Source of the DNA: an uncultured Pseudomonadales bacterium
Lineage (GTDB): Bacteria > Patescibacteriota > Microgenomatia > UBA1400 > PJMF01
DNA length: 64,000 bases
Direction of reading: 5' to 3'
Assembly (NCBI GenBank): GCA_964393205.1
Contig: CAYMSV010000002.1
Location: forward strand, 96,843 to 160,842
The notes below the pieces were generated by a model. It saw only the letters and a program-made list of their open reading frames with translations, did no database searches and had not been told where the DNA came from. Each line of letters starts with the position of its first letter. The first letter of the stretch is position 1. Of this stretch, positions 1 through 64,000 are shown one piece after another. The position numbers were made by a program, and so were the translations under genes.

Positions 1-560
1 GTATCAATAACTAAATCGTATATGTCTGGCCGCCAAAAATCAAGCTTTGCCTCTGCCACCACCTTACCAGTCTTAACTAGCCATTCATTCCATTCTTTTT
101 TGTACATGCGTTGCCATTTATTTAAATTGTTTTGATAACGAGTTAGGGCATTTTCTTTAGCTTCTTCTACACTAATCTCATCACGATTAACAATTCTATC
201 AATGCGTACTGAATCATCACTACAAGTCATTAAAATCTTTAAGGTACCAGGTATATTTTGTGCCATAAAACCAGATAGCCAAGATTCTATAATCCATCCT
301 TCTTCAGAACTCAGTTTTTCACGAATACCCATATCAATTTGACGATCAAAGTCATCACTATAAGCTAAAGCACTATGATGAGCTTTTGACTTGGCATCAA
401 ATAAACCTTTTTCCACTGCATAAGCTCGCATAAACTCTCCGCCAGAAAAACCTGTGAAGCCAGCATATTTGAGCTCTTCGCGCAACATCGCTAATAAAGT
501 GGTAGAACCACAACCTGGTAAGCCAGAAATGGTAATGTTTTTATAAGAAATATCATCCAT
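1..560 (-). CDS. Cytidylate kinase-like P-loop NMP kinase (partial, C-terminus lies beyond window start)
   Basis: Minus-strand ORF starts at the ATG at 558-560 and runs off the window edge. Translation MDDISYKNITISGLPGCGSTTLLAML... carries a Walker A (GxxGxGST) like cytidylate kinase family 2. It is not in the ORF track because it is truncated. Confidence 0.55.
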   Translation of the reverse strand, partial: MDDISYKNITISGLPGCGSTTLLAMLREELKYAGFTGFSGGEFMRAYAVEKGLFDAKSKAHHSALAYSDDFDRQIDMGIREKLSSEEGWIIESWLSGFMAQNIPGTLKILMTCSDDSVRIDRIVNRDEISVEEAKENALTRYQNNLNKWQRMYKKEWNEWLVKTGKVVAEAKLDFWRPDIYDLVID

Positions 561-567
561 AGACATA

Positions 568-1086
568 TCAACTTTCAATTGTCTTTTTATTTTCATTATG
601 CTTTGTTAATAATTCAACTATCACTGACATTAGCAATTGCATCTTTTTGAGACAAGCTATAGCTTCATCTAAATTTAATTCTTTTTCACCATTTGGAAAA
701 AAGTGAAAAACGTGATTACGACACTGCAACCAAGCTTGCCAAACATCTCTAGCTAACTCCTCATTAAATATACGGCAAAGATCATCATAAAGCCACCACT
801 TATCACGTTGTCCAGGTCTAACATCTGGATTAAGGGCTCGACCGATGCGAAAGCGGCGACCATAATAAACTTTGTGGCTAATTAACTGCAAATCAAGCAA
901 CATCTTCTTCAAAAAACCTTCATAAGCCTTGGACATTGGAAACACTATAAAGGAAAAATCATTAATGTCATTTTGTTCTTCTTTGCTAAAATGCTCACTC
1001 AAATAGACACTGGTCTTAATTAAATTTTGTTGAAAGGGGTCTAAGTATTTAAACCAGGAAGATTGTTGATCAATTTGTATAGACAT
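568..1086 (-). CDS. Hypothetical protein with a C-terminal Rx4H (HEPN-like) motif
   Basis: 172 aa ORF 7 nt upstream of the cmk-like gene on the same strand. It contains ...AWLQCRNHVFHFF..., which fits the HEPN R-[NDH]-x3-H signature, and a predicted helical C-terminus. I recognise no other family. Confidence 0.45.
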   Translation of the reverse strand: MSIQIDQQSSWFKYLDPFQQNLIKTSVYLSEHFSKEEQNDINDFSFIVFPMSKAYEGFLKKMLLDLQLISHKVYYGRRFRIGRALNPDVRPGQRDKWWLYDDLCRIFNEELARDVWQAWLQCRNHVFHFFPNGEKELNLDEAIACLKKMQLLMSVIVELLTKHNENKKTIES

Positions 1087-1179
1087 AAATAAGTATTACA
1101 GAAAATTATATATCGATTATAATTGAAAGACTAGAAAAAATCCAAATTTTAAATTTCTAAAAAAATTAAAAGCAAGATA

Positions 1180-3546
1180 ATGAAAAAAATGTGGAAAGTA
1201 AAAAGTAAACGGCATCGATCAAAAAGAAAAAGAAAAGGACTCTGGCATAAAAAGTCTTGGCAGATTAGTATGCTTATAGTTTTTCTTCTAAGTGTTTTTG
1301 GCATAATTTATTTAATTCAAGACTTACCTTCACCAAAAAACTTAACTGCTCCTGAAAATTATGCTGTTAGTACTCAAATTTTTGATCGCCATGGCCAACT
1401 ACTTTATGAAGTTTATAGTGATGAAAATCGAATCCCAATTGACATTGAACAAATACCAGAACATTTATTGCAAGCTACTATTGCTATTGAAGATCAAAAC
1501 TTCTATCGCCATCATGGTTTAGATATAAGAGGTTTAATAAGAGCAATTTTCAATAATCTAACTGGAGGATCAACACAAGGAGGATCAACCATTACTCAGC
1601 AATTGGTTAAAAACGCTTTGCTTAGTAATGAAAGAACTCTAAATCGCAAAGCTAAAGAAGCACTCTTATCCATATTAACAGAGATTATTTACAGCAAAGA
1701 AGAAATTCTAGAAATGTATCTCAATTACATTTCTTATGGTGGAACTGCTATTGGTATTGAAGCTGCCGCAAACCGCTTCTTTGCTAAATCAGCTAGTGAT
1801 CTAAGCTTAGCCGAAAGCGCATTGCTCGCTGGATTGCCACAAGCACCTAGTTCTTACTCACCTTTTGGTGCTTATCCAGAAAGAAGTAAATTGCGACAAA
1901 AAGAGGTTTTACGCCGTATGATGGAAGATGGATACATAGATCAAAATAAAGTTAATGAGGTAGAAAATGAATCATTAAATTTTGCCCTAAAAAAAACCGA
2001 TATTAAAGCTCCACACTTTGTTTTTTATGTAACAGATTTGCTTTACAAAGAGTATGGAGAAGAGATGGTTAAAACTGGTGGCTTGCGTGTCACCACTACT
2101 TTAGATTTAGATTTGCAAGAAAGCGCTCAGGCATCTTTGTCCGCAGAAGTTAATCAATTAAGTAATTTAAAAGTTGGTAATGGTGCAGCTTTAATTACCA
2201 AACCCAATACTGGCGAGATTATAGCTATGATTGGCAGCAAGGATTATTTTGATAGCAAAAATGATGGTCAAGTAAACGTTACTCTCGCTCTTAGACAACC
2301 TGGTTCGGCCATTAAGCCAATTATGTATGCCACTACTTTCCAAGAAAAAACCCTCAATCCTGGTTCTATGATTTTAGATATTCCCACTTGTTTCAAAATC
2401 CCCGGACAAAGAGATTATTGTCCAAAAAACTATACCGGTGGTTTTGCGGGACCAGTAACAATAAGACAATCTCTCGGTAACTCTTTTAATATTCCAGCTG
2501 TTAAAGCCCTCAGCACTATTGGTGTAGAAAAGTTTATGTTGCAAGCTAATAAAATGGGTATCAATAATTGGATAGATCCCAGTAAATATGGTTTGTCTCT
2601 AACCCTTGGTGGTGGTGAAGTTCAAATGACAGAAATGGCTACTGCTTTTGCTGTTTTGGCCAATCAAGGAGTTAAGGTACCACTAAGCTCCATTTTAGAA
2701 GTTAAAAACTATAAGGGCGAAATCTTGCAAAGCCTAGATATAGAAGAAAGAATTGAAGCTTTAAACGCCATGACTGAGGATGAAACTATCAGAAAAGAAG
2801 CGCAATTAGAACGAGTAATGCGTCGCGCACCTGCTTATCTAACCGCTCACATTATGCAAGACAACAATGCAAGACTAATGGCTTTTGGCAGCAACAACCA
2901 ACTCGTAATTAAAGATAAAGTGGTTAGTGCTAAAACCGGCACTACCAATGACTTAAAAGATAACTGGACAGTCGGTTTTACTCCGGAGCTTATGACTATT
3001 GTTTGGGTGGGTAATAATGACAATAGTTCAATGAGTTATTTAGCTTCTGGAATAACCGGTGCGGCTCCCATCTGGAATGATATTATGTCCTATCTTCTTA
3101 AAGATGAAGAAGTTGTGTGGCCAGAGCGTCCTAGCGATGTTAAAATGGCCAATGTTTGTTTAACCGGCATGCCAGTCGATCGAGGTCTAGGAAATAATCG
3201 TAATGACCTAGATAACATTAATAGTAATGACTCAACAGTTAAGATTTCCGATCAGGTTCAAACTTATTTAACAGATACCGATCCAGCCCAAACCTGTCAA
3301 TCAGTGGCACAAGAGTTATATTGGGAAGAGTCTTTTCCTAGTTATTCTGGTAGTTTTCAAAAAGAATTTTGGATTCGTAGTGAAACAGGTCTGCCTCCTG
3401 CCATAGGTGAAGAAGCTGAAGACTTAGTCTTGGAACTTCATCAATTTTACTACGATCCAGTTACTCACCTTTACTGTGCTGATTGCACTAGACCGGTGGA
3501 TGAAGAGAGTGGTAGGGTGATTTACGAAAGATATTACGTTAATTAA
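1180..3546 (+). CDS. mrcA: Class A penicillin-binding protein (PBP1A-type transglycosylase/transpeptidase)
   Basis: N-terminal TM, then GT51 motifs (IEDQNFYRHHGLD, GGSTITQQLVKN). Transpeptidase motifs follow: SAIK (SxxK), SFN (SxN) and KTGT. 788 aa. Confidence 0.9.
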   Translation: MKKMWKVKSKRHRSKRKRKGLWHKKSWQISMLIVFLLSVFGIIYLIQDLPSPKNLTAPENYAVSTQIFDRHGQLLYEVYSDENRIPIDIEQIPEHLLQATIAIEDQNFYRHHGLDIRGLIRAIFNNLTGGSTQGGSTITQQLVKNALLSNERTLNRKAKEALLSILTEIIYSKEEILEMYLNYISYGGTAIGIEAAANRFFAKSASDLSLAESALLAGLPQAPSSYSPFGAYPERSKLRQKEVLRRMMEDGYIDQNKVNEVENESLNFALKKTDIKAPHFVFYVTDLLYKEYGEEMVKTGGLRVTTTLDLDLQESAQASLSAEVNQLSNLKVGNGAALITKPNTGEIIAMIGSKDYFDSKNDGQVNVTLALRQPGSAIKPIMYATTFQEKTLNPGSMILDIPTCFKIPGQRDYCPKNYTGGFAGPVTIRQSLGNSFNIPAVKALSTIGVEKFMLQANKMGINNWIDPSKYGLSLTLGGGEVQMTEMATAFAVLANQGVKVPLSSILEVKNYKGEILQSLDIEERIEALNAMTEDETIRKEAQLERVMRRAPAYLTAHIMQDNNARLMAFGSNNQLVIKDKVVSAKTGTTNDLKDNWTVGFTPELMTIVWVGNNDNSSMSYLASGITGAAPIWNDIMSYLLKDEEVVWPERPSDVKMANVCLTGMPVDRGLGNNRNDLDNINSNDSTVKISDQVQTYLTDTDPAQTCQSVAQELYWEESFPSYSGSFQKEFWIRSETGLPPAIGEEAEDLVLELHQFYYDPVTHLYCADCTRPVDEESGRVIYERYYVN

Positions 3547-3566
3547 CAGCTAATTATTAGAAATTT

Positions 3567-4793
3567 GTGATCAAAAAACACAAAATATTACTTTTTATCA
3601 TCTTGACTTTTACCTTATTGTTTTCAGTTTTTCTAAGTCTTAAAATTTGGAAAAATAGTTTGTTGTCACCTATTGGCAAGGACTCCCAATTTACTTATTT
3701 AAAAAATTGGTTGTGGCCGGGTAATCAAAAGGAAGAATTTATAGTGTATGGTTTTCTACCATATTGGAATATAAATAAAGTGAAACTACAACCAGAACTT
3801 ACTCATCTTAGCTACTTTGCATTAGAAGTGGGAGCAGATGGACAAATTGTTACTGAAAATTTACCTGGAGAAAGTGAGCCTGGATATAGACAATTAAACA
3901 GCGAAAATTTTTTTCGTTTAATTAATGATAACAATATAACTAAAGAGTTAGTCTTGAGTCAATTTAACTCACAAAAAATTGAAGAACTTTTAAATAATCC
4001 AAGTAATTGGTTAACACTTTTAGAACAAATAGATGCCCTACTACTTGCCTATCCTTTTAGCGGACTTAATCTTGACTTTGAATATCAAGGCGAAGCAGAC
4101 GAGCAACTAAGGCAACAATTTGTAAACTTTATCATCAGTATTAAACAGCATTTAAACCAAAGAGAAGAAGAAATTAATTTAAGCATAGACGTCTATGCTA
4201 ATGCTGGTAATCAAAATAAAAAATTACTTTGGAACTTAGTAGCTCTAGAACCATATTTAGATCATGTCGTGGTAATGGCCTACGACTTTCACAGACAGAA
4301 TTCTGCTCAGGCTGGACCGGGAGCCCCTTTATTTGGTGGACAAGATTTATGGAGCAGTGATATTAATCGTTTAATGAAGGGTTTTTTCGATCAACTACCT
4401 AGACAAAAAATTTTATTAGGTATTCCTTTTTATGGATATGGTTGGCAAACTGATAGTTTAGAGCCTCAAGCTAATACTTATCCAAGTACTGGTTTTATGG
4501 TTAGCTATCAAGAATCATTGGATTTACAAAATTTAACTGGCCGTTGGCAAAACTGTTCAAACCTAGAAATTTATTGGCAAGAAGATGCATTGTCTCCTTT
4601 TGCTACTTTAACTTGTCCTAAAAATGAGAACAATGATGAAAAAAGTGAATCACTTAATTACTTAGTTTATTTCGAAAATACTCAATCGCTGCAATATAAA
4701 ATTGATTATGCCAAACAACTAGAAATAGCCGGAGTTGCTATCTGGGCTCTCGGATATGAAGGTAGCAGCAGGGATCTGTGGGAAATCTTTTAG
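3567..4793 (+). CDS. Glycoside hydrolase family 18-like (chitinase / YaaH-like) domain protein
   Basis: N-terminal signal anchor; GH18 catalytic DxxDxDxE-type motif (GLNLDFEY) and an MAYDFH motif. 408 aa. Confidence 0.6.
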   Translation: MIKKHKILLFIILTFTLLFSVFLSLKIWKNSLLSPIGKDSQFTYLKNWLWPGNQKEEFIVYGFLPYWNINKVKLQPELTHLSYFALEVGADGQIVTENLPGESEPGYRQLNSENFFRLINDNNITKELVLSQFNSQKIEELLNNPSNWLTLLEQIDALLLAYPFSGLNLDFEYQGEADEQLRQQFVNFIISIKQHLNQREEEINLSIDVYANAGNQNKKLLWNLVALEPYLDHVVVMAYDFHRQNSAQAGPGAPLFGGQDLWSSDINRLMKGFFDQLPRQKILLGIPFYGYGWQTDSLEPQANTYPSTGFMVSYQESLDLQNLTGRWQNCSNLEIYWQEDALSPFATLTCPKNENNDEKSESLNYLVYFENTQSLQYKIDYAKQLEIAGVAIWALGYEGSSRDLWEIF

Positions 4794-4838
4794 AAATTAC
4801 TAAAAAAATAATTTCGGCTTAAATTTCAAACCCTAAAT

Positions 4839-6746
4839 TTAAAATTCTTTTTTATTAAATTGTTGAGCTAAGAGAAATGACCAAACACCAGTTGCCAAAA
4901 AGAAAAGACCAAGCACTAACAAACCAAAGGTATTTGCTATCGAGCCCGCATTATAAGTTCCACTTTCAGTAGAAACTACAGTTTCTCTAGCACTTGATGT
5001 TGCCTCTTCTGTAGGAGTAACAACGGGGGGTGTTGGAGTTGGAATAGGTTCTGTCTCTGGTAAATAAGGATCACCTGTGCCGTGAGGTAGAGCTTGTGTT
5101 GTCTCAGCACTGGCTATAGTTCTATTCGAATCTGCTCCTCTACCCAAATCATCTAGCTCGCTAGAAACCGTAAAATTATAGCTTCGAACAACTTCTTCAC
5201 CTGTATTAGGGTCAATATAAGTATAACTTATTGTGTGTTCACCTGGTTCTAATTCACTCCCCAAATTAGCCAAATCAACTATTAAATTTCCCTCATCATC
5301 TGTTTCAACAATAGTCTCTATAGTTGTTTCTGAGTTTATTACAATTTCTACAGTTGTGTTGGGAGGTAAAGTAGCTCTAATAATTGGCTGGGAAGTATTG
5401 ACTACAATATCAGCTGCACTACTTGACTCTTCAATTTCATTTAGATCCAAGGTTCGTTCTGTCTCATCCAAGGTTAAATTTTCACCCAATAAGCCATCAG
5501 CGCTTTCCGTAGAAACAGGTACAGACTCATTCATATCTAAATTATCAACTACTTCATTTTCTTGATCGAAATTTGGTTCTGGACCAAGCCCTCCAATGTC
5601 ATCAGCCAAGAGTTCTTCTCTCGTCTCTGACAAATTTTCTTCTTCTGCACTAGCCTCCTGGCCCATAATGATTTCTGGAACTGGTTGAGCATTCTCAACA
5701 CTAACTATTCTATTTGTAATTAAACTAGGTTCTACTCCCTGAACCTTAATTGTCAACATGCTGTCATCATTTATCTCTGGATATGAATTAAGGTTTAAAT
5801 TAAAAGCATTACTGAGAGAAACGGCCCAACTACCAGAAGATTTTACCAAAGTTGATAATACTCCAGCTCCCTCTAAAGTAACAAAAACAACCGCTCCATC
5901 TCCAGCTTGGCCATTTGCTTGACTGACTGTTCCATAAATGGTTTGATTATTGGGAGAAGCACCATTCTGACTACTTGCAGTTTTGATTTCATAAGGACTA
6001 CCAGCGCTATCAAAAGTTGCATTGCTACCCGTACCCAATAAATAATAATAGTTAGTATTTGGCTCCAAACCTCTTACTGTTACCTGATGTAAATGGTATG
6101 GTTTAATTATTCCAGAAAGCTGATCCCTATCGTCACTTGCCTGTTCTTTGATGTCATTAGCGCTTGTTCCATACTTAATAAACCCAATAGTTTCTTCATC
6201 AGTGTAGAAAGTCACTGTAAAAGACTTATCTGTAACATTACTAAGTACAATATTTTTTGGAGTAGTTTCTGGTGTAGCTCTAGGTGCAAATAAACCAGTG
6301 CCGTCACCAAACAAAAAAACTCCTGCTACTAAAGAAACAACTAAAACTAATAATCCTAAAATAGTGGGTATTTTCTTTTGACCTGACTTTGCACCGCCTT
6401 TTTTGGATTTTTTACCCAGCTCTTCAGTTTGAACTGATTCTGTGCTTACTGATTTAGGAATCGTCGTCGGTGCTTTAAGGGTATCTTTTTTAGTTGATGA
6501 GTCGTCTTGTTTGTTGATGTTTGCACTTGAAAGTTGATTTTTATGATTTTGTGTAGGTTCTGTTTTGATAGGACTTGGCAGCTTAGCTTCTTGCTTTTGT
6601 GCAATTAATTCTTTTTTTTCAACAACTGGAAGATTTTTTTTAGTTGGTGTATTCGTTTTTGGTGTTAAAGATTGCGGAGGAGTAGGTTTCGGCAAATTAA
6701 GCCCAACTTGAGAGCTAGTCGATGAATTTTGATTTAAAACTTGCAT
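4839..6746 (-). CDS. Cell-surface protein: low-complexity K/T/P-rich N-terminus, TM helix, FN3/PAP-N-like beta-sandwich region, P/T-rich stalk and a C-terminal hydrophobic anchor with basic tail
   Basis: 635 aa. Internal TM IPTILGLLVLVVSLVAGVFLFG. Beta-sandwich-like stretch FTVTFYTDEE...LEPNTNYYY. Stalk PIPTPTPPVVTPTEE. C-terminal GLLVLGLFFLATGVWSFLLAQQFNKKEF. Confidence 0.55.
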   Translation of the reverse strand: MQVLNQNSSTSSQVGLNLPKPTPPQSLTPKTNTPTKKNLPVVEKKELIAQKQEAKLPSPIKTEPTQNHKNQLSSANINKQDDSSTKKDTLKAPTTIPKSVSTESVQTEELGKKSKKGGAKSGQKKIPTILGLLVLVVSLVAGVFLFGDGTGLFAPRATPETTPKNIVLSNVTDKSFTVTFYTDEETIGFIKYGTSANDIKEQASDDRDQLSGIIKPYHLHQVTVRGLEPNTNYYYLLGTGSNATFDSAGSPYEIKTASSQNGASPNNQTIYGTVSQANGQAGDGAVVFVTLEGAGVLSTLVKSSGSWAVSLSNAFNLNLNSYPEINDDSMLTIKVQGVEPSLITNRIVSVENAQPVPEIIMGQEASAEEENLSETREELLADDIGGLGPEPNFDQENEVVDNLDMNESVPVSTESADGLLGENLTLDETERTLDLNEIEESSSAADIVVNTSQPIIRATLPPNTTVEIVINSETTIETIVETDDEGNLIVDLANLGSELEPGEHTISYTYIDPNTGEEVVRSYNFTVSSELDDLGRGADSNRTIASAETTQALPHGTGDPYLPETEPIPTPTPPVVTPTEEATSSARETVVSTESGTYNAGSIANTFGLLVLGLFFLATGVWSFLLAQQFNKKEF

Positions 6747-6833
6747 ATCAAGACTAAGACTTATAAAATGTCCTGTTTTTACTCTATATTAATTAAATTT
6801 AGATCACAAGGCGAAGAAAATCCAAACAAAAAA

Positions 6834-7289
6834 TTATTCGTATGTTTCAACCTCAACTTCGGCTTCTGTTTCAATTTCAATTTCAGATTCTTCTTGACTA
6901 ATACTTTCATCCATAATGAATTCCTCTTCTAGATCATCAGCCTCATCTTCTTCGGTATTGCTTGATAAATCTGTAATATCAGTCAACACTCCTTCCTGAC
7001 TAAATTCTGTTGTTAAGTATACAAAAATAGGAAAATAACTTAATTCTTCATCGCTCAGCACTCTTTTTTGCTCTATCATTGAGAACACTTCAACATCCAG
7101 ACGTGGAACTAGTGGTTTTGCCAAGTCAGCCAAATGTTGATCAATTTTAACCTTTCTTTGCGAAGTAAAAACACTAACACTAGTCCAAAATAGTATCGCT
7201 ACCAAAAACAATATTCCTCCCCACAAAATGTTTTTTTGTCGACGTAATCGATTAAGTTCTTGTTTTAGCCTAATTCTTTCTTTACTCAT
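6834..7289 (-). CDS. Bitopic membrane protein with a highly acidic C-terminus (third gene of the PilN/PilO-like operon)
   Basis: 151 aa with one TM (ILWGGILFLVAILFWTSVSVF) and a Glu/Asp-rich tail. Its start overlaps the stop of the upstream gene (7286-7289). Confidence 0.4.
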   Translation of the reverse strand: MSKERIRLKQELNRLRRQKNILWGGILFLVAILFWTSVSVFTSQRKVKIDQHLADLAKPLVPRLDVEVFSMIEQKRVLSDEELSYFPIFVYLTTEFSQEGVLTDITDLSSNTEEDEADDLEEEFIMDESISQEESEIEIETEAEVEVETYE

Positions 7290-7921
7290 TTTTCATCCAT
7301 GCTTGAAGATAGCGAATAATAAGGTAAATTAATTTTTAATTGAGCAGATAAATTACTGGATTCTGTTTTTCTATCTATGACAACTTGATCAACTATTATT
7401 ACTTGACGCAAATCCATTATTTTTTCAACAAATTCCCTAATTTGTATATAATTACCCAGAACTTCTATATTAATTGGCAAGAAATCTCTTTGATAATCTT
7501 CAAACCTATCATTTAAAAACTCTTCACCAATTGGCTCCGGTACCTCTGCCAATGAAATTTGACTGATAACTAATTCTCCTTCTCCAGCTATCTTTTCAAA
7601 TTTCTTCAATGATTTCACTACATCAAATTTTCTAGGAATAGCTTCATCTAATAAATAAAAATTAGCCTGATGCTGTTCATATTGCTCCTGAGCTGTATAT
7701 AAACTAGCCAATTTTAAATCCATTTGCTGATCAAGTTCTTTTTTATCAGCTATCTCTTTAATCAAATCAGCCATAGTAATTAAAGTTGGTCGAATAGCAA
7801 AAACAGCAAAAAAAACTACTACTATAATAGATAAAACCAATTCTACCGAAACCCTAGCAACTGGTTTTTGATAGAAATCAATTAAAATTTTTGCTAGTTG
7901 TTCTTGTTTTGTTTTAGACAT
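7286..7921 (-). CDS. PilO-like pilus assembly protein (putative)
   Basis: 211 aa with an N-terminal TM then a coiled-coil region. It is translationally coupled to the PilN-like gene; the stop/start overlap is at 7921. Confidence 0.35.
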   Translation of the reverse strand: MSKTKQEQLAKILIDFYQKPVARVSVELVLSIIVVVFFAVFAIRPTLITMADLIKEIADKKELDQQMDLKLASLYTAQEQYEQHQANFYLLDEAIPRKFDVVKSLKKFEKIAGEGELVISQISLAEVPEPIGEEFLNDRFEDYQRDFLPINIEVLGNYIQIREFVEKIMDLRQVIIVDQVVIDRKTESSNLSAQLKINLPYYSLSSSMDEK

Positions 7922-8514
7922 TAATCTTCAATAGTTTTGTTTACCTCAATAACCCTGGCTTTAACATCAAAAGCTAAGCCAGGAGAATTCTCTCCTCTAG
8001 ATTCGATTTTCCCTATACTAACATTATCAAAGTGAGGAGATAATTTAACATTGTTAACTAAAATATTTAATGAAGTTTGAGATAAAGCCGTACCAGAAAA
8101 TACAACCTCACTACTCCTAATAGTAAGATCATCTAAAATAACATTACTGGGAATAGTTTCATTTAATATTGGAAAAATCTCCATTAGATTAGATTCTTGT
8201 TGAAGCTGTTTAATATCAGTAATTTGTTTTTGAATAAAAAGAAAACGTTTTTCCAGATCTTCATATGATTCAATCGCCATCTTTTTTTGATTAATAGTAG
8301 CATTTAAATCAGTTACCTGACGATCTAAAACAAAACGAGTGCTAAAACTTAAAATTACTACTAGCTGGGTAAAAATCACCACATAACGACCGACCGATAG
8401 GGTCCAATTTAAAATACGGCCCATTGGCGTCTCAAAAAAAGGATCCTTAGGCATCAGGTTTACGTCAAGCGAAACAGAACCTCGTTTTTTCTTTTTATTT
8501 TTAAATCTGGGCAT
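7921..8514 (-). CDS. PilN-like fimbrial assembly protein (putative)
   Basis: 197 aa with a basic N-terminus. It has a VNLMPKDP motif resembling the PilN INLLP box, followed by a TM helix and a coiled coil. Confidence 0.45.
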   Translation of the reverse strand: MPRFKNKKKKRGSVSLDVNLMPKDPFFETPMGRILNWTLSVGRYVVIFTQLVVILSFSTRFVLDRQVTDLNATINQKKMAIESYEDLEKRFLFIQKQITDIKQLQQESNLMEIFPILNETIPSNVILDDLTIRSSEVVFSGTALSQTSLNILVNNVKLSPHFDNVSIGKIESRGENSPGLAFDVKARVIEVNKTIED

Positions 8515-8554
8515 TATGTATATTGTAGATTAATTTAGGAGAGAGTAAAAGATC

Positions 8555-10243
8555 TTATTTAGATAAATCACCTTCGATAGAACTATCCAAGAGCATTTCC
8601 TGAGAATCTTTTAAAACTGGCTTCCACTTGCCAAATTTGGCAATTAAACTATTGAAATAATTAAGTTCTTTAATATCAAATAGAATTGAAAAATATAAAT
8701 AAACCAAAATGGCTATGGTACTAGTAGAAATAGTTAGAGCTAATAAATCCACAGTCCTGCTCGTATCAAAAATTACTTCATCTAAAATTTTAAAAGGTAA
8801 GTATAGAAAAATAGCCATAAAAAAACTAGCTAATAACATTTTTAGCTGAGGAAAAAAGAAGTCTTTAAAAGTAAAACATCCTAATTTCTTTTGTAAAATA
8901 AACAACATCAAAAACAATTCTATAAAAGCAGATATTAGAATTGCTATGCCTAAGCTGTATACTCCCCACTTAAAAACATAAATTCCCAAAGCGTTACTTA
9001 GCAAATAAACAATGACCGTAATCGCAGTAACCATAAATGGCGATTTAGTGTCTTTAAGTGCGTAAAAACTTCGAATAAGCAATTGCGTCATTGCTTGAGC
9101 AGTAATTGAAATCGCTATAATGGACACTAACCTGCCAGTAATAATAGTAGTTTGCCAAGGAAAATTAGCTGTACCAAAAACTAAACGCACAGCAGGAATA
9201 CGTAAAATTAATAAAAGAATTGAAGCTGGCATCGCTAAAAAAGAAATTTGATTGAGTGACTGTAAAAGAAGTTTATTAAATTTTTTACGATTAAGCTCAG
9301 CAGACTCCTCTGATAAAAACGGGAAAGAGGCTTGACTAATAGGTATTCCAAAAAAACGAATAGGCAGAGTCATTAAACGACGGGCTAAATTGACAATCAC
9401 AAAACTCAAATCGCCAATTGTAGTTGCAAAAAAACCCATGGCCAAATTTTGTAGTTCTGTTACTCCCACCGTCATTAAACGCGGTGGCATCATTTTAAAT
9501 AATTTTTTAACACCCACAAAATGCCAATTAAATGTAAACCGCCAATGAAATCCAGTCTTCTTAATTAGGGGGAGCTGAATAAACATGTGAAAGGCAGCAC
9601 CCACCACCACCCCTAAACCAGCAGCATAAATGCCAAAATACTTAGCTAAAAATATCGACGTCAACATAATGCCTAGGTTGTAAATTAAAGGCGCTAAAGC
9701 AGGAACAATAAATCGTTGATAGGCTTGCAAAATACCAGTTAGAAAGTTAGAAATAGCAAAGAAAAACTGAGCAAACAGCATAATTCTTGTCAAATTTACT
9801 GCAATTGCTACTTGTTCTGGAGTAAATTCAGCACCGGTACGAGCCATGGTAATTGGTCTGGCAAAAATAAAAGCAACAACTGAAAAAAAGATAAAAATCA
9901 ATAAGACTAAATTCATTACTATTGAAGTAAATTGAAATGCTTTTGCCGAATTTTTTTTCTTTAATTCAGTAAATAGTGGAATAAAAGCTGCTGATAATGC
10001 TCCAAGAACAATTAGTTGAAAAAGCATATCAGGAATCTGAAAAGCTACTTGAAATGCCTCATAAGCTTGTTGACTGGCTAATGTATTAAAAAAGAGCTTA
10101 ATTAATACTCTTTCTCTTAATAAACCTAATAGAGAAGAAAAAATATTAGCAGATGTAATAATGAACGCCGCTGATAAAATAGAATTTTGTTTTCTAGCCA
10201 ACCATTGAGAATTAGTTTTAAAAATTTTGTTAAAAGAAATCAT
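8555..10243 (-). CDS. murJ: Lipid II flippase MurJ (MviN family)
   Basis: 562 aa polytopic membrane protein. The N-terminal region (SAAFIITSANIFSSLLGLLRERVLIKLFF) and the 14-TM architecture are typical of MurJ/MOP flippases. Confidence 0.75.
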   Translation of the reverse strand: MISFNKIFKTNSQWLARKQNSILSAAFIITSANIFSSLLGLLRERVLIKLFFNTLASQQAYEAFQVAFQIPDMLFQLIVLGALSAAFIPLFTELKKKNSAKAFQFTSIVMNLVLLIFIFFSVVAFIFARPITMARTGAEFTPEQVAIAVNLTRIMLFAQFFFAISNFLTGILQAYQRFIVPALAPLIYNLGIMLTSIFLAKYFGIYAAGLGVVVGAAFHMFIQLPLIKKTGFHWRFTFNWHFVGVKKLFKMMPPRLMTVGVTELQNLAMGFFATTIGDLSFVIVNLARRLMTLPIRFFGIPISQASFPFLSEESAELNRKKFNKLLLQSLNQISFLAMPASILLLILRIPAVRLVFGTANFPWQTTIITGRLVSIIAISITAQAMTQLLIRSFYALKDTKSPFMVTAITVIVYLLSNALGIYVFKWGVYSLGIAILISAFIELFLMLFILQKKLGCFTFKDFFFPQLKMLLASFFMAIFLYLPFKILDEVIFDTSRTVDLLALTISTSTIAILVYLYFSILFDIKELNYFNSLIAKFGKWKPVLKDSQEMLLDSSIEGDLSK

Positions 10244-10377
10244 ATAGCTTCTTTTGATTATAGAGAAAATAAAGAAAAAAACAAAACAGGGTTTTAATTA
10301 TCGAGAGTTGAGATAACTTGTATCTTGAAGTTTTTTCTTGTATAATCACCTCTTGTTAAATTCAAAAGGAAAGCTTA

Positions 10378-10620
10378 ATGCCAATTTTAAAAAGTGCTAA
10401 AAAAGCCCTGAGAGTCAGCAAAAGAAAGAACACAATCAATCGAAAGCTGAAATCTCAAGTCAAAACGGCCATAGATCAAGTTAAAAAAACTCCTAGTGCA
10501 GATAATCTGTCTCTGGCTAGTAGTAAAATCGATCGTGCTGTCAAAAAAAATTTGATTCATAAAAATAAAGCAGCACGACTCAAATCTAAACTTGCTAAAC
10601 TTAAGCCACAATCAAAGTAA
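10378..10620 (+). CDS. rpsT: 30S ribosomal protein S20
   Basis: 80 aa basic protein. MPILKSAKKALRVSKRKNTINRKLKSQVKTAIDQ is the characteristic S20 N-terminus. Its stop overlaps the lepA start (TAATG). Confidence 0.9.
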   Translation: MPILKSAKKALRVSKRKNTINRKLKSQVKTAIDQVKKTPSADNLSLASSKIDRAVKKNLIHKNKAARLKSKLAKLKPQSK

Positions 10621-12446
10621 TGGCAAATTTATCTAGAATTAGAAATTTCTCTATTATTGCTCATGTTGATCATGGTAAAACTACCTTAACTGACGTTTTT
10701 TTACGCTTAACCAAAACCGTATCCGAAAATAAATTTCACGAACGCATGATGGATTCTAATCCCATCGAACAAGAAAAGGGAGTAACCATTAAACTGGCTC
10801 CAGTGCGCATGAATTACAAAGGGTATGTTCTGAACTTAATTGACACTCCAGGACATGTCGATTTTGCTTATGAGGTTAGTCGTTCGCTGGCAGCTTGTGA
10901 AGGAGCGGTGTTACTTGTCGATGCTAGTCAGGGAGTACAGGCTCAAACCTTAGCTAACTATCAAAAAGCTAAAGATCTTGGATTAGTTATTATTCCAGTT
11001 ATTAATAAAATTGATTTACCTTCAGCCAATATTGAACAGTGTTTGTTAGAAATGATGGAAATTTTTAATTTTAGTGAAGAAGAAATCCTGCAAGTTAGTG
11101 CAAAAACCCAGTTAGGTGTAGAAAAAATTTTGGAAGCAATTATTAAACGTATTCCTGCCCCACAATTCAAACTCACTCAAGAACAAAAAGAAACAACTAA
11201 GATAGAAAATCAAGATAAAGAAACAGATAATACTCAAGCATTAATTATTACCTCCACATTTGATAACCATCAGGGAGTAATTGCTTATATCAGGGTGGTG
11301 AGAGGTCAAATTAACAAAGAAGCTCTACATCTAATATCAACTGCTATCGATTTTAATCCAATTGAAATTGGAGTGTTTGTTCCTCACCCTGTTAAAAAAG
11401 AGTTTTTAACAGCCGGAGAAGTAGGTTACATTGCCACCGGACTAAAAGAAACCAGTCAGTTAAAAATTGGTGATACTATTACGTCTGTAAGAGAGAAAAA
11501 ACAAGCAGTTCCTTTACCCGGGTATCAAGAGCCTCAAGCTATGGTCTTTATGGAACTTTATCCAATTGATAGTAAAGATTTTACTGAATTAAAAGAAGCT
11601 ATGTCTAAATTAACTCTCCATGATAGCGCTCTGCAATATCAAGCTACCAACTCAGCAGCACTGGGTAATGGCTTGAGAGTAGGCTTCTTAGGTATTTTTC
11701 ATGCTGAAATTGTTAGAGAAAGATTATCGCGAGAATTCAATTTAGAATTGATTAGCACTGCTCCTTCAATTACTTATCAAATCACTTTAACTAATCAAGA
11801 AGAAACTTTAATTCACAGTCCAACTGAATTGCCAGATGCTGGTCAAATTAAAGAAATTAAAGAACCAATTTGTCAACTAAATATTTTCTCTCCAGAAAAG
11901 TACTTATCAGCAATCATGAAATTTTGTCAGGAAAGAAGAGCACAATTAAAAGATAGTATGCGAGCTGGAAATCGCAATCAACTCAAGTATGAAATTCCTT
12001 TAGCTGAACTTGTCAGTGACTTTCATGATCAACTTAAATCTATTACTTCTGGATTTGCTTCAATGGACTATCGTTTCAGCCATTACAAGGTGGTCGATGC
12101 CGTCAAAGTTGATATTTTGATTAATTTAATAAAAATTGAAGCTCTTAGCTTTATCATGATAAAAGATAATGCTGAAAAAAAAGCTAGAGCCATAGTTAAA
12201 AAACTCAAAGAAGTTGTACCTAGACAAATGTTTGAAGTACCAATCCAAGCTGCTATTGGTGGAAAAATTATTGCTCGAGAAACTATCAAAGCTTTTCGTA
12301 AAGACGTAACTGCTAAACTCTACGGAGGAGATCGTACACGACGTATGAAATTACTCAAGAAACAAAGTCAGGGTAAGAAAAGAATGAAGCAATTCGGTAA
12401 AGTCGAATTGAATCAAGAAGCTTTTTTAGCTATCTTAGAAAACTAA
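10620..12446 (+). CDS. lepA: Elongation factor 4 (LepA) GTPase
   Basis: GTPase motifs G1 AHVDHGKTT, G3 DTPGHVDF and G4 NKID. The LepA-specific C-terminal domain is present (LYGGDRTRRMKLLKKQSQGKKRMK). 608 aa. Confidence 0.95.
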   Translation: MANLSRIRNFSIIAHVDHGKTTLTDVFLRLTKTVSENKFHERMMDSNPIEQEKGVTIKLAPVRMNYKGYVLNLIDTPGHVDFAYEVSRSLAACEGAVLLVDASQGVQAQTLANYQKAKDLGLVIIPVINKIDLPSANIEQCLLEMMEIFNFSEEEILQVSAKTQLGVEKILEAIIKRIPAPQFKLTQEQKETTKIENQDKETDNTQALIITSTFDNHQGVIAYIRVVRGQINKEALHLISTAIDFNPIEIGVFVPHPVKKEFLTAGEVGYIATGLKETSQLKIGDTITSVREKKQAVPLPGYQEPQAMVFMELYPIDSKDFTELKEAMSKLTLHDSALQYQATNSAALGNGLRVGFLGIFHAEIVRERLSREFNLELISTAPSITYQITLTNQEETLIHSPTELPDAGQIKEIKEPICQLNIFSPEKYLSAIMKFCQERRAQLKDSMRAGNRNQLKYEIPLAELVSDFHDQLKSITSGFASMDYRFSHYKVVDAVKVDILINLIKIEALSFIMIKDNAEKKARAIVKKLKEVVPRQMFEVPIQAAIGGKIIARETIKAFRKDVTAKLYGGDRTRRMKLLKKQSQGKKRMKQFGKVELNQEAFLAILEN

Positions 12447-13234
12447 AAGAGACTAGTTGGCTCAAATTTAAAATAGCGGATATTAGCTTCTTCACGAATT
12501 GTTTCTAACCATTCTTGTTGAGCTTCAGTTCTTTTTTCTTGAATCACCTGAGCTTCAATCTGCTCCCTCATTTCTTCAAAATCAAGATCTTCACCCAAGA
12601 ATTCTTTATTGGTTTCGAAATATTCTAAGACTTCTTCTTCGCTAACCTGAATTTCTTCAGCTAAAATTTTATCAACTTGTAAGTTGAGACGAATATCTTC
12701 TTCAACATCTGCTCTAGTGAGGTTTTGCATAGCCAGAATATCATCTAAGTTTTGACCTTGAGCGCTTAAGCTCTCTTCAATCTCAGCTATTTGAGCAGCC
12801 ACTGCTTCCTCGTCGATCTCAACATTAGCTTCTTTAACAGCTTGATCAACTAGTTCTCTAGTGATTAAAGACTCCAAAATTTGACTGGCTCCTTGTTGTT
12901 CTAATTCTTTAATTACTTGAAAACGAGTGATGGGTTTACCATTAATAGTTGCTACAATTAATTGGTCTTTCAAAAACCAAAGTGCTAGCAATACTATTAA
13001 TATAATAATAGGCCACAATATTTTTTTGGGTTTTATGGTTTTGCTTACCTCTATCCTTTTATTAACAATCTGATTTGTTTTTTTATTTGCAACTTTTTTA
13101 GTTTTATTGGATTTTATTTCCTTTTTGCTATTTTTCTTTGTTGCTGGAACAGTTTTTTTAGACTCAGGTTTTTTCTTAACAGTCTTTTTTTTATTCATTT
13201 GTGACTGAGTTTTTTTAGTTTTTTTAGCTGGCAT
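12443..13234 (-). CDS. SurA N-terminal domain-like chaperone (PrsA/SurA family without a recognisable PPIase domain)
   Basis: 263 aa with a Lys-rich N-terminus, one TM, then ATINGKPITRFQVIKELEQQ, which resembles the SurA_N chaperone module. No FKBP/parvulin signature seen. Confidence 0.45.
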   Translation of the reverse strand: MPAKKTKKTQSQMNKKKTVKKKPESKKTVPATKKNSKKEIKSNKTKKVANKKTNQIVNKRIEVSKTIKPKKILWPIIILIVLLALWFLKDQLIVATINGKPITRFQVIKELEQQGASQILESLITRELVDQAVKEANVEIDEEAVAAQIAEIEESLSAQGQNLDDILAMQNLTRADVEEDIRLNLQVDKILAEEIQVSEEEVLEYFETNKEFLGEDLDFEEMREQIEAQVIQEKRTEAQQEWLETIREEANIRYFKFEPTSLF

Positions 13235-13390
13235 ATCAACCTTTCTCTTAATTAAAAATCTGATTTAATCATCTTTTCAATAAGAAAAAATCAGACTGTA
13301 TCAAAGTTATCATCTTTTTAAAAAAATTACTAGGGGAAAAAGCTGAGGATTAGAGGTATAATAATTTATTGGTATAATTATTTAAGAATC

Positions 13391-14008
13391 ATGAAAAAAA
13401 GAAAAGTTGAAGATTATTCTGAAATCATGAAGAACGAAAGAGTCAATAATAATCCTCTCAACTCTTATATTACTAAACCAAACAAAATTGCTTTTGAACT
13501 ACAAGATCGTGATGAAGAAATAATTTTGATTCTACGACAACACCCTATCACTCAATTAAAAAGTGCTTTACTTTTGATTTTTGGTTTTTTCATCGTGCCT
13601 TGGTTATTACAACTATCTGGATTAATTGATTTTTTACCATCTCAATTTCGCATCGCTTTTTATTTATTTATTATTGTACTTTTTATTGGCACAAGTCTTA
13701 GATGCTTTTTATTATGGTTTTTCAACGTTTATATCATCACTGACGAACGTATTATTGATGTTGATTTTCTGTCAATGATTTATAAAAACATCTCTACTGC
13801 TAAAACTGAAAATATTCAAGATGTTACTAAAAAAAGCTCTGGAATAATGGCTACAATTTTTGATTATGGAACAATACTCATTCAAACTTCAGCCACAAAA
13901 AATGAGTTTGAATTTGATCACGTACCGCATCCAGCCCGAGTTGCTAAATTACTTAATGAACTAATTCTTGAAGAAGAGAGAGAGAAAGTAGAAGGGAGAA
14001 TTAACTAG
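13391..14008 (+). CDS. Bacterial PH (bPH_2/DUF304, YdbT-like) domain membrane protein
   Basis: 205 aa with two TM helices followed by YIITDERIIDVDF, a bPH_2-like motif. Confidence 0.5.
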   Translation: MKKRKVEDYSEIMKNERVNNNPLNSYITKPNKIAFELQDRDEEIILILRQHPITQLKSALLLIFGFFIVPWLLQLSGLIDFLPSQFRIAFYLFIIVLFIGTSLRCFLLWFFNVYIITDERIIDVDFLSMIYKNISTAKTENIQDVTKKSSGIMATIFDYGTILIQTSATKNEFEFDHVPHPARVAKLLNELILEEEREKVEGRIN

Positions 14009-14232
14009 TGTTAGGCCCAACTATTAATCAAGATCTAATATTAGCATTATTTAAAATTGCTTTTGTTACAGGATCTTTTTTCTATTTAATTTATTCTTTT
14101 GTTATGGCTAAACAAATCAGAATTATGGAAAAAACCCTAATAACCGGCTTCAGTAGCATCATTACTCTGCTTGGATATATCAACTTAACTATAGCCGTAC
14201 TTACTTTACTTGGATTTTTATTATTCCTCTGA
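14008..14232 (+). CDS. Small two-TM membrane protein (hypothetical)
   Basis: 74 aa hydrophobic ORF whose start overlaps the stop of the bPH gene. Confidence 0.3.
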   Translation: MLGPTINQDLILALFKIAFVTGSFFYLIYSFVMAKQIRIMEKTLITGFSSIITLLGYINLTIAVLTLLGFLLFL

Positions 14233-14271
14233 AAATTGGCTTAAAAAAAGAGCTATAGATACAAAAAAAAC

Positions 14272-14400
14272 CCTTTGTTCTGGCCTCGACCTATCTTCGC
14301 AAGGGAAAATCCCTAACTATTGTCAGCGCTGAGACGTTTCAAGACTCTGTTCGGGATGGGAAGAGTTGGGACCATCTCGCTCCAGAGACCAGAACAAAAG
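14272..14400 (-). rRNA. rrf: 5S ribosomal RNA
   Basis: The reverse complement reads ...GGTCCCAACTCTTCCCATCCCGAACAGAGTC...GAAACGTCTCAGCGCTGACAATAGTTAGGG..., with terminal helix I pairing (CCTTTTGTTCTGG/CCAGAACAAAGGG). It lies just downstream of the 23S on the same strand. Ends are approximate. Confidence 0.8.
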
Positions 14401-14484
14401 GTTTTTTTCTAAAGAACAATTGTTAATTATATAACATAAATGCTCTTAAACATGTGAAGAAGTCAACTGCCGTCCAATAACAGT

Positions 14485-17425
<2,941 letters not shown>

Positions 17426-17608
17426 AATCATTGAAGTCTTCATTTTATTTCTCGACTATTATTGAATAACAGTTGATAAAATTCTTCACATGTTAAAGAG
17501 CACTTATTACTAGCCACCAATTAGTGACTACTTATTAGCCTCTAGAAGTTCCGCTAGGAAATCATCCAAAGCCTAATAAGTAAACACCAATGTTAATTCA
17601 ACTATAAG

Positions 17609-17685
17609 TGGTGGACCCTAAGGGGCTCGAACCCTTGACCTCCACATTGCAAATGTGGCGCTCTAGCCAACTGAGCTAAGGGCCC
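17609..17685 (-). tRNA. tRNA-Ala (anticodon UGC), CCA encoded
   Basis: The reverse complement is GGGCCCTTAGCTCAGTTGGCTAGAGCGCCACATTTGCAATGTGGAGGTCAAGGGTTCGAGCCCCTTAGGGTCCACCA. It shows a cloverleaf with anticodon loop TTTGCAA (TGC), the G3:U70 Ala identity pair (GGG...CCC stem with G-T) and a T-loop GGTTCGAGCC. Confidence 0.9.
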
Positions 17686-17820
17686 AATATTAAGCCGCTT
17701 TCAAAGATCATGCACTTAGTTGACGGAGGGAATCCTCAAGGCTGAGCCTTTGATAACGGATTGTCGCGAAGAGAGTGTAATTATAAGATTAAAAAAAACA
17801 AAAAGCAAGAGTAAATTTAC

Positions 17821-20160
17821 TTATAAAAGTTGGGCCCGTTGGCCAATTTCTTCCTCTAGCAATTCTTTATCTTTACCATATTTTAAACGAGATAATTTTT
17901 TAACTAATTCTGCTAGCTTAGGATTCATTTTAGCATCCTGAGCCTTCATATCTTTAATTAAGGACATACTAAAAGCACTTACAGGCTGATTATCAACAAT
18001 GGTTTTTACATAAGCATGATACTTTTCAACATTAGCCAAGTCTGTTTCATTAAAGGTTGGAGCAAACTCATGTTGCAAAAAATTAGCATCAGTCACACCT
18101 ACTCTAAAAGCTACCATCGTACCCACGTTGCCAAAAACTGCGTTTTTAATATCTTCCTCAATCTGTCCAATAAATTGATTAGCCACAATCAAATTCAACC
18201 GATATTTGCGAGCCTCAGAAAGAATAGAAGCAAAATCTTCGGTAGCAAAGTTTTGAAATTCATCTACATAAAGGAAAAAATCACTACGTTTGTCCATAGA
18301 TACGTTTTGTCGACTCATGGCTGCTGTTAGAATTTTTGGCACTAAAATTAAACCCAAGAATTTAGCATCTTCCTCGCCAATTACCCCTTTGCTCAAATTA
18401 CATAGAATAATTTTCTTTTCATCCATAGCTTTACGAAAATCAAAAGAACTTTCACTTTGACCAATAATGTTGCGCATCGTTTTATTAGTTACAAAACGAC
18501 CAAATTTAGAAACAATATAGTCAAGTACTTCAGACTTGTGAAAGTCACTGGTGCTGGCTATTTGATCAGTCCAATAACGCTTAACCATTGGGTCTTTGAT
18601 GAAAGGTAGATAGTCTTCAACATATTTGGTGTCAGTTAAAATTCTAACTAATTCAATAAAGGTTGCGCCTGGCTTAGACATAATAGTCAACATACCGTTG
18701 CGAATAGCATGCTCGAACCTTGGCCCAACAATACCAGTTCGATGGGGATCATAGAGTTTATACATTAAGCCAATCACAGCACTAGCCATAAACTGTTGTT
18801 GTTCATCATTGTGTGCTTCCATAATGTTCATACCTAATGGTCGTTCAGTATCTGCTGGATTAAAATAAATTACATCTTCTGCTCTTTCTGGCGGCATTAA
18901 TTGCAAAAGATCTTCAACTAAATCACCGTGCGGATCAATTACAGCTACACCTTGTCCAGATTGAATATCTTGAAGGGCCATATCTTTAAGAAACTCTGAC
19001 TTACCTGTGCCTGTTTTACCAATTATGTAAGTGTGGCGGCGGCGATCTTCAAGAGACATATAAATACCACGCTCAGTACCTCGATATTTGGATTTACCAA
19101 GATACAAACCTTTAGTAGGAATTTTGTTAGAAGCTGGTGCACTCTTAGCGCTAAGCCAACGGATATGATGGGTTTCCACTGTTTTATTAGGAAAGTGCAT
19201 GACTGTGGCTAATTCCTCAGTATTGAGAATAATTTTTTTACTAGAAAAAATAGAAAGATATCGATAAATGAAATCAATCATAAATAAATGTTTAAAGAAA
19301 ATTCTGGCTCGCTTAAATTGATTGTGTGGAGAGGAAAATTGAGAAAAAGCTCCAATTAAATTATTGAGGTGGGCTTTGGCAGTTACATCATTATTAGCGG
19401 ACACCACCATTCTAATAGAAATACGAAAACCTGGCTTACTGGTTTTGGTATTAATGGCCTCAACCTCTTTTGGATCATGAGTGTAACTAGCTGTATCTGG
19501 ATCTGCTTCTTGTTTCTTTTGTTTTTGATTATGGCGCTCACCCTTTTTTTGCCAAGGTCGACCAGCAGGTTGTAATAAAATTTGTAAACTAGCCCCTTCA
19601 CCATCACTCATCTTTGAAAGAGCACTAGTAATTAAAGATAAGCCATCAGTAGCCAAATCTTTGTAAGTTTTAATTGGGTAAAAATTAGCTTTTTCTAATT
19701 TAAGCTCACTAAAAGCTACCCGACCAGTATCATTGAAAATATTAACTTCATCAACTTCACTAATGGCAGCAGACGGATAAGCTCCATTAATTTGTTTTTC
19801 TACTAAATCCTGAATGTGGCGAGGACAAGTTACATAAAATGCAATATCCTCTTTCATACCAACAATTTCGAAGCCAATTGTTTCCTCAGGCTCTAAAAAA
19901 GAGAGAAAGCCAACTTTTTTGAGAGAATAAAGACCAGCAAACATTTGCTCAGCTGCATCAATCTTTATTTCATTACTTTTTGGTAATTTGACTAATAAAG
20001 TGACAAACTTCAGAGCATATTTTTCTCGGCGCCGATTCTTAATAAAAATACCTAAGGCATAAAGCAAAAAAGAAACAATGCCCAATAAAATAAAAACTGT
20101 TAAAAGATTAACAATAAAAACATTGGCTTGTGATAATATTTGTTCTCCTTGCGGTGACAT
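17821..20160 (-). CDS. Membrane-anchored FtsK/HerA/TraD-superfamily P-loop ATPase (T4SS coupling-protein/TraD-VirD4-like)
   Basis: 779 aa with an N-terminal TM and a ~380 aa middle region. Walker A is IIGKTGTGKSEF and Walker B is FFLYVDEFQNF. The C-terminal region resembles TraD/TrwB/VirD4-type substrate-recognition ATPases. Confidence 0.5.
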   Translation of the reverse strand: MSPQGEQILSQANVFIVNLLTVFILLGIVSFLLYALGIFIKNRRREKYALKFVTLLVKLPKSNEIKIDAAEQMFAGLYSLKKVGFLSFLEPEETIGFEIVGMKEDIAFYVTCPRHIQDLVEKQINGAYPSAAISEVDEVNIFNDTGRVAFSELKLEKANFYPIKTYKDLATDGLSLITSALSKMSDGEGASLQILLQPAGRPWQKKGERHNQKQKKQEADPDTASYTHDPKEVEAINTKTSKPGFRISIRMVVSANNDVTAKAHLNNLIGAFSQFSSPHNQFKRARIFFKHLFMIDFIYRYLSIFSSKKIILNTEELATVMHFPNKTVETHHIRWLSAKSAPASNKIPTKGLYLGKSKYRGTERGIYMSLEDRRRHTYIIGKTGTGKSEFLKDMALQDIQSGQGVAVIDPHGDLVEDLLQLMPPERAEDVIYFNPADTERPLGMNIMEAHNDEQQQFMASAVIGLMYKLYDPHRTGIVGPRFEHAIRNGMLTIMSKPGATFIELVRILTDTKYVEDYLPFIKDPMVKRYWTDQIASTSDFHKSEVLDYIVSKFGRFVTNKTMRNIIGQSESSFDFRKAMDEKKIILCNLSKGVIGEEDAKFLGLILVPKILTAAMSRQNVSMDKRSDFFLYVDEFQNFATEDFASILSEARKYRLNLIVANQFIGQIEEDIKNAVFGNVGTMVAFRVGVTDANFLQHEFAPTFNETDLANVEKYHAYVKTIVDNQPVSAFSMSLIKDMKAQDAKMNPKLAELVKKLSRLKYGKDKELLEEEIGQRAQLL

Positions 20161-20185
20161 ATTAGTTGTCTTATTTTAGCAAGTT

Positions 20186-20890
20186 TTAAACGTCTGTGCT
20201 ATTCTCGACTTCTTCTTTATATAGTACTGCGCCTGCAAAAATCTTCCTTATCTTGTCTGCCCATTCCGCAAGCCAACGTAAACTAAAATGGGTGTTTTTC
20301 TTTTTAGCAAGTTTTTGTTGAGTTTCAGTAATAGGCAATACTACCACTGGCTTAACTGTGCTTGATGGAGCCTGAGCCTGAGTTGCTAAGTTATTAATAG
20401 TAGCTTGCTGTTTTTTGATTGACTCTTGGTCCGCTTTTTCTTTATCAAACTCTTTAATTTCTGTCAATTCTTGACCAATTTCTGCTATTTCCGCAGACTC
20501 ATTATTTTTAGCCTTTTCAGCTGATTTTTGCTCAATCGCAGAATCTTGATCTGCAGCTTCAATCTGTTGCTGCTGCTCTGCTTTTGCTAAAGATTCCGGT
20601 GTAACTTGCTTTTCAGCTAAAATACTTTGATTTTTACTATCGAGTTCTTTTTGACGTGAAGTGCGCGCAGGCGTATTTACTGATAGAGAATTTTTCTCCT
20701 CCACTTCTCCAATCGCTTCCTCAAGTAAATCCAAGGCTTGCTTATTTGATAATACTTTTGGCTGTTCTTCATCTGTTTCTGATAAAGACTGTAGGCTTAA
20801 AAATTGCTTCAGCTTAGGATATTTCTTTAAATCAATGTTTTTTAGCAATGAAGCTGCAGCTCGATCGTTAGGCATGAGACCATCATACAA
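20186..20890 (-). CDS. Acidic, low-complexity coiled-coil protein (hypothetical)
   Basis: 234 aa, E/Q/K/A-rich; I recognise no domain. It is separated from the ATPase gene by 25 nt on the same strand. Confidence 0.4.
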   Translation of the reverse strand: MYDGLMPNDRAAASLLKNIDLKKYPKLKQFLSLQSLSETDEEQPKVLSNKQALDLLEEAIGEVEEKNSLSVNTPARTSRQKELDSKNQSILAEKQVTPESLAKAEQQQQIEAADQDSAIEQKSAEKAKNNESAEIAEIGQELTEIKEFDKEKADQESIKKQQATINNLATQAQAPSSTVKPVVVLPITETQQKLAKKKNTHFSLRWLAEWADKIRKIFAGAVLYKEEVENSTDV

Positions 20891-20981
20891 GTTTTTGCTT
20901 ATAGAGAAAAGAGAGAGTTAGAAAATTGCTATTTATCAAAATTAATTATTTAAAAAAACTATGGATAAAAAAACAAAAAAA

Positions 20982-21500
20982 TTAAAATAAATTTCTATAA
21001 AATTTTGCCCCAAACCATTCTTCTGTTAGAAGACCAGGTGCTGTCTCCAAAACCATGTCTACTGCTTGTGGTGATTGATAAATTGCTAATTGATCTTCAT
21101 CTTCTTCAAAAACTGGTCTGCTGGCTTGACGAGTACAATCTAGCAAAACATGCCTATCAAGCCAACAAATATCTATATCAAATTTCATATCCTTCATCCA
21201 AAACTGCTGAATCTTAGCCAAGGGAAAAACAAAAAGCATGCCATCTATTTCTTGACCACTTACAGTTTGCAATTGATCACGATTAGATAGACCTTTCTTT
21301 ATTGATCGACCATCTTTAACAAGCTCTACCAATATGCTCTGACCTTGAAAACTAAAGAAATTATCTTTTAAAACTAACTCAACTAATTGACCATCTCTTA
21401 CAAAAAATGACCAAAAAAAGCGCTGATAAAGAAAAATTAAAAAAATGAAAAAAGAGATGATTATTATTAATAGTTTAATAATTTTGAATTTACTTTGCAT
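20982..21500 (-). CDS. DUF192 (COG1430) family protein with N-terminal membrane anchor
   Basis: 172 aa. The stretch GMLFVFPLAKIQQFWMKDMKFDIDICWLD matches the DUF192 signature (GMLF....FWM.nt..PLDi.fld). Confidence 0.6.
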   Translation of the reverse strand: MQSKFKIIKLLIIIISFFIFLIFLYQRFFWSFFVRDGQLVELVLKDNFFSFQGQSILVELVKDGRSIKKGLSNRDQLQTVSGQEIDGMLFVFPLAKIQQFWMKDMKFDIDICWLDRHVLLDCTRQASRPVFEEDEDQLAIYQSPQAVDMVLETAPGLLTEEWFGAKFYRNLF

Positions 21501-21502
21501 AA

Positions 21503-22003
21503 TCAGTACTTAAATAATAAAAATAATAATATTAGAAAATAAAGAAAAGAAACCATTTTAACAATTTTAATCTCTGAAACTGCCAATTTCTTTTTTACAC
21601 CCATTAAAAAGTATTGATTAAATTTTTCTGTTCGTGGTGCTAATTGATAAATTTCTATAAAAATCACTAAATTTAATGCCAAAATTAAAGCTATTCCTGC
21701 GATGCTGCCAGTAGAAGTTAACATAAAAATACTTAAAAACGGCAAACTAACTAAGAACAAAGGGCTTCTGGTTATTAAAATTTTCTGTTCCAATTCTTCA
21801 GAATAAATTTTTTGTAAATATTTTTCGTCTCCTAACATTAAAAATAAACCCAAGGTGTAGGCAAAAATAAACATCAAAATTTGTAAATAAAAGTTATTGA
21901 TTTGCCACTGCTCTCTAATCATGCAAATTAGAACAAATAAAAATAATGCTACAAACAAGAATATTTTTTTACTTTTTTGTTGAGACTTGCTAAAAACCCT
22001 CAT
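21503..22003 (-). CDS. Polytopic membrane protein (hypothetical)
   Basis: 166 aa with 4-5 predicted TM helices and no recognisable motif. Confidence 0.4.
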   Translation of the reverse strand: MRVFSKSQQKSKKIFLFVALFLFVLICMIREQWQINNFYLQILMFIFAYTLGLFLMLGDEKYLQKIYSEELEQKILITRSPLFLVSLPFLSIFMLTSTGSIAGIALILALNLVIFIEIYQLAPRTEKFNQYFLMGVKKKLAVSEIKIVKMVSFLYFLILLFLLFKY

Positions 22004-22013
22004 AGTTCTAAAG

Positions 22014-23213
22014 CTACTTGTTAATTCTTTTTAAAGATAAAACCTTATTACTAGCCCGATCAACCTGATTTTGAAAATCAAGTGAATCTTCGTATTTTTT
22101 CTCCAAATTATTTAACAACGAAGGTAATTGCTCATAATCAAAACCCAGGCCAAAAAGTAAAACATGATTGCCAGCTTCAATGGCGCTGATAGCAATTTCT
22201 GAAAGACTTCGTGTTTCACTAGTACCAGGTAAATAACTTGCTGAATCCATCAATAAATCATCACTAATCACTAGAGTTTCTGGATAAAACTGGAAAAGTT
22301 GGTCCAAACATTGCTTGCTTAGTGAACAAGGCTGACCAGCCAACTTGTCTCGTAAACGCAAATGAGCAGACATCACTCCTAGATTGGGATATTGATCAAG
22401 TAATTTTTCAAAAATAAGAGTGTCGTTTTTGTCTAAATCAACCGTATCTGGAGTAATGTGTAAATCCTTTTGACTACTACCTATTCCAGGAAAATGCTTT
22501 AATACCGGCATAATTTGCCAATTAGAAAAAGCTTGGATATACTCTTTGGCAATTTGCACTATTTTGTCCGGATCATCACCTATTCTACTAGTCAAAATTG
22601 GGTGAGCATTTGGTGAATAATCGACTACTGGAGCTAAAACCAAATTAATTCCTACTTCAGACAATTCTTTGGCTGACTGATTGAGCAAACTATTGCGCTC
22701 CCTAGCATTTAACAAATTTGAATTTTGATTATCTTCCGAAATTCCAATGCTAGCTGTTAATTGACGCATACTAGGAAGAGTGGTAAATCCTTCTCCACTC
22801 AAACGCTGTACCAGTCCACCTTCATGATCAACAGCTATTAGAGGTAAAACTCCATCTTCCTCAAAAATTTCTAATAAACTATCTTGATATGCTTTCGCTG
22901 TATTAAAACTCACTTCTTCACCAAAATAAACAATAAATCCAGGTTGATATTCTTTTAATAGTTTTAGGGTTTCCTTATCTTCTATACCCATTTTGTTATC
23001 TAGCAATAATGGTAAGGCTAACATTTGACTAATTTTTTCTCTAGTAGATAAATCTTTAATAGAAGATAACTCAACTTCTTCTACAGATTCTTTGTCAAAT
23101 TCTTCCACCACTGGTTCAGGAAAATATTTTAGAAAAGGTTGTTGAAAATAATTGTAAGCCAGAAAAGAGGCTAAAAGAGTTAATAAAATAATTAAAACAT
23201 TACGCCATTTCAT
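22014..23213 (-). CDS. nagZ: Glycoside hydrolase family 3 beta-N-acetylhexosaminidase (NagZ-like)
   Basis: N-terminal TM/signal anchor. GH3 N-domain motifs are present: NLVLAPVVDY, and KHFPGIGSSQKDLH (KHFPGHG...DSH in NagZ). 399 aa. Confidence 0.75.
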   Translation of the reverse strand: MKWRNVLIILLTLLASFLAYNYFQQPFLKYFPEPVVEEFDKESVEEVELSSIKDLSTREKISQMLALPLLLDNKMGIEDKETLKLLKEYQPGFIVYFGEEVSFNTAKAYQDSLLEIFEEDGVLPLIAVDHEGGLVQRLSGEGFTTLPSMRQLTASIGISEDNQNSNLLNARERNSLLNQSAKELSEVGINLVLAPVVDYSPNAHPILTSRIGDDPDKIVQIAKEYIQAFSNWQIMPVLKHFPGIGSSQKDLHITPDTVDLDKNDTLIFEKLLDQYPNLGVMSAHLRLRDKLAGQPCSLSKQCLDQLFQFYPETLVISDDLLMDSASYLPGTSETRSLSEIAISAIEAGNHVLLFGLGFDYEQLPSLLNNLEKKYEDSLDFQNQVDRASNKVLSLKRINK

Positions 23214-23231
23214 AAAACTATTCTACTAGAA

Positions 23232-24251
23232 TTACTTATGATAGGCACTGGGGATTTTGGGAATAATTGCTTCGTATAGTAACTCAGCATATAACTCATG
23301 GACTAAAGCTGAAGGATGACCATCTTTTTTGGAAACAAGCAATGAACTATAGTTTCCTCGCTCATAATCATCTAAATGTTTTTCATATTTAGGTAGATCG
23401 ATTATTTTTTTAGAATCAATAATAGTTTTGTTTTCTAGTTCCAAAATTTCCCTAAAAAAATCTAAGCGCTCTTTTGCCCACACAAAATAACTTTCAGTTA
23501 ATAAGTAAATTGATTTTTCTGTTGGTAATTGCTTAATGCTTTCTTGTACAAAACATTCATTTATTGGATTTCCTAAAACAAAAGGATCAAAAAGTTCTTG
23601 ATTTTCAAGATAATCAACATCAGAATTACGCTCTATATTAGCTTCTTCTCTGGGAAAATTACTTTCACAGACTCTGATTATTGGCTCATCTTTTAGCTGC
23701 TCATAAGTAGAAATATGAGGAGCTAAGTCATTAACTACTAAAGCAAACACATAAAAATCAGGATTGTAAATTTTTTTGACTTGACGATAATCTAGTAAAT
23801 AATCAACAATAAAATCTCCACAGTTGGCTACAGTTATAACCCTCACATTAAAGTCCTTTTGAAGTTTTTTTTCCAAAATCTGGCTAAAAGTCTTTGGCCA
23901 ACGCACTCCTTGACCCCAAGTGTATGAATCACCAATGACTGCTATTGTAAATAAATGTTCGTCATTTAGGTGATTGGGTAATAAATCATCCACATTAGTG
24001 CCGTGACGTAATTGTCGATAATAAAGAGATCGTTCTCCAAAATCTTCATAAGAAACTGTGGACGGTTTATCTTTCTCAAAGACCCAATAACCATGATCCA
24101 CACTTTTATAATAGAAAAACCTATCAAAAAAATATTTTTCTGCCAAAAAATAAAAGAATAAGATACTAATGACCAATAACAAAAGAGAGACTAGTAATAG
24201 TATCGTTTTTTTATAAAATAAAGTTTGTTTCTTCTTCTTTTTTTGAGACAT
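23232..24251 (-). CDS. Membrane-anchored SGNH/GDSL-like hydrolase, paralog 1
   Basis: 339 aa with an N-terminal TM. It has a conserved FLAEKYFFDRFFYYKSVDHGYW box and a GDS block, AVIGDSYTWGQGV. It is a paralog of 24265-25317, 46012-47031 and 62844-end. Confidence 0.5.
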   Translation of the reverse strand: MSQKKKKKQTLFYKKTILLLVSLLLLVISILFFYFLAEKYFFDRFFYYKSVDHGYWVFEKDKPSTVSYEDFGERSLYYRQLRHGTNVDDLLPNHLNDEHLFTIAVIGDSYTWGQGVRWPKTFSQILEKKLQKDFNVRVITVANCGDFIVDYLLDYRQVKKIYNPDFYVFALVVNDLAPHISTYEQLKDEPIIRVCESNFPREEANIERNSDVDYLENQELFDPFVLGNPINECFVQESIKQLPTEKSIYLLTESYFVWAKERLDFFREILELENKTIIDSKKIIDLPKYEKHLDDYERGNYSSLLVSKKDGHPSALVHELYAELLYEAIIPKIPSAYHK

Positions 24252-24264
24252 TTTTTAATCAAAA

Positions 24265-25317
24265 TTAATTTTCAATAAAGCCCCATTTTGGATTATTTGT
24301 TATTTCCTCAAATAATTTTTGCGCATACTGATAATGAGCAAATTTAGAAGGATGCCCCTCTGCTTTACTCACATGAGGATTTTCATCTGGATAAATTGAA
24401 AAAACTTCGTTAGGACCATCAATAATCTTAATACCAGCATCCTTAAAAACTCGCAAATATTTATCAATTAAAATATTAAATTTGTGAGTATATTCATTCT
24501 CAATATGACTTTGCTGAGTCATCATAACAGAATAGAAATAATTGAAGTTAAAAGCCATGGTGTGATTCGAATCAAATGATTCAACAATCTTTCTAGCTAC
24601 ACAAAGATTTCCATATTTTTCCTCCATCACCATTGGATAAAACAAGTAGTTTATTTCATCCTCTCGAACGCTAATAGGATTTACAATCTGCTTCCCCATG
24701 AGTTCTCCATAGCCAACTTTTAGTTCTTTGCAACCCTCACTCAAGTCATCAAGTGTTTTTTTGAAATTTGGGTAATCATCATAATGTTCAACATAATTAA
24801 AATCATCATCAACCAATCCAAAAATAAACAAATCGATATCCATATGTTCTTTAGCCAAATTATATTTAATGTAGTTATCCACTAAGTTGTCACCCATATT
24901 TCCAAAATTATAAACAATGCTTGGACGAATTTGATTAAGCTTATCTTCTAAGATATTACTGGTTCGCTCCGATTCCTTCACACCTAAACCATAGACAAAA
25001 GAATCTCCTATAAAGGCAACTTTAAACTTCTCCTTTGTTTTTTGCGGATCGTACCTCTTTGAATTTGGCTCTTGTTTTAAAAGAAATGCTAAATCTTTAC
25101 TTCTATTTATAGCAGTTCTTTCTCTACCCCTAAAAATTAGAGCATGCAAAAAAGTCTTATCAAAGAAATCATTATAAAAATAACCGTGGTTATAACTTTT
25201 TTGATAAAAAATCTTGTCAAAAAAATAGTTTTCTGCTAAAAAATAAACTAAACGATAAGTTAAAAAAACAGAAACAATAAATACTAGCCCCAATATTAAT
25301 TTTTTATTTTTATTCAT
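24265..25317 (-). CDS. Membrane-anchored SGNH/GDSL-like hydrolase, paralog 2
   Basis: 350 aa with FLAENYFFDKIFYQKSYNHGYFY and AFIGDSFVYGLGV (GDS motif). It sits in tandem with paralog 1. Confidence 0.5.
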   Translation of the reverse strand: MNKNKKLILGLVFIVSVFLTYRLVYFLAENYFFDKIFYQKSYNHGYFYNDFFDKTFLHALIFRGRERTAINRSKDLAFLLKQEPNSKRYDPQKTKEKFKVAFIGDSFVYGLGVKESERTSNILEDKLNQIRPSIVYNFGNMGDNLVDNYIKYNLAKEHMDIDLFIFGLVDDDFNYVEHYDDYPNFKKTLDDLSEGCKELKVGYGELMGKQIVNPISVREDEINYLFYPMVMEEKYGNLCVARKIVESFDSNHTMAFNFNYFYSVMMTQQSHIENEYTHKFNILIDKYLRVFKDAGIKIIDGPNEVFSIYPDENPHVSKAEGHPSKFAHYQYAQKLFEEITNNPKWGFIEN

Positions 25318-25562
25318 TTTATGACTAGTGATAAAAATTATACTAAATAATTCTCATTAGAACCAAGATTTTAAGACCGATTATCATTTAATTATATCTC
25401 ACAATCTACTGAGATTCACAAGTTCCTTTAAAACTTAAAAATCCTCAAAATAAAATTATTTAATACCATAATTAAATAAGTATGAGAGATTTTTTATCTA
25501 TGAAAATCTGAGCAAGTAATCTATGATAATAAAAAGTAAATAATAGACTTTTTGACATAATC

Positions 25563-26318
25563 ATGCTTTACAAAGATCTTCAACTAACTTTTATCTTGGG
25601 TAACTGGCAAACAGTTGTTGTTTTTTTCAAAAAAGCAATTAAAAAAAAGGAAGGCTTCGTTTGTTTACCCTGCTCTTTAAATGATTTAACTTACAAAGAA
25701 ATTGAACCCTACAGGTCTAATTATCAGTCTGTAGACTATTGTACTGCTGATGGGATGCCTCTTGTCATTTATTTTCAACATTTAAAAAAAATTGGAAAAC
25801 TTGACAGAATTTACGGCGCAGACCTAATGAAAAAAATCTTACAAGAGACTCAACAAGAAAATCATTTTTTTTGTGGCACAACACCAGAAACTCTTAAAAA
25901 ATTAGAGAAAAAGATTGTAGAATATTGCCCAGATATCAAATCTTTATCAACATATAGCCCTCCTTTTGCAGAAGTACAAATTTTTCAAGAAAAATTACTT
26001 GAAAAATTAAAAAAACAATCTACAAATATTTTATGGATCGGACTGTCTAGCCCCAAACAAATTATCTTAGCTTCCTACATTAAAAAAAATTTACCTAACT
26101 TAAAAATATTTTGCGTTGGAGCTGCTTTTGATTTTTTATCTGGTCAAAAAAAAAGAGCTCCAAAAATTTTGCAAAAATTGGCTTTAGAATGGCTATATAG
26201 ATTAATTCAAGAGCCAGTTCGCTTAAGTGAAAGATATCTTTATAGAATTCCGATTTTTCTATTAAAAAAATTTGGAAAATTATTAAAAAAATTATTATTC
26301 AAAAACACAGAAGTCTAA
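25563..26318 (+). CDS. WecB/TagA/CpsF family glycosyltransferase (GT26)
   Basis: 251 aa. Motifs: FFCGTTPETLKKLEKKI..., ILWIGLSSPKQIILAS and CVGAAFDFLSGQKKRAP...EWLYRLIQEP. This is typical of UDP-ManNAc(A) transferases. Confidence 0.8.
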   Translation: MLYKDLQLTFILGNWQTVVVFFKKAIKKKEGFVCLPCSLNDLTYKEIEPYRSNYQSVDYCTADGMPLVIYFQHLKKIGKLDRIYGADLMKKILQETQQENHFFCGTTPETLKKLEKKIVEYCPDIKSLSTYSPPFAEVQIFQEKLLEKLKKQSTNILWIGLSSPKQIILASYIKKNLPNLKIFCVGAAFDFLSGQKKRAPKILQKLALEWLYRLIQEPVRLSERYLYRIPIFLLKKFGKLLKKLLFKNTEV

Positions 26319-27934
26319 TAAAAAGCTCCTAAGTCTATATCTTTGCACTTCTCATAATCGTAATTGTATACAATAGCCCACTGATCATTTTCCCACTCAT
26401 ATGCTTTTGGTATGTCGACCCTAAACAAAGCTGTCAAACATAAATTTTCCAAATCATTATTAAAAACCAAAACAGACATCTCTTTGAGTTTAAAATCATC
26501 GATTCTCTGACTATCAGCAGTTTTAACCACCCATACATCTCGCTCTACTTCAAACTCATGTAAAAGACACTGAACACTAATGCAATCTCCATAAGCATCT
26601 AGATATATCGCTTTATCATTCAAATTAAAATGATTGAAAATTTCAAAACTTATTACATACTGCTCCTCATCAAACTCTTGTTGATTAATCCAAGTCATAA
26701 CTCTCTTTATTTCTAATCCTTGCTTTTTGACAATATTTAAAAATGTGTTTATTTCTACGAAACTTGCTTGGGCAATATAAATTGAAAAAATTAGAAAGAA
26801 AACAGAGGTGAGTGTTTGAAAAAAATGACTTGTGCGTTCTATATTGAGATTAATAATCAAACGGTCTATAGCAAAACCTAAAACGTAAACGCTAGGAATT
26901 AAAACAGCAAAAAAATATCTATAGGGAGTAGCTGGAAAAAAAACATGAATCAGCAAATAAAAAACAATGAAAAATATGTGAGCTATAACCAACTTATTTT
27001 TTTTTCTGACAGCAAAAAAGAATGAAACTATGAATAAATATAAAATAAATAAACTCAACATAGAGTTGGATACAGCATATTCTTGAGGGACATCCCACCA
27101 ATCTTCTAATAAAAATAAATTGCTAAACTTAGTAAAAAAGATCCAATTTGGAATATCATTAATACGAGAAAATATTTCGTAAATATAATAGTTTCCATGT
27201 TTGTGAATACTTTCTCTAGTATTATACCAACTATGAAAATGAACAAATAAAAACCAAAGCAATATTATTAATCCTGCTTTTAGTGCTGATTTAAACCAAA
27301 CCTGATGACGAATAGCCAATATATTTTCTTTATTAAATTTCTTTTTTGTATCAAAAAAATAGAATAATAAATCAGTTAAGAAAAAAGCAGCAAATATAGC
27401 TACTGATTCGTAACGAACTAAAATAAATAAAGCACTCAAGGTATAGGCAAGTTTTTTATTTTTTTCATAAGCAACCAAGCTTAATAAAGCCACAAAACCA
27501 AATAAGGCATCTGAATTGCCATCCCAAACCACCCTAAATAGCGAAGAACTAAAAATTAAAAAAATAAAGATAGGTAATAATAAAAGATGATTTTTTAAGT
27601 GACGTTTTACAAAAAAGAAAAAAACTATTAAAGCTAAAATAACAGCAATTGTACTGATTGAGGTCGCTGCTCTTACAGCTGGAAAATCTACTTTTAAGAA
27701 TGGAGTAATTAGAGCAATCAAAATTGGATTTGCTGGTGAAGCATGAATTTTATATGGTAAGCGAAATTGAGAATAAAGCTGACTGTCATCAATAAATTGA
27801 AAAGTATCACTAACCGGCACTTCCATAAAATTTATATTTAATAAAAAATACACACTCGAAATAAGAATAAAGATCAAAATCAAAAACTCTATAGCTTTTT
27901 GACTGAATAAAAAAAACTTTATCTTTTTTAACAT
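26315..27934 (-). CDS. Large polytopic membrane protein, possible GT-C-fold glycosyltransferase
   Basis: 539 aa with more than 10 TM helices and a soluble C-terminal domain. There is an early Asp-rich loop (FIDDSQLY). Family assignment is uncertain. Confidence 0.35.
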   Translation of the reverse strand: MLKKIKFFLFSQKAIEFLILIFILISSVYFLLNINFMEVPVSDTFQFIDDSQLYSQFRLPYKIHASPANPILIALITPFLKVDFPAVRAATSISTIAVILALIVFFFFVKRHLKNHLLLLPIFIFLIFSSSLFRVVWDGNSDALFGFVALLSLVAYEKNKKLAYTLSALFILVRYESVAIFAAFFLTDLLFYFFDTKKKFNKENILAIRHQVWFKSALKAGLIILLWFLFVHFHSWYNTRESIHKHGNYYIYEIFSRINDIPNWIFFTKFSNLFLLEDWWDVPQEYAVSNSMLSLFILYLFIVSFFFAVRKKNKLVIAHIFFIVFYLLIHVFFPATPYRYFFAVLIPSVYVLGFAIDRLIINLNIERTSHFFQTLTSVFFLIFSIYIAQASFVEINTFLNIVKKQGLEIKRVMTWINQQEFDEEQYVISFEIFNHFNLNDKAIYLDAYGDCISVQCLLHEFEVERDVWVVKTADSQRIDDFKLKEMSVLVFNNDLENLCLTALFRVDIPKAYEWENDQWAIVYNYDYEKCKDIDLGAFY

Positions 27935-27951
27935 GAATAAAACAATATTAC

Positions 27952-29682
27952 TTATTTATATAAAATAAAATCCCCAATAACTAATATATCAATGCCCGTG
28001 CTATAAAAACAACGTAATGCATCTAAAGGCGTACAAGCTATTGGCTCACCTTTTACATTAAGTGAGGTGTTGATCAAAATTTCATGACCACTTAATTTAG
28101 CAAAGTCTTTGAGCAATTTATGAAAACGAGGATTAGTATTTTTATCTACAACTTGAGGACGTGCTGAACCATCAATGTGAGTAATTGCTGCAATATGTTT
28201 TTGCATTGATTTTTTCACTTGATAAGCAACAATCATGTATTTGCCTTCATCACCAATATTTTCAAAATAACGGCCCGCTTTCTCTTTTGTAACAGAAGGA
28301 CAAAAAGGTCTCCAAGCATCTCGATACTTTACTTGCTGATTAACCAAATCTGGCATTTCTGGATTTAGTGGATTAGCCAAAATAGATCGATTGCCTAGAG
28401 CCCGTGGACCTCCTTCCATTGCTCCTTGGAACCATGCGACAATTTTATTGCCAGCCAAAGCTTTAGCAGTCAATTGACTAATTTTCTCGAAAGGAAGTTT
28501 TTTGTATTTAACTTTTGCATTATCTAACAAATCTTTTATTTCTTGATCATTGTAACTTGGACCCAAATAAACACTTTCTAGAGCTTTTGAACGCTTAGAA
28601 CCAAGCTCTAAACTTGCTAACAAACCAGCACCAATAGCTGCGCCACCGTCATGACTAATTGGCTGCACAAATATTGACTTGAACAAAGCGCTTTCTTTAA
28701 TCCTACCATTCAGCTTAACATTTTGGGCCAAACCTCCAGCTAAACATAGATTGTTTAGATGATATCTTTCTTTCAAATAACTCAAATATTTAAGAACTGT
28801 TTCTTCTAAATGAAATTGTACTGTTCTGGCTAAATCACGATGTTCTTGGGTTATTTCTTCTTTTTTTAGGCGTTGCTCGCCAAACAACTCTATTAAACGA
28901 TCGCTAAAATCCTCATGATAATTATGTCGACCAAGAAGCAAATAGTCTCCTTTAACTTTTATTTGACCATTCTTTATTTCTAAAATATTTTGTATTTTTT
29001 TCAGTAAATCTGGCTGTACCTCTCCATAAGCAGCTAAACCCATTAAAAAGCCCGCTTCACTATAAGGCTGAAACCCTAAAAAAGCAGAAAAGGCTGCATA
29101 AAACCAACCCAAGGAATTAGGTAGTTCTGTTTTACTCAGTTCTTTTAAATTTTTTCCTTGTCCTTCATAAACACTAATTGTGCGTTCTTCACCACTACCA
29201 TCCATGACCAACACTAAAGACTTTTTAAAAGAAGATAAATAAAAAGCACTGGCCGCATGAGACAGGTGATGAGAAAAAAATCTAATCTTATCTTTAATGG
29301 GAGTCTTCTCAATTTGTTTTAAAGCTAAAGCCGTTTTATGTTTAATTAAAGCTGGCTTCCTAGATAAAATACTGAGTAGAAAAGAACTGGATTGATTCCC
29401 TCCCAACAAACTAGGCCAATATTTAAGAGTAGATTTTAAGGAAAACCAGGGTATAAACCACTGATACTTTTGATAGTCCCAACCTATGGCAATTTGGTCT
29501 ACATCAGCTAAATTCAATTTGGTTTTTTTTAAGCAAAACTCAACTGCTTTGATTGGAAAGAAACCATCTGCATTTTTAAAACGAATAAAGCGCTCTTCTT
29601 CAGCATAAACTATAAGCTCTCCATCAATAATAATTGCTGCTGCTGGGTTGTGTTCGAAAATTGATAAGCCTAAAATAATCAT
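27952..29682 (-). CDS. Carbamoyltransferase (NodU/CmcH family)
   Basis: 576 aa. The N-terminus MIILGLSIFEHNPAAAIIIDGELIVYAEEERFIRFK is the Carbam_trans_N ASKHA-like signature, and the C-terminal YrdC-like carbamoyltransferase domain is present. Confidence 0.85.
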   Translation of the reverse strand: MIILGLSIFEHNPAAAIIIDGELIVYAEEERFIRFKNADGFFPIKAVEFCLKKTKLNLADVDQIAIGWDYQKYQWFIPWFSLKSTLKYWPSLLGGNQSSSFLLSILSRKPALIKHKTALALKQIEKTPIKDKIRFFSHHLSHAASAFYLSSFKKSLVLVMDGSGEERTISVYEGQGKNLKELSKTELPNSLGWFYAAFSAFLGFQPYSEAGFLMGLAAYGEVQPDLLKKIQNILEIKNGQIKVKGDYLLLGRHNYHEDFSDRLIELFGEQRLKKEEITQEHRDLARTVQFHLEETVLKYLSYLKERYHLNNLCLAGGLAQNVKLNGRIKESALFKSIFVQPISHDGGAAIGAGLLASLELGSKRSKALESVYLGPSYNDQEIKDLLDNAKVKYKKLPFEKISQLTAKALAGNKIVAWFQGAMEGGPRALGNRSILANPLNPEMPDLVNQQVKYRDAWRPFCPSVTKEKAGRYFENIGDEGKYMIVAYQVKKSMQKHIAAITHIDGSARPQVVDKNTNPRFHKLLKDFAKLSGHEILINTSLNVKGEPIACTPLDALRCFYSTGIDILVIGDFILYK

Positions 29683-30464
29683 AAATAATTAGAAACTTGA
29701 TCGAATTCAAATTCCTCTTCTTTTAAATAAATAATAAAATCTTCTAGATATTGTAAACCACGATTGCTATTTCTTGAATAAATAAAACGCCAAAATAGAT
29801 CAAGATTTTTGCTAGACTGATTGGGAAATAAATCATGAAGATGAAAAACAAAAATCATAGGCCGTTGATTTTTCTTTAAATTACTATTAAGCCGAAAACA
29901 ACGAATAAAATTATTAAAACCCAAAAGTTTTATCCAGCTTAAGGCATTAGGAATACCAAGGGGATCAAGCACTGTAACCGGCAATTCTTTTACATATTTA
30001 TTTTTTAAAAATAAATGTTTTTGAAAAAAATGTCTAGGCATCTGCCATAAACTAGGCAAACAACTAGAATCCAAATTAATTTTGTGTTCTTTTAAAATCT
30101 CTAGATCGCTAATTTTGATTTGGTAAGCCGGAGCTCGATATGCAAGAGGCCTATGTCCAAAAAAATCCTTAAAAGCAACAGTGCCCAATTCTAATTCTTC
30201 GTGAAGATTGTTTTCCGCCTGTTGATGTGAAAAAGAGTGCAAATAAAATTCTGCCCCAAATTTTTTAAATAATTCAATAACCTCTCTATTTTTTCTATTT
30301 AGAGCTTTAGCCACTACAAAAACCGATAAAGTTGCTTGATGTTTTTTTAATAAGTTTAATAAAGATACGATATTCTCTTTTTTCCACATCTGATAATTAG
30401 CCGAAATTAAACCAGCGTGATCAGCTTCCAAATCTAAAGTAAGAATAAAATTTTTTTGCTTCAT
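29679..30464 (-). CDS. Polysaccharide deacetylase (CE4/NodB-like), putative
   Basis: 261 aa. ILTLDLEAD is a metal-binding Asp box. FYLHSFSHQ is an H-S-x-x-H-type motif. The start overlaps the carbamoyltransferase stop (ATGA), indicating translational coupling. Confidence 0.5.
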   Translation of the reverse strand: MKQKNFILTLDLEADHAGLISANYQMWKKENIVSLLNLLKKHQATLSVFVVAKALNRKNREVIELFKKFGAEFYLHSFSHQQAENNLHEELELGTVAFKDFFGHRPLAYRAPAYQIKISDLEILKEHKINLDSSCLPSLWQMPRHFFQKHLFLKNKYVKELPVTVLDPLGIPNALSWIKLLGFNNFIRCFRLNSNLKKNQRPMIFVFHLHDLFPNQSSKNLDLFWRFIYSRNSNRGLQYLEDFIIYLKEEEFEFDQVSNYL

Positions 30465-30494
30465 TTTTGACTTCTTTATGTTAACATAGAACCC

Positions 30495-32501
30495 ATGTGT
30501 GGCATATTTGGTTTTGTTAATAACAATCCTATCAATCTACCAAAACGTTCTTTAAAAAAAGAACTAGATAGACTATTTGTCTTGGCTCAATCTAGAGGCA
30601 AAGAAGCTGCTGGTTTAGCTTTAAATAATAAACAAAATATCGCTATTTATAAAGCTCCTCTACCTGCTAAACAACTAATCAAATTAAAAAGCTATCAAAA
30701 TTTTATTGATGAGCAACTAAAAAAAACAATTAATTCAGCTTTGGGACAAGCTAGGTTGGCTACACATGGCTTTCAAGCTAAAAATGACAATAATCAACCA
30801 ACAATAAGCCAAAACTTTGTTGCCGTCCATAATGGAATTATCACCAATCACCAAGAATTATGGTCTAAAAACCATAAAAAAAACTGTCCGGAATCAGACA
30901 CTCAAGTCTTGTTAGATTATTTACAGAAAACTTTTAATAAAAACAATGATTTTATATTCAGCTTACAAAATCTTTATCAAAATATCGAAGGTTCGGCCAG
31001 TCTCATTATAGCTAATAATTTTAATCAAGAAATTTGTATCAGCACTAATACTGGTTCCTTATACTGGATGAACATGCCTGATCTAGGAGCTTATTTTTTT
31101 GCTTCAGAATCATGGATGTTGAAAAATTTTATTAAAAAAGTATATCCAAACCATAATTCAAAAAAAATTAAAATCAAACAACTCAAACCTCAGAAAGCAA
31201 TTATTTTTACGGAAAATAAAAAGAAAAAGCGAATAATAAACTTAAATAAAAAAGTAAAAAATCCCAAACAACAAATAAAAAACAAAGTTGAGATTAGTAG
31301 AAAAATTATTGACAGCTCACCCAATGACATTCCAATGGATCACAGGCTTAATAATCTTTACTCAATTAACAATGATTTTAAAAAGATAAAGAAACATCAT
31401 TTTCCAACAGAAAAAATCAAAAAAATCCACCGCTGTAGTCGCTGTATTCTGCCATCCACTACTCCTTTTATCAGTTTTGATAAAAATGGAGTTTGCAATT
31501 ATTGTCATGACCACAAAAAAATCAGTTATAAAGGTATTAAAGAGCTTAGAAAAATAGTGGCTCCTTTTCGTAAAAAAAATGGTCAAGCAGATTGTTTAAT
31601 TGCCTTCAGTGGTGGAAGAGACAGCTCTTATGGCTTGCACTTTTTAAAAAAAGAATTGGGCATGAATCCCATAGCCTATACTTATGACTGGGGAATGGTT
31701 ACTGATATTGCCCGTCGCAATCAAGCTCGCATAGTCAGTAAGTTGGGAGTTGAACACATTATTATTTCGGCAGATATCACTCAAAAACGTCAACATATTC
31801 AAGAGCATATTAAGGCTTGGTTAAAAAAACCAGAATTGGGGATGGTTCCTCTCTTTATGGAGGGTGACAAACAATGTGAATTTTATGCAGACCAATTAAT
31901 GAAAAAATATGATCTGGAATTAATGTTTTTTTGCAGAGGTAATGAATTTGAAAAAGAAGAGTTTAAGGCTGGACATTGTGGAATTAGAGATGCTGATCCA
32001 GATGGAGTAATCCATCACCTATCTTTAAAAAATAAAATCAGAATAGCTGCTTACTATTTGAGTCAATATATCAAAAATCCGGCCTACATTAATATTTCAC
32101 TGCTAGATACCATGTTGGCGTTCTTTGCCACCTATATTCAAAAACACCAATATCTCTTTCTCTGGCATTACGTTCCTTGGAATGAACAGCAAATTATTAA
32201 AACTTTAAAAAATGAATATAACTGGGAAAGTAGCGACGAAACTCTTAGTACTTGGCGTACAGATGATGGCAGTTCAGCTTTTTATAACTATATTTATTAC
32301 ACTGTTCAAGGTTTTACTGAGAACGACTCTTTTAGATCAAGACAAATCAGAGAAAAATTGATTGATCGTTCCACAGCACTTGAATTAGTTAATGAAGAAA
32401 ATGCTCCAAGATATAAAGCACTTAAATGGTATTTTGATCAGGTAGGACTAGATGGACATAAGGTTTTAACTCAAGTGGATCGAATCAGTAAATTTTATTA
32501 A
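30495..32501 (+). CDS. Glutamine amidotransferase (class II, Ntn) fused to PP-loop N-acetyl-sugar amidotransferase (WbuX/WbpG/PseA-like)
   Basis: 668 aa. N-terminal MCGIFGF carries the class II GATase catalytic Cys2. There is a Cys-rich zinc-ribbon-like segment, CSRCILPSTTPFISFDKNGVCNYC. The PP-loop SGGRDSS lies in the C-terminal half. Confidence 0.65.
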   Translation: MCGIFGFVNNNPINLPKRSLKKELDRLFVLAQSRGKEAAGLALNNKQNIAIYKAPLPAKQLIKLKSYQNFIDEQLKKTINSALGQARLATHGFQAKNDNNQPTISQNFVAVHNGIITNHQELWSKNHKKNCPESDTQVLLDYLQKTFNKNNDFIFSLQNLYQNIEGSASLIIANNFNQEICISTNTGSLYWMNMPDLGAYFFASESWMLKNFIKKVYPNHNSKKIKIKQLKPQKAIIFTENKKKKRIINLNKKVKNPKQQIKNKVEISRKIIDSSPNDIPMDHRLNNLYSINNDFKKIKKHHFPTEKIKKIHRCSRCILPSTTPFISFDKNGVCNYCHDHKKISYKGIKELRKIVAPFRKKNGQADCLIAFSGGRDSSYGLHFLKKELGMNPIAYTYDWGMVTDIARRNQARIVSKLGVEHIIISADITQKRQHIQEHIKAWLKKPELGMVPLFMEGDKQCEFYADQLMKKYDLELMFFCRGNEFEKEEFKAGHCGIRDADPDGVIHHLSLKNKIRIAAYYLSQYIKNPAYINISLLDTMLAFFATYIQKHQYLFLWHYVPWNEQQIIKTLKNEYNWESSDETLSTWRTDDGSSAFYNYIYYTVQGFTENDSFRSRQIREKLIDRSTALELVNEENAPRYKALKWYFDQVGLDGHKVLTQVDRISKFY

Positions 32502-34852
32502 ATTCTTGACAATTCCCAGGTAATTTCGGGAGCTAAAAGCAAAGCGTCTTGTTGATATCGTTCAGCAAGATTTGGCTCGTTTGTCTCTAACTGTCGATAA
32601 AAACGCCACAACTGTTTAGCCAACCTTTCTTTTTCTTCCCACGGCCAAGGCTTATCAGGGTTTTCTATAAAAAAGTGCATAAAATTAGCTATCAACCACT
32701 GTTTTCGCTCCTGATTAATCTTAATATCAGTGCCCAATTCTTTTATTAAAGGACGCATTAAGTCTTGACCAAAATCGTAAAATTTTTTTTGAAATTTACT
32801 TGCTACAAAGCGATCAGCTAAAATCTTAAAATCTGTATAGTTCAAGCTAAAAAATAAGTCAATTAAGACATCTGCATAAAAACGATAAAAAGATTCATAG
32901 TTTTGATAAAATAAGTCTGAATCTAATTGTAGAAATTCTTTTAAAAAATCTGAGTGCTTTGCTTCACCATCAAATTCTAAAAACACCGGTTTATAGCCTT
33001 CAGGTTGCCAAGTATTTAATAGATAATACTGATAGTAAAATTGCCCAGCAAGTTGCAAGTCATCTTTTACAAAAGCCTCATCTGCAAAATTCAACAATAA
33101 TGATCCAATTAATTCTTTATGTTTAATATCAATAGCTAAATTTTTACTTTCCAAATAAATAACCTCTTTGTTTACCCAATGTGAAGTTTTTAATAAGACT
33201 TCGACCCTTTCTTGCCAATCCCAAAGCTCATCCTCCATCAAAAATTCAAAAAAATCAGGTTTAATCACAAATCTTGGATTTATATTTAGAAGTTCTAAAT
33301 AAATTTTCTTTTGTAGATTTTTATCATCAGTATATTCAAAATAGTTTAATAAAAAATTAGCATCATTTCTATAAATATTAAATATAAAATCTTGATTTTC
33401 TTGACTTAAAACATTAATACTTGCTGAATAATCGGGATTCTCCAATAAAGGAAACGTGATAAAAGCTCGATTTGCTGTAGAAAATTCTTTAAATAATTTA
33501 GAAGCAAGATGTGTAAAAGAAATTATAATTAACAAAATACTGCTTATAGAAAAAATCAAACAAGCTATAACTGAGAGGAAAGATCTTGAATAGATGGTCT
33601 TAGCCCTTGATTTCTTAGCGAGAAATAAATTCTGACGAAAAACAATTGCTAAAAAAACTAAAAGTAAAGAAAAAATAGCGCTAAATTGCCAATCAAAATC
33701 AAAGATTGCCATTAAATAAAGAGACAAAATTCCCAACAATAAACCCTGATTTCTTGAAGATGGTTTTTTGACAACTAACATTACACCTGATATTAGCAAA
33801 GCAAAAAAAGACAGAAAATACAAAAAAAATCCTATCAAACCAGTGTCTGTTAAAATTTGTAAAAATTCATTATGAACATATCTAGCAACTGAAATGTCAC
33901 TACTAGCTTGATTGCGAAAAACAAGAACAAAACTATTTAGACCATAACCAATTAGAGGTCTTTGTCTAAAAAAATCTATGGCCTGTTTCCAATATATTAA
34001 TCTGTCATCCTGAGTGATATCCTTGCAAAAATGCTGGAAATTAGAGTCTCTATTCCTACAAAGTTCACTAGGAGCATAATGAAGCTTAAATACAAAAGCA
34101 ATTAAAAAAACCAAGCTTAATAAAAAAAATAAAGACAAGTTTTTGAGAAGTCTCTGCTTAAGTGGATTTAACTTTTTTAGTTTTTGAAAATTTAAAAAAA
34201 CAAGAACCAATAGCTGTAAAACTGCCAAGAAGATAGCGACTCGAGCAAAACTCAAAAGTAAAACAATATAAAAAAATAATAACCAATATAATTCTGAAGT
34301 TTTTTTTATTTCCTTTTCTAGGATAATGTTTTGCCAAAAATAAGGTAAAAATAAAATTAACAAAGTTGCAAAATGGTTATGTCCATAACTGGCATAAAGC
34401 AGATTCATTTTTGGCAGTAAATCTCCTAGACTAGGCACCAACATTAAGAGTAAAACCAGTATTGAAAAAAATTTCATTAAGTTAAAAAATTTCTTAAATA
34501 AAATTCTCTCATCGGGCAATAACTTTTGATCATAAAATAAAAAAACAATCAAACTTAGGAAACCAAGTAACAGAGAAAAATAGCGACTTAAAGATTGGCT
34601 CCAGGCCACTCCTAAATAGGCATTTATGGGGAGATAAAAAAGTAATAATAAAATTGAAAGCAAAGAAATTAATAAAATATTATAAAAAACCGGCTTAGTC
34701 TGCTTTAGCAATTCTATTTGTTTAAAGCTGAGGTGTTTTTTTTGACTTAAATAAAAAAGCGCTAAAATTCCTCCAATACAAAAAATCCATTGAGTTTCCG
34801 CAAATATAATCAAAAAAGATAGTAAAATGACAAATATAGTTGTAAAAACCAT
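32498..34852 (-). CDS. O-antigen ligase/Wzy_C-domain membrane protein with long C-terminal soluble extension
   Basis: 784 aa. Motifs: SYGHNHFATLLILFLPYFW, a Wzy_C-like HNEFLQILTDTGLIGFFLYF block, and an SFARVAIF (SR-type) loop. About 12 TM are followed by a ~330 aa non-membrane C-terminus. It is a paralog of 60625-62796. Confidence 0.55.
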   Translation of the reverse strand: MVFTTIFVILLSFLIIFAETQWIFCIGGILALFYLSQKKHLSFKQIELLKQTKPVFYNILLISLLSILLLLFYLPINAYLGVAWSQSLSRYFSLLLGFLSLIVFLFYDQKLLPDERILFKKFFNLMKFFSILVLLLMLVPSLGDLLPKMNLLYASYGHNHFATLLILFLPYFWQNIILEKEIKKTSELYWLLFFYIVLLLSFARVAIFLAVLQLLVLVFLNFQKLKKLNPLKQRLLKNLSLFFLLSLVFLIAFVFKLHYAPSELCRNRDSNFQHFCKDITQDDRLIYWKQAIDFFRQRPLIGYGLNSFVLVFRNQASSDISVARYVHNEFLQILTDTGLIGFFLYFLSFFALLISGVMLVVKKPSSRNQGLLLGILSLYLMAIFDFDWQFSAIFSLLLVFLAIVFRQNLFLAKKSRAKTIYSRSFLSVIACLIFSISSILLIIISFTHLASKLFKEFSTANRAFITFPLLENPDYSASINVLSQENQDFIFNIYRNDANFLLNYFEYTDDKNLQKKIYLELLNINPRFVIKPDFFEFLMEDELWDWQERVEVLLKTSHWVNKEVIYLESKNLAIDIKHKELIGSLLLNFADEAFVKDDLQLAGQFYYQYYLLNTWQPEGYKPVFLEFDGEAKHSDFLKEFLQLDSDLFYQNYESFYRFYADVLIDLFFSLNYTDFKILADRFVASKFQKKFYDFGQDLMRPLIKELGTDIKINQERKQWLIANFMHFFIENPDKPWPWEEKERLAKQLWRFYRQLETNEPNLAERYQQDALLLAPEITWELSRI

Positions 34853-34884
34853 TGATCTTTGTAATCATAGCAAAAAAAAATAAA

Positions 34885-36003
34885 ATGTCGAAAGCACAAA
34901 TAAAAAATCAAAAGAAGATTCTTCTAATCATTAACAACTATGAATTAAATTCTATTAATAAAATTATTTTGAGCATTATTAAAACTAATCAAAGTTTGCT
35001 CTTTTATGTATTAAGCCTTGAGGATTTTGGTGAATATCAGAGTGATTTTAGTAACAAAAAAAACCTTATTATCATTGATAAAGGTAAAAAGCTTAGACAA
35101 AAAATGATTAAAACGAAGAAAATAATTTTTCAAGAAAAGATTAAACTAATTCACACCCATAGTCTTCGTCCAGAACTCTGCGCCTTTTATTTTAAAATTT
35201 TTTTTCCTAAATTATTTCTAATAAGTAACCGCCATAATCCCCTGTTTCTACACTTTAATATTAAAAGTAGATTACAAAATACAAGTTATCGTTTATTTTC
35301 CAAGTATACCAATCAAAATATTTGTGTGGCCCCTCACATATACAAGACTTTATTAGAAGATTTCAAAATTTCCCAGAAAAAATTATTATTAATAGAAAAT
35401 GCTTTAATTGAAAATAAAGAATCTAAGATTAAAACAAAAAACAAAAAAAGAAAAACAAAACAAATCATCTATTTTGGCCAATTGATTAAAAGAAAAAATA
35501 TAGAAACCCTTATTCTAGCCTGGAAAAAAATCAAAGAAGCTCCACAACTAACAATCATGGGACGAGGTAAAGAATTAAAAAAACTTAAAATCCTAGCCTC
35601 AAAGTGTTCTGCAGAAAACACAAAAACTATTAAATTTTTACCTTTTCATCCCAATCCGGAAAACTTTTATAAAAAAGGAGATATTTTTGTTTTGCCTAGT
35701 TTAAACGAAGGTCTCTCACTGAGTTTACTAGAGTCTATGAAAAGTGCTTTGGTTTGCGTAGCCAGTGATATTCCTGCCAATAAATTTATTATTAAATCTG
35801 GTCGCAATGGCCTACTGTTTAAAGCTGGTTCTGTGAAAAGTTTAAAAAAGCAATTAGTTAAACTAATAAATAAACCTCAACTTTGCAAACAACTAATAAA
35901 ACAAGCCCAAAAAGACGTGGAAGATAATTTTAATAATAAAAAAATGACTCTGTCCTACAAAATTAACTACCAAAAACTTTTCCAGTTAATCGAAAATAGA
36001 TAA
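34885..36003 (+). CDS. Glycosyltransferase family 4 (GT-B fold)
   Basis: GT4 C-terminal signature LPSLNEGLSLSLLESMKSALVCVASD. The track ORF begins at a TTG at 34852; I prefer the in-frame ATG at 34885 (MSKAQIKNQ...). Confidence 0.7.
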   Translation: MSKAQIKNQKKILLIINNYELNSINKIILSIIKTNQSLLFYVLSLEDFGEYQSDFSNKKNLIIIDKGKKLRQKMIKTKKIIFQEKIKLIHTHSLRPELCAFYFKIFFPKLFLISNRHNPLFLHFNIKSRLQNTSYRLFSKYTNQNICVAPHIYKTLLEDFKISQKKLLLIENALIENKESKIKTKNKKRKTKQIIYFGQLIKRKNIETLILAWKKIKEAPQLTIMGRGKELKKLKILASKCSAENTKTIKFLPFHPNPENFYKKGDIFVLPSLNEGLSLSLLESMKSALVCVASDIPANKFIIKSGRNGLLFKAGSVKSLKKQLVKLINKPQLCKQLIKQAQKDVEDNFNNKKMTLSYKINYQKLFQLIENR

Positions 36004-37087
36004 ATTTGAAAGTCTGATCACGAATCGCCTCATAAGTGTTGCAAGAACTATTACAATGTAAACAATCTTTTTTTCTCATTTCCCGACGCTTTTTAAGATT
36101 TCCTGATTCAAAAAATACTTCTGACAAACTTTTATTTAATTTAGCAGTTTTTTGATTAAATACTTGGCCAATAGGTTGACTAGAAAAACACCAATAAAGC
36201 TGACCATAAGCATCTATTACCACACTATCTACTAAGAATGGACAAGGAGTAGTTCGATTAGTTTTTTTACTATACATTGATAAAATATCTGCCCAATAAT
36301 AAGCATTAAAATCTAAAAAATGTTTTGGTTTTGCTAATTTTTTCAAAAATCTATTTAAAAGTGGCCAATCTTGAGAGCGAAAATTAACAAAATCTTCTGT
36401 ATCTAGATTCCGCACATAAGTATCGTGAAAGCCAACAATCTGCCAAGTATATTGATAAGCATGTTTTTTCAACCAATAAGTCAGGTGCTTTACGGTTCTT
36501 AGATTTTGTCGCATCAATAAAACACCTACAAATAAAGACAAACAAGAATATTGTTTTTCTAAATCACGAATTTTTTCTAAACTTAGCTTAACCCGATCAA
36601 ATGCACGACTCACACCACGAATTTTTTGATGACCTTCAGTATAATCATCCAGAGAAACACTAATTATTAAATCTATTCCTTTTTCTTGACATAGTTTCAC
36701 TATCTTTTCTAATTCTTTAAAACCAGATTTACTTATAAATCCATTAGTAACTAATGAAATTTTTTTTAATTTGGGTAAATTATTTATAAACAAGGATAAA
36801 ATGGCAAAAAATTCAGGATGAAGTAATGCTTCGCCTCCAGTCAAATCTAAACTACGTAAGTTACTTAAAAAAGGATCTTTGACTAAAACTCTCCACTCTT
36901 TCAAAGACAGCTCTCTAAGTTTAGGCATTTGCCAAATATTACACATGATGCAACGAGAATTACACTGATAGGTAAGGGCTAATAATAATTTTCGAGGTTT
37001 TAATTTAAAAAACTTACCAAAAAAAATATAAAAATAATAAAGAGTAAAACTTTTTAAAAAATTGCTAAATCTTTTTAATTGAGACAT
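35963..37087 (-). CDS. Radical SAM enzyme with C-terminal SPASM/twitch-like Cys cluster
   Basis: 374 aa. The CNSRCIMC stretch is a Cx3Cx2C radical SAM cluster. The downstream GGEALL segment is a SAM-binding motif. C-terminal cysteines (CPFLVDS...YWCF...CLHCNSSC) look like an auxiliary-cluster domain. Confidence 0.7.
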   Translation of the reverse strand: MSQLKRFSNFLKSFTLYYFYIFFGKFFKLKPRKLLLALTYQCNSRCIMCNIWQMPKLRELSLKEWRVLVKDPFLSNLRSLDLTGGEALLHPEFFAILSLFINNLPKLKKISLVTNGFISKSGFKELEKIVKLCQEKGIDLIISVSLDDYTEGHQKIRGVSRAFDRVKLSLEKIRDLEKQYSCLSLFVGVLLMRQNLRTVKHLTYWLKKHAYQYTWQIVGFHDTYVRNLDTEDFVNFRSQDWPLLNRFLKKLAKPKHFLDFNAYYWADILSMYSKKTNRTTPCPFLVDSVVIDAYGQLYWCFSSQPIGQVFNQKTAKLNKSLSEVFFESGNLKKRREMRKKDCLHCNSSCNTYEAIRDQTFKFIYFRLTGKVFGS

Positions 37088-38214
37088 AGACCTAAAATTT
37101 CAAAATACTTTTCCAAATTAGTAACATTATAATCTTTTTTTACCCTACGTTGACCAAACAAAGCTAATTTTTTTCTTAAAGAATCGTTTTTAAGCAATAA
37201 CATAATTTTATCGCTCATATCTTTGATCGAATAGGCAATTAAACCTGCTTCTTGGTTATGAAAATAAAGTTTAAGCCCAGGATAATTCATCACTACTGCT
37301 GGTAAAGCGGTGCTCCAAGCCTCTAACAAAACTACCGGCTGCCCCTCATATTTGGAACTAAGAACAAAAATCTTTGATTGAGCATAAAAACTAGCAACAT
37401 CACGATTTGGCTTAGCAAATCTGACGTTTTTAACTAATTTATTACTTTTAACATACTTTTTTAATGACTGCTCTTCTTTACCCTCACCCACCATTAATAA
37501 ACTAATATCTTTTTTATTCTTCTTTAATTCTTTAACTACTTTGATTAAGGTTAGTAAGTTTTTTTGCGGCGCAAAACGACCAATAAAAAGCAAATCAAAT
37601 ATTTTTTTATCAGCTTTTTTTGCTTTGGATTTAGAATTTTTCTTTGTATTTTTAAAATTTGTTACCACCCAATTAGGAACCACAAAAATTTTGTCAGCTG
37701 ATATATTTAAATAATCAATTAAATCCTGTTTAGCTACTTGATTTTGAACAATGATCGCTTTAGCAGCTGGATAAAAGATTTTTCCCAAAACTTTTTGATA
37801 AAACCGCGGATTCTCATATGAAAAGATATTGTCTTGGCTAATAAAAACCTCAATTTTTTTCCAAAAAAATAATTTACTCAAAAAAATACTTCTAACTGAA
37901 GAGTGTAAAACATGACTTAAGATCAAATTAATATCAAATCTAAGAATATTAATGCCCCAGTGAATAAAACTGGGCAAATAAAATGTTTTTCCAAGTACTC
38001 TTAGTGCCTTGGGTCTAATAAGTTGCTTAAATTGTGGATCTAATTGGTCAAGAAAGTCAAAATCTGCCTCAGCAGTGTATAGTAAGTAGGGCTCAATCCT
38101 CTCACTTAGTTCATTTTGATAAATATAGTTAATCAAATCAACAATTTTACGCTGAATACCTCCAAGACCCATATTGTAAAATATGAAAGCTAATTTAACT
38201 TTTTTGTGAGACAT
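37075..38214 (-). CDS. Glycosyltransferase family 4 (GT-B fold)
   Basis: 379 aa with the GT4 EX7E-type signature VLSSKYEGQPVVLLEAWSTALPAVVMN. It overlaps the radical SAM gene start. Confidence 0.75.
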   Translation of the reverse strand: MSHKKVKLAFIFYNMGLGGIQRKIVDLINYIYQNELSERIEPYLLYTAEADFDFLDQLDPQFKQLIRPKALRVLGKTFYLPSFIHWGINILRFDINLILSHVLHSSVRSIFLSKLFFWKKIEVFISQDNIFSYENPRFYQKVLGKIFYPAAKAIIVQNQVAKQDLIDYLNISADKIFVVPNWVVTNFKNTKKNSKSKAKKADKKIFDLLFIGRFAPQKNLLTLIKVVKELKKNKKDISLLMVGEGKEEQSLKKYVKSNKLVKNVRFAKPNRDVASFYAQSKIFVLSSKYEGQPVVLLEAWSTALPAVVMNYPGLKLYFHNQEAGLIAYSIKDMSDKIMLLLKNDSLRKKLALFGQRRVKKDYNVTNLEKYFEILGLCLN

Positions 38215-38219
38215 AATTA

Positions 38220-39059
38220 CTACTCAGGAAAAGTGTAATCAAGCACTGTGCCGAATAAAAACACACTTTCAGTGTCATTATAAAAGTAATCATTAACCAT
38301 AAGAGGGCGTCGATAACTATAAAAACAGTTGTTAGTGTTTTCTTTGAGACACCAAACCCTAAGGGAAATATTAAAATAAACGTCAGAGTGTAGCGGGTCA
38401 TAAGCAACTACTTTTCTACCCCTACTATCTAATTCTGAACTTTTGGCTGGCTCATATTTAAAACTATTAAATTTTAATATGTCTTGATTGCTGTAGTCCT
38501 CAAGAAATAAACGATGAAAATATTTAATCACTACATTTTCAATTTCAGGGATTTTAACATCAACTAAAGCAATTCTCTCTACAAATTTACTCATCCTATC
38601 TTCAACATTTTGGTAAACATCAATAATCTCTCCCTCAAAGAAATATTTTTCGGTAGTAAAATCAAAATTTTTACCCACTACCAGGGGTTTTCCCAAATAA
38701 GAGTAAGTTCTTTTTCTCTTATCATAAAGTGCTTCTATTTCTAAAGTTAAATAGACATCAAATTTTTGATCACCTCCAAAAGAAACCTTATCAATAAATA
38801 CCACCTCGGCAATTTTATCACCAGCAAAATTATAAATTTCATCTCCAACTGCCATTTGTAAAAATTGCCATTTTTCTATAGGCATTATTACTCCAAAATC
38901 TTGATCACTCACCAACATATCTATATGAATAGTTTGTTTCTCTCGATCAAAATAAAAAATAGCAAACACCAAAGCTAATAAGGCCATTAAAGCTAGTAGA
39001 TAATCAACTATTGATAGTTGTTTAAAAAATTTAATAATTTTTCTCTTGTATTTTTGCAT
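38220..39059 (-). CDS. Bitopic membrane protein (hypothetical)
   Basis: 279 aa with an N-terminal TM (IVDYLLALMALLALVFAIFYF) and a soluble domain in which I recognise no motif. Confidence 0.4.
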   Translation of the reverse strand: MQKYKRKIIKFFKQLSIVDYLLALMALLALVFAIFYFDREKQTIHIDMLVSDQDFGVIMPIEKWQFLQMAVGDEIYNFAGDKIAEVVFIDKVSFGGDQKFDVYLTLEIEALYDKRKRTYSYLGKPLVVGKNFDFTTEKYFFEGEIIDVYQNVEDRMSKFVERIALVDVKIPEIENVVIKYFHRLFLEDYSNQDILKFNSFKYEPAKSSELDSRGRKVVAYDPLHSDVYFNISLRVWCLKENTNNCFYSYRRPLMVNDYFYNDTESVFLFGTVLDYTFPE

Positions 39060-40578
39060 AAGCCATTCCTATTATAATCCAAAAAAAAGCTGTAATTTGA
39101 AACTCATATAACCAAGGATAAAACTGGGCTACTAAAATGTAATTAAAAGCAGCTAACAATAAGGCTAAAAGCTCCACATCCTGCCTCTTTTTTCTTCGTT
39201 CCTTAAAAAAATATTTTGCAAAGACTAAAATTAGCCCAATAAAAACCATTAAACCAAAGGCACCAATAGCATTAAGAACTTCAAATAACAAATTGTGAAC
39301 AGATGCTGGATTTCTAAAAAAAAGATCTGGTGGAAAATCATGAATAATTGAATATTTAAAAACATTATGACCTAAACCCAATGGTTTTTGCATCATATAA
39401 ACCCAAGACATTTCAAATTGTCTAATACGAGACAAGATAGTACTGTGATTAAAATTCCTAAAAAGATTTAAAAAATGTTCACTTAAGAAACGAGACGAAA
39501 AACCAAACGTAATAATCATGATGATTATTAAAATGAATAAAAAATTTCTAGAAAAAATAAATTTAAATTTATTTTTTTTAAGAGACTTTTTGACATATTT
39601 TTTCATTAAAGGTAATAAAAACAAAAAATTAAATAAGAGAACTAACCACACGCCTCTACTCAAACTTAAAATAATACCAGCTATCGAAGCAATAATAGTA
39701 AAAAAAAGCAACTTTCGGTCAACAACATTGTGATTCTTTAAATAAAGAAAAGAAGCTAAACTGCCAAAAAACATCAAGATTGAAGAACTTAAATTAGCAT
39801 CCCAAAATAAACCACCAGGACGATAAAATTCTGGATTATCAGTAGAAAAACGAGCTGGTAATCCCGTATCAACAACCATGCCCAAATTGCCACCACTAAT
39901 TTTTTGCAAAAACATAGTGACACCACCAATGATAGCGTAAATAAAGAGTGTTTCTAAAACTATTCGGCGAATTTTTACATCTTTAGAAAAAATGAATGAT
40001 AAATAAAAAAGTAATAAATACTTAAAGAAAATCCATAAATAAAACCAGGCAAATAAACTTATGTCAGTAAAAAAAGTAGCTATTAGTGAACTAATAAATA
40101 GTAAAAATATTAAAAAATCAATAATTCCTGGTTTCCAAAATTTATTTTTAAAATTGGTTCTAGTTTTTAATAGATAAATTAATATAAATATCAAAGGATC
40201 AAAAAAAGCCAGATATAGATGGGGATTAAACAGGTCTGTTTTAAATTTGGCTAAAGAACTATCCAATATGCTATAAAAATAATTTCCATAATAATTAATC
40301 TCAAAATGATAAGCCTTTTTAAAAAAAATCAGAAAAAAAATCATCAACCAAAGCGTTTTGTTTAAATCTTGTTTTAACAGATATAATATGATTAAGCTAA
40401 GAGCTAATAAAAGTAAATAAAATAGTATGCGATCTATCAAAACATTAGCTAATAAGAAAAAAAGGAAAAAATATGTTTCTTTTTGCAGCTTTGGCCAAAA
40501 AGAAATCGCTTTAAAAATGATTTTGCTGAAAAAAGATCTTGATTGAGATAAAAAATTTATGCTTAGAGATAAACTCAT
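39031..40578 (-). CDS. Wzy/O-antigen polymerase-ligase-like polytopic membrane protein
   Basis: 515 aa with more than 10 TM helices and an SRG-containing loop (IILSLSRGVWLVLLF) as in Wzy_C proteins. The N-terminal start assignment is uncertain because it overlaps the divergent gene at 40559-40578. Confidence 0.4.
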   Translation of the reverse strand: MSLSLSINFLSQSRSFFSKIIFKAISFWPKLQKETYFFLFFLLANVLIDRILFYLLLLALSLIILYLLKQDLNKTLWLMIFFLIFFKKAYHFEINYYGNYFYSILDSSLAKFKTDLFNPHLYLAFFDPLIFILIYLLKTRTNFKNKFWKPGIIDFLIFLLFISSLIATFFTDISLFAWFYLWIFFKYLLLFYLSFIFSKDVKIRRIVLETLFIYAIIGGVTMFLQKISGGNLGMVVDTGLPARFSTDNPEFYRPGGLFWDANLSSSILMFFGSLASFLYLKNHNVVDRKLLFFTIIASIAGIILSLSRGVWLVLLFNFLFLLPLMKKYVKKSLKKNKFKFIFSRNFLFILIIIMIITFGFSSRFLSEHFLNLFRNFNHSTILSRIRQFEMSWVYMMQKPLGLGHNVFKYSIIHDFPPDLFFRNPASVHNLLFEVLNAIGAFGLMVFIGLILVFAKYFFKERRKKRQDVELLALLLAAFNYILVAQFYPWLYEFQITAFFWIIIGMAYAKIQEKNY

Positions 40579-41725
40579 TGTTTTATTATTGTATCAGCCG
40601 TGGCAATGGTCTACTGATTATCAAAACCAGACAGTAAAAACTTTAGAAAAACTTAATAACAAAGTCATTATTTATTATGGACATAAAGAAACAGTCTTGT
40701 GGAAAAAAGACGGATTACAATCACTTTTTATTAAGAAAAATAAAAAATTAAACTTCTTCATTCCAATTCATTTTTTGCCTTTACGCCGACTAACTTTTGT
40801 AAAAAAAGCTAATCAATTCATAAACCTTCAAAGATTTAATCATTATTGCAAAAACTTATTTAGAAAATACGAGAAAAAAATAACTCCTTCTCAAGCTATT
40901 TTCTGGTTTTTTGAACCAAACTCCTTGATTCAAAACCTTCATTTATTAGATATCAAACACAAACATTTAATTTTTGACTGTGTAGATTACTTTTCAATAA
41001 AAGAATTAAAGTTTGCACTGCAAAAAAGCACTAGTATTTTTTGTATTTCACAAACCATGCAGGAGTTACTGAGTAAACTAATCAAATCTAAAAAAATAAT
41101 AAATTTGGTACCTCAAGGATTTGATCTAAACACTTTTAAAAAATATAAATTGTTCATCAATACTACTTCTTCTAAAGATAAAAGATATAAAATTGGTTTT
41201 ATCGGAGGAATTGATAATCGACTCAAATATTCACTGTTAATCAATCTAGTCAAAAGCAACCCTCAGTGGCAGTTTCTTTTTTATGGACCTCAGCAAAAAC
41301 TAAGCAAAAAAAACAAAAAACTACTAAACAAACTTCAAGCTTTCTCCAATACCGACTGGGGAAATGTGACAAAAAAAGAATTACCTAGAATTATTCATAG
41401 TTTCGATGTCGGTATTATTCCCTATGAGATCAGACAAAAGAAAAATTACTACTGTTATCCAATGAAAATTTTTGAATATTTTTATCTAGGAAAACCCGTG
41501 GTGAGCACTCCTATAGCAGAACTGCAGCATAAAAGGTTTAGCAATTTTGTTAGAATAGCTAAAGACAGTCATCAATTCGAAAATTCAATTAAAAAATTGT
41601 TATCTAAAAGCTGGTCAATTTCCTTAAAAAAACAACAAAGACAAATGGCCATAATTAATTCTTGGCAAAAAAAAATTAACACAATAAATGATCAACTAAA
41701 ACTGTTCGTAAAACAAAAAAAATGA
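40559..41725 (+). CDS. Glycosyltransferase (GT-B, GT1/GT4-like C-terminal domain), putative
   Basis: 388 aa. The C-terminal half (IGFIGGIDNRL...DVGIIPY...KIFEYFYLGKPVVSTP) resembles a GT-B donor-binding domain. Confidence 0.45.
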   Translation: MLRDKLIVLLLYQPWQWSTDYQNQTVKTLEKLNNKVIIYYGHKETVLWKKDGLQSLFIKKNKKLNFFIPIHFLPLRRLTFVKKANQFINLQRFNHYCKNLFRKYEKKITPSQAIFWFFEPNSLIQNLHLLDIKHKHLIFDCVDYFSIKELKFALQKSTSIFCISQTMQELLSKLIKSKKIINLVPQGFDLNTFKKYKLFINTTSSKDKRYKIGFIGGIDNRLKYSLLINLVKSNPQWQFLFYGPQQKLSKKNKKLLNKLQAFSNTDWGNVTKKELPRIIHSFDVGIIPYEIRQKKNYYCYPMKIFEYFYLGKPVVSTPIAELQHKRFSNFVRIAKDSHQFENSIKKLLSKSWSISLKKQQRQMAIINSWQKKINTINDQLKLFVKQKK

Positions 41726-44622
41726 AAAATAAAAAACAAATCATTCTCTTAACTATCTTAGTTTTTTTGTTTATCTCATTATTATTTTTTCAAAGAAATA
41801 ATAGAAAAACTTTTTGGCAAATTCGTCCTGCTAAAGAAATTGTTTCCGGTGGAGAGTTTGATGGAAAACATATTCTTATTCCCATCGATAGAAATAAAAT
41901 TCAAGCCATTGATCATAAATCTGGAAAAGTCAGCTGGCAATTTGAAGCTGATACTTCCATTAACTCTGGGTTAACAATTATAAATAACGGATTGTTCTTT
42001 ATAACTGAAAATCAAAATCTATTTTCTCTTAATCTTAAAAGCGGAAAATTAATTTGGAAAAAGACCCTAGATTTACAAAGAAACAACCTTCAAGAATACA
42101 AAAAACAACTACTCTTGAGTCAAGCAGGTGGAAGAATTACTTTAATGAATACCAAGGGTGAAATCCTATGGGAAAATTTTTTAGAAATTAATAATACCAA
42201 GCCCTCAGACCAAAATCTAAATAATCTAGAAAAACAAATATCTGACTGGGAAATGTATTTTTCTTATGAAAACGAGCTTATATATGTCACCTTTGAAAAT
42301 TCTATATATAAACTAAGCGGTGAAACAGGGGAATTAATCTGGAGTCAACATTTTGAAAAAGAAATTTTGAGCAAACCTCAACAAATATATGGCGACCTGA
42401 CTTTCATTGATGGAGAAGGTAGCTTGACTAAAGTTGACACAAAGGATGGAAAAATAGTCTGGCAAACACAAGAAAATTTTGAACAAATTACTGAACTTTT
42501 AGAAATAAATAATTTAACGGCAAGTAAGAGACAATTACTAAATGTCGTTGATCAATTTATAAAAACTTTAATTAAAAAAAATCTGTGGATTTCCAATCTG
42601 ATTATGGATAGTCTAGGAGCTTGGAAAGATAACTTAATACAATCTAATTTACTTGCTCTTAATCAAAAAGGCATTTTAAGACGCCTCAGTCACAGTGGTG
42701 AAGAAAAAATTTGGGAGCTTGATACTGAATTAGATAAACCTCGAATTTTAGAAACAAAAAATAAATATATTTTGATTGCTGATCAAAAAATAATTTTAGC
42801 TATCAATCTAGATGGCTATATTGTTTGGCAACAAGAAATTCCCCACATCAAACAACTTTCCTTAGTAACAAAACCTGTTTATAAGTGGTTACCAATCTCA
42901 AACAAACCACAAATTCTAGTAAATAGTTTTGAAAAAAATATTTATGCTCTAGATCATGAATCGGGAAAAATACTTTGGCAATTCAATAGTAATGTACCAA
43001 TAAGCTCAAACACAATGGAGCTACCCAACACTTTATTAGTTATTACTAATAATGGAATTATTTATCAAATTGACAAATTCAAGGGCACTATATCTGAAAA
43101 AATCAAAATTAAACATCAAGTGAAAAATACTAATATAAAGGATAAAGAGATCTTCACCATTGATTTTTTTAGTAAAAAGAATTACTTCACAAGCCCTTTT
43201 TACCAAGTAAAGATAAGTTGTAGTTTTGAGTCTCCAGAAGGGAAAAAATATCCAATAAATGGTTTTTATTATAACTACAATCATTGGCAAGTACGTTTTA
43301 ACCCTCAAGAAATTGGAGATTGGCAGTGGGATTGCATCTTTCAAACCCCAGAATCAGAAAGGTTCTTTTCTGGAAAGTTTTATAGTGAAAAGAAAAAAGA
43401 TCAATTCATTAAAATCGCCGAAAACTCAAATGGTCAATTTTTAACTTTAGACGGAGAGAAAATATTCTTCCCTTTAGGATTAAATCAAACTATTATAGAT
43501 TTTAACCAAAACGGTATCTTTTTTGATGATTTCGCTATTGGAGAAGATCATAAAAATAGAAGGATTCAACTAGATGAATATTTAGATGTATATTTTAAAG
43601 AAAGTGGCTTTAATACTTTTCGTTGGAATCCTGGTAATTATCAATTTTCAGTAGCTTCAATGATCCATTATCCAGAAAACGATTACTCTCTATACAGGGC
43701 TGGATTAGGAGATCACTTACTTGAGAATCTTTATCAAAGAGACATTCAGGTTTATTTAACCCTGTTTGCCTGGGGCTTGCCATTTGGCACCACTGTCAAA
43801 AACTTACAAGAAGAATGGGCCATAAACCATTATTTAGAATACATGGTAGCTCGTTACGGAGCCTATACTTCCGCCTGGGAATTAACAAATGAAGGAGTAT
43901 TGGAAGATGCTACCGCTCACAAATTTTTAAGTAAGTTAAAATCTTTAGATCAAAAAAAATTAGTAAGCATCAGTTTTGAAAAACCCAATTTAAAATCAGT
44001 TGACATCATCTCTCCCCACTGGTATTCAACTAGTACTCCAGAAATTGCAGATACGGAAATTTTAGAAGTAATAAATAAATTTGAAAAAAAAGCTAAACCC
44101 ATTATTTTTGGAGAAATTGGTAATGGAAAGAGTAGTTGGGATAAAAACTCAGCCTTAATCATGCGAGTTAGAGCTTGGGTATCTCTATTTAATGGAGCAG
44201 GTTTAATTTTTTGGAATCAAAGTAATTCAAAAAGTTTTTATAATGAAGCTTTTGAAAATGCTAATCAATATATAGGTGAAGAAGAGCGCACTTACATGAA
44301 AGTAATCAGTGATTTTAGCAAAGAACTAGACGTTACTTTAAAACCAGCAAGTTTTTATAAAAAGATAGGTGGCGATGGTGTTAGAACTTATGGCTTAGCC
44401 TCTGAAAAAGAGTTACTAGTTTATGCCTATCACCACTACAATCAATATACCAATAATGCCACTTTTACAATCAATGTTGATCTCTCAAAACCAGCATCTT
44501 TAGAGTGGATTAATCCCCAAAACGGTGAAGTAATAAGCAGTTATCCTCTCCAAACAGGATCAAACACTATTATTTCTCCTGAATTTAGAGAAGATTTAGT
44601 TCTAAAAATTTCTCTCAGTTAA
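41722..44622 (+). CDS. Membrane-anchored PQQ-like beta-propeller protein fused to a GH-A clan (GH5/DUF4038-like) glycoside hydrolase domain
   Basis: 966 aa with an N-terminal TM. Repeated GK[LIV][IVS]W[QKS] blades (GKVSWQF, GKLIWKK, GELIWSQ, GKIVWQT, GKILWQF) indicate a propeller. The C-terminal TIM-barrel-like region has an NE acid/base (WELTNEG) and a nucleophile-like IIFGEIG. Confidence 0.5.
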   Translation: MKNKKQIILLTILVFLFISLLFFQRNNRKTFWQIRPAKEIVSGGEFDGKHILIPIDRNKIQAIDHKSGKVSWQFEADTSINSGLTIINNGLFFITENQNLFSLNLKSGKLIWKKTLDLQRNNLQEYKKQLLLSQAGGRITLMNTKGEILWENFLEINNTKPSDQNLNNLEKQISDWEMYFSYENELIYVTFENSIYKLSGETGELIWSQHFEKEILSKPQQIYGDLTFIDGEGSLTKVDTKDGKIVWQTQENFEQITELLEINNLTASKRQLLNVVDQFIKTLIKKNLWISNLIMDSLGAWKDNLIQSNLLALNQKGILRRLSHSGEEKIWELDTELDKPRILETKNKYILIADQKIILAINLDGYIVWQQEIPHIKQLSLVTKPVYKWLPISNKPQILVNSFEKNIYALDHESGKILWQFNSNVPISSNTMELPNTLLVITNNGIIYQIDKFKGTISEKIKIKHQVKNTNIKDKEIFTIDFFSKKNYFTSPFYQVKISCSFESPEGKKYPINGFYYNYNHWQVRFNPQEIGDWQWDCIFQTPESERFFSGKFYSEKKKDQFIKIAENSNGQFLTLDGEKIFFPLGLNQTIIDFNQNGIFFDDFAIGEDHKNRRIQLDEYLDVYFKESGFNTFRWNPGNYQFSVASMIHYPENDYSLYRAGLGDHLLENLYQRDIQVYLTLFAWGLPFGTTVKNLQEEWAINHYLEYMVARYGAYTSAWELTNEGVLEDATAHKFLSKLKSLDQKKLVSISFEKPNLKSVDIISPHWYSTSTPEIADTEILEVINKFEKKAKPIIFGEIGNGKSSWDKNSALIMRVRAWVSLFNGAGLIFWNQSNSKSFYNEAFENANQYIGEEERTYMKVISDFSKELDVTLKPASFYKKIGGDGVRTYGLASEKELLVYAYHHYNQYTNNATFTINVDLSKPASLEWINPQNGEVISSYPLQTGSNTIISPEFREDLVLKISLS

Positions 44623-44642
44623 AAATTCAATAAAAATAGTTT

Positions 44643-45047
44643 TTATTCTTTGTTTTTTGATTTCTTCAGTAAATTTAATTTCCACATAAATAATTTAGCC
44701 TTACTTCTAGCGCTTTCAGCGTCACTAACAAAGGCTAAGGCTTGTTCTAGTAAGGCGCGTGGATAAGTTTTAGCTAATTTAATATAAAGCGAGGTATGAG
44801 CTTGATCTCCTAAAACTGTCGCCATATGACAACCAAATGCCTGAAATTCCTGGCTAATATATTTATTGTGTTTTTTTATTGGATGGTGAGTTAATAGCTT
44901 GGCTACAGCACTAAAACCTGGATTTAAATTTTCTTTTCGATCTTCAGACTCAGCTTCTCCACTTGCTTGTAAACTATCAAATAAACTTTGCTCAACGATG
45001 ATAGGTTTTTTAGCTTTTTTTTGACCCTTATGTTTTTTAACAGGCAT
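44643..45047 (-). CDS. Hypothetical basic protein
   Basis: 134 aa with Lys-rich termini; no family recognised. Confidence 0.35.
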   Translation of the reverse strand: MPVKKHKGQKKAKKPIIVEQSLFDSLQASGEAESEDRKENLNPGFSAVAKLLTHHPIKKHNKYISQEFQAFGCHMATVLGDQAHTSLYIKLAKTYPRALLEQALAFVSDAESARSKAKLFMWKLNLLKKSKNKE

Positions 45048-45092
45048 AAAAAAACTTATTTTGTTGATAAATCTTAGTTAAAACAGCTAAAA

Positions 45093-45782
45093 TCAAGTCA
45101 AGATTTTATTTAAAATTTGATGATTTTTTTTACTTAAATCTTTACTAAAAGGACCTTTTTCTTCAATCAAAATTTTTAATTTGGTGTCCCCAGCTAAACT
45201 TTGATAAAAATCTAACTGAATTTTTAGAAGCTCTTTGGCTTGCGACATATTTTTTTTACCATTATTAGTAAAATCAACTAACCAATCAGCGCTAATTAAA
45301 TATTGACCTAAATTATAAACTTCTTCTCCTCCACCAATTGTGAAACAAACTTGATTAGCTAAATGCATGTTGTGAGGGCGAACCATATGACCCTTAACCC
45401 CTGCTTCTAATTCCTTAGGATCGGCAAAGGGTAAAATTCCCACATATTCGAGTTTTAATTGATCAGCTAATGCAGCTAAATGTTGTTGAGTGCTAGCATT
45501 GGTTTCGTCCCAATCGTTAAGATTAAGCTCTTGTTTAAACCAAGCATTTTCTTCACTAGCAGCAATTTTCAATTTTTTATCTTTTTGCTCTTTAGGGAAA
45601 TTATTTAAAATTGTTTTCTGTAAGGCATCAACCACTTGAGAAAAATATGCTAAACGAAAACCAGAACCTAAAAAAGCAAAGCGACGACCATGATTGAGTT
45701 GTACTCCTTCATCACCATCTGCAATCACTAAAGGAACAGCTTGATAGTCGACAGACTGAGCTGATTGCTTACTTTTGCTCAT
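45093..45782 (-). CDS. Hypothetical protein (possible Rossmann-like fold)
   Basis: 229 aa. The FTIGGGEEVYNL segment is reminiscent of LOG/SLOG-type glycine-rich loops. This is weak. Confidence 0.3.
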   Translation of the reverse strand: MSKSKQSAQSVDYQAVPLVIADGDEGVQLNHGRRFAFLGSGFRLAYFSQVVDALQKTILNNFPKEQKDKKLKIAASEENAWFKQELNLNDWDETNASTQQHLAALADQLKLEYVGILPFADPKELEAGVKGHMVRPHNMHLANQVCFTIGGGEEVYNLGQYLISADWLVDFTNNGKKNMSQAKELLKIQLDFYQSLAGDTKLKILIEEKGPFSKDLSKKNHQILNKILT

Positions 45783-45804
45783 GAAAACCCTTTTTATTAA
45801 TTAA

Positions 45805-45957
45805 TTACTCAGCCATAGCTTGCACTGCAGCTAAGTATTGATTCATTTCTTTTTCCACCTGCTCCCAATCACCATCGACCTCTCGAATCGCATTAAATAA
45901 CAACTCCATATCGATTAATAATTGGTCGTCAGTAACGATCATTCTTTGTTTCGCCAT
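45805..45957 (-). CDS. Small ORF (50 aa), hypothetical
   Basis: It translates to MAKQRMIVTDDQLLIDMELLFNAIREVDGDWEQVEKEMNQYLAAVQAMAE. It is absent from the ORF track and lies in the same-strand gap between the SGNH paralog and the 229 aa ORF. Confidence 0.25.
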   Translation of the reverse strand: MAKQRMIVTDDQLLIDMELLFNAIREVDGDWEQVEKEMNQYLAAVQAMAE

Positions 45958-46011
45958 AGACCTTTATTATACCATTAGTCGAGAAATAAATCTAGTTTAG
46001 AGGTCAACTTT

Positions 46012-47031
46012 TTATTGAAATATAGGATATTTTTCAATAACAAAATCCCTTAACTTTTTAGCAATCAGCAAATTGCTTAAACTATTGTAATGAGATTCCT
46101 TTTCAGACACTGGATTTATTTCTTCACCACAGAGATCAACTATTGGTAACTGTTTTTTACAAGCAGAATGAAATTTATAATAAATATCTGAAACTAAACA
46201 ATCGTTATAACTACCTTCACTATCACAAAAATGATTTAAACAAGCAAAAAGAAAAAAAATGGTATCTTCTTTAGAGAAATTTTTAATTAAATTTGTAAGA
46301 AAACAATAATTTTGAGTTTCATGTCCAAAGGTCGGATGATAAATTAATCTAGTCATATCACGACTGGAAACGTCTTTTTTTCCTTCAATTAATTGCCTGT
46401 TTGGACAAGTTTTGATCAGTTCTTGATAAATAACTTCCTTAGTTGGATATCTTTGAAAACTATTAAAAAGAAGATCGTTGTCAACTAAGCCAAAAATAAT
46501 TAAATCAGGTTTTAAATATTTTTTTACTAATTGGTATTTTGCGTAATTATCTAAAAAATCATCACCAAAAAAACTATAATTATAAACTTTAACATCACGT
46601 ATTTTTTTTACTTCTTGCTCTAAAAAATAAGCTATAGTTTGACTACTTCTTACACCTGTACCAAAAAACATTGAATCTCCAATTATAGCTATTTTTAAAA
46701 CAGAGTCTTTTTGTTCTTTTTCCAAAAGATCTATTGCTTCTTGATCACCTAATCCTGCCGAAATAAGATTTAATAAATCAGTATTTCTTTGATCGTGATT
46801 AAATTTCTCAGCTACTATTTGCCAATCTTCTATGTCATATGGCCAAACTGAATAATAACCATGAGGAAGACTCTTTTTATAAAACAGTTTATCAAAAAAA
46901 CATTTTTCTGATAAAAAGAAGAGACCAAAAAATAACAAAACACTAATGATTAAAGCCATTAGCACAACCGAAATTTTCTTGATAACTAGGAAAACATTAG
47001 TGGACTTAATAATACTCAACATCAGCAACAC
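46012..47031 (-). CDS. Membrane-anchored SGNH/GDSL-like hydrolase, paralog 3
   Basis: 339 aa. It shares the FLSEKCFFDKLFYKKSLPHGYY box and the GDS block IAIIGDSMFFGTGV with paralogs 1 and 2. Confidence 0.5.
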   Translation of the reverse strand: MLLMLSIIKSTNVFLVIKKISVVLMALIISVLLFFGLFFLSEKCFFDKLFYKKSLPHGYYSVWPYDIEDWQIVAEKFNHDQRNTDLLNLISAGLGDQEAIDLLEKEQKDSVLKIAIIGDSMFFGTGVRSSQTIAYFLEQEVKKIRDVKVYNYSFFGDDFLDNYAKYQLVKKYLKPDLIIFGLVDNDLLFNSFQRYPTKEVIYQELIKTCPNRQLIEGKKDVSSRDMTRLIYHPTFGHETQNYCFLTNLIKNFSKEDTIFFLFACLNHFCDSEGSYNDCLVSDIYYKFHSACKKQLPIVDLCGEEINPVSEKESHYNSLSNLLIAKKLRDFVIEKYPIFQ

Positions 47032-47194
47032 TATAAATATTAAAGCTTTTGTAGATCGAGATCTATCTCACAAAAAAATGATAAAGTAAAAAAGCATCTT
47101 AAACAAGAATAAAACTTAAATTTAAGATCTATTATTTACAAGATATTTTTATTTTTGTCGGTAAAATTAGCTAACTAAAAAACTTATACAAATA

Positions 47195-48817
47195 CTAGTT
47201 CAAAAGTTTTTCTAACAAAAGAACTTGGAAATCATGATTATTAAATGATAAATAAAAGTTATCCTTAATTATCAGTTTAGAAAAGCTATCTCCTTCAAAC
47301 TCACTAATTCCTTGTGTAAATTTATCAAAACATTGATTGCCAGTCTTATAATCATTATAAACAAGAAAATAGAACCGATTGCCAGCATTATAATTATCCA
47401 AGGACTGATATTTAAAGTTGATTGAATCTCTAATCATAAGTTTTTTATTTATCAAATGATCTATGGGTTGTGCTAAAAATCTAGTTTTTCCTAAATAATC
47501 ATTTTCACAAATATCTTCACCTAAATAATCTCTATTAAAATGGTAAAAAATCATAACATCACTACGATTTAATCTATATTCATCTATTTTTTGAATAATA
47601 GCTTCACTAACGATTTCATTAAAAGCATAAGAACTAGAATCCTTCATACCTGGTTTAGGCAAAACAAGAGAAATATTGTGAAGAAAAAATAATATTAAAA
47701 AAGCAATAATCGGTAGAATTAAAATGATTTTATAAATATTTTTTTTACAATTCAAAATTTGTTTCATTTTTATTGATAAAAAAATAAAAAAAACAATAAC
47801 AATTAAGTCTATCCTATGTGGTGCATAAGGAGCATCTATATTAATTAGAAAATAAGGGGTTAATAAAATCCACAACAAAAGCCAAAAATTATCAAAAACT
47901 TTGTTAGATAAATCTGATTCATGCTTAAAAAACTTATTGATTAATAATAAAAAAATTATGAATATTATAAATAATACTTTCCAAAACACATGTTGATTGT
48001 TAAAAAGCAAACTAAAAAAAACTTCAAAAATGTTCCAATAATGTGTCGTTACCCTACTTAGATTAATTGGCAATAGATTTTCACGATGTTTTAAAATGGC
48101 TAAAATAGATGGCCAATTATTGAGAATTTCAAAAATAAGCTGTGATGAATATGTAATAATAAAAAAAACTAACATTGAATAAACTAATAAAAAGTAACTT
48201 CGCAGAGACGTGTTGTTTAATTTTTTAAAAAATAGATAGGAGTTTAAACAAATAACGGGTAAAATAAAAAATGAAGAAGGATAAATAGTTAAGGCAATGA
48301 AAAAAGAAAATTGGCTTAAAAAAAGAAAAAGTAATTTACTAGATTTTAGAGAAATCAAACCTAAAAAAATTGATAAAGAACTAAAAAAAATGCTTGGATG
48401 AGGATGCCAAACAGTTCTGCTTAAGAAAACATGATAATGCCAAAAAGTAAAAATTCCTAAAAATACAAGACTAATTAGCTTATCTTTATTATTTAACAAA
48501 TATATAGATAAAAATAAAAATAAAATCGAAAATAAACCCATTAAGGCATAAAAAACAGATACTAAAAAAAATTCGCCATGAGCAAGAAAATAAAAAAAAG
48601 AAATTAAATACAAATAGGTTGGTGGTATAAATAAACCACTAATACCAATTGCTGGATTAACTAAGGGAAACTTCTTTTCTAAGTTGATCGTTCTAGCAAC
48701 TTCCAACTCATAACCAACATCAACAGTCATGTCAGAAAATTCCAGATTGGTAAGCCTTAAAAATCCAGCTAATAAAAATAATATTAAGAAGATATTTAGA
48801 AAAATAGCCTTTTTCAT
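47195..48817 (-). CDS. GT-C fold glycosyltransferase (PMT/ArnT family-like), paralog A
   Basis: 540 aa. Its N-terminus aligns closely with that of 51870-53576 (FLRLTNLEFSDMTVDVGYELEVAR versus YLRFYNLQANTLYGDSGYELEKAR). The first-loop acidic motif after TM1 and the 11-13 TM architecture are as in PMT_2/ArnT. Confidence 0.5.
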   Translation of the reverse strand: MKKAIFLNIFLILFLLAGFLRLTNLEFSDMTVDVGYELEVARTINLEKKFPLVNPAIGISGLFIPPTYLYLISFFYFLAHGEFFLVSVFYALMGLFSILFLFLSIYLLNNKDKLISLVFLGIFTFWHYHVFLSRTVWHPHPSIFFSSLSIFLGLISLKSSKLLFLFLSQFSFFIALTIYPSSFFILPVICLNSYLFFKKLNNTSLRSYFLLVYSMLVFFIITYSSQLIFEILNNWPSILAILKHRENLLPINLSRVTTHYWNIFEVFFSLLFNNQHVFWKVLFIIFIIFLLLINKFFKHESDLSNKVFDNFWLLLWILLTPYFLINIDAPYAPHRIDLIVIVFFIFLSIKMKQILNCKKNIYKIILILPIIAFLILFFLHNISLVLPKPGMKDSSSYAFNEIVSEAIIQKIDEYRLNRSDVMIFYHFNRDYLGEDICENDYLGKTRFLAQPIDHLINKKLMIRDSINFKYQSLDNYNAGNRFYFLVYNDYKTGNQCFDKFTQGISEFEGDSFSKLIIKDNFYLSFNNHDFQVLLLEKLLN

Positions 48818-48950
48818 AAATTTTCACAAACTCAACAATAGTGGCCATTATATTTCAATTAACTATACAAAGCATTAATAAAATAAACACAAAAAACAAA
48901 AATAACACCTTCTCGGTGGATAAAATAAATCCAATTAAGTTAAAACAAAA

Positions 48951-50102
48951 CTATTTGTAAGCAACTGGCAAATCTGTCTGAACAATGGATAAACTCATTC
49001 GACGTTGTTCTGGAACTACATTTTCTACATTAACTGTCACTTCATCACCAACTTTGAGCTCTTTACTTGGATCAAGTTTGGTAGAGTGAATTAAGCCATC
49101 AACGCCTTTTTCCACGTTAACAAAAACACCAAATGGTTCGATACGAGTAACCTTACCAGTAAAGGTGGTACCAGCCGCATAACGTGACTCTAAAGTGGTC
49201 CAGGGGTCTTCTTCTAACTGTTTAATAGATAAATTTAATTTATTGGTTCTCTCATCAATACCTAGCACCTTAACTTTAATTCTGTCACCAACCTTATGAT
49301 AATCTCTGGGATGATTAACCTTTTCCCATGAAATTTCAGAAATATGAATTAAACCTTCAATATAACCAGTACTATCCTTATCATCCTCATCTTTAACTGG
49401 TACTTCTACCGTAACAAATAAGCCAAAATGCATAACTCCGGAAACTACTCCCTCGTAAATCTCACCCTCCTTAACACTTTCGACTGCCAAATCTTTTTGA
49501 GCTAGTTCTTTGGCTTCACTCACATGTCGTTCAGAGAAAATCAAACGATTTTTCTCTCGATCAACTTCAATTGCCTTAACCTTAAATGTTTCTCCTTTAA
49601 GAGAGGCAATTTTACCCATATATTGACGCCCAAATTGACTAGAAGGTACAAAACCTCTTACCCCATTAACCAAAACAATTAATCCACCACGATTTAACTC
49701 TACTCCTTTAGCTTCTATGCTCAAGTCCTTATCAAGCGCTTCCTCAAAATATTCCCATTTAGCATCAGAAGCTGCTCCTTTCAGGGATAAGAGCACTTGA
49801 CCATTTTCATAATCAGTAGAAACGACAATTGCTTTAATTTCATCACCAACTTTTAAATCATCAATAAAGTCGCTAGCAAATTCGAATTCTTTGTCAGCTA
49901 CATAAGCTTCTGTTTTAGATCCTAAATCAATAACTAAATTTTTCTTATTTTTTTCAACGATAACACCAGTTATTGTGTCCCCTTTGTGAGGGACAACTAA
50001 TTTATCAGCATTAGCTTTTAAAAGCTCCTCCATGTTCATTTTTTTTGTACTCTTAGCCATATCAAAATAGTTCCTTTCTTTTTGATCTGTGTATTGTAAC
50101 AC
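48951..50102 (-). CDS. rpsA: 30S ribosomal protein S1 (four S1 domains)
   Basis: 383 aa containing repeated S1 OB-fold units (GDTITGVIVE..., GDEIKAIVV..., GEIYEGVVSGVMHFGLFV..., GTTFTGKVTRIEPFGVFV...). Confidence 0.85.
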   Translation of the reverse strand: MLQYTDQKERNYFDMAKSTKKMNMEELLKANADKLVVPHKGDTITGVIVEKNKKNLVIDLGSKTEAYVADKEFEFASDFIDDLKVGDEIKAIVVSTDYENGQVLLSLKGAASDAKWEYFEEALDKDLSIEAKGVELNRGGLIVLVNGVRGFVPSSQFGRQYMGKIASLKGETFKVKAIEVDREKNRLIFSERHVSEAKELAQKDLAVESVKEGEIYEGVVSGVMHFGLFVTVEVPVKDEDDKDSTGYIEGLIHISEISWEKVNHPRDYHKVGDRIKVKVLGIDERTNKLNLSIKQLEEDPWTTLESRYAAGTTFTGKVTRIEPFGVFVNVEKGVDGLIHSTKLDPSKELKVGDEVTVNVENVVPEQRRMSLSIVQTDLPVAYK

Positions 50103-50173
50103 AAGTATCTAGCAGTTTCCTCTAAAAAAAGGCACTGAGCTTCGTAATTAAACGATTGGAAATCAGGATTTAC

Positions 50174-50905
50174 TCATTTTGATATTTCAATCAATCTGTT
50201 GCAATATTTTTTTAAGTGATCAACAAAATGGCTGACCAATATGAGGGTAACATCGTTATTAAACATCTTTTTCATTACTTGCCTAGACTTTTCTTGAAAA
50301 TCCCTGTCTCCCATACTCATTACCTCATCCAACAAGAGAATGTTAGGTTTTGCATGAATAGCTATACTAAAACCCAACCTCAACTTCATTCCATTAGAAT
50401 AAGTATATAAAGGAGCAGTAACAAAATCTCCAATTCCAGCAAAATCAATTATTTGATTAAATTTGTCTCTAATCTCTTCTCTAGACATACCAATAACTAA
50501 ACCGTTTAAAAAAATATTTTCTTGTCCAGTTAAATCTGGATGAAAACCGGCCGCTAAATCTATTAAAGAAATAATCCTCCCTTTTGTCTGTACTTTTCCA
50601 GAAGTTGGCGAACTAATTCTAGCAATAATTTTTAGTAAAGTTGTTTTTCCAGCACCATTTGCTCCGAAAAGACCAATTTTTTCTCCCTTGTGAATTTTTA
50701 AATTAACATTTTCTAAGGCCCAATACTCCTCTTTTTTTTCAAAACGTAAAATTCGATTAACGTCCTCAATGAGAGTTGGTTTATCGTGGGTAATAATATA
50801 TTTTTTACTAACATCAGTTAAATTGATTACTACCTCACCAGATTTTTTTCTATTACGCAAAGTTTTTTCTTTAAAAACTGTCATATTTCTCCAAATTATA
50901 ACCAA
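50174..50905 (-). CDS. ABC transporter ATP-binding protein, Wzt/TagH/KpsT type (polysaccharide export)
   Basis: Walker A GANGAGKTT, signature-like YSNGMKLRLGFSIAIH and Walker B ILLLDEV. No C-terminal substrate-binding extension. It overlaps the upstream permease gene. Confidence 0.8.
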   Translation of the reverse strand: MVIIWRNMTVFKEKTLRNRKKSGEVVINLTDVSKKYIITHDKPTLIEDVNRILRFEKKEEYWALENVNLKIHKGEKIGLFGANGAGKTTLLKIIARISSPTSGKVQTKGRIISLIDLAAGFHPDLTGQENIFLNGLVIGMSREEIRDKFNQIIDFAGIGDFVTAPLYTYSNGMKLRLGFSIAIHAKPNILLLDEVMSMGDRDFQEKSRQVMKKMFNNDVTLILVSHFVDHLKKYCNRLIEISK

Positions 50906-51702
50906 TCATCAAAATTGACATTTTCTTTTTTGAAAACACGATAACCAAAGTAAAAAATGCCAATAATTAAAATAACTGCTACCCAAATAAAGTTTATTAA
51001 AGTAATAGGCAATCCCATCAAAGCAAAGTGAAATAATTCAATAATAGTTGTCATAGGATTTAAATAAAAAATTGGCCACAAAAATTCTGGCAATAAGTTT
51101 AGTGCATAGATCACTGGAGTGGCATAGAACCACAACATAACTGCCAACTGAATTATAAAATTGATATCACGAAACCTGACGTTTAAAGAAGAAGTAAAAA
51201 GCGATAAACCAATTGTAAAAAACAATAACAAAATTAACGCTGGAAAAAGCCATAACATACGTGAGACATAAAAAACCAGTTGTATTAAGCCATAATTTTC
51301 AAAAAATAATTTGTCTCCAATTAAAGCGCCTATTAATAATAATAAAGCTACTAAAAAATGAAAGAAATTGGAAAAAATAATTGATAAAACAATACTTTCT
51401 CTAGGAAATTTGGCCTTTTTAATTAAATTTCTCTCATAAAAAAAAGCTGGAGTAGATTTGGTCAAACTTTGAGAAAAAAAGTTCCAAGGCAAAAGTCCTG
51501 CAAATAAATATAGAAAATAGTTATCAACAGAAACCGGTACAAAAAACTGAAAAACAAAACCCATAACCACCATTTGTAAAATTGGATTTAAAATTATCCA
51601 CAAAAAACCAAAAGTAGCTCGTTTATAGCGAGCTTTAATCTCTTTTTCAGTCATGGCTACTAAAAAATCAAACCAGTGACGTCGCTTATTCTTCAAGAAC
51701 AT
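50896..51702 (-). CDS. ABC-2 type transporter permease (Wzm/TagG-like)
   Basis: 268 aa with six TM. The N-terminus (EIKARYKRATFGFLWIILNP) matches the ABC-2 permease N-terminal amphipathic helix motif. Confidence 0.7.
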   Translation of the reverse strand: MFLKNKRRHWFDFLVAMTEKEIKARYKRATFGFLWIILNPILQMVVMGFVFQFFVPVSVDNYFLYLFAGLLPWNFFSQSLTKSTPAFFYERNLIKKAKFPRESIVLSIIFSNFFHFLVALLLLIGALIGDKLFFENYGLIQLVFYVSRMLWLFPALILLLFFTIGLSLFTSSLNVRFRDINFIIQLAVMLWFYATPVIYALNLLPEFLWPIFYLNPMTTIIELFHFALMGLPITLINFIWVAVILIIGIFYFGYRVFKKENVNFDDWL

Positions 51703-51869
51703 AAATTAATTTTATTATTATATATCCATTCTAAAACATTTGTTCGTTGGGCACTCAAACTTCGAACGGCTATAGCTTAAAATAAAACAATTTTATTGAC
51801 AAGCCTCATAAATAATTAAGTAACAATTGTAATTCAATTAGCAAATGAGACTGCTTTGATTATTATTTT

Positions 51870-53576
51870 TTATTTTAACTTGCTTTGTTTTTTTATTAAA
51901 AATATAACCTCTGGCGAATAATTTTCATTTTGATCTACAAAATAATAAGAGCTAAGAGTTAAAAATAAGTGCCTATTGTGCACATCTATATTTTTTAAGT
52001 TAAATAAAACTTCTTGTAAACATGCTTCTGATTCTTGAATAATTAATTCTGTTTCATAATTTCCCGAATCACAAATCAAAAAATAATAATCAATATTATT
52101 CAAAAAATGAGTGTGATCTGAAAGAAAACGGATAAATAGATTATAATTTTCTACAGACCGTTCTTCATTAAAGCTCGATTTATTTATAAAAAAATCGTTA
52201 GATTGAGCTATATGTCTTAATAATCTTAAATAATTTAAGGAATTATTGGCGTCATAAGTAAATGTATCTTCTCCAAAGTTTGCCTTGTTTAAAACCATTG
52301 TTCTGCTTCTTTCTAAATTTTTTGTGACAATCTCATCAGCAATTAAGTTAGAAACTTTCTCATAAGAATAAATGGTTCCCGAAGACCACTTGTCAGATTT
52401 AAAAATAAGAAAAGAGTTTCGAATATTTATATAAAAATAAATAGATAAAAAAATAATAACAGGTAACAGTAAACAAATTTTTAGAAAGCTGTTTGCTTTG
52501 AAACTTAAAATAAGCTCTAAACCTATGGCCAATAAAATAAAAAACAAGAAAAACAGAACATCAAGTCTGTGAAAGTCTTGAGCTCCTGCTATATTCAATA
52601 GATAAACAATGGCTAAAATCCACAAATATAAAAAGGGATTAATATAAATTTTAGTTAAAAAATTAAGTCTTTTTTTATAAAAAACTAACAAACTGAACAA
52701 AAAAAACAAAAATAAAAAAAATAATAAATGAAGTTGTGGGGAAACATCCCAAGAAAAGAAAACTTGAGATAAAATTTTAGAAATGTTGAAAAAAGTTTCA
52801 ACTATTATTTCAGAATTAATGCTTACATTATCTCGAAAAATTCCTAATACAGAAGAAAGCCGTGAGAAAAAACCAAAATTTATCTCGTTGACCAATAAGG
52901 GAAGATAAACTAATAGTATAAATACTGAGTTACTCAATAAAATATAAATTAAACTTTTTATCTTGGAATAAGCTTCAATTCTGTTAAAAAAAACATATGA
53001 ATAATATAAAACTATTGGTAAAACAAAGATCGGAGAAGGATAAATTGATAAAGATATAAAAAATAAAAATTGTCCTAAGAATAAGTATGGTTTTTTCTTC
53101 ATTCTTAAAGATAAAGTTAGAAACAAAAACGATAGTGATAAAAAAAACAATACAGGGTGAGGATGCCAAATCATTCTGCTAACATGAATAAAATAGTGAC
53201 TAATTGAAAAAATTGCAATAAATAAAACAGCAATGCCTTTATTTTTGCTTAAAATATAAACTAAAAAAGAAAAAATAATAACAGTCAAGAAACCCATTAA
53301 AGCAAATAACGCAGAAATAATTTTTATTTCGCCTCCAGCAATAAAATATAAGAATGCTATTAGGTAAAGGTAGGTCGGTGGAATCACAACATCTACCAAC
53401 TCTAAAGTTGGACCCAAAAGGGGTAACTTTTTAAATTGATTAATTTGCCTGGCTTTCTCTAATTCATATCCTGAATCACCATACAAAGTATTGGCTTGCA
53501 GATTATAAAATCTTAAATATGCAGCTAATATTATAAAAAATAAGACAAGTAAAAATATAAATTTATTTCTTTTCAT
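51870..53576 (-). CDS. GT-C fold glycosyltransferase (PMT/ArnT family-like), paralog B
   Basis: 568 aa; N-terminal ~150 aa are highly similar to 47195-48817. Confidence 0.5.
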   Translation of the reverse strand: MKRNKFIFLLVLFFIILAAYLRFYNLQANTLYGDSGYELEKARQINQFKKLPLLGPTLELVDVVIPPTYLYLIAFLYFIAGGEIKIISALFALMGFLTVIIFSFLVYILSKNKGIAVLFIAIFSISHYFIHVSRMIWHPHPVLFFLSLSFLFLTLSLRMKKKPYLFLGQFLFFISLSIYPSPIFVLPIVLYYSYVFFNRIEAYSKIKSLIYILLSNSVFILLVYLPLLVNEINFGFFSRLSSVLGIFRDNVSINSEIIVETFFNISKILSQVFFSWDVSPQLHLLFFLFLFFLFSLLVFYKKRLNFLTKIYINPFLYLWILAIVYLLNIAGAQDFHRLDVLFFLFFILLAIGLELILSFKANSFLKICLLLPVIIFLSIYFYINIRNSFLIFKSDKWSSGTIYSYEKVSNLIADEIVTKNLERSRTMVLNKANFGEDTFTYDANNSLNYLRLLRHIAQSNDFFINKSSFNEERSVENYNLFIRFLSDHTHFLNNIDYYFLICDSGNYETELIIQESEACLQEVLFNLKNIDVHNRHLFLTLSSYYFVDQNENYSPEVIFLIKKQSKLK

Positions 53577-53738
53577 CTAAAAAAACAAAAAAATAATAAA
53601 GGCTAATTAATAGTATCACCCTCCAGTTGAAAACAATACTAACACTTATATTAACCAGCAACTTATAAAAAAATTAAAACCACATTTATTAACTATTTGT
53701 GTATTTGTGTATTATAGTTACAATGAGAAAATATCATT

Positions 53739-54986
53739 ATGTTTGGCGTTAAAACTAAAATTATTAATCGATTGAAGAAAAATTTTTATAATATTAATTT
53801 TAATAGTTTAACGTCTTCTGTAAAAAGAAAAACTTTAGCCTTGCTAGTAAAATCAGAACTAGAGAGAGAACTTCAATACGTAGATATTCAACAACCCATA
53901 GCTAAAAAAACCAATCATTTTGCTTCTTATATACTAAAAAAAACCACTGACTATATGCCAAATAATTTGGGCAATTGGTCAATTAAAAAACCAGGCACTC
54001 TGAGTGGAAAACTCGAACTAACCATCATTGAAACTCTAAAAAAACAATACAATTGTAACAAAGAGATTGTTGGTCATTTTGGATCAGGGACAACAGAGGG
54101 CAATATTTATGCTGCCTGGATTGGAAGAAATTACTTATCCAAAAAACTAAAAAGCAAAAATTTTGATAAGCTGATCCTAATCAAAAGTAGTTTAAGCCAC
54201 TATTCTCTTGATAAAGCAAGCGATATTATAGGCATTAAAAACTTTGAAGTTAGTATTGATCAAACTAAGTTCAATCTTGATTTAGCAGAATTTGAGCTCA
54301 TCATTAATAAACTTTATAAGCGTGGCTACAGAGGTTTCTTAGTTCCCCTCACTCTAGGCTATACCGTGACAGGCACCGATGATGATTATCTTGCAATTAT
54401 TAAAATTGTAGAAAAATTTAAGAAAGAAAAAAAAGATTGTGAATTCTTCATATGGCTTGATGCTGCCTTCACTGGAATAAGTAAAATATTTGATCAAAAA
54501 AAATTTGAACCATTTAAAAACAAACAAATACAATTATTAAGTACAGATTTACATAAATTTTTAGCCGTTCCTTATCCGGCTAGCGTTTTGCTTTACAGAA
54601 AAAATTTGCTAAAACATGTTGCCAAGCCAATTCCCTACATTGATCAACTAGATAGTACTTTACTGGGTTCTAGATCTGGAAACATGGTTATAGCTAGTTG
54701 GTTTACCTTAATTAACTTAAATCATCAAAAAATGCGCAAGCTCATTAACGAGAGCCTGAAGGAAAAAGAAAATTACTTAGACAAAATTGTCAAAGAGAAA
54801 ATCAAGGTTACCATCATTAATAATAAAAATAGTTTACAAGCTTGTTTAATTTCTCACAATAAAAAAGCTGACGAAATATTATCTAAAAAATATGGTCTCT
54901 CTAGCATCGAATATCCTCTACTAATTAAAAATAAGACACAAGTTACCAAGATTTATAAATTATATTTTTTTACAACACTGAGATAA
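53739..54986 (+). CDS. PLP-dependent group II decarboxylase-like protein
   Basis: 415 aa. HFGSGTTEGNIYAAWIGRN resembles the Gly-rich cofactor loop. STDLHKFLAVPYP is the S-x-x-HK PLP-lysine motif of MfnA/GAD/SPL-type enzymes. WLDAAFTG is also present. Confidence 0.5.
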   Translation: MFGVKTKIINRLKKNFYNINFNSLTSSVKRKTLALLVKSELERELQYVDIQQPIAKKTNHFASYILKKTTDYMPNNLGNWSIKKPGTLSGKLELTIIETLKKQYNCNKEIVGHFGSGTTEGNIYAAWIGRNYLSKKLKSKNFDKLILIKSSLSHYSLDKASDIIGIKNFEVSIDQTKFNLDLAEFELIINKLYKRGYRGFLVPLTLGYTVTGTDDDYLAIIKIVEKFKKEKKDCEFFIWLDAAFTGISKIFDQKKFEPFKNKQIQLLSTDLHKFLAVPYPASVLLYRKNLLKHVAKPIPYIDQLDSTLLGSRSGNMVIASWFTLINLNHQKMRKLINESLKEKENYLDKIVKEKIKVTIINNKNSLQACLISHNKKADEILSKKYGLSSIEYPLLIKNKTQVTKIYKLYFFTTLR

Positions 54987-54988
54987 TA

Positions 54989-55834
54989 ATGACACAATCA
55001 TCAATTAAAAAAATCTATCATCAATCCAAATTTAATCTGGGTTTCAAAAGAAACTTAGAAAAATATTTCGGTTTTGAAACTTTTTTGAAAAACCAATACA
55101 ACAAAAGTAAGTTCTTTTTTGATAATAAAATTATTTACCCCGTATTTGCAAAAATTAGTCATTATTTATATCAACAAGTTATTGATTATTACGGAGCTGA
55201 TTATAGGTGGAACGATCAAAAAAGCCAAAATATAGATAAAAAAACCAATAATTATGGCTATGGTCTCTTTCATTACTCAATGATTAGAAATCAAAAACCA
55301 AAGCGTGTTTTATGTATCGGTTCAATGTACGGGTATATTCCCTACATGATGGCTAAAGCCTGCCAAGATAATAATTTTGGTAGCATTGATTTTGTTGACG
55401 CTAATTATAATCTTAAAGATGATGAGAATAATCAGAATCATTATTTTGGAGAAGGTTTCTGGAATAAAGACCGCGTAGCAAATCATTTTAATTATTTATT
55501 GAATCAAAAATTCATAAACACCTACGTCATGCGCACTGATCAATTTGCTCATAAATATTCAAGTAGAAAATACGATTATGTTTGCTTAGACGGGGATCAT
55601 TCATACAAAGGAGTAAAAACAGATTTTAAGCTATTTTGGCCAAAAATTAAGAAGAATGGCTTTCTTTGTTTACATGATATTGATCTTGTAGTTGACCCTA
55701 AAAATCCAGATTTTATGAATTTAGAGTTCAACTATAAAAAATTTTGGGAAGAATTAGTAGCAAAAAAGAGTTTTCAATATAAATTTGAAATCTCTAATCA
55801 ATATTCAGGCCTAGGTTTTATTCAAAAAAAATAA
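54989..55834 (+). CDS. Class I SAM-dependent methyltransferase (Methyltransf_24 / CmcI-TylF-like)
   Basis: 281 aa with VLCIGSMYGY and DYVCLDGDHSYKGVKTDFKLFWPKIKKNGFLCLHDI. These are typical of the cephalosporin hydroxylase / macrocin O-MTase-like family. Confidence 0.55.
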   Translation: MTQSSIKKIYHQSKFNLGFKRNLEKYFGFETFLKNQYNKSKFFFDNKIIYPVFAKISHYLYQQVIDYYGADYRWNDQKSQNIDKKTNNYGYGLFHYSMIRNQKPKRVLCIGSMYGYIPYMMAKACQDNNFGSIDFVDANYNLKDDENNQNHYFGEGFWNKDRVANHFNYLLNQKFINTYVMRTDQFAHKYSSRKYDYVCLDGDHSYKGVKTDFKLFWPKIKKNGFLCLHDIDLVVDPKNPDFMNLEFNYKKFWEELVAKKSFQYKFEISNQYSGLGFIQKK

Positions 55835-55839
55835 TTTAT

Positions 55840-56802
55840 TTATACTTTTATCAATGCTTTTTTCAATCTTTGACGAATTGTATACCACAAATTAAACATA
55901 TAGATTGTCTTATCCTCAACACCAGCCTCTTTAAAAGAGTTTCTTCTATCAACACAGGTGGCACAAGCATCACCACATTGAAATAGCTTATGTTGATAAC
56001 AAGACCAAGTTTTTTCAAAAGGAACCTTTAAATGTTTACCTAGCTTAATTGTTTCTTTTTTATCTAACATAAGCCCCATTTCCCTTTCCAAAAAAACTGA
56101 TGAAAAATTCCAATCATATTCAGCTTTAGCGCCACAAATGGACAATAAGGTTGTTCTAAGCGAAGTAAAGGATTGGCTAGGAATCACAAAACCGTCAGAA
56201 AAATTTATACCTGTATATATATCTTTAATGTTAATGCCCTTGGTATATTTTAAATAATCAGCATAAAACACTGCATAAAAAGACATTAAATAAGGTGAGA
56301 TTCCATTAGCTCTAGTAATTACAACGTTAGATTGATTATTAACCATCTTATTGTTTTGGTTGAAATTATTTAGTAAATCATTGGCAGTGAGAAGTTTTTC
56401 ATTACTTAAGTCTAAAACTTCTTTTGGAGTAGGATTAACATGTAAATGAAAAGGTTTTATGTAATTCTCTGGATATTTTGCTGAAAAATGTTTTTCTAAA
56501 TTTTTAACGGCTCTCAACTCTCTCTTAGCTCTTTTCTTTAATCCTCTATCAATAATTAAAGGATAAACTTGATAATTATATATATCCAATAAAGCAGCCC
56601 AAGCTACGGTCGAATCTATCCCTCCAGAAAGCAATAAAATAACTTTTGTTTTAGCTTTTGGTTTGCGAAATACATAACCCCTTTTTTTGATAAAAAAATT
56701 ATCAACAGCGTCAATTAAATCCAAATCTTCTACTTTTCTTTCTTTAAGCAAATTATCAAACCTTGATTTTGAAATTTTAGGCAAATATTTCTTTTTTCTC
56801 AT
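55840..56802 (-). CDS. QueC-like (ExsB family) PP-loop ATPase, extended
   Basis: 320 aa. The PP-loop is VILLLSGGIDSTVAWAAL. The C-terminal segment WSCYQHKLFQCGDACATCVDRRNSFKEAGVEDKT matches the QueC Zn-binding tail (CY...CG.C..C..R..GF..AG..D). There is an extra ~50 aa N-terminal basic extension. Confidence 0.55.
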   Translation of the reverse strand: MRKKKYLPKISKSRFDNLLKERKVEDLDLIDAVDNFFIKKRGYVFRKPKAKTKVILLLSGGIDSTVAWAALLDIYNYQVYPLIIDRGLKKRAKRELRAVKNLEKHFSAKYPENYIKPFHLHVNPTPKEVLDLSNEKLLTANDLLNNFNQNNKMVNNQSNVVITRANGISPYLMSFYAVFYADYLKYTKGINIKDIYTGINFSDGFVIPSQSFTSLRTTLLSICGAKAEYDWNFSSVFLEREMGLMLDKKETIKLGKHLKVPFEKTWSCYQHKLFQCGDACATCVDRRNSFKEAGVEDKTIYMFNLWYTIRQRLKKALIKV

Positions 56803-56911
56803 CGGCTTTCATCTTAATCTAAAGACTCCTGCTTTTCAAGAAAAAAGAAACATCATAACGATCGTTGACAACTCCTAATAATTGAGTCTAGAATAATAAA
56901 GAGATAAAAAT

Positions 56912-56989
56912 ATGAAAAAATATACAAAACCAAGCCTGAAAAAAAGCAAAATCAAGATAAACTTTGCTTTTACTATTGTCAAAACATAA
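56912..56989 (+). CDS. Small ORF (25 aa), candidate precursor/leader peptide
   Basis: ATG at 56912 with AAAGAG 8 nt upstream. It translates to MKKYTKPSLKKSKIKINFAFTIVKT* and ends 22 nt before the PqqD-like gene on the same strand. It is not in the ORF track. Confidence 0.25.
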   Translation: MKKYTKPSLKKSKIKINFAFTIVKT

Positions 56990-57011
56990 ATTAGAAAATT
57001 TATAATCCTTT

Positions 57012-57320
57012 ATGTTTAATTCTGAAAAACTGTTTTCTAGTTTTGTTTTTTGTCGCTCAAGTGTTAATTTTAGCAAAAAAAAAGATACTTTCTTAGTTTT
57101 ATCTCAAGACCGCAAACACATTCTGGAACTTAAAGATGTATCTTTTAGTATTTGGCAAAATTTAGAAAAACCAATCTCTTTTTCTGCATTGATAAAGAAA
57201 CTCCAAAAGGAGTATGACGTGGCAGAAGAAGTTTTAGAAAAAGATTTAAAATCTTGGTTAAAAGAAGCTTTAAAAGAAAAGATTATTAAAAAAGTAAAAT
57301 TAAACAACCTTAATCATTAA
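57012..57320 (+). CDS. PqqD-like protein (RiPP recognition element family)
   Basis: 102 aa. The stretch FLVLSQDRKHILELKDVSFSIWQNLEKPISFSALIKKLQKEYDVAEEVLEKDLKSWLKEALKEKII follows the PqqD pattern (l.l.....g..y.LN.tg..iW.ll.g..t..ei...l...Y.v......Dv..fl..L...gli). Confidence 0.55.
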   Translation: MFNSEKLFSSFVFCRSSVNFSKKKDTFLVLSQDRKHILELKDVSFSIWQNLEKPISFSALIKKLQKEYDVAEEVLEKDLKSWLKEALKEKIIKKVKLNNLNH

Positions 57321-58343
57321 GCCTAAAAAATTTTTACGATCGACATAGCCTGGGTCTGAATACAAATTACTGTCGCCTTTAGTGATAATTTTGCCTTTTT
57401 CTAGACCATGAAAACGATGCACCACTACGTTTTTCAGCTCCTGATGCCAAAAAGCAATAATGTCTCCCTTTTTTAAATTTTTAAAGTTAATTCTCTTTAT
57501 CAAAACTTCATCACCTTTTAAGACCAAGGGTTCCATACTTCCACTGCCAGCAGTTGCTACAAACTTTTCACCTATTGGTAAATTTTTTAAAAAATTAAAC
57601 ACCAACCCAGCCTTTTTATTATCAGGCATCTTCTCTAGCACCAAAGAGTTGCAATATTTTTTATATTCTAGCAACACTTCCTGACCACCATCCATAAACA
57701 ACTGACCCTTCTCTAACCAAATAAAACGATTACATAGTCTACGAAGTAGAGGTAATAGATGGCTACATAAAACAATTGTTTTGCCTTGCTTAAAAATCTC
57801 TTCTACCTTGTCAAAAGCTTTTTTTTGAAAATCATTGTCTCCTACCACAATGCCCTCATCAATAATAAAAATATCTGGATCACAGTGTACAGCTATAGAA
57901 AAAGCTAAACGTAAAATCATTCCCGATGAATAAGTATATAGAGGTCGGTCTATAAATTGAGCAATACCAGAAAATTCAATAATTGTACTTTCTAATTTTT
58001 TAATTTTATTCAGTGAAGTACCCAAAACTACAGCATTTAAATAAATATTTTCCCTACCAGAGGATTGAGGATAAAAACCAGCAGTTAAATCAATCAGAGA
58101 AATAATTTTCCCAAAATGCTTAACCCGACCCTCACTAGCTTGAGCTATACCAGTAATTAACTTTAGTAAAGTTGTTTTTCCAGCTCCATTATTACCTAAA
58201 ACAGCTACTTTTTCTCCTTTATATATTTTTAAGTCAATGTTTTTTAAAGCATAAAAAGTTTTTTCTTTGTCAGAGTCAATTGAAGGATAAATCTTATTAA
58301 CCTTGTCCAGTTCTATTGCTAATCTTTGCTTTTGTTTAGACAT
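57300..58343 (-). CDS. Wzt-type ABC transporter ATP-binding protein fused to a C-terminal Sec11/SipW-type (S26) signal-peptidase-like domain
   Basis: 347 aa. The N-terminal ~230 aa are an ABC ATPase (GNNGAGKTT, YSSGMILRLAFSIAVH, IFIIDEG). The C-terminal ~100 aa read GSGSMEPLVLKGDEVLIKR...GDIIAFW...VVHRFHG...ITKGDSNLYSD. This reproduces SPase I boxes B (SGSMEP), C, D (VHR, the ER/archaeal His type) and E (GDN..D). Confidence 0.7.
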   Translation of the reverse strand: MSKQKQRLAIELDKVNKIYPSIDSDKEKTFYALKNIDLKIYKGEKVAVLGNNGAGKTTLLKLITGIAQASEGRVKHFGKIISLIDLTAGFYPQSSGRENIYLNAVVLGTSLNKIKKLESTIIEFSGIAQFIDRPLYTYSSGMILRLAFSIAVHCDPDIFIIDEGIVVGDNDFQKKAFDKVEEIFKQGKTIVLCSHLLPLLRRLCNRFIWLEKGQLFMDGGQEVLLEYKKYCNSLVLEKMPDNKKAGLVFNFLKNLPIGEKFVATAGSGSMEPLVLKGDEVLIKRINFKNLKKGDIIAFWHQELKNVVVHRFHGLEKGKIITKGDSNLYSDPGYVDRKNFLGLMIKVV

Positions 58344-58346
58344 TTA

Positions 58347-59141
58347 CTATAACCAATCATCTACTTTTTTACTTTGTTTTCTAAAAAAATCTAGAGAAAA
58401 AACTAAAAATAATATAGAAAATAAGCCATTTATCAAATATTCCTGAAAACTCATGCCTAAATCTAAAAATATCGAGCGAAACATTTCAATGAACTGAAAT
58501 AAAGGGTTTAAAGACAAGATTCCAGCTAAATTGTTAGGAAGTAAGTCGCGAGCATAAAAAATTGGTACCATAAAAAAAGATAGTTGAATAATAAAATCTA
58601 TTACCACCATAAACTTTTTAACTCTTGCAACTAAAATTGAAAAAAACAGAGCTACAGCTAGAGAAAAAAAGGCTAAAAAAATTGATAAAACACTAAATAA
58701 AAAAAAGGATTTAATAAAATAAGCAAAAGCCACTCCAAAATTAACAGAAGAAAAACTTACAAAAAGCAATATTAATAAACTAGTAATAAAATAAGGAATA
58801 AAACTTACTATCAAAGTTTTTATCAATAAAAGTTCTCTAGGAAAAACCGCTTTTTTAATAAGATTTTGTTCATCAACTAAAATTATTGCAGAACTCTTAA
58901 TAAATTTGGCAAAAAAACTCCAGGAGATTAATCCTGATAATATAAATAAAAAATAATTATTATCTTTAGAAACAAGCATAAAAGATAAAATGAAAGAAAG
59001 AATAAATGCTTTAATAATAGGAGTGCTAATTTCCCATACTAAGCTCAAAAAACTCCTTTTACTACTCACGTTCAAATCTTTTTTTGTCATCAGAAGCAAA
59101 AAATCTAAGTATGGAAATTTTTCTTTATATTCTTGAGTCAT
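58347..59141 (-). CDS. ABC-2 type transporter permease (Wzm-like), partner of the Wzt-peptidase fusion
   Basis: 264 aa with six TM helices. It lies 3 nt upstream of the ATPase gene on the same strand. Confidence 0.7.
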   Translation of the reverse strand: MTQEYKEKFPYLDFLLLMTKKDLNVSSKRSFLSLVWEISTPIIKAFILSFILSFMLVSKDNNYFLFILSGLISWSFFAKFIKSSAIILVDEQNLIKKAVFPRELLLIKTLIVSFIPYFITSLLILLFVSFSSVNFGVAFAYFIKSFFLFSVLSIFLAFFSLAVALFFSILVARVKKFMVVIDFIIQLSFFMVPIFYARDLLPNNLAGILSLNPLFQFIEMFRSIFLDLGMSFQEYLINGLFSILFLVFSLDFFRKQSKKVDDWL

Positions 59142-59300
59142 AATCGATATTTAAATGCAACTAAAACTAAAGCATTATAATATAGAGCTACATAGAAAAA
59201 CTAATCAACTTAAACAAAAATTTCCATAATTTTTATCAATAACACATCAATCATAGAGTTTCCGGTTGTTTACTCTATAAAAAAATGACAAAATGAAAAG

Positions 59301-60614
59301 ATGATTAACTGCCCAAAAATTAAAGATATTAGAAATAAAAAAATCTTAGTCAGGGTTGACTTCAATGTCCCCTTAAAGTTAGTTGCAGGTAAAGCTGGAA
59401 ATAAAAATGCAGTTTGGAGAGTAGCTGATAGTGACAGAATCAGTAGTGCTCTGGAAACTATCAATTTTTTAATCGATCATAAGGCAAAAGTAGTTTTAAT
59501 TTCACATCTCGGCAGAGCTGAAGGTAAAAAAAATCATGATTTGAGTTTATTACCAGTGGCCAAATTTTTGAAAAATAATTTAGATTTACCTGTTGAATTC
59601 GTTGACGATTGTGTGGGTTTAAAAGTTGCAGAAAAATCAAAAAAATTAGTCAGTGGCCAAGCCTTATTATTAGAAAATCTGCGTTTTTACCCTGGAGAAG
59701 AAGTAAATGATCTGAATTTTACCAAACAACTAATTAAAGACAGTGGGGCTGAAATATTTATTAATGAAGCTTTTAGTGCTAGTCATCGAGCCCATGCTAG
59801 CGTAGTTGGCTTGGCTAAGCGCTTACCTAGTTACGCTGGTTTTAATTTAAAACGAGAAGTTGAACATTTCAATAAAGCTCTAGAAAATATTAAGCGACCA
59901 CTAATTTTAGTGATGGGTGGCGCTAAAATTTCTGACAAAGTAGCTACTATGCAAAATTTATCTCGCTTAGCAGATGTTGTTTTGGTAGGAGGTGGGATTG
60001 CCAATGCCATGCTTCGAGCCGGAGGAATTGAAACCCATCGCTCTTTCATTGGCGCAAACGAAGAAAAAGAACCAGATGAAGTTAAAAAAATTATGAATAT
60101 GGCAAAAGAAATATTAGTTGAACATGCTACAGAACGAGTTTTGTTTGAAGAGCTTGGCAAAGATCGTAAAAATCTACCGCTTCCTAAAATTGTTTTACCA
60201 ATCGATGTATTAGCAGCTAAAAATGCAAAGGCTACAAAAACTGAAAAAATCACTTTGCTATCAGATGTTGCAGACACTGACAATGATCGCGATATTAAAT
60301 ATTTAGATATTGGTCCAGAAACTATTAGACTCTATCGCTATATTCTAAAAGAAGCAAAAACTATTGTTTGGAATGGTCCAATGGGTGTATTCGAAAATCC
60401 TAATTTTGCTCGTGGCAGTCGAGAGATTGCGCGCGCGATTGCGCGCGCTACTCAAAAAGGCGCTATTTCTCTAGTAGGTGGTGGAGAAAGCAATAGTGTT
60501 ATTAATCGAACAGGATTACACGAACAGTTTACTCATATATCTACTGCTGGTGGAGCTGCGCTAGAATTTTTGAGCGGTAAAGAGTTGCCTGGAGTTAAAG
60601 AATTAAAAAAATAA
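59301..60614 (+). CDS. pgk: Phosphoglycerate kinase
   Basis: KKILVRVDFNVPL is the N-terminal substrate-binding motif. PGK hinge and ATP-binding regions are present (GGGIANAM..., GGGESNS, TGGGA). 437 aa. Confidence 0.95.
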   Translation: MINCPKIKDIRNKKILVRVDFNVPLKLVAGKAGNKNAVWRVADSDRISSALETINFLIDHKAKVVLISHLGRAEGKKNHDLSLLPVAKFLKNNLDLPVEFVDDCVGLKVAEKSKKLVSGQALLLENLRFYPGEEVNDLNFTKQLIKDSGAEIFINEAFSASHRAHASVVGLAKRLPSYAGFNLKREVEHFNKALENIKRPLILVMGGAKISDKVATMQNLSRLADVVLVGGGIANAMLRAGGIETHRSFIGANEEKEPDEVKKIMNMAKEILVEHATERVLFEELGKDRKNLPLPKIVLPIDVLAAKNAKATKTEKITLLSDVADTDNDRDIKYLDIGPETIRLYRYILKEAKTIVWNGPMGVFENPNFARGSREIARAIARATQKGAISLVGGGESNSVINRTGLHEQFTHISTAGGAALEFLSGKELPGVKELKK

Positions 60615-60624
60615 TTTTGATATT

Positions 60625-62796
60625 TTAAAAAGAATACCGTTCATCTAATTTTTGTAAAATAATTTTCTTTTGCTTATCATCTAAACCAACTTCTAAATGA
60701 CCTGTTAAATAACCCTTAACACCTGCTTCTTTATCAAGCATTGCTTTTACTAATTGTTCAAACTTTAATAGCTGATTTTCTTCAAAAAGATTAGTTGTCA
60801 CTTGTCTATACAAAAATAAATAATGATGATAGTCGCCACTTTCTTTGGCTGAAAAATCTTTAAAATTTAAAAAAAAGTGACTTAATTGATCTAAATTGTT
60901 TTCATCTAAAAAAACTGCTCGCTCTTTAAAGAATATATAAGAATCAAAAAAATATGCTGACTGATAAAAATAGCTAGCTCTCGACCAATCACCTTGCAAA
61001 TAAGCATTTTGTGCTAAATTATAAATTTGCCTCGCTAAATCTATTTGTTGTTTGTAGCTAATAAAATAGTAATCATTAAACATTTTATAGTCTCTTTTGA
61101 TTTCAAATAGCTTCTTCAAGAGAATCTCTGAATCTTGTAGAGACATATCTTTGAAATTAACTTGATTTACAAAAGCCACTGGATCTATCTTAGCCAAATC
61201 TAAATATAAATCTTTCTTTCTTGATTTATCTAAATCTTGCAAATTTAAAAAACGAGTAATAAATTCGCCATCATAACGATACCAACTGTACAGATTCTCA
61301 TAATTAACAGAGTTAATTGCTGAATCATTCATTGGAGCTTTGGCTGCAAAATTAAGAAATGGTGTAAATTTTAACCAAAGCTCAGGTTTCTTTGACTGCC
61401 AATAAACTGTCAAAAGATCAGCAAGCACTAAAGAAACAGTAACAAAAAATAAAAATGATAAATAAAAAAACCACAACTTGTTTGATTTTTTTTGAGCATG
61501 ATTTTTAACATCACCTGACAAAATAAGAGCCAAAAATATAAGTGTCAATAAAAAAATAATAAAAAAATTCCAATCAAAATCTAGCATTGCATTTATTAAA
61601 GAACTAATAGCAGCCAAATAAAGAAAATTATTTAAAGATTTTTTTGAGTCTAAAACTAGACTTCCAGCTTGATAGAAAATAAACAAACTAAAGAGAATAA
61701 AACTTCCTCCACCGATAACACCCATCTCTGCCAAATTATGAAAAAAAATGTTATGTGCATAAGCGCTATGAGTTTCATTAGCTATTGGAAAACGACGAGA
61801 TACATATTTAAAAGAACCTAAACCATAACCAACAAGTGGATAGTTTTTAAAACTCAACCAAGCTTGTCTCCAATAAAAAAACCGACTGTTCTCACTTACT
61901 GAAATACACAAATCCTTACGATATAAACGCAAAGGACACTTACGCTCATCATTAATGAGTAATGGCAAAGACAAAAGTAAAAAAATCAAGGCAGCTGATA
62001 AAAAACTCAAGACGATACTTTTAATTAAAAAGTAAAAAATTTTATTTTTACGTAACTTATAAAAATCCTTTTTGAGTAATAAAAAAATAATAAAAAATTG
62101 CACAATACTAATAAACAAAGCCCAACGAGATAAACTAATCAATAATAAAAAATAAGAACTAATTAATAAAAAAATATCAAAAAATGATTTAAGTTTATTT
62201 TTAAAAAAATAAGAAGAATTTTTTTTGAATAAATGCCACCAAACTAGAGGTAAAAGTAAAAGTAAAAAAGCTGCGTAATGATTGTGGCCATAGCTCCTAA
62301 CTAATAAGTTCATTCCTTGAAAAAAATCTTGTGAATTGCTGACAAAACTCAAAACAATAACCAAAATATTCAATATGAAAGTAAGTAATAAAAGATATTC
62401 AACAAACAGTTGGGCCTTAAAATACTTATTTTTAAGTTTTAAAACGAATAGAAAAATACTAATAGCTGTTAAATAAAACAAATATTTTTCCAAAGAAAGA
62501 GGTTTGTGGTGAGAAAAAATGCTGCTGACAAAGGCTAGTAATAAGAAACAACAACTTAAAACACAAGTTTTATCTAAAAAAATTTCTTTTATTTTTAGTG
62601 AAAAAACACTATTTTTATCTGAATTTGAAGACTTTAATATCACTTTCTTGTCTTTTTTTACAAAAGTATAAGTTAGCAGGAATAATGACCACAAGGCAAA
62701 TAAATAGAATTTGTATTCTGTTTCCATCAAAAAAAGAGACAACAGAGCAAGCGTTGAAAAAAATGGATAAAAGTATTTAAACAAAAAATTAGTCAT
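60625..62796 (-). CDS. O-antigen ligase/Wzy_C-domain membrane protein with long C-terminal soluble extension (paralog of 32498-34852)
   Basis: 723 aa with SYGHNHYAAFLLLLLPLVWWHLF, a Wzy_C block HNIFFHNLAEMGVIGGGSF and an SRW loop (LLISLSRWALFISIVQ). A ~300 aa C-terminal non-membrane region follows. Confidence 0.55.
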   Translation of the reverse strand: MTNFLFKYFYPFFSTLALLSLFLMETEYKFYLFALWSLFLLTYTFVKKDKKVILKSSNSDKNSVFSLKIKEIFLDKTCVLSCCFLLLAFVSSIFSHHKPLSLEKYLFYLTAISIFLFVLKLKNKYFKAQLFVEYLLLLTFILNILVIVLSFVSNSQDFFQGMNLLVRSYGHNHYAAFLLLLLPLVWWHLFKKNSSYFFKNKLKSFFDIFLLISSYFLLLISLSRWALFISIVQFFIIFLLLKKDFYKLRKNKIFYFLIKSIVLSFLSAALIFLLLSLPLLINDERKCPLRLYRKDLCISVSENSRFFYWRQAWLSFKNYPLVGYGLGSFKYVSRRFPIANETHSAYAHNIFFHNLAEMGVIGGGSFILFSLFIFYQAGSLVLDSKKSLNNFLYLAAISSLINAMLDFDWNFFIIFLLTLIFLALILSGDVKNHAQKKSNKLWFFYLSFLFFVTVSLVLADLLTVYWQSKKPELWLKFTPFLNFAAKAPMNDSAINSVNYENLYSWYRYDGEFITRFLNLQDLDKSRKKDLYLDLAKIDPVAFVNQVNFKDMSLQDSEILLKKLFEIKRDYKMFNDYYFISYKQQIDLARQIYNLAQNAYLQGDWSRASYFYQSAYFFDSYIFFKERAVFLDENNLDQLSHFFLNFKDFSAKESGDYHHYLFLYRQVTTNLFEENQLLKFEQLVKAMLDKEAGVKGYLTGHLEVGLDDKQKKIILQKLDERYSF

Positions 62797-62843
62797 AAAT
62801 GACTTGTTAGTTATAACTTATTTTATTATAGTTATAGAGTTTA

Positions 62844-64000
62844 ATGAAAATCAAAAATAAAAAAACTTTTAACATCCTTATCTTTTTCATAACTTTCAGT
62901 TTGCAGATTCTACTTATTGCTAGCCTGCTACTAAACTACCTTGTTTTCAACAACACTCTTTCTCAAAATAAAAGTTGGCAAACTACCAAAAATGACTTGT
63001 TTAATCCAGCTTCTGATGGCACAGTTTTTGCTGATCAAACTCAATCACTAGCTACAAATTCACTAAACCTATCCGCTTGGAGAGCTTGGAATGAGGTTTA
63101 TCTGAAAGACATCTTTTCTTGGAAAACATTGTCTTTAATGTTTCTTCCAAATGAAAACTCTTACATTTACGTGATATTTAATAGAACTGAAGAAAATTTT
63201 TCAGCAATCAGGATTAGTTATTCCCCATTTTTTGACAATGCCTTAATAAGTGCTAAATATACTGGAGAGTTTACTAAAATTACGCCTATTTCAATACCAA
63301 ATTTAAATAGTTCTGGATGGCAACAATTATTATTGAAAAAAGACAGTGAGGATGACCAAACTATTGAATTTTGGTATAACGAACAACTCATAGCTAAACA
63401 AACCTTCTCTGAATCTCCTAAAGGAAATGTTGCCTTCAGAGCAGGCAAAGAGCAAATGTTGATTGACAATATTGAAATCAGAAATAACCAGGATCAAATT
63501 ATTTTCAGCGAAAATTTTGATCAATTAGATAAATTTTGGCCTAAATTCTTTTTTCTAATAACAGTAATTATTCTCCTCGATTTAATCATCTGTTTGTTAG
63601 TGAAAAATAGAGAAAAAAAGATTAAACCATTTATTCAAAAAAACTTCAGTTTATGTTTGGTATTTATTTTAATTAATCTAGTTTTTCTATTGTTAAATAA
63701 TCACATAAGAAGTCGTTATCCTCGAGATGATTCTTTTATTAAAAAAATTAGATTTAACGACCGAAAACAAACTAAAATTAATCATGCTGAAAGTAGTCAG
63801 CTTTTAAATAAACATTCAGTAGAATTCGATCAAACAAATATCACTAGAATTATGTTTATTGGTTCTTCTCAAACTAAAGGAGAAGGGAGTAGTTTAGAGG
63901 GTGAAGATTTTGTTTCTCAATTTGCTAGTTTAGTAAAAAAACACAATAAAAATGATGAAAAGAAGTTTGAAGTTATTAATGCTAGTATAGCTGGTTTCCC
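62844..64000 (+). CDS. Membrane protein with N-terminal beta-sandwich-like ectodomain and C-terminal SGNH/GDSL-like hydrolase domain (partial, continues past window end)
   Basis: ATG at 62844 (MKIKNKKTFNILIFFITFSLQILLIASLL...). There is an internal TM (FFFLITVIILLDLIICLLV), then ITRIMFIGSSQTKGEGSS, a GDS-like block with Ser nucleophile. No stop occurs before the window end, so it is absent from the ORF track. Confidence 0.45.
   Translation, partial: MKIKNKKTFNILIFFITFSLQILLIASLLLNYLVFNNTLSQNKSWQTTKNDLFNPASDGTVFADQTQSLATNSLNLSAWRAWNEVYLKDIFSWKTLSLMFLPNENSYIYVIFNRTEENFSAIRISYSPFFDNALISAKYTGEFTKITPISIPNLNSSGWQQLLLKKDSEDDQTIEFWYNEQLIAKQTFSESPKGNVAFRAGKEQMLIDNIEIRNNQDQIIFSENFDQLDKFWPKFFFLITVIILLDLIICLLVKNREKKIKPFIQKNFSLCLVFILINLVFLLLNNHIRSRYPRDDSFIKKIRFNDRKQTKINHAESSQLLNKHSVEFDQTNITRIMFIGSSQTKGEGSSLEGEDFVSQFASLVKKHNKNDEKKFEVINASIAGF

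Follow-up and report, generated by a model that had tools for sequence, protein, structure and literature searches.

A candidate peptide-export cassette among surface-sugar gene blocks inserted into a Microgenomates housekeeping backbone

The window analysed here is a stretch of 64,000 nucleotides. Its part from 22,014 to the end was initially taken for a single surface-glycan locus of about 40 kb. Judged by gene order, this "40 kb glycan locus" is a mosaic, in which three surface-sugar gene blocks are inserted into a conserved Microgenomates housekeeping backbone. The second of its two Wzm/Wzt exporters lies within a previously undescribed conserved cassette, a candidate for the making, cutting and export of a ribosomal peptide. 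The explanation that combines the mosaic, a glycan pathway and a second pump belonging to the peptide cassette is judged moderately probable. The host of the mosaic is an uncultured member of the Woesebacteria, within the candidate phyla radiation (CPR).

Backbone and inserted blocks

The backbone consists of a T4SS-coupling-protein-like (T4CP) gene, three small genes, GH3, two unknown genes, rpsA, pgk and a Wzy_C gene, in an order shared with four related Microgenomates genomes. From 22 kb onwards, backbone genes and blocks alternate as follows.

22014..23213, minus strand: GH3 (NagZ-like) glycosidase with an N-terminal TM segment (Pfam Glyco_hydro_3, 112 bits); backbone, outside the inserted blocks
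23232-44622: island A, inserted block
44643..45782, minus strand: two conserved backbone genes, of 134 aa (44643-45047) and 229 aa (45093-45782)
46012-48817: island B, inserted block
48951..50102, minus strand: rpsA, four S1 domains (Pfam S1, 160 bits); backbone
50174-59141: island C, inserted block
59301..60614, plus strand: pgk (Pfam PGK, 395 bits); backbone
60625..62796, minus strand: Wzy_C protein of 723 aa (Pfam Wzy_C, 46 bits); conserved backbone, not island

Evidence for the insertions is provided by related loci anchored on rpsA. In four of these (L001-L004), pgk directly adjoins rpsA, as it also does in L005, and the ortholog of gene 44643 directly adjoins GH3, with no island genes between. 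Orthologs of the 134-aa and 229-aa genes, neither of which has a Pfam match, sit between rpsA and GH3 in the same four loci; the 229-aa gene adjoins rpsA in L005-L009 as well. The closest comparison is with L001, whose rpsA is 93% identical, whose Wzy_C ortholog (51% identical) adjoins pgk, as in L002 and L003, and which has no island B genes between rpsA and the 45093 ortholog. Because synteny with L001-L004 places backbone genes between the blocks, they represent three separate lineage-specific insertions and not one locus. Insertion was distinguished from loss in the relatives by parsimony over five to nine genomes.

Thus rpsA and pgk are not the only genes to interrupt the glycan genes, as had been supposed: the 134-aa and 229-aa genes and the peptide cassette at 53.7-59.1 kb also lie inside. 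The left boundary is arbitrary, since envelope genes (PBP1a, GH18, PilN/PilO, MurJ) continue to the left of 22 kb. Base composition, which had been suggested as a sign of acquired sub-blocks, does not set the islands apart, GC3 being 0.23 in islands and backbone alike. A search for mobile-element scars at the inserted blocks found none.

Glycan genes of the blocks

Family calls were regarded as confirmed when Pfam or NCBIfam scores lay above curated cut-offs. The glycan genes of the islands, and one reading frame at the window edge, are the following.

23232-24251, minus strand: SGNH/GDSL-like protein, membrane-anchored, at the left end of island A (sub-threshold Pfam Lipase_GDSL)
24265-25317, minus strand: SGNH/GDSL-like protein, membrane-anchored, in tandem with the 23232 copy (sub-threshold Pfam Lipase_GDSL)
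25563..26318, plus strand: WecG/TagA/CpsF-family (GT26) glycosyltransferase, whose acceptor by family is a lipid-linked GlcNAc-type primer (Pfam 151 bits; NCBIfam TIGR00696, 124 bits)
26315..27934, minus strand: polytopic (9-11 TM) membrane protein, possible GT-C (Pfam GT87, E=0.017)
27952..29682, minus strand: NodU/CmcH-type O-carbamoyltransferase (Carbam_trans_N 211 bits, Carbam_trans_C 225 bits)
29679..30464, minus strand: CE4 polysaccharide deacetylase (Pfam Polysacc_deac_1, 29.6 bits, above cut-off)
30495..32501, plus strand: fusion of a class-II glutamine amidotransferase (Pfam GATase_7) with a WbuX-like PP-loop N-acetyl-sugar amidotransferase (acetamidino formation)
32498..34852, minus strand: Wzy_C (O-antigen ligase/polymerase-like) protein of 784 aa with a long C-terminal extension (Pfam Wzy_C, 70 bits)
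34852-36003, plus strand: GT4 (Pfam)
35963-37087, minus strand: radical SAM enzyme (Pfam)
37075-38214, minus strand: GT4 (Pfam)
38220-39059, minus strand: DUF4330 protein (Pfam)
39031-40578, minus strand: Wzy_C protein of 515 aa (Pfam)
40559-41725, plus strand: GT4-like (Pfam)
41722-44622, plus strand: secreted 966-aa beta-propeller, DUF5060 and weak GH-A-like protein (Pfam; weak GH5/GH1 matches), the right end of island A
46012-47031, minus strand: third SGNH-like paralog, membrane-anchored, in island B (motifs and paralogy; Pfam below gathering cut-off)
47195-48817, minus strand: GT-C paralog a (37% identical to the modelled GT-C at 51870)
50174-50905, minus strand: Wzt1, an ATPase domain alone, without a C-terminal domain (ABC_tran)
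50896-51702, minus strand: Wzm1 (ABC2_membrane)
51870..53576, minus strand: GT-C paralog b, GT-C fold with a C-terminal soluble domain (AF2 model and Foldseek)
62844..64000, plus strand: reading frame cut by the window edge (385 aa so far; translation), three TM segments and a IMFIGSSQTKGEG motif, a possible SGNH block I

Homology searches leave the membrane proteins in glycan-type families (GT-C, Wzy_C, ABC-2) and therefore do not reassign them to non-glycan functions. Three Wzy_C proteins had been expected and three are found, at 32498-34852, 39031-40578 and 60625-62796, the first and last being paralogs of each other. The predicted decoration with carbamoyl, amidino, acetyl and methyl groups is likewise matched by enzyme families for adding or, for acetyl, removing each group in the region. 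The identity of the GATase and WbuX-like fusion is confirmed at family level only: its GATase domains clear the Pfam cut-off, but its residues 313-639 match TIGR03573 (WbuX; E=4e-40) at 138 bits, below the cut-off of 203.2. The radical SAM protein has no match among equivalog models.

Two of the three GT-C proteins first proposed stand. The AF2 model of 51870-53576 (pLDDT 80, pTM 0.82) has STT3, ALG12, ArnT, Pmt4 and PglB as its top Foldseek matches, all with probability 1.0; the family is rare, with 14 homologs, one of which is annotated PMT_2. The protein at 47195 follows as its paralog. The assignment of 26315-27934 is uncertain: hhalign aligns it in register with the GT-C family (probability 49%, E=1.7e-4), and none of its mere 7 homologs has a Pfam domain. 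Similarly, three of five reported SGNH/GDSL-like hydrolases are found, as mutual blastp paralogs whose GDS, GD and H motifs do not vary (3/3). A fourth may be the frame at the window edge, which shows the block-I-like motif only and no Pfam or NCBIfam match, and a search of the region for a fifth found none.

Taken together, the families suggest that the islands jointly encode an ABC-transporter-dependent, polyprenyl-linked glycan pathway fitting a single-membrane cell. Assembly would take place in the cytoplasm through the WecG/TagA-type transferase and the GT4 enzymes, with tailoring by carbamoylation, acetamidino formation, deacetylation and a radical SAM step. A TagGH/Wzm-Wzt-type pump would export the glycan. 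On the extracytoplasmic side the GT-C transferases, Wzy_C ligase/polymerase-like proteins, SGNH esterases and the beta-propeller/GH-like protein may then act. The pathway as read here is incomplete, because the window lacks both an initiating phosphoglycosyltransferase and genes for nucleotide sugars.

The proposed peptide cassette and its exporter

By its gene content, the right part of island C (53.7-59.1 kb) forms a RiPP-like peptide cassette.

53739-54986, plus strand: group II PLP-dependent amino-acid decarboxylase, tailoring gene (profile match)
54989-55834, plus strand: Methyltransf_24 methyltransferase, tailoring gene (profile match)
55840..56802, minus strand: QueC-like PP-loop ATPase with an SGGIDS motif and a C-terminal Cys cluster (Pfam QueC, 69 bits)
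56865..56894, plus strand: sigma-70-like promoter TTGACA-18-TAGAAT ahead of the small ORF (11/12 consensus matches)
56912..56989, plus strand: unannotated 25-aa candidate precursor MKKYTKPSLKKSKIKINFAFTIVKT with a YxKPxL leader motif (homologous ORFs and codon pattern)
57012..57320, plus strand: PqqD-family RiPP recognition element (RRE), lasso-B1 type (Pfam PqqD, 43 bits)
57300..58343, minus strand: Wzt2, fusion of a TagH/Wzt-type ATPase at aa 1-235 with an ER/archaeal-type signal peptidase I domain, without TM segment, at aa ~245-347 (TIGR02228, profile, Foldseek)
58347..59141, minus strand: Wzm2, ABC-2 permease partner of Wzt2, at the right end of island C (ABC2_membrane, 45.7 bits)

What makes the second exporter unusual is the Wzt2 fusion. 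Residues 258-344 score 63.7 bits against TIGR02228, above the cut-off of 51.85, and the profile of this domain finds SEC11A (E=7e-11) and SEC11A/C (E about 1e-10) in the PDB. S269, M270, P272, H309, R310, G323 and D324 are invariant in 24/24 full-length family members, which are 43-66% identical. The predicted catalytic residues are Ser269, His309 and Asp324. The whole model has TarH, TagH and A. aeolicus Wzt as top Foldseek matches, and its ATPase domain is 41-43% identical to that of A. aeolicus Wzt.

The PqqD protein is closest to the peptide-binding elements of lasso systems: its family profile finds TbiB1 (E=9e-13), other lasso PqqD chaperones and TfuB1, and PqqD itself only at 1e-4. The lasso leader motif is YxxPxL (PMC10368454). 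The QueC-like protein scores 49.8 bits against NCBIfam QueC, below the cut-off of 150.3; QueC-family enzymes are known to modify protein N-termini (PMC13279940).

The candidate precursor ends 22 nt upstream of the PqqD start codon. Across cassette loci with readable flanks, 14 such ORFs are found in 13 loci (the window and 12 others), beside the PqqD gene or elsewhere in the cassette. Thirteen of the 14 are 22-30 aa long, the one in L110 being 70 aa. The leader motif reads Y-x-K-P in 12/14, with Y-K-K-P and Y-K-E-P once each. Most have SD-like sequences ahead of them and four have TTGACA promoters, the box lying at the same position as here in L081, L084 and L086. Substitutions are in excess at the third codon position (480/481/750); Tyr, Pro and Leu codons vary synonymously, the motif Leu using 6 different codons. 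The cores have no residue class common to all. The predicted released fragments, with a cleavage position extrapolated from a different family, are 2-7 residues long, unusually small for a RiPP.

The same combination of Wzm, Wzt-peptidase, PqqD, QueC-like and Methyltransf_24 genes, with or without the decarboxylase, recurs in L081-L088, L090-L093 and L112. A Wzt2-type fusion is always accompanied by PqqD, the QueC-like ATPase and the methyltransferase, and often by the PLP decarboxylase; the QueC-like gene occurs in every cassette and the methyltransferase in every one with sufficient flanking sequence. Decarboxylase and methyltransferase orthologs lie within the cassettes of L081, L086, L090, L110 and L113. 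In L110 and L113 the same partner genes accompany standalone, TM-less peptidase homologs.

Two Wzm/Wzt pairs (ABC2_membrane with ABC_tran) had been described, and both are real. Wzm1/Wzt1, at the left end of island C, is by sequence an ordinary TagGH/Wzm-Wzt-type exporter, Wzt1 matching TagH at E=4e-51 and galactan Wzt at E=2e-48, in each case under the equivalog cut-off. The two pairs are paralogous, with ATPases 47% and permeases 31% identical. In eight other cassette loci with a readable permease a single Wzm adjoins the fusion, and cassette permeases elsewhere are up to 76% identical to Wzm1 and only 28-39% to Wzm2. Since other cassettes thus have one Wzm beside the fusion, like Wzm1 rather than Wzm2, duplication is more likely than two independent polymer pathways. 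The step from two exporters to more than one polymer does not hold, as the second pair sits with an RRE, a peptidase domain and a small precursor; Wzm2/Wzt2 is quite plausibly the transport arm of the peptide cassette and not simply a second polymer exporter.

Alternative readings and proposed mechanism

It is improbable that one contiguous ~40 kb locus exports two polymers or one heavily decorated polymer, with the Wzt2 C-terminal domain as a substrate-binding module like other Wzt carbohydrate-binding domains and the PqqD and QueC-like proteins as sugar-tailoring accessories. Glycan genes dominate the region, both ATPases are TagH/Wzt-type, the domain stands where A. aeolicus Wzt carries its carbohydrate-binding domain, and PP-loop amidotransferases and methyltransferases are common in glycan tailoring. 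Nevertheless, synteny divides the region, a pure binding module would not need its invariant Ser, His and Asp, other cassette loci hold a single Wzm/Wzt pair, and the lasso-B1-type RRE has a conserved YxKPxL peptide gene beside its own in every cassette. Still less credible, indeed very improbable, is a chance or regulatory upstream ORF next to an inactive peptidase relic, leaving the cassette without a peptide substrate. The ORF is tiny and unannotated, Lys-rich ORFs are frequent in AT-rich genomes, and three type-2 loci have no obvious SD sequence; yet an ORF is present in 13/13 loci examined, three of them at 42-45% GC, against a motif background in short frames of about 3 per 64 kb, and the motif is kept at the amino-acid level beside an invariant catalytic triad.

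A rather unlikely reading, though a better one than these, makes 53739-59141 a free-standing RiPP cluster for an antimicrobial or signalling oligopeptide without glycan, in incidental glycan surroundings, with Wzm2/Wzt2 a PCAT-like exporter recruited from the ABC-2 family. An RRE, a leader peptidase, tailoring enzymes and a precursor with conserved leader and variable core are hallmarks of RiPP clusters. In L110, radical SAM/SPASM enzymes accompany a Cys-rich core of 47 residues, and neither an ABC-2 pump nor Wzy_C lies close by; within 10 kb of the cassette, L081 and L084 have mevalonate and DHQS/DAHP-synthase-like genes instead of the DUF4330/Wzy_C set; and the LPP RiPPs in capsule loci likewise have no known role. 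However, the Wzt2 ATPase domain shares its 41-43% identity with a bona fide O-antigen Wzt and is far nearer TagH/Wzt (E=1e-51) than drug/peptide ABC-2 ATPases (DrrA, 4e-28), and the cores are very small for a bioactive RiPP. Moreover, members of a set of DUF4330, ~470-515-aa Wzy_C, GT4/GT2 and beta-propeller/DUF5060 genes flank the cassette in six loci (L082, L085, L086, L091, L112, L113), at GC from about 30% to 45%; in the window this set is the sub-block at 38220-44622, in island A.

From the features read directly (gene families, fusion, catalytic-residue conservation, conserved peptide and co-occurrences), we infer binding, cleavage site, chemistry and cargo for the glycan-linked peptide cassette favoured here. 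The RRE would bind the YxKPxL leader and hand it to the signal-peptidase domain of Wzt2, which would remove it in the cytoplasm, right at the pump entrance. If the spacing of LPP RiPPs holds, with Tyr at -16, the C-terminal fragment would be FTIVKT. The QueC-like enzyme, through ATP-dependent carboxylate activation, the methyltransferase and a decarboxylase-derived amine may tailor this short fragment, and the product would leave via Wzm2/Wzt2.

Among known systems, the LPP RiPP family of Bacillota (2026) comes closest; in this family YxxP leaders are cleaved by a TM-less SipW-like peptidase with an RRE, and its genes are embedded in capsule loci (PMC13381572). The putative leader cut by Wzt2 resembles that of LppB/LppS, and a peptidase carried on a pump ATPase resembles the C39 domain of peptidase-containing ABC transporters (PCATs). 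The cassette differs from the LPP RiPPs in its tailoring enzymes, in the exporter fusion and in its predicted cores of 2-7 residues.

The pump belongs to the glycopolymer class, and in other genomes the cassette usually lies beside the same glycan genes; the cargo is therefore probably tied functionally to the glycan. The preliminary description had allowed for peptide glycosylation: its peptide part points to a real cassette, with a putative link between peptide and glycan. The cargo may be a glycosylated peptide or a peptide-decorated glycan.

An exporter ATPase fused to a signal peptidase homolog

Wzt2, the ATPase of the second exporter pair in the window (57300-58343), is 347 aa long and consists of two domains. 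The first, residues 1-235, is a TagH/Wzt-type ATPase, which matches NCBIfam TagH at E~1e-51 versus 4e-28 for DrrA, with scores below the equivalog cut-offs. The top Foldseek matches of the Wzt2 model are TarH, TagH, and the Wzt of A. aeolicus, with 41-43% identity to the ATPase domain of the latter; this search is dominated by the ATPase domain and is uninformative on the peptidase domain. Residues 258-344 match archaeal-type signal peptidase I (63.7 bits versus a curated cut-off of 51.85 bits), and the C-terminal domain, used as a family profile, reaches human SEC11A/C at E~1e-10. No transmembrane (TM) segment is predicted between the two domains, so the peptidase domain is probably cytoplasmic.

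The fusion is common to about 30 clusters at 90% identity, which are 45-66% identical over their full length, and is thus not an assembly artefact. In 24 aligned members, S269, M270, P272, H309, R310, G323, and D324 are invariant; these residues correspond to the Ser, His, and Asp boxes found in signal peptidases of the ER type. When the peptidase domain alone is compared with 1.84 billion representatives, 1460 relatives are found. The best 150 of these include 13 further ATPase fusions and many TM-less standalone proteins of 105-170 aa, and two family members from an earlier search reappear among them. Besides the window, 15 or more representative clusters at 50% identity contain the peptidase-ATPase fusion.

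Near the fusion gene lies a candidate for the peptide that such a peptidase would cleave:

56912-56989, unannotated 25-codon ORF, adjoining the PqqD gene and encoding MKKYTKPSLKKSKIKINFAFTIVKT

The ORF is preceded by TTGACA-18-TAGAAT and ends 22 nt before the PqqD start codon. Each of the 12 other cassette loci whose flanks are readable has a homologous small ORF, and the locus L081 has two, which gives 14 ORFs in 13 loci. One of the peptides, from L085 (MKKSYVKPESQ…), was found by a looser motif search. All 14 have a Lys-rich N-terminus and the motif Y-x-x-P, in the form Y-x-K-P in 12, and Leu stands two residues past Pro in 11. Conservation stops at about position +16 from the Tyr.

Evidence that the small ORFs are protein-coding is provided by the way in which they vary. 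Pairwise differences among 13 ORFs, counted over 16 codons from the Tyr, number 480, 481, and 750 at codon positions 1, 2, and 3. Synonymous codons are used throughout the motif, with TAT or TAC for Tyr, three codons for Pro, and six for the Leu. The peptide is also found in loci of 42-45% GC, and short frames show the motif at a background of about 3 per 64 kb.

The product of the adjoining gene (Pfam PqqD, 43 bits) is a putative RRE, that is, a leader-recognition protein of RiPP pathways. A profile of this family, built from 11 cassettes, matches the lasso peptide B1 protein TbiB1 at E=9e-13, two more lasso PqqD chaperones, and TfuB1, with PqqD itself at 1e-4. Lasso B1 RREs bind the leader motif YxxPxL (PMC10368454).

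The likely cleavage position depends on the spacing that is assumed. With the lasso leader spacing, which puts the Tyr at -17, the residues at -1 are inconsistent (F, Y, E, R…), and this option was rejected. The other spacing is that of the linear polyphosphorylated peptides (LPPs), a group of RiPPs from Bacillota described in 2026, in which a position of -16 for the Tyr and -13 for the Pro is experimentally supported (PMC13381572). Applied to the cassette peptides, it places Ala at -1 in seven, Val in four, Ile in two, and Asn in one. Such a pattern suits a signal peptidase if the LPP spacing applies. The released fragments would then be 2-7 residues long: FTIVKT in the window and, in other loci, FAASK, FAETKR, AVEMN, YVE, EVE, VAE, RSE, or AD. 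The exception is L110, with a core of 47 residues that is rich in Cys and has radical SAM/SPASM enzymes alongside.

The cassette in other genomes

In loci from other metagenomes, the fusion is surrounded by the same genes: Wzm, Wzt-peptidase, PqqD, a QueC-like protein, and Methyltransf_24. Several of these cassettes contain a group II PLP decarboxylase; in L085 it is replaced by a decarboxylase of the Orn/DAP/Arg type. A spermine-synthase-family gene is additionally present in L113. In L110 and L113 standalone peptidase homologs sit beside the same partners. The taxonomic breadth of the cassette is estimated from sequence similarity and GC content.

The QueC-like protein has an SGGIDS motif and a four-Cys cluster at its C-terminus. 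It scores 69 bits with Pfam QueC and 49.8 with NCBIfam TIGR00364, versus a cut-off of 150.3 for the latter, and the window protein is best described by these matches as QueC-like, not as QueC. A role in queuosine synthesis is not supported by the window and the cassette loci, since the equivalog cut-off is missed by a wide margin and the gene always occurs together with the PqqD/peptidase cassette.

The permeases bear on the relationship between the two exporter pairs. In eight other cassette loci with a readable permease, the permease next to the fusion is 35-76% identical to Wzm1 (50896-51702) and only 28-39% identical to Wzm2 (58347-59141), which is the neighbor of the fusion in the window. 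Because these permeases are nearer to Wzm1, the two pairs of the window look like a duplication in which one ATPase is without the peptidase domain. The preliminary description had taken two exporters, together with the paralogy, as a sign of more than one polymer or of a complex, heavily decorated glycan; the resemblance to a duplication does not support two independent polymer routes. Wzm2 may have come to differ by partner swapping or by accelerated divergence after duplication.

Some of the loci have further features. L081 contains the PqqD and QueC-like pair twice (7755-9081 and 11058-12539), with two precursor peptides, one per subtype: MKKQLKKYVKPELKKNKVKINFAFAASK and MKKYIKPRLKKVILKALLARSE. 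In L110 (333-12339), a standalone peptidase homolog of 112 aa is accompanied by PqqD, a PLP decarboxylase, a QueC-like protein, two Methyltransf_24 proteins, two radical SAM enzymes (one with SPASM), a 549-aa UbiA-family protein, and an RGP-family glycosyltransferase. Its precursor, of 70 aa with a Cys/Gly/Asp-rich core (…TCDGWGDCGDLIMCNGQGDN…), makes this locus a larger-core relative of the cassette.

In L081, L082, L084, and L086 (locus positions 1-6000), the cassette lies directly downstream of a mevalonate operon (HMG-CoA synthase, thiolase, GHMP kinases, and diphosphomevalonate decarboxylase), and a conserved ORF of about 135 aa follows. The operon may possibly supply a polyprenyl carrier. 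Beside the cassette in L081 (14778-20357) and L084 (13299-20823) are genes for a DHQ-synthase-like protein, a type I dehydroquinase, a DAHP/KDO8P-synthase-family protein, an AMP-binding enzyme, and a GT2, with a GFO/IDH/MocA oxidoreductase in addition in L084. This gene set could encode a pathway for a cyclitol or a ulosonic-acid sugar.

The glycan region and its backbone

The window has a GC content of about 30%. Its relatives in an rpsA-anchored scan, with one genome per species, are Candidatus Woesebacteria/Microgenomates of the CPR. The best match, L001, is a Woesebacteria MAG from a sludge digester with an RpsA 93% identical; the further relatives L002-L009 reach 57-77%. At least 24 assembled contigs come from the same population as the window.

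The gene order shared by L001-L004 is Wzy_C(60625)–pgk–rpsA–45093–44643–GH3(22014)–21503–20982–20186–T4CP(17821), the numbers being positions in the window. In these relatives rpsA and pgk are 45-285 bp apart, and 11-67 bp separate GH3 from the ortholog of 44643. Relative to this backbone, the window carries three additional blocks:

23232-44622, island A, 21.4 kb
46012-48817, island B
50174-59141, island C, 9 kb

The 723-aa Wzy_C protein at 60625 and the GH3 protein at 22014 are members of the backbone and not of an island. What had been described as one locus is therefore, by synteny with L001-L004, three blocks interleaved with backbone genes.

A single horizontally acquired island would be another way to account for the region. 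The GC content of the blocks is 0.25-0.30 versus 0.34 in the backbone; a profile of GC and codon usage had been suggested as a check for acquired sub-blocks. GC3 is 0.23 in the blocks and equally in the backbone, so their lower GC reflects amino-acid composition, not foreign codon usage. Direct repeats flanking the blocks were not found, the repeats detected being the paralog genes themselves. Integrase and transposase families are absent among the Pfam matches of the region, and the sole tRNA gene of the window is located outside the islands. On these observations, together with the three insertion sites, a single acquired island was rejected. Instead, blocks of glycan genes appear to be exchanged rapidly at fixed backbone sites among relatives of similar composition. 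The islands themselves are what is commonly seen in a surface-polysaccharide region, and their turnover is likewise typical.

A set of families at the right end of island A (DUF4330, a Wzy_C of about 470-515 aa, GT4/GT2, and beta-propeller/DUF5060) has members flanking the cassette in L082, L085, L086, L091, L112, and L113. In the window, backbone genes and island B stand between the cassette and this set.

Pfam and NCBIfam scans were applied to all ORFs of 100 aa or more between 22 kb and the window end. They bear out the two ABC-2 permease/ATPase pairs of the preliminary description, with PF01061 and PF00005 above the cut-offs in both, as well as its three Wzy_C-type proteins (PF04932 at 70, 50.5, and 46.1 bits versus a gathering cut-off of 31.7), which are polytopic with 8-12 predicted TM segments; membership of this family does not tell a ligase from a polymerase or a protein O-transferase. 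They also confirm three GT4 glycosyltransferases, a further glycosyltransferase of the WecG/TagA type, a NodU-type carbamoyltransferase, a CE4 deacetylase, and Methyltransf_24. A glutamine-amidotransferase/WbuX-like protein, a radical SAM enzyme, the PLP decarboxylase, the QueC-like protein, PqqD, rpsA, and pgk are also present. An all-against-all BLASTP agrees with the paralogies that had been noticed.

Of the three GT-C proteins proposed earlier, two can be retained. For the 568-aa protein at 51870-53576, no Pfam match and no PDB sequence match were found. Its AF2 model, built on 12 homologs (pLDDT 80, pTM 0.82), has only GT-C enzymes among its Foldseek matches (STT3, ALG12, ArnT, Pmt4, and PglB; probability 1.0, TM ~0.45-0.5), and the protein is predicted from this model to have the GT-C membrane fold. 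The protein at 47195-48817, 37% identical to it, is a GT-C member as judged by homology. Acidic residues of the first extracytoplasmic loop are conserved: D34 and E38 are nearly invariant in alignment A3, and D43 and D50 are invariant in alignment A6. The third candidate, at 26315-27934, is uncertain, with a GT87 match at E=0.017, an hhalign probability of 49% (E=1.7e-4) against the GT-C family, and no PDB sequence match found.

Likewise, the five SGNH/GDSL-like hydrolases proposed earlier are reduced in number. Three membrane-anchored paralogs share the motifs, with G107-D108-S109 (the block I GDS), G145-D146, and H312 invariant in all three. Scores are below the Pfam gathering cut-offs: 26.8 (cut-off 32.9), 23.5 and 20.8 (cut-off 23.6), and 18 (cut-off 32.9). 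The ORF at 62844-64000, which runs off the window, has no Pfam match and shows the motif only; a fifth member was not located.

Two of these paralog families show conservation beyond their named domains. In the SGNH paralogs (23232-25317, 46012-47031), the sequence FLAEKYFFDKxFYxKSxxHGY, just past the TM anchor and outside the SGNH fold, is strongly conserved and forms the longest DNA repeat family of the region (D1). Past the Wzy_C domain, the two large paralogs at 32498-34852 and 60625-62796 each continue toward the C-terminus for about 300 aa without a domain match; their homology (27% identity over residues 130-667) reaches into part of this extension.

The gene content fits an ABC-transporter-dependent glycan route with a presumptive substrate, polymer, and acceptor. 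WecG/TagA-type and GT4 transferases and sugar-tailoring enzymes would act in the cytoplasm, followed by a TagGH/Wzm-Wzt pump. The GT-C, Wzy_C, and SGNH proteins would act outside the membrane, together with a beta-propeller/DUF5060/weak GH-A-like protein. No initiating phosphoglycosyltransferase, nucleotide-sugar genes, or LCP ligase lie within the window, and the glycan pathway as seen there is therefore incomplete.

To the left of the glycan region, the window contains further envelope genes and some genes of other kinds:

568-1086, weak HEPN RNase-LS-like ORF
1180-3546, class A PBP
3567-4793, GH18
4839-6746, purple-acid-phosphatase/Ig-like protein
7286-8514, PilO and PilN
8555-10243, MurJ
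14278-17685 (-), 23S-5S rRNA pair and tRNA-Ala(TGC), by Rfam/tRNA scan

The rRNA operon is unlinked, as a 16S gene was not found adjacent to or upstream of 14278-17685; the next gene there is a protein-coding ORF like a T4SS coupling protein. Only the 23S and 5S rRNAs and the tRNA-Ala were returned by the Rfam scan, and no riboswitch was found in the region. The coupling protein (17821-20160, minus strand) is a TrwB/TraG/HerA-like ATPase of 779 aa, 91% identical in L001 and 77-79% in L002-L004. It is among the most conserved genes of the neighborhood, on par with RpsA. Such conservation is not typical of a conjugation-type gene, and the protein may have a core role in secretion or uptake in this clade. 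At 44643-45782 (minus strand) are two genes of 134 and 229 aa without a Pfam match, the latter adjoining rpsA across L001-L009.

Related systems and a possible mechanism

The closest parallel to the cassette is the LPP system, which consists of the precursor LppA, the RRE LppB, and the SipW-like peptidase LppS (PMC13381572). LppS is TM-less, has the residues S29/H68/D93, and cuts a YxxP-type leader only when LppB presents it (PMC13381572). SpI-like peptidases had previously not been seen in RiPP pathways, according to the authors, and LPP clusters sit within capsule loci, with an unknown biological role (PMC13381572). Both systems have a TM-less homolog of the archaeal/ER-type signal peptidase I with Ser/His/Asp, a discrete PqqD-type RRE, and a precursor whose N-terminal YxxP leader is conserved while its C-terminus varies. 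Both lie within polysaccharide loci rich in glycosyltransferases.

The differences concern most of the remaining parts. The CPR cassette has no HprK-like kinase, NTP transferase, or MsbA-like exporter, but instead a QueC-like ATPase, Methyltransf_24, a PLP (or Orn/Arg-type) decarboxylase, and a Wzm/Wzt ABC-2 pump with the peptidase fused to its ATPase. Its precursors are 22-30 aa long versus 35-200 aa, and its leader continues as LKKxKVKI, as against VLxHQxIxFET. Finally, the host is CPR/Patescibacteria-like and not of the Bacillota. The LPP-defining families are absent among the Pfam matches of the window cassette and the related loci, so the cassette is not a member of the LPP family.

A lasso peptide cluster is another candidate, since the cassette RRE is most similar to B1 and the leader has YxxPxL. 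The layout is also parallel, with an RRE, a leader protease, an ATP-dependent PP-loop enzyme that activates carboxylates, and an ABC exporter. However, where lasso clusters have a transglutaminase-like Cys protease, the cassette has a serine protease homologous to signal peptidases, and its PP-loop enzyme is QueC-like, not asparagine-synthetase-like. The cassette contains no B2 protease or cyclase. The putative cores of 2-7 aa are far too short and have no Asp/Glu at position 7-9, which makes a lasso fold impossible, and this identity was rejected. The AsnB-like protein at 30495 is 25 kb from the cassette and matches the WbuX sugar amidotransferase.

Both pairs resemble the Wzm/Wzt and TagGH/TarGH exporters in that an ABC-2 permease gene adjoins an ATPase gene, and the ATPases have TagH, TarH, and Wzt as their nearest relatives in both sequence and predicted structure. 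Like the Wzt of A. aeolicus and E. coli O9a, Wzt2 bears an extra C-terminal domain. In O-antigen Wzt proteins of cap-dependent systems, and only there, this domain is a carbohydrate-binding jelly-roll, which is absent here: Wzt1 ends after its ATPase domain, and the extra domain of Wzt2 is the signal peptidase I homolog, with its catalytic residues intact. CPR bacteria are presumed to lack an outer membrane and LPS.

In PCATs, too, a leader peptidase is physically fused to the exporter, which allows leader removal to be linked to export on the cytoplasmic side. Their peptidase is a C39 cysteine peptidase at the N-terminus of a type I exporter half-transporter, whereas that of Wzt2 is a serine peptidase of the S26 type at the C-terminus of an ATPase that forms a separate subunit of an ABC-2 (type V) exporter; the CPR system would also depend on a separate RRE.

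An example for Wzm/Wzt export in a single-membrane cell is the slg locus of Geobacillus, where S-layer O-glycosylation depends on an ABC transporter and the Wzy_C-type transferase WsaB. The window likewise combines Wzm/Wzt with cytoplasmic glycosyltransferases and a Wzy_C-family enzyme, which by this parallel would transfer the exported glycan onto a protein or other acceptor. It differs in having three Wzy_C paralogs and GT-C enzymes, and in having no S-layer gene, rml genes, or initiating transferase.

Modification of protein N-termini has been reported or proposed for enzymes of the QueC family (PMC13279940). As in Cap9 of type IV CBASS and QatC of QatABCD, a QueC-like PP-loop ATPase would act in the cassette outside queuosine synthesis, presumably with a specific protein or peptide partner. 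The similarity is weak (NCBIfam QatC 29 bits, Cap9 E=0.015), the TGT-like, QatA, QatB, and QatD partners are lacking, and the context is not one of defence.

A mechanism can be proposed by analogy with LPPs and PCATs. The RRE would bind the leader, and the peptidase domain of Wzt2 would cleave it at the pump. The QueC-like enzyme would form an amide at a carboxylate or at the N-terminus, the decarboxylase would supply an amine, and the methyltransferase would methylate the product, which would leave through Wzm2. These functional assignments draw throughout on homology and gene context.

The cargo may be a free oligopeptide or a conjugate of peptide and glycan. The glycopolymer class of the pump and the constant company of glycan genes favor a link between peptide and glycan; the loci L110, L081, and L084 indicate that the module can also occur without such company. 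A specific and rather unlikely form of the link is that the ribosomal peptide would serve as export tag and decoration for the glycan, being joined to it, cleaved, and left on the surface polymer. The QueC-like enzyme would use ATP to join the short peptide by an amide to a lipid-linked glycan, or the glycan would be built on the peptide. The signal-peptidase domain, placed like the cap-binding carbohydrate module of other Wzt proteins, would recognize the RRE-bound leader, and cleavage would license export. A genetically encoded, hypervariable peptide of 2-7 residues would then stay on the surface polymer. If true, the glycan would carry a ribosomally templated decoration, and the cap-recognition checkpoint of O-antigen ABC transporters would have a peptide counterpart.

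The cassette appears to combine a just-described kind of RiPP system, with RRE and SpI, and a known kind of pump. A description of this combination was not found in the literature on PqqD/QueC or on glycosylation and RiPPs in Patescibacteria. It links leader recognition by an RRE and a SipW-like peptidase, first described in 2026 in Bacillota, with the Wzm/Wzt pump class. The new elements are a peptidase joined to the ATPase of the pump, a QueC-like enzyme for tailoring, and putative cores of 2-7 residues.

CPR/Patescibacteria are mostly uncultured and host-attached, and their surface is presumed to be the interface with hosts and phages. To our knowledge, almost nothing is known about their surface glycans. 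Glycan genes that appear to be swapped at fixed backbone sites between species with 93% RpsA identity point to rapid turnover of this surface. If the peptide does not end on a glycan, the cassette would still represent a new class of RiPPs, one whose exporter has no precedent, and would extend SpI-type leader peptidases to another phylum. If the peptide ends on, or primes, the exported glycan, it would be a new gene-encoded route to surface diversity.

Follow-up and report, generated by a model that had tools for sequence, protein, structure and literature searches.

A twitch-domain radical SAM protein among glycosyltransferase and Wzy_C genes as a candidate glycan-modifying enzyme

To our knowledge, the radical SAM enzymes characterised as acting on carbohydrates come mostly from antibiotic pathways, for example BtrN and BlsE, and the surface chemistry of Patescibacteria has hardly been described. 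Within our incomplete coverage of the literature, no description was found of a carbohydrate-acting radical SAM enzyme inside a Wzx/Wzy-type surface-glycan pathway, and a search for work linking radical SAM enzymes to pyruvyl transferases, capsule or O-antigen, Patescibacteria or DUF4330 returned nothing relevant. Two related auxiliary domains serve as the points of reference for the C-terminus of the protein described here. [quoted passage not shown] When a twitch cluster is fully ligated, it serves as the electron acceptor in a two-electron oxidation, and the auxiliary cluster of MoaA is held by three cysteines and has an open site at which the substrate is bound (PMC9012708).

The window, by which we mean the whole 64,000-nucleotide stretch of DNA analysed, encodes a 374-aa protein that belongs to the radical SAM superfamily, as judged from its partial TIM-barrel fold and from its match to Pfam Radical_SAM (PF04055, E 2.5e-13, 51 bits against a gathering threshold of 29.5). 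The AF2 model is of high quality (pLDDT 93.8, pTM 0.91), and a fold search with it yielded 66 matches in the PDB at E<=0.001, of which the best 50 are all radical SAM enzymes. The CX3CX2C motif reported in the first-pass annotation was recovered as C42/C46/C49 and is invariant in 83/83 aligned relatives; the GGE motif (G84-G85-E86) is likewise invariant. An NCBIfam scan of the protein and 10 relatives found no family at or above its cut-off, and the N_Twi_rSAM subfamily model NF033640 reached 45.4 bits against a cut-off of 170, over the core region only. Seventy-three homologs pass E<=1e-3 and the best of them reaches 1e-245, and conservation of the ORF is therefore far beyond chance. The family is broad: a threshold of E<=1e-30 admits 49 representative clusters and one of E<=1e-10 admits 1,486. 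The pattern [RQK]C[IV]MCNIW retrieved 346 related loci. A tblastn search of the PLSDB plasmids gave no match.

Table 1. Positions of the radical SAM gene, its parts and its neighbours in the window, with the PqqD-like ORF.
Feature	Position	Strand	Basis
Second Wzy_C-domain protein, 784 aa	32498..34852	-	Wzy_C E 2.5e-19; kept in L001/L002
Convergent GT4	34852..36003	+	Glycos_transf_1 E 1.8e-33; 41-nt 3'-3' overlap with radical SAM gene
Radical SAM/twitch-domain enzyme gene	35963..37087	-	ATG start, 374 aa; PF04055 51 bits, 73 homologs, AF2 model
Predicted twitch-type auxiliary-cluster domain, residues ~270-350	36038..36280	-	C282-X12-G295-X4-C300, beta-hairpin; helix, then C342-X2-C345
CX3CX2C codons (C42, C46, C49)	36941..36964	-	Within family signature C-[IV]-M-C-N-I-W
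Upstream GT4	37075..38214	-	Glycos_transf_1 E 2.3e-32; 13-nt overlap with start of radical SAM gene
p279, DUF4330-like, N-terminal TM helix and beta-rich domain	38220..39059	-	Weak DUF4330 match
Wzy_C-domain membrane protein, 515 aa: polymerase, ligase or O-OTase type	39031..40578	-	Wzy_C E 2.5e-13
GT1/GT4-like glycosyltransferase	40559..41725	+	Glyco_trans_1_4 E 6.7e-9
PqqD-like ORF	57012..57320	+	Pfam PqqD E 5.6e-11; 19.9 kb from start of radical SAM gene

The gene is tightly packed among its neighbours (Table 1), and from position 32498 to 41725 successive genes either overlap or stand 5 nt apart. Reading the junction directly places the TAA stop of the upstream GT4 within the first codons of the radical SAM gene, and the overlap with a GT4 claimed earlier was thus borne out, as was the minus-strand run of Wzy_C, hypothetical (here DUF4330-like), GT4 and radical SAM genes. 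The second GT4, convergent on the radical SAM gene, adds to the earlier description of the locus. For the DUF4330-like protein (p279), a homolog search returned only 4 close relatives; its AF2 model, built from this shallow alignment, is unreliable (pLDDT 61, pTM 0.48, the other four models being near 30).

The earlier observation of C-terminal cysteine clusters typical of SPASM/twitch domains held for twitch and not for a full SPASM. The layout is C282-X12-G295-X4-C300 ... C342-X2-C345-X3-C349, and of these cysteines only the first four are invariant across the family. Non-conservation of the C-terminal cysteines, which the first-pass annotation had named as evidence against its reading, was not seen: 83/83 relatives keep C282, C300, C342 and C345, and G295 is invariant across all clades. 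C349 is clade-specific, being present in 24/25 members of the ortholog clade and in 8/32 more distant relatives; the sister clade has Tyr at this position. DSSP assignment of the AF2 model gives a hairpin (E288-291/E296-298) and a helix (328-337), with C282 and C300 flanking the predicted hairpin and C342 and C345 following the helix, a topology that agrees with the published description of twitch (PMC6231123). When the SPASM profile was run, TIGR04085 scored 17.5 bits, below its cut-off of 27, and covered only model positions 4-65 of 93. No match of the protein to PF13186 was reported at E<=1, and some homologs carry weak precomputed matches to it. The seven-cysteine SPASM motif is absent; the invariant part is CX12GX4C ... 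CX2C, the fifth cysteine (CX2CX3C) is confined to certain clades, and the distal cysteine is lacking. As the second SPASM half (CX2CX5CX3C ... C) is missing, no second auxiliary cluster is expected. A profile built from just the C-terminal domain had BtrN as its sole PDB match, with all four cysteines aligned. Judged from its sequence and predicted structure, the domain is of the one-cluster twitch type (half-SPASM) and not a seven-cysteine SPASM, and its auxiliary [4Fe-4S] cluster would be fully ligated by C282/C300/C342/C345, as in BtrN.

The glycan setting extends to the homologs. In context counts made on metagenome-assembled contigs with simple ORF calling, a GT4 lies within one gene of the radical SAM gene in 19/24 ortholog loci and within two genes in 22/24, and a convergent GT4 overlaps its 3' end in 9/24. 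Among 93 flanking genes there were 33 GT4, 14 Wzy_C, 8 GT2 and 6 DUF4330 genes and 3 flippases; the 25 most frequent families listed for these genes include neither PqqD nor any other peptide-associated family. Homologs of p279 were found by tblastn in L001-L007 and in 12/20 ortholog loci, mostly directly adjoining the radical SAM gene and themselves adjoined by Wzy_C homologs; p279 is the most specific recurring partner of the enzyme. Glycan context is kept down to 32% identity and in a nanoarchaeal homolog, and the most distant relatives sharing the motif have mixed, non-glycan contexts.

A sister clade, placed beside the clade of the window's enzyme in a neighbour-joining tree that carries no support values, has a polysaccharide pyruvyl transferase directly downstream in 19 loci and fused to the radical SAM protein in 5. 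Ten multi-domain relatives were sampled, and they comprised seven fusions to PS_pyruv_trans and one GT4-radical SAM fusion (P0186). In the cultured Psychromonas ossibalaenae, the gene order is Wzx flippase, radical SAM, pyruvyl transferase, GT4. A pyruvyl-transferase HMM matched neither the window nor the ortholog loci, and the partnership of the sister clade is therefore not directly transferable to the window's enzyme. Pyruvyl transferase and GT4 act on saccharides, and their fusion to the radical SAM protein argues for a sugar target.

Since the enzyme is found with genes of sugar-chain assembly, a glycan rather than a peptide is its likely target. A role in a glycan pathway is very probable, and the most likely function is modification of a cell-surface glycan, not of a peptide. 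The protein probably represents a group of radical SAM enzymes with a twitch domain, as yet uncharacterised, that are dedicated to building glycans in Wzx/Wzy-type polysaccharide or glycoconjugate loci, and we favour the carbohydrate itself as the substrate. The suggestion of a sugar-modifying enzyme, one of two offered in the first-pass annotation, thus gains support from genomic context and fusions. As to the chemistry, dehydrogenation or epimerisation is proposed tentatively. As the sequence shows, C42/C46/C49 and the GGE motif form the SAM-binding [4Fe-4S] site, where cleavage of SAM would yield a 5'-deoxyadenosyl radical that takes a hydrogen atom from a sugar C-H. Context and fusions suggest that the substrate may be a nucleotide-activated or polyprenyl-diphosphate-linked glycan intermediate made by the flanking GT4s. 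The auxiliary [4Fe-4S] cluster predicted from the four cysteines would accept the electron of the substrate radical, giving a keto-sugar by two-electron oxidation, or an epimer if the hydrogen atom were given back. The modified unit would presumably pass to the neighbouring Wzy_C protein and the DUF4330-like partner. More speculatively, and on balance somewhat doubtfully, the enzyme and its sister clade could form an unrecognised widespread family performing radical chemistry directly on lipid-linked repeat units with an obligate GT-B-fold partner (GT4 or pyruvyl transferase), sometimes fused, and introducing a sugar modification new to surface polysaccharides, for instance one in which a keto, pyruvyl or enol-pyruvyl group is transformed by radical chemistry.

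Four other readings were weighed. If a sugar is the substrate, the radical chemistry might be of another kind, such as BlsE-like decarboxylation, C-C bond formation or addition of 5'-deoxyadenosyl to an enol-pyruvyl group. The last of these would account for the link of the sister clade to pyruvyl transferase, seen as adjacency and as fusion; BlsE is the top fold match, and the Cys/Tyr at position 349 might serve as a radical or hydrogen-atom relay. We nonetheless consider such chemistry unlikely, as the NCBIfam model for BlsE (TIGR04466) has a cut-off of 400 bits and reached only 26.5, the HMM detected no pyruvyl transferase either in the window or at the ortholog loci, and a fully ligated auxiliary cluster is a better fit to oxidation (PMC9012708). 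It is quite unlikely that the enzyme modifies the lipid part, i.e. a polyprenyl carrier or lipid anchor, instead of the sugar. The glycan substrates at this locus are expected to be lipid-linked, the N-terminal helix (residues 3-24) is hydrophobic and aromatic, and there are weak matches of the radical SAM core to the lipid-modifying GDGT-MAS (7tol) and, in relatives, to HpnH. However, these matches involve the generic core only, the hydrophobic character of the helix is not kept in most homologs, and the fusions to a saccharide-acting pyruvyl transferase or GT4 favour a sugar over a lipid.

A peptidic target could be envisaged in two ways. Wzy_C proteins can be protein O-oligosaccharyltransferases, and anSME is not known to have an RRE. 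These two points are the grounds for picturing an RRE-less, anSME-like protein maturase whose target, instead of the sugar, would be a residue in a glycoprotein acceptor or in one of the enzymes of the glycan pathway, and anSME is indeed among the top fold matches. This is improbable, in that anSME-type models fall far under their cut-offs on this protein and anSME itself has a full two-cluster SPASM (PMC6231123). Moreover, the 93 flanking genes include neither a sulfatase nor any other family of known clients, and the fusion partners are pyruvyl transferase and GT4, with no client protein. The first-pass annotation had also raised the possibility that the enzyme is the peptide SPASM partner of a PqqD-like gene about 20 kb away. 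That gene does exist in the window (Table 1), in a 56-59 kb cassette with the order QueC-like gene, PqqD, ABC ATPase, ABC-2 permease and without a radical SAM gene. With only some 30 residues ahead of its radical SAM core, the enzyme has no RRE, and the close packing of the genes between 32.5 and 41.7 kb leaves no room for a precursor-peptide gene. Co-occurrence, which had been suggested as a check, was not seen: a narrow PqqD HMM found 0/89 radical SAM loci (+-10 kb, nothing at E<1), and three PqqD-homolog loci retain their own QueC-like/ABC-2 synteny with no such enzyme within 10 kb. A RiPP or peptide maturase relying on the stand-alone PqqD-like protein for peptide recognition is thus highly improbable, even with the sactisynthase SkfB as the top full-length PDB profile match and weak matches to several NCBIfam peptide-maturase models, for the SkfB match begins at its residue 103, past the RRE, the PqqD-like family is small (11 homologs) and that of the enzyme far broader, the flanking genes are glycan genes, and the auxiliary domain scores below the SPASM cut-off. 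The peptide/PqqD reading is largely refuted, and a cysteine-rich C-terminus with a distant PqqD gene is insufficient ground for calling a RiPP system.

The favoured reading, a twitch enzyme of glycan assembly, concerns a family that is easily recognised. C[IV]MCNIW with a four-cysteine twitch domain is a clear signature, the partnership with GT4, Wzy_C and pyruvyl-transferase genes is tight and conserved, and a member is present in cultured P. ossibalaenae. Signature, genomic partnership and cultured hosts together make the family a testable entry to unknown sugar modifications in the envelopes of archaea and of bacteria, Patescibacteria among them.

Lastly, we compared the enzyme with characterised systems. 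The first-pass annotation had set a peptide link against closest relatives acting on nucleotide sugars, and the answer is divided: the full-length profile points to a peptide enzyme (SkfB), and the fold (BlsE) and the C-terminal domain (BtrN) to sugar/cyclitol enzymes. Fold matches to sugar and to peptide enzymes have similar TM-scores (0.50-0.60). SkfB, the sporulation killing factor sactisynthase (6EFN; E 1.3e-28), shares a core plus twitch architecture and a single auxiliary cluster, which is predicted in our enzyme. However, it has an N-terminal RRE for its precursor peptide where our enzyme has none, a coordination position is left open at its CX33CXC auxiliary site (PMC6231123), as opposed to the four invariant cysteines here, and its genomic context is wholly unlike that found here. 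The authors of the SkfB study caution that function in this subgroup is not predicted by similarity of sequence (PMC6231123). BlsE (cytosylglucuronate decarboxylase, a nucleoside-sugar enzyme; 7VOB), the top Foldseek match (E 5.9e-12, TM 0.60/0.67), acts on a sugar moiety, as proposed here, but identity is 16% and the profile match is limited to the core, positions 28-207; one review of decarboxylation did not mention BlsE. The SPASM maturases anSME, PqqE, CteB and SuiB share the superfamily fold, and the first half-motif CX9-15GX4C is present in our enzyme, which differs from them in lacking the second half-motif, in scoring below the TIGR04085 cut-off and in having no peptide partner. Two specific roles were rejected. 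A cofactor role like that of MoaA (GTP 3',8-cyclase) is at odds with the TIGR02666 score (45.5 bits against 284), the four invariant cysteines and the context, and an anSME role with the lack of both a SPASM and a client protein. BtrN, the 2-deoxy-scyllo-inosamine dehydrogenase of butirosin (PDB 4M7T/4M7S), belongs to an aminoglycoside gene cluster and not to a Wzy/GT4 glycan locus, and is shorter (~270 aa against 374); our enzyme contains a further helical insert of ~90 residues (at residues ~228-274) as well as a helix at its N-terminus, and detectable similarity is limited to the C-terminal domain (E 0.006). Both proteins nevertheless combine a radical SAM core with a twitch domain and have no RRE, the four auxiliary-cluster cysteines and the hairpin glycine align, and the substrate of BtrN is carbohydrate-like, as we propose for the enzyme described here.

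The radical SAM gene (rSAM) is a real, conserved gene. Its placement in the first-pass annotation, at 35963..37087 on the minus strand, was borne out, with an ATG start and a product of 374 aa that matches Pfam Radical_SAM (E 2.5e-13, 51 bits; cut-off 29.5). A collection of 5.8 billion proteins yielded 73 homologs of approximately 23% to 97% identity, most of them labelled Patescibacteria. The canonical Cx3Cx2C motif claimed for the gene was confirmed as C42/C46/C49, the predicted site of the radical SAM cluster judging from sequence, and the GGE motif (G84-G85-E86) is invariant in the family. The reported overlap with an upstream GT4 gene also held: read directly at the junction, this GT4 stops within the first rSAM codons. 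Features of the window and of the homolog loci are listed in the table.

Coordinates of features in the window and in loci containing rSAM orthologs
Feature	Location	Coordinates	Strand	Remark
5S rRNA	window	14278-14393	-	
23S rRNA	window	14510-17422	-	
tRNA	window	17612-17685	-	
Two GDSL-like proteins	window	23232-25317		
WecG/TagA transferase	window	25563-26318		
Carbamoyltransferase	window	27952-29682		
Polysaccharide deacetylase	window	29679-30464		
AsnB-like amidotransferase	window	30495-32501		
Wzy_C protein	window	32498-34852		
Second GT4	window	34852..36003	+	convergent on rSAM, 41-nt 3'-3' overlap
Upstream GT4	window	37075..38214	-	overlaps rSAM start by 13 nt
DUF4330-like protein p279 (279 aa)	window	38220..39059	-	upstream of GT4 37075..38214
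Wzy_C protein	window	39031..40578	-	upstream of GT4 37075..38214
PQQ_2/DUF5060 protein	window	41722-44622		
PQQ_2/DUF5060 protein	L001	2473-5370		
PQQ_2/DUF5060 protein	L003	14592-17441		
PQQ_2/DUF5060 protein	L011	~10461-13199		
ABC-2 transporter pair	window	50174-51702		
ABC-2 transporter pair	window	57300-59141		
Wzy_C protein	window	60625-62796		
Further radical SAM gene	L004	1613-2836		
Further radical SAM genes	L005	1914-2903, 4920-5993		
Further radical SAM genes	L007	203-1756, 4641-5633, 17532-18530		

Genomic context is the decisive evidence on rSAM. In each of six homolog loci (91% to 32% identity) it lies among Wzy_C and GT4/GT2 genes and a homolog of p279, of approximately 279 aa. 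Scanning 185,579 species genomes for the family motif [RQK]C[IV]MCNIW gave 346 related loci, and 80 of these were retrieved; the ortholog set, i.e. the clade of the window rSAM itself, comprises 24 non-redundant loci of 30-45% identity. A GT4 gene directly adjoins rSAM in 19 of these 24 loci and lies no more than two genes away in 22, and nine share with the window a convergent GT4 that overlaps rSAM at its 3′ end. The 93 genes flanking the orthologs include 33 GT4, 14 Wzy_C, 8 GT2, 6 DUF4330, 3 Wzx-type flippase and 3 Alg13/14-like genes, and PqqD, peptidases and other peptide-associated families are absent from the 25 most frequent families listed for them. Among the 20 ortholog loci that came from the species-genome scan, p279 homologs were found in 12 and homologs of the Methyltransf_24 gene at 54989..55834 in 10. 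The neighbours of a nanoarchaeal homolog (28% identity) are GT4, GT2 and UDP-GlcNAc 2-epimerase genes. We regard a role for rSAM in a glycan pathway as very probable.

The window clade is monophyletic (25/25) on a neighbour-joining tree without support values, and its sister on that tree, at 24-30% identity, includes Bacteroidota, Campylobacterota, Psychromonas and others. In 19 loci of this sister clade rSAM is followed by a co-directional polysaccharide pyruvyl transferase gene (PF04230), and in five (L059, L062, L073, L079, L086) the two are fused; in cultured Psychromonas ossibalaenae a Wzx flippase gene precedes rSAM, and pyruvyl transferase and GT4 genes come after it in that order. When 1.84 billion representatives were searched exhaustively, 49 clusters matched at E<=1e-30 and 1,486 did so at E<=1e-10; proteins of 710-800 aa are frequent among the best matches. 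Ten multi-domain matches were scanned: seven are rSAM-PS_pyruv_trans fusions (P0133, P0143, P0144, P0162, P0207, P0209, P0222) and an eighth, P0186, joins a GT4 to rSAM, mirroring in a single protein the overlapping GT4/rSAM pair in the window. We found neither architecture described in the literature searched. As the fusion partners work on saccharide acceptors, these fusions are the strongest indication that rSAM takes the same glycan intermediates as substrates. Since contexts are heterogeneous among the most distant motif-sharing relatives, this inference is confined to the ortholog and sister clades.

The C-terminal Cys clusters had been described as typical of SPASM/twitch domains. C282, G295, C300, C342 and C345 are invariant, both in a 39-sequence alignment and in 83 sequences covering all related clades; the four Cys thus stood, but their pattern, CX12GX4C ... 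CX2C(X3C), is that of twitch and not SPASM. Residue 349 (codon 36041-36043), three residues past the end of the CX2C ligand pair, is Cys in 24/25 of the window clade and Tyr in 24/26 of the sister clade, and in 32 more distant relatives of the 83-sequence alignment is Cys in 8 and mostly Gly otherwise. Both Cys and Tyr are classical H-atom or radical relay residues. SPASM domains hold two clusters on a seven-Cys motif, CX9-15GX4C-gap-CX2CX5CX3C-gap-C, and twitch is a truncated SPASM with one (PMC6231123). Full ligation of the BtrN twitch cluster comes from four Cys: one on either side of the beta-hairpin and a pair that follows helix alpha2' (PMC6231123). An AlphaFold model of rSAM built on a 65-sequence alignment (pLDDT 93.8, pTM 0.91) places strands 288-291 and 296-298 between C282 and C300 and helix 328-337 ahead of C342/C345, a predicted topology that is exactly of the BtrN type. 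A profile restricted to the C-terminal domain had BtrN as its single match in the whole PDB (E 0.006), with the four Cys and the Gly of the hairpin all aligned. The profile check suggested earlier, TIGR04085 (SPASM), scored 17.5 bits (cut-off 27) and covered only model positions 4-65 of 93; no NCBIfam family reached its cut-off for rSAM or ten relatives. The domain is a twitch, not a SPASM, and its four invariant Cys are predicted to ligate an auxiliary cluster fully.

Comparison with solved structures was less discriminating. The full-length profile matched SkfB best (E 1.3e-28), beginning at SkfB residue 103, past its peptide-recognition domain (RRE), with CteB, MoaA, BlsE and BtrN next. Foldseek placed BlsE first (E 5.9e-12, TM 0.60/0.67), followed by CteB, SkfB, anSME, SuiB, EpeE, viperin and MoaA at similar TM-scores. 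The SkfB paper warns against reading function from similarity in this subgroup (PMC6231123), and these relatives do not decide the rSAM substrate. The comparison does show the architecture, a radical SAM core plus twitch without an RRE; only ~30 residues, predicted to form a single helix, precede the core.

The PqqD-like gene proposed as a partner does exist (57012..57320, plus strand; Pfam PqqD E 5.6e-11), 19.9 kb from rSAM. Its family is very small (11 homologs, 54-100% identity), and its synteny (window 53739-59141) is kept in three homolog loci (L090-L092, 60-71% identity), with Methyltransf_24, (PLP decarboxylase) and a QueC-like PP-loop protein before it and an ABC ATPase whose C-terminal domain is S24-like, then an ABC-2 permease, after it. 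The gene therefore has its own conserved partners. In these three loci no radical SAM gene lies within 10 kb of it and tblastn with the window rSAM found no match. Conversely, the PqqD-family HMM matched only the window and these three loci; the 89 rSAM loci gave no match at E<1, in agreement with tblastn. Within ±10 kb flanks and with this narrow HMM, the two genes do not co-occur (0/89 and 0/3), and the partnership suggested in the first-pass annotation was not upheld. Nor is its peptide-enzyme reading supported, given the lack of an RRE, the glycan-gene neighbours and the PqqD-like gene that does not co-travel. The PqqD-like protein, a stand-alone RRE, adjoins a PP-loop ATPase; its JGI name, 'uracil DNA glycosylase', looks like a mis-annotation.

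The other reading offered, a sugar-modifying enzyme, gains support from genomic context. The substrate is somewhat more plausibly a carbohydrate than anything else. In such a reaction the 5'-deoxyadenosyl radical would take hydrogen from a sugar, presumably a nucleotide-activated or polyprenyl-PP-linked intermediate supplied by the flanking GT4s, and the auxiliary cluster could then accept an electron from the substrate radical, a step proposed for BtrN (PMC9012708). That would yield a keto-sugar or, should hydrogen be returned, an epimer, and the Wzy_C protein with p279 might then polymerise or transfer the modified unit. We propose dehydrogenation or epimerisation only tentatively. Alternatives are a decarboxylation like that of BlsE, first among the Foldseek matches, and chemistry on a pyruvyl or enol-pyruvyl group, the pyruvyl transferase being the partner in the sister clade. 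A lipid is an alternative target, as is a protein.

Several further features were observed. The glycan region of the window (20186-62796) is unusually large. In several ortholog loci a protein of ~950-970 aa with a PQQ_2-type beta-propeller and DUF5060 lies close to the rSAM module, a few genes away. The glycan regions of L004, L005 and L007 are rich in radical enzymes: the additional radical SAM genes there adjoin ATP-grasp, QueC-like and Methyltransf_24 genes; some encode B12-binding domains, and one is a paralog of the rSAM family at 27% identity. Window GC is ~25-37% outside the 23S/5S rRNA region; with most homologs labelled Patescibacteria, this makes a Patescibacteria (CPR) genome the probable source. 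No 16S rRNA lies beside the 23S/5S/tRNA genes at 14278-17685, where a 779-aa ORF is the next upstream feature, and the rRNA genes therefore appear unlinked. The closest-relative MAGs (L010, L019, L024, L025) are labelled 'uncultured Pseudomonadales' or 'Gammaproteobacteria'; these labels may be unreliable, since both the gene content of the MAGs and the GC of the window (~30%) are Patescibacteria-like.

The rSAM family belongs to a known kind, the twitch radical SAM enzymes. We found no curated family model, solved structure or paper for it, nor, in the literature searched, any description of its dedicated partnership with the GT-B enzymes of Wzx/Wzy-type loci.

Follow-up and report, generated by a model that had tools for sequence, protein, structure and literature searches.

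A recurrent gene cassette of Patescibacteria combining a short peptide, an RRE, a QueC-like ATPase and a transporter-fused signal-peptidase domain: a proposed pathway to a very short peptide

The cassette at positions 55840-59141 of the window (the whole stretch of DNA that was analysed, 64,000 nucleotides) is genuine and recurs as a gene cluster among ultra-small bacteria (CPR/Patescibacteria). We consider it probable that it encodes a new RRE-dependent RiPP-type pathway, which would make, trim and export a very short peptide. Domain identities, catalytic residues, conservation of the peptide and its motif, recurrent linkage and gene fusions were observed directly; the pathway itself is inferred only, as neither product nor transcript nor enzyme activity has been observed. 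The five elements that the earlier note had placed within 3.3 kb are all present at the coordinates claimed, as a recheck of the ORF coordinates in the window confirmed. They are listed here with the adjoining features.

53739-54986, plus strand: group II PLP-dependent decarboxylase (PF00282, E=1e-11), with an inferred accessory role in tailoring or amine supply
54989-55834, plus strand: Methyltransf_24 class I SAM-dependent methyltransferase-fold protein (PF13578, E=1e-14)
55840-56802, minus strand: QueC-family PP-loop ATPase, 320 aa (PF06508, E=4e-19), the proposed RRE-dependent peptide-modifying enzyme
56865-56894, plus strand: promoter-like site TTGACA-18-TAGAAT, a consensus match only (11/12)
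56912-56989, plus strand: precursor peptide gene of 25 codons, MKKYTKPSLKKSKIKINFAFTIVKT, with YxxPxL leader, inferred cut after AFT and inferred core IVKT
57012-57320, plus strand: PqqD-family RiPP recognition element, RRE (PF05402, 43 bits, cutoff 23.4)
57300-58343, minus strand: Wzt ATPase-peptidase fusion, 347 aa (ABC ATPase plus C-terminal SipW/Sec11-type domain)
57639-58343, minus strand: Wzt/TagH-type ABC ATPase domain, residues 1-235 of the 347-aa fusion (PF00005)
57303-57572, minus strand: C-terminal SipW/Sec11-type (S26B) serine peptidase domain (TIGR02228), the proposed leader peptidase
58347-59141, minus strand: Wzm-type ABC-2 permease (PF01061, E=7.5e-12)

Between the divergent QueC-like start and the 25-codon ORF there are 109 nt, and another 22 nt separate this ORF from the PqqD gene, whose 3´ end overlaps that of the Wzt ATPase gene by 21 nt. 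The promoter-like site ends 17 nt before the small ORF and is the best promoter match in the 5.9-kb region. Decarboxylase and methyltransferase genes directly adjoin the QueC-like gene; the methyltransferase gene starts 3 nt after the stop of the decarboxylase. A second, ordinary unfused Wzm/Wzt pair is present in the window at 50174-51702. The radical SAM/SPASM gene that the earlier note had counted as part of the locus has to be left out. The only radical SAM gene among the ORFs scanned (22-63 kb of the window) is found at 35963-37087, inside a glycan cluster and 19 kb from the cassette; it has no SPASM match, and such a gene is absent from the conserved cassette at other loci.

In the pathway we propose, the 25-residue precursor would have a promoter of its own, which also drives the PqqD gene. 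The PqqD-type RRE would bind the N-terminal Y-x-x-P-x-L of the precursor and hand the C-terminal end of the peptide to the QueC-family ATPase. This enzyme might adenylate a carboxylate at the expense of ATP; the C-terminal alpha-carboxylate is the likeliest target, being the only group common to all peptide tails. A nitrogen nucleophile would then displace the adenylate and form an amide; candidates are ammonia and an amine that the neighbouring PLP decarboxylase would supply and the Methyltransf_24 enzyme would methylate. ATP-dependent conversion of the C-terminal carboxylate to an amide is the most likely chemistry, and it is inferred only, like the roles of decarboxylase and methyltransferase. 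The Ser-His peptidase domain on Wzt would cut after an A-x-small site 18 residues from the Tyr (between AFT and IVKT), and the Wzm/Wzt ABC-2 transporter would export the short product, in a layout analogous to bacteriocin ABC exporters with C39 peptidases. RRE binding, the position of cleavage and the exported product are likewise inferences. In the LPP family (linear polyphosphorylated peptide RiPP clusters of Bacillota), experiments showed that a SpI-like peptidase depends on the RRE for cleavage of a YxxP leader (PMC13381572). The earlier idea of a RiPP-like precursor and RRE combined with a PP-loop tailoring enzyme and an ABC-2 exporter bearing an S26-type peptidase finds support in profiles, motif and linkage.

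Short peptide, PqqD-type RRE, QueC-like ATPase and SipW/Sec11-type domain recur together in about 18 independent loci, usually accompanied by a Wzm/Wzt ABC-2 exporter, a Methyltransf_24 enzyme and a PLP decarboxylase. Of 18 related loci, 14 carry a methyltransferase gene of this kind and often two. The decarboxylase, to which serine and histidine decarboxylases are the closest solved structures, is linked with the QueC-like gene in 8 related loci; at L010, L085 and L088 it is replaced by a non-homologous gene of the group IV Orn/Arg decarboxylase family (recognized by PF02784 at L085 and L088, and by a self-built HMM at L010). Fusions (Wzt-peptidase, QueC-like-RRE and QueC-like-peptidase) tie the parts of the cassette together and strengthen the linkage of its genes, which recurs across loci. 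L084 counts against the pathway: QueC-like gene, decarboxylase and methyltransferases are present there, without RRE, peptidase or transporter within 8 kb. At L012, which carries a distant member of the QueC-like family, the gene clusters with YcaO, a nitroreductase, an RRE and an S26 domain, by gene content an unmistakable RiPP cluster. The loci are surrounded by glycan genes (GT4, GT2, WecG, Wzy_C, Bac_transf), except for the P0145 locus, where QueC-like, RRE, a 149-aa protein and radical SAM stand among housekeeping genes and no glycan or ABC genes were found.

We collected 17 peptides with YxxPxL from 16 loci; in 14/16 related loci, the small ORF adjoins the RRE gene. Loose-motif matches amount to 15 of 181 small ORFs near an RRE and 16 of 1595 elsewhere (Fisher p=5e-8), which is more than chance would give. 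The suggested PqqA-PqqD-like layout of RiPP precursor and RRE is supported. [Y/W]xxPx[L/V/I/F/A] is the motif bound by lasso and LPP RREs (PMC13381572; PMC10368454). Where orthologous peptides differ in a codon, the change is often synonymous, and the Leu6 codon varies by locus (CTG, TTG, CTC, CTA, CTT), a pattern that looks like purifying selection. SD-like sequences were found for the small ORFs. The presumed conservation of the 25-codon ORF is borne out by its orthologues beside the RRE gene, and we take it, from such features, for a conserved gene of translated appearance.

Precursors have 20-30 aa at nearly all loci, and two reach 47 and 51 aa. When positions are counted (manually, on the peptides found) from the Tyr of YxxPxL, a -3/-1 signature of small residues appears 16 to 18 residues after it: position 16 is Ala in 8/16 peptides and position 18 is A, G, S or T in 10/16. 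Seven of the 17 peptides end exactly at position 19. The core predicted for most loci is 1-6 residues long (IVKT in the window peptide), which is unusually short and counts against the reading as RiPP pathway; a cut after position 16 could equally be made.

The cut after position 18 would leave a single residue in 7/17 peptides (Glu in five, Asp and Tyr in one each) and release 2-5 residues in most others, and single-residue cores are less expected of a classical RiPP than of a route in which a scaffold peptide yields a small molecule. PQQ, mycofactocin and pearlin/3-thiaglutamate are products of such routes. The peptide would then serve only as a handle: at its C-terminus the three enzymes (QueC-like, decarboxylase, methyltransferase) would assemble a modified amino acid or a di- to tetrapeptide, which the S26 domain would later release. 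The shortness of the precursors agrees with this, as do the decarboxylase and methyltransferase genes, typical of small-molecule enzymes. Nevertheless, we regard it as unlikely: peptide tails differ between loci (IVKT, ASK, VAK, EMN, E, SS and others), whereas the relevant residues of PQQ or mycofactocin precursors are invariant, L010 and L012 have cores of 18-21 residues, and a dedicated ABC exporter with fused peptidase is more suggestive of peptide secretion.

Wzt residues 258-344 match TIGR02228 (archaeal/SipW-type signal peptidase I) with 63.7 bits at a curated cutoff of 51.85. The S26 match foreseen for this tail thus stands by TIGR02228, but PF00717 and PF10502 stay just under cutoff. 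Alignment with human SEC11A/C covers SGSMEP, VHR and KGDxN, and S269, M270, P272, H309, R310, G323 and D324 are invariant across 30 Wzt-peptidase fusions. No transmembrane segment is predicted in the C-terminal peptidase domain. The domain is cytosolic and, judged by its residues, catalytically intact (Ser/His/Asp kept; no activity observed), of SipW/Sec11 type. These residues mark it as a peptidase domain, as initially assumed, and not a carbohydrate-binding module. At L085, a separate 129-aa S26-domain gene adjoins an unfused Wzt. The ATPase domain (AF2 model with pLDDT 87) has TagH and Wzt as best NCBIfam matches (E about 1e-51 to 5e-48, below equivalog cutoffs), and in related loci the fused ATPase gene invariably follows directly on the Wzm gene.

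Two facts count against our pathway: lipid-linked glycans are the best-known cargo of Wzm/Wzt-type transporters, and the loci are embedded in glycan genes. The QueC-like enzyme might instead ligate the peptide C-terminus to an amine substituent (the decarboxylase product) of a lipid-linked glycan; the S26 domain of Wzt would read the peptide as export signal and clip it, and a decoration of 1-6 residues would stay on the polymer. Wzt proteins carry a C-terminal cap-binding module (PF14524, seen on P0120), whose exact place is occupied by the peptidase domain. Similarity to TagH/Wzt glycan exporters and the GT4, GT2, WecG, Wzy_C and Bac_transf neighbours point the same way. A precedent exists in Campylobacter jejuni, where pairs of PLP decarboxylase and ATP-dependent amide ligase amidate capsule uronic acids. 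We find this glycan linkage quite improbable, though, as the P0145 locus lacks glycan and ABC genes, L012 is a YcaO-type RiPP cluster, and ABC-2 exporters are able to carry peptides (the ATPase also matches PmtA and PmtC models). LPP and paeninodin clusters lie in polysaccharide loci as well, and glycan linkage was never shown for them (PMC13381572).

The PqqD-like assignment passes the profile search, and in 17/18 loci the RRE either neighbours the QueC-like protein or forms a fusion with it. Its top NCBIfam match, lasso_PqqD_Bac (lasso peptide PqqD chaperone), favors a lasso-like or cyclic peptide, with the QueC-like enzyme in place of the asparagine-synthetase-like cyclase and S26 in place of the B2 cysteine protease. 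Once the leader is removed, the freed N-terminus would attack the carboxylate activated as adenylate and close the chain, either as a macrolactam or as a head-to-tail cycle. Each function has its counterpart among the lasso genes A, B1, B2, C and D; the leader resembles that of lasso peptides in motif and Tyr spacing (-18, in lasso -17); P0180, a QueC-like-S26 fusion, would lend itself to cleavage coupled with ligation; and the L010 core (GETPKQCPDGSC...) carries Gly1 and Asp9, as lasso peptides do. Yet this is the only one of 17 peptides that looks lasso-like, the cores of the window peptide and its closest relatives contain no Asp or Glu, and many cores of 1-3 residues are too short for cyclisation. 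There is very little to recommend this reading.

The QueC-like protein scores 49.8 with TIGR00364, far under the cutoff of 150. SGGxDS and four Cys are invariant in its family, and YGQxHxxE, VPxRN and YPDC, the canonical motifs needed for deazaguanine handling (PMC13329287), are all missing from it. The family profile search gave 232 representatives at E<=1e-30; among 172 members examined, 36 are fused with a PqqD domain and one (P0180) with an S26 domain. The fold search returned generic PP-loop matches only, sulfurtransferases included. The protein appears to be a distinct subfamily of the QueC family, whose substrate cannot be read from homology because the substrate pocket is remodelled. 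QueC-family enzymes adenylate a carboxylate and then form an amide or nitrile (PMC13329287); an amide to a protein amine is also formed (10.1101/2025.04.06.647259) and protein N-termini are modified (10.1101/2025.04.06.647259; PMC13279940). The latter precedent, together with Cap9 as best PDB sequence match of the family profile (9nto_B, E=3e-9), would speak for Cap9/QatC-type conjugation of 7-carboxy-7-deazaguanine or another carboxylic acid to a peptide amine, to which we give practically no credence, since the deazaguanine-handling residues are gone (YGQ in 1/172 members, YPDC in 0/172) and partner genes of the TGT-like, CD-NTase or QatABD kind were not found.

Returning to the proposed RRE-dependent pathway, our literature search found no paper linking QueC to PqqD or RiPPs, and no paper or curated model for the QueC-like family and the transporter-fused signal-peptidase domain in peptide maturation or export. 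The combination, considered undescribed in the earlier note, remains so in this respect; RRE with SipW-like leader peptidase is no longer unprecedented, because the LPP family has been described (Popov et al. 2026, PMC13381572). This is the closest described system, with different sets of enzymes and transporters. Both have a discrete PqqD-type RRE, a SipW-like archaeal-type signal peptidase I with Ser/His/Asp catalytic residues as leader peptidase (proposed in the cassette), a YxxPx[V/L] leader with small residue at -1, and a position inside polysaccharide biosynthesis loci. The NTP_transf_5 domain of the distant relatives L009 and L012 suggests, as far as domain content can tell, ancestry shared with LPP. 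Unlike the cassette, LPP clusters lack QueC-like enzyme, Methyltransf_24 and PLP decarboxylase, their precursors have 35-200 aa, and their hosts are Bacillota, not Patescibacteria; the cassette peptidase is fused or adjacent to an ABC-2 Wzt ATPase.

Lasso clusters share the YxxPxL motif at similar distance to the cleavage site, a B1-like RRE, an ATP-dependent enzyme of the PP-loop superfamily and an ABC exporter. The cassette differs by its QueC-family enzyme (not asparagine-synthetase-like), its serine protease of S26 type (not a transglutaminase-like cysteine protease) and most of its cores, which lack the ring Asp/Glu and are far too short. With canonical QueC, Cap9 and QatC it has in common the PP-loop SGGxDS, the C-terminal four-Cys motif and the expected adenylate-then-substitute mechanism, but the QueC-like family is without the three substrate motifs, has an N-terminal extension of ~50 aa and an insertion of ~35 aa, and is partnered by RRE and peptide instead of TGT-like or Qat proteins. 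As in PCAT/AMS, where C39 is fused to the bacteriocin exporter, a cytosolic leader peptidase is joined to the export ATPase, and cleavage and export would thereby be coupled; here, however, the protease is of S26B Ser-His and not C39 Cys type, sits at the C-terminus of a separate ABC-2 ATPase subunit and not at the N-terminus of a half-transporter, and the peptide has no double-glycine leader. The Wzm/Wzt and TagGH exporters of glycans and teichoic acids offer the closest ATPase and permease sequences, the same order of Wzm then Wzt and a similar neighbourhood of glycan biosynthesis, whereas in the cassette their C-terminal carbohydrate-binding module is replaced by a signal-peptidase-type domain, catalytically intact by its residues.

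The five elements proposed in the earlier note are all in place, as ORF coordinates and domain searches agree. The genes of the cassette, by position in the window, are:

53739-54986, group II PLP decarboxylase; together with the next gene it abuts the QueC-like gene
54989-55834, Methyltransf_24 protein
55840-56802, minus strand, QueC-like PP-loop ATPase, 320 aa (Pfam QueC, PF06508, E=4e-19)
56912-56989, precursor peptide ORF, 78 nt, ending 22 nt before the PqqD gene
57012-57320, PqqD-like RRE, 102 aa (Pfam PqqD above gathering score; best NCBIfam match the lasso-peptide PqqD chaperone)
57300-58343, TagH/Wzt-like ABC ATPase with C-terminal S26 domain, 347 aa
58347-59141, Wzm ABC-2 permease

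We rate this cassette as an RRE-dependent pathway of RiPP type with a new class-defining enzyme and a new fusion of exporter and peptidase; that its product is modified is inferred. An Rfam search of the cassette found no RNA family, and the Methyltransf_24 protein has no informative relative in NCBIfam or PDB. A radical SAM/SPASM gene, earlier counted among the possible tailoring enzymes of the locus, has to be struck out on distance and domain content: the radical SAM gene in question lies 19 kb off among glycosyltransferases (35963-37087) and gives no SPASM match. An adjacent radical SAM/SPASM gene does occur in one distant locus, that of the QueC-like protein P0145. There it stands among housekeeping genes with QueC-like and PqqD genes and a 149-aa protein without Pfam match, which may be an S26 domain; this minimal set has no methyltransferase, decarboxylase or transporter.

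Related loci were collected via homologues of both the Wzt-S26 fusion and the QueC-like protein, giving a set of 17 peptides from 16 loci (for example MKKQLKKYVKPELKKNKVKINFAFAASK, MKKQAKKYSKPELKKSKIKINFAFAVAK, MKKYNKPVLKKAKVKISIAAVEMN, MKKYTKPSLKVKDIKVSLIYVE, MKNTKKTYIKPSIRKIKVVATAAIAE and MKKSYVKPESQAVSVEVALIEVE). In 14 of the 16, the RRE gene has as its neighbour an ORF of 20-30 codons that shares the N-terminal motif; the arrangement suspected from the 22-nt gap in the window, a short precursor gene next to a PqqD-like RRE, is thus a repeated one. In two related loci the precursor ORF is longer, 47 and 51 codons. Between orthologous peptides, synonymous codon changes are as numerous as non-synonymous ones, and the codon of the conserved Leu varies by locus (CTG, TTG, CTC, CTA or CTT). 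Every peptide ORF is preceded by an AAGGA-like sequence. The best sigma-70-like match in the whole 5.9-kb region (TTGACA-18-TAGAAT, 11/12) ends 17 nt upstream of the window ATG. A motif pattern kept loose on purpose matched 15 of 181 small ORFs less than 350 nt from an RRE, against 16 of 1595 elsewhere (Fisher p=5e-8); two of these 16 adjoin a QueC-like gene instead of an RRE. The 25-codon ORF, whose conservation had been in question, is on this sequence evidence a real gene. Its YxxPxL (KKYTKPSL) is conserved among the related peptides and belongs to a leader type documented as RRE-binding (PMC13381572, PMC10368454). The window leader carries a known RRE-binding motif, with physical binding to the RRE being inferred only.

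When positions are numbered from the conserved Tyr, the peptides share Pro at position 4, an aliphatic residue at 6 and a hydrophobic residue at 15. Position 16 is Ala in 8/16 peptides and position 18 is A, G, S or T in 10/16, which resembles the -3/-1 rule of type I signal peptidases; seven of the 17 peptides end exactly at position 19. Cleavage after position 18, a site that is inferred and not shown, would put Tyr at -18. The corresponding Tyr is at -17 in lasso leaders (PMC10368454) and at -16 in leaders of the linear polyphosphorylated peptides (LPPs), a RiPP family of Bacillota (PMC13381572). A cut after position 16 (NFA|FT in the window, instead of AFT|IVKT) cannot be excluded. The inferred cores are short (IVKT in the window, ASK, VAK, EMN, LGILE, SS, AVLKM), consist of a single residue (E in five loci, D, Y) or, in two cases, are long (GETPKQCPDGSCVCASCACAR and IFDPKVLNPNKLFAENLS). 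The first of the long cores, Cys-rich and of 21 residues, is encoded in locus L010 (6576-6719, plus strand); it has Gly1 and Asp9 as in lasso peptides, and the cassette there contains the QueC-like enzyme and no lasso cyclase.

The QueC-like protein is not an ordinary QueC. It scores 49.8 bits with the QueC equivalog model TIGR00364, the cutoff of which is 150.3. The SGGxDS loop and four Cys are invariant in the family alignment, and the Cys spacing is C-x7-C-x3-C-x2-C in the window protein, with the middle gap ranging from x2 to x4 across the alignment; canonical QueC has C-x8-C-x2-C-x2-C (PMC13329287). The canonical substrate motifs YGQxHxxE, VPxRN and YPDC, shown by mutagenesis to be essential in QueC (PMC13329287), are absent from the family, which also has an N-terminal extension of ~50 residues and an insertion. 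A profile search of 1.8 billion representatives collected 232 members at E<=1e-30. Among 172 members examined, 36 carry a C-terminal PqqD domain and one is fused to S26; through the PqqD fusions the putative modifying enzyme would be tied to the RRE. Another member, P0265, carries a fused Ham1/ITPase-type nucleoside triphosphate pyrophosphatase domain, an architecture that remains unexplained. The closest PDB sequence relative of the family is the CBASS protein Cap9. A fold search with the model yielded nothing beyond generic PP-loop enzymes (NcsA, GMP synthase, YcfA, TtuA, TilS, LarE; TM 0.3-0.4) and hence no hint of the substrate. NCBIfam and Pfam hold no model specific to the subfamily. A plasmid search with the protein returned only a canonical Streptomyces QueC (YGQRH, VPNRN, YPDC) and no cultured carrier, and our literature search turned up no paper that connects QueC or PF06508 with PqqD, RREs or RiPPs.

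The peptidase nature of the Wzt tail, predicted earlier to match PF00717, PF10502 or S26, holds. Residues 258-344 match TIGR02228, the archaeal/SipW-type signal peptidase I model, with 63.7 bits (curated cutoff 51.85); Peptidase_S24 and S26 matches stay just below cutoff. S269, M270, P272, H309, R310, G323 and D324 are invariant in 30 fusion proteins, and alignment with human SEC11A and SEC11C pairs the SGSMEP, VHR and KGDNN motifs. The tail thus has the Ser-His-Asp set of ER/SipW-type signal peptidases. The model of the fusion is confident (pLDDT 87). No hydrophobic segment was detected in it (maximum KD19 score 1.52), and since the domain is moreover fused to a cytosolic ATPase, its predicted active site must lie in the cytoplasm, unlike that of true signal peptidases. 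Searching for homologues of the isolated S26 domain gave fragments of the fusions and ordinary SipW-like genes beside Peptidase_M73/TasA-like genes; descent of the tail from SipW-type peptidases is what the comparison supports, and such a search tells nothing more. The transporter itself consists of an ABC-2 permease and a TagH/Wzt-like ATPase, with scores under the equivalog cutoffs. Another, ordinary Wzm/Wzt pair, free of any additional C-terminal domain, is located 5.6 kb away from the fused one (50174-51702, minus strand). It is presumably a housekeeping glycan or teichoic acid exporter and the source of the fused pair.

The recurrent linkage that the earlier note had made a touchstone was seen in 18 independent loci annotated with HMMs, and fusions add to it. 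The RRE is adjacent to or fused with the QueC-like gene in 17 of them. An S26-type domain was found in every locus with long enough flanks, one (L084) excepted: fused to Wzt in 11 of the 18, and as a stand-alone protein of 129-164 aa in L006, L009, L012, L085 and L089. In L085 the separate S26 gene is directly beside an unfused Wzt gene, which amounts to a split form of the fusion. Methyltransf_24 is present in 14/18 loci and a PLP decarboxylase in 11/18. Because a non-homologous enzyme of the group IV Orn/Arg decarboxylase family replaces the group II enzyme in three of these 11, decarboxylation itself may be under selection in the cassette, as the exchange argues. We take the parts of the cassette to form one predicted system.

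Several loci depart from the window arrangement. In L002 the QueC-like and PqqD genes are co-oriented and overlapping, and the peptide gene (11024-11092, minus strand) lies downstream of PqqD and overlaps the 3' end of the convergent Wzt-S26 gene; gene content is kept while gene order shifts. L001 contains a second PqqD and QueC-like pair (7755-9072) with its own peptide gene (MKKYIKPRLKKVILKALLARSE), which runs in the opposite direction and overlaps the second QueC-like gene at the latter's 3' end; there are therefore two precursor/enzyme sets and one exporter. Broken-frame Methyltransf_24 and PLP decarboxylase fragments beside the intact pair in L005 (3304-5645) look like decaying duplicates. 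The distant member L012 (3929-12353) encodes YcaO, a nitroreductase, a Hint-domain protein, a QueC-like-RRE fusion, a second RRE and an S26 domain, and also a sulfatase and an S26-NTP_transf_5 fusion. This is a plain RiPP context, and the hybrid cluster connects the QueC-like family with genes of LPP/paeninodin type. In L084 (8001-12709) the QueC-like gene is accompanied by a PLP decarboxylase, two Methyltransf_24 genes and a spermine-synthase-like methyltransferase; RRE, peptidase, peptide and ABC genes are all missing within 8 kb. This locus hints at a peptide-independent use of the QueC-like/decarboxylase/methyltransferase trio and, lacking RRE, peptidase and transporter, is an exception that our model leaves unexplained.

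Surface-glycan genes surround the cassette over more than 40 kb (22014-44622 and 60625-62796). Among their products are at least 4 Wzy_C/O-antigen-ligase-like proteins, GT4 enzymes, WecG/TagA, a carbamoyltransferase, a polysaccharide deacetylase, GDSL esterases and an AsnB-like GATase protein. The unfused transporter is flanked by two polytopic membrane proteins (540 and 568 aa; 47195-48817 and 51870-53576, minus strand) that are paralogues with similar N-termini and no Pfam match; they look like undescribed proteins of glycosyltransferase-C or polymerase type. A protein of ~900-1040 aa with a PQQ_2 beta-propeller and DUF5060 recurs in five loci, each time only a few kb from the cassette (window 41722-44622, plus strand; L084 13824-16952; L087 10589-13053; L088 12143-13059; L090 2234-5026) and may be part of the same surface-structure programme. 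Elsewhere in the window, 23S rRNA, 5S rRNA and tRNA-Ala(TGC) genes (14278-17685, minus strand) form its only GC-rich stretch (0.44 vs about 0.30). No 16S rRNA gene adjoins them, a 779-aa ORF following in its place; the rRNA genes appear unlinked, a condition frequently reported in CPR bacteria.

The mechanism that we propose is as follows. The RRE would bind YxxPxL and present the C-terminal end of the peptide. The QueC-like enzyme would then adenylate a carboxylate and swap it for nitrogen; the only group common to all peptide tails is the C-terminal alpha-carboxylate. In loci having them, decarboxylase and methyltransferase might supply or tailor the amine. Finally, the cytosolic S26 domain on Wzt would strip off the leader while the product passes into the Wzm/Wzt channel. 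In the LPP system, the SipW-like peptidase LppS cleaves the YxxP leader only in presence of the RRE LppB, and mutants in its catalytic Ser, His and Asp are inactive (PMC13381572). By this analogy, experimental precedent exists for the first and the last proposed step only. The weakest link is the chemistry of the QueC-like enzyme, an extrapolation from the QueC family.

Another reading, to which we give little credence, is kept alive by the glycan setting and the Wzt ancestry: the peptide could be a tag for a surface polymer and not a free product, its C-terminus being joined by the QueC-like enzyme to an amine of a lipid-linked glycan, and its leader being read as an export signal and clipped by the Wzt-fused peptidase. 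If that were true, the envelope glycans of these CPR bacteria would be decorated with 1-6 ribosomally encoded residues, translation would be coupled to glycan export in a new way and the signal-peptidase fold would have a new job. Likewise kept alive is a small-molecule route on a scaffold peptide, for the cores are very short, often one residue. A microcin C-like peptidyl-nucleotide was considered, as the SAM-dependent transferase and PLP decarboxylase resemble MccD and MccE, and was set aside, the C-terminal residue not being a conserved Asn. Anti-phage defence (Qat, type IV CBASS) is rejected, with generic homology only and no partner genes found in the cassette.

If the RiPP-type reading is right, then the cassette, a compact system of six to eight genes, represents a new class, the first with a QueC-family PP-loop enzyme modifying a peptide. 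The QueC scaffold, already mapped to deazaguanine, protein-conjugation and cofactor/salvage roles (PMC13329287), would acquire a further one. For the joining of a signal-peptidase-type domain to an ABC-2 ATPase we found no earlier case. The peptidase-on-exporter design is known from bacteriocin transporters, and here it would have been invented independently. RRE-guided SipW-like leader peptidases, a very recent finding in Bacillota, would extend to Patescibacteria. These bacteria have tiny genomes and are, to our knowledge, thought to be almost without secondary metabolism. Because the predicted products have very few residues (1-6) and their genes lie beside surface-glycan genes, these products are candidate signals or envelope decorations for the episymbiotic life of these bacteria.

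Known systems each cover a part of the cassette. In PCAT/AMS transporters, an N-terminal C39 peptidase on a type I ABC half-transporter acts on double-glycine leaders; the cassette gave no C39 match and departs from them in protease class, in fusion point and in transporter fold. Permease and ATPase are of the type of Wzm/Wzt (TagGH) glycan exporters, glycan cargo not being shown. The catalytic Ser (SMxP), His (HR) and Asp (GD) of SipW/Sec11-type (S26B) signal peptidases correspond to S269, H309 and D324, whereas type I signal peptidases owe their extracytoplasmic active site to a membrane anchor that the fused domain lacks. With canonical QueC (preQ0 synthase), the SGGxDS and Cys4 zinc motifs are shared, but substrate motifs and equivalog score are not. 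Partners of Cap9/QatC (Cap10 TGT-like protein and CD-NTase; QatA, QatB, QatD) were not found in the cassette, and the QatC model gives the window protein 29 bits vs a cutoff of 280. From lasso clusters the cassette differs by absence of the Asn-synthetase-like cyclase and transglutaminase-like B2 protease domains, the sole GATase-domain protein lying 25 kb away in the glycan cluster (30495-32501); lasso cores have Asp/Glu at position 7-9, whereas the window peptide has no acidic residue anywhere. The nearest described system is LPP, in which the cassette nevertheless fails membership. The HprK-like kinase, NTP transferase and MsbA-like exporter are absent from the window cassette and other Wzt-fusion loci, and of the leader consensus YxxPxVLxHQxIxFET only the YxxPxL part is shared; what the two have in common is the SpI-like peptidase and the discrete RRE.
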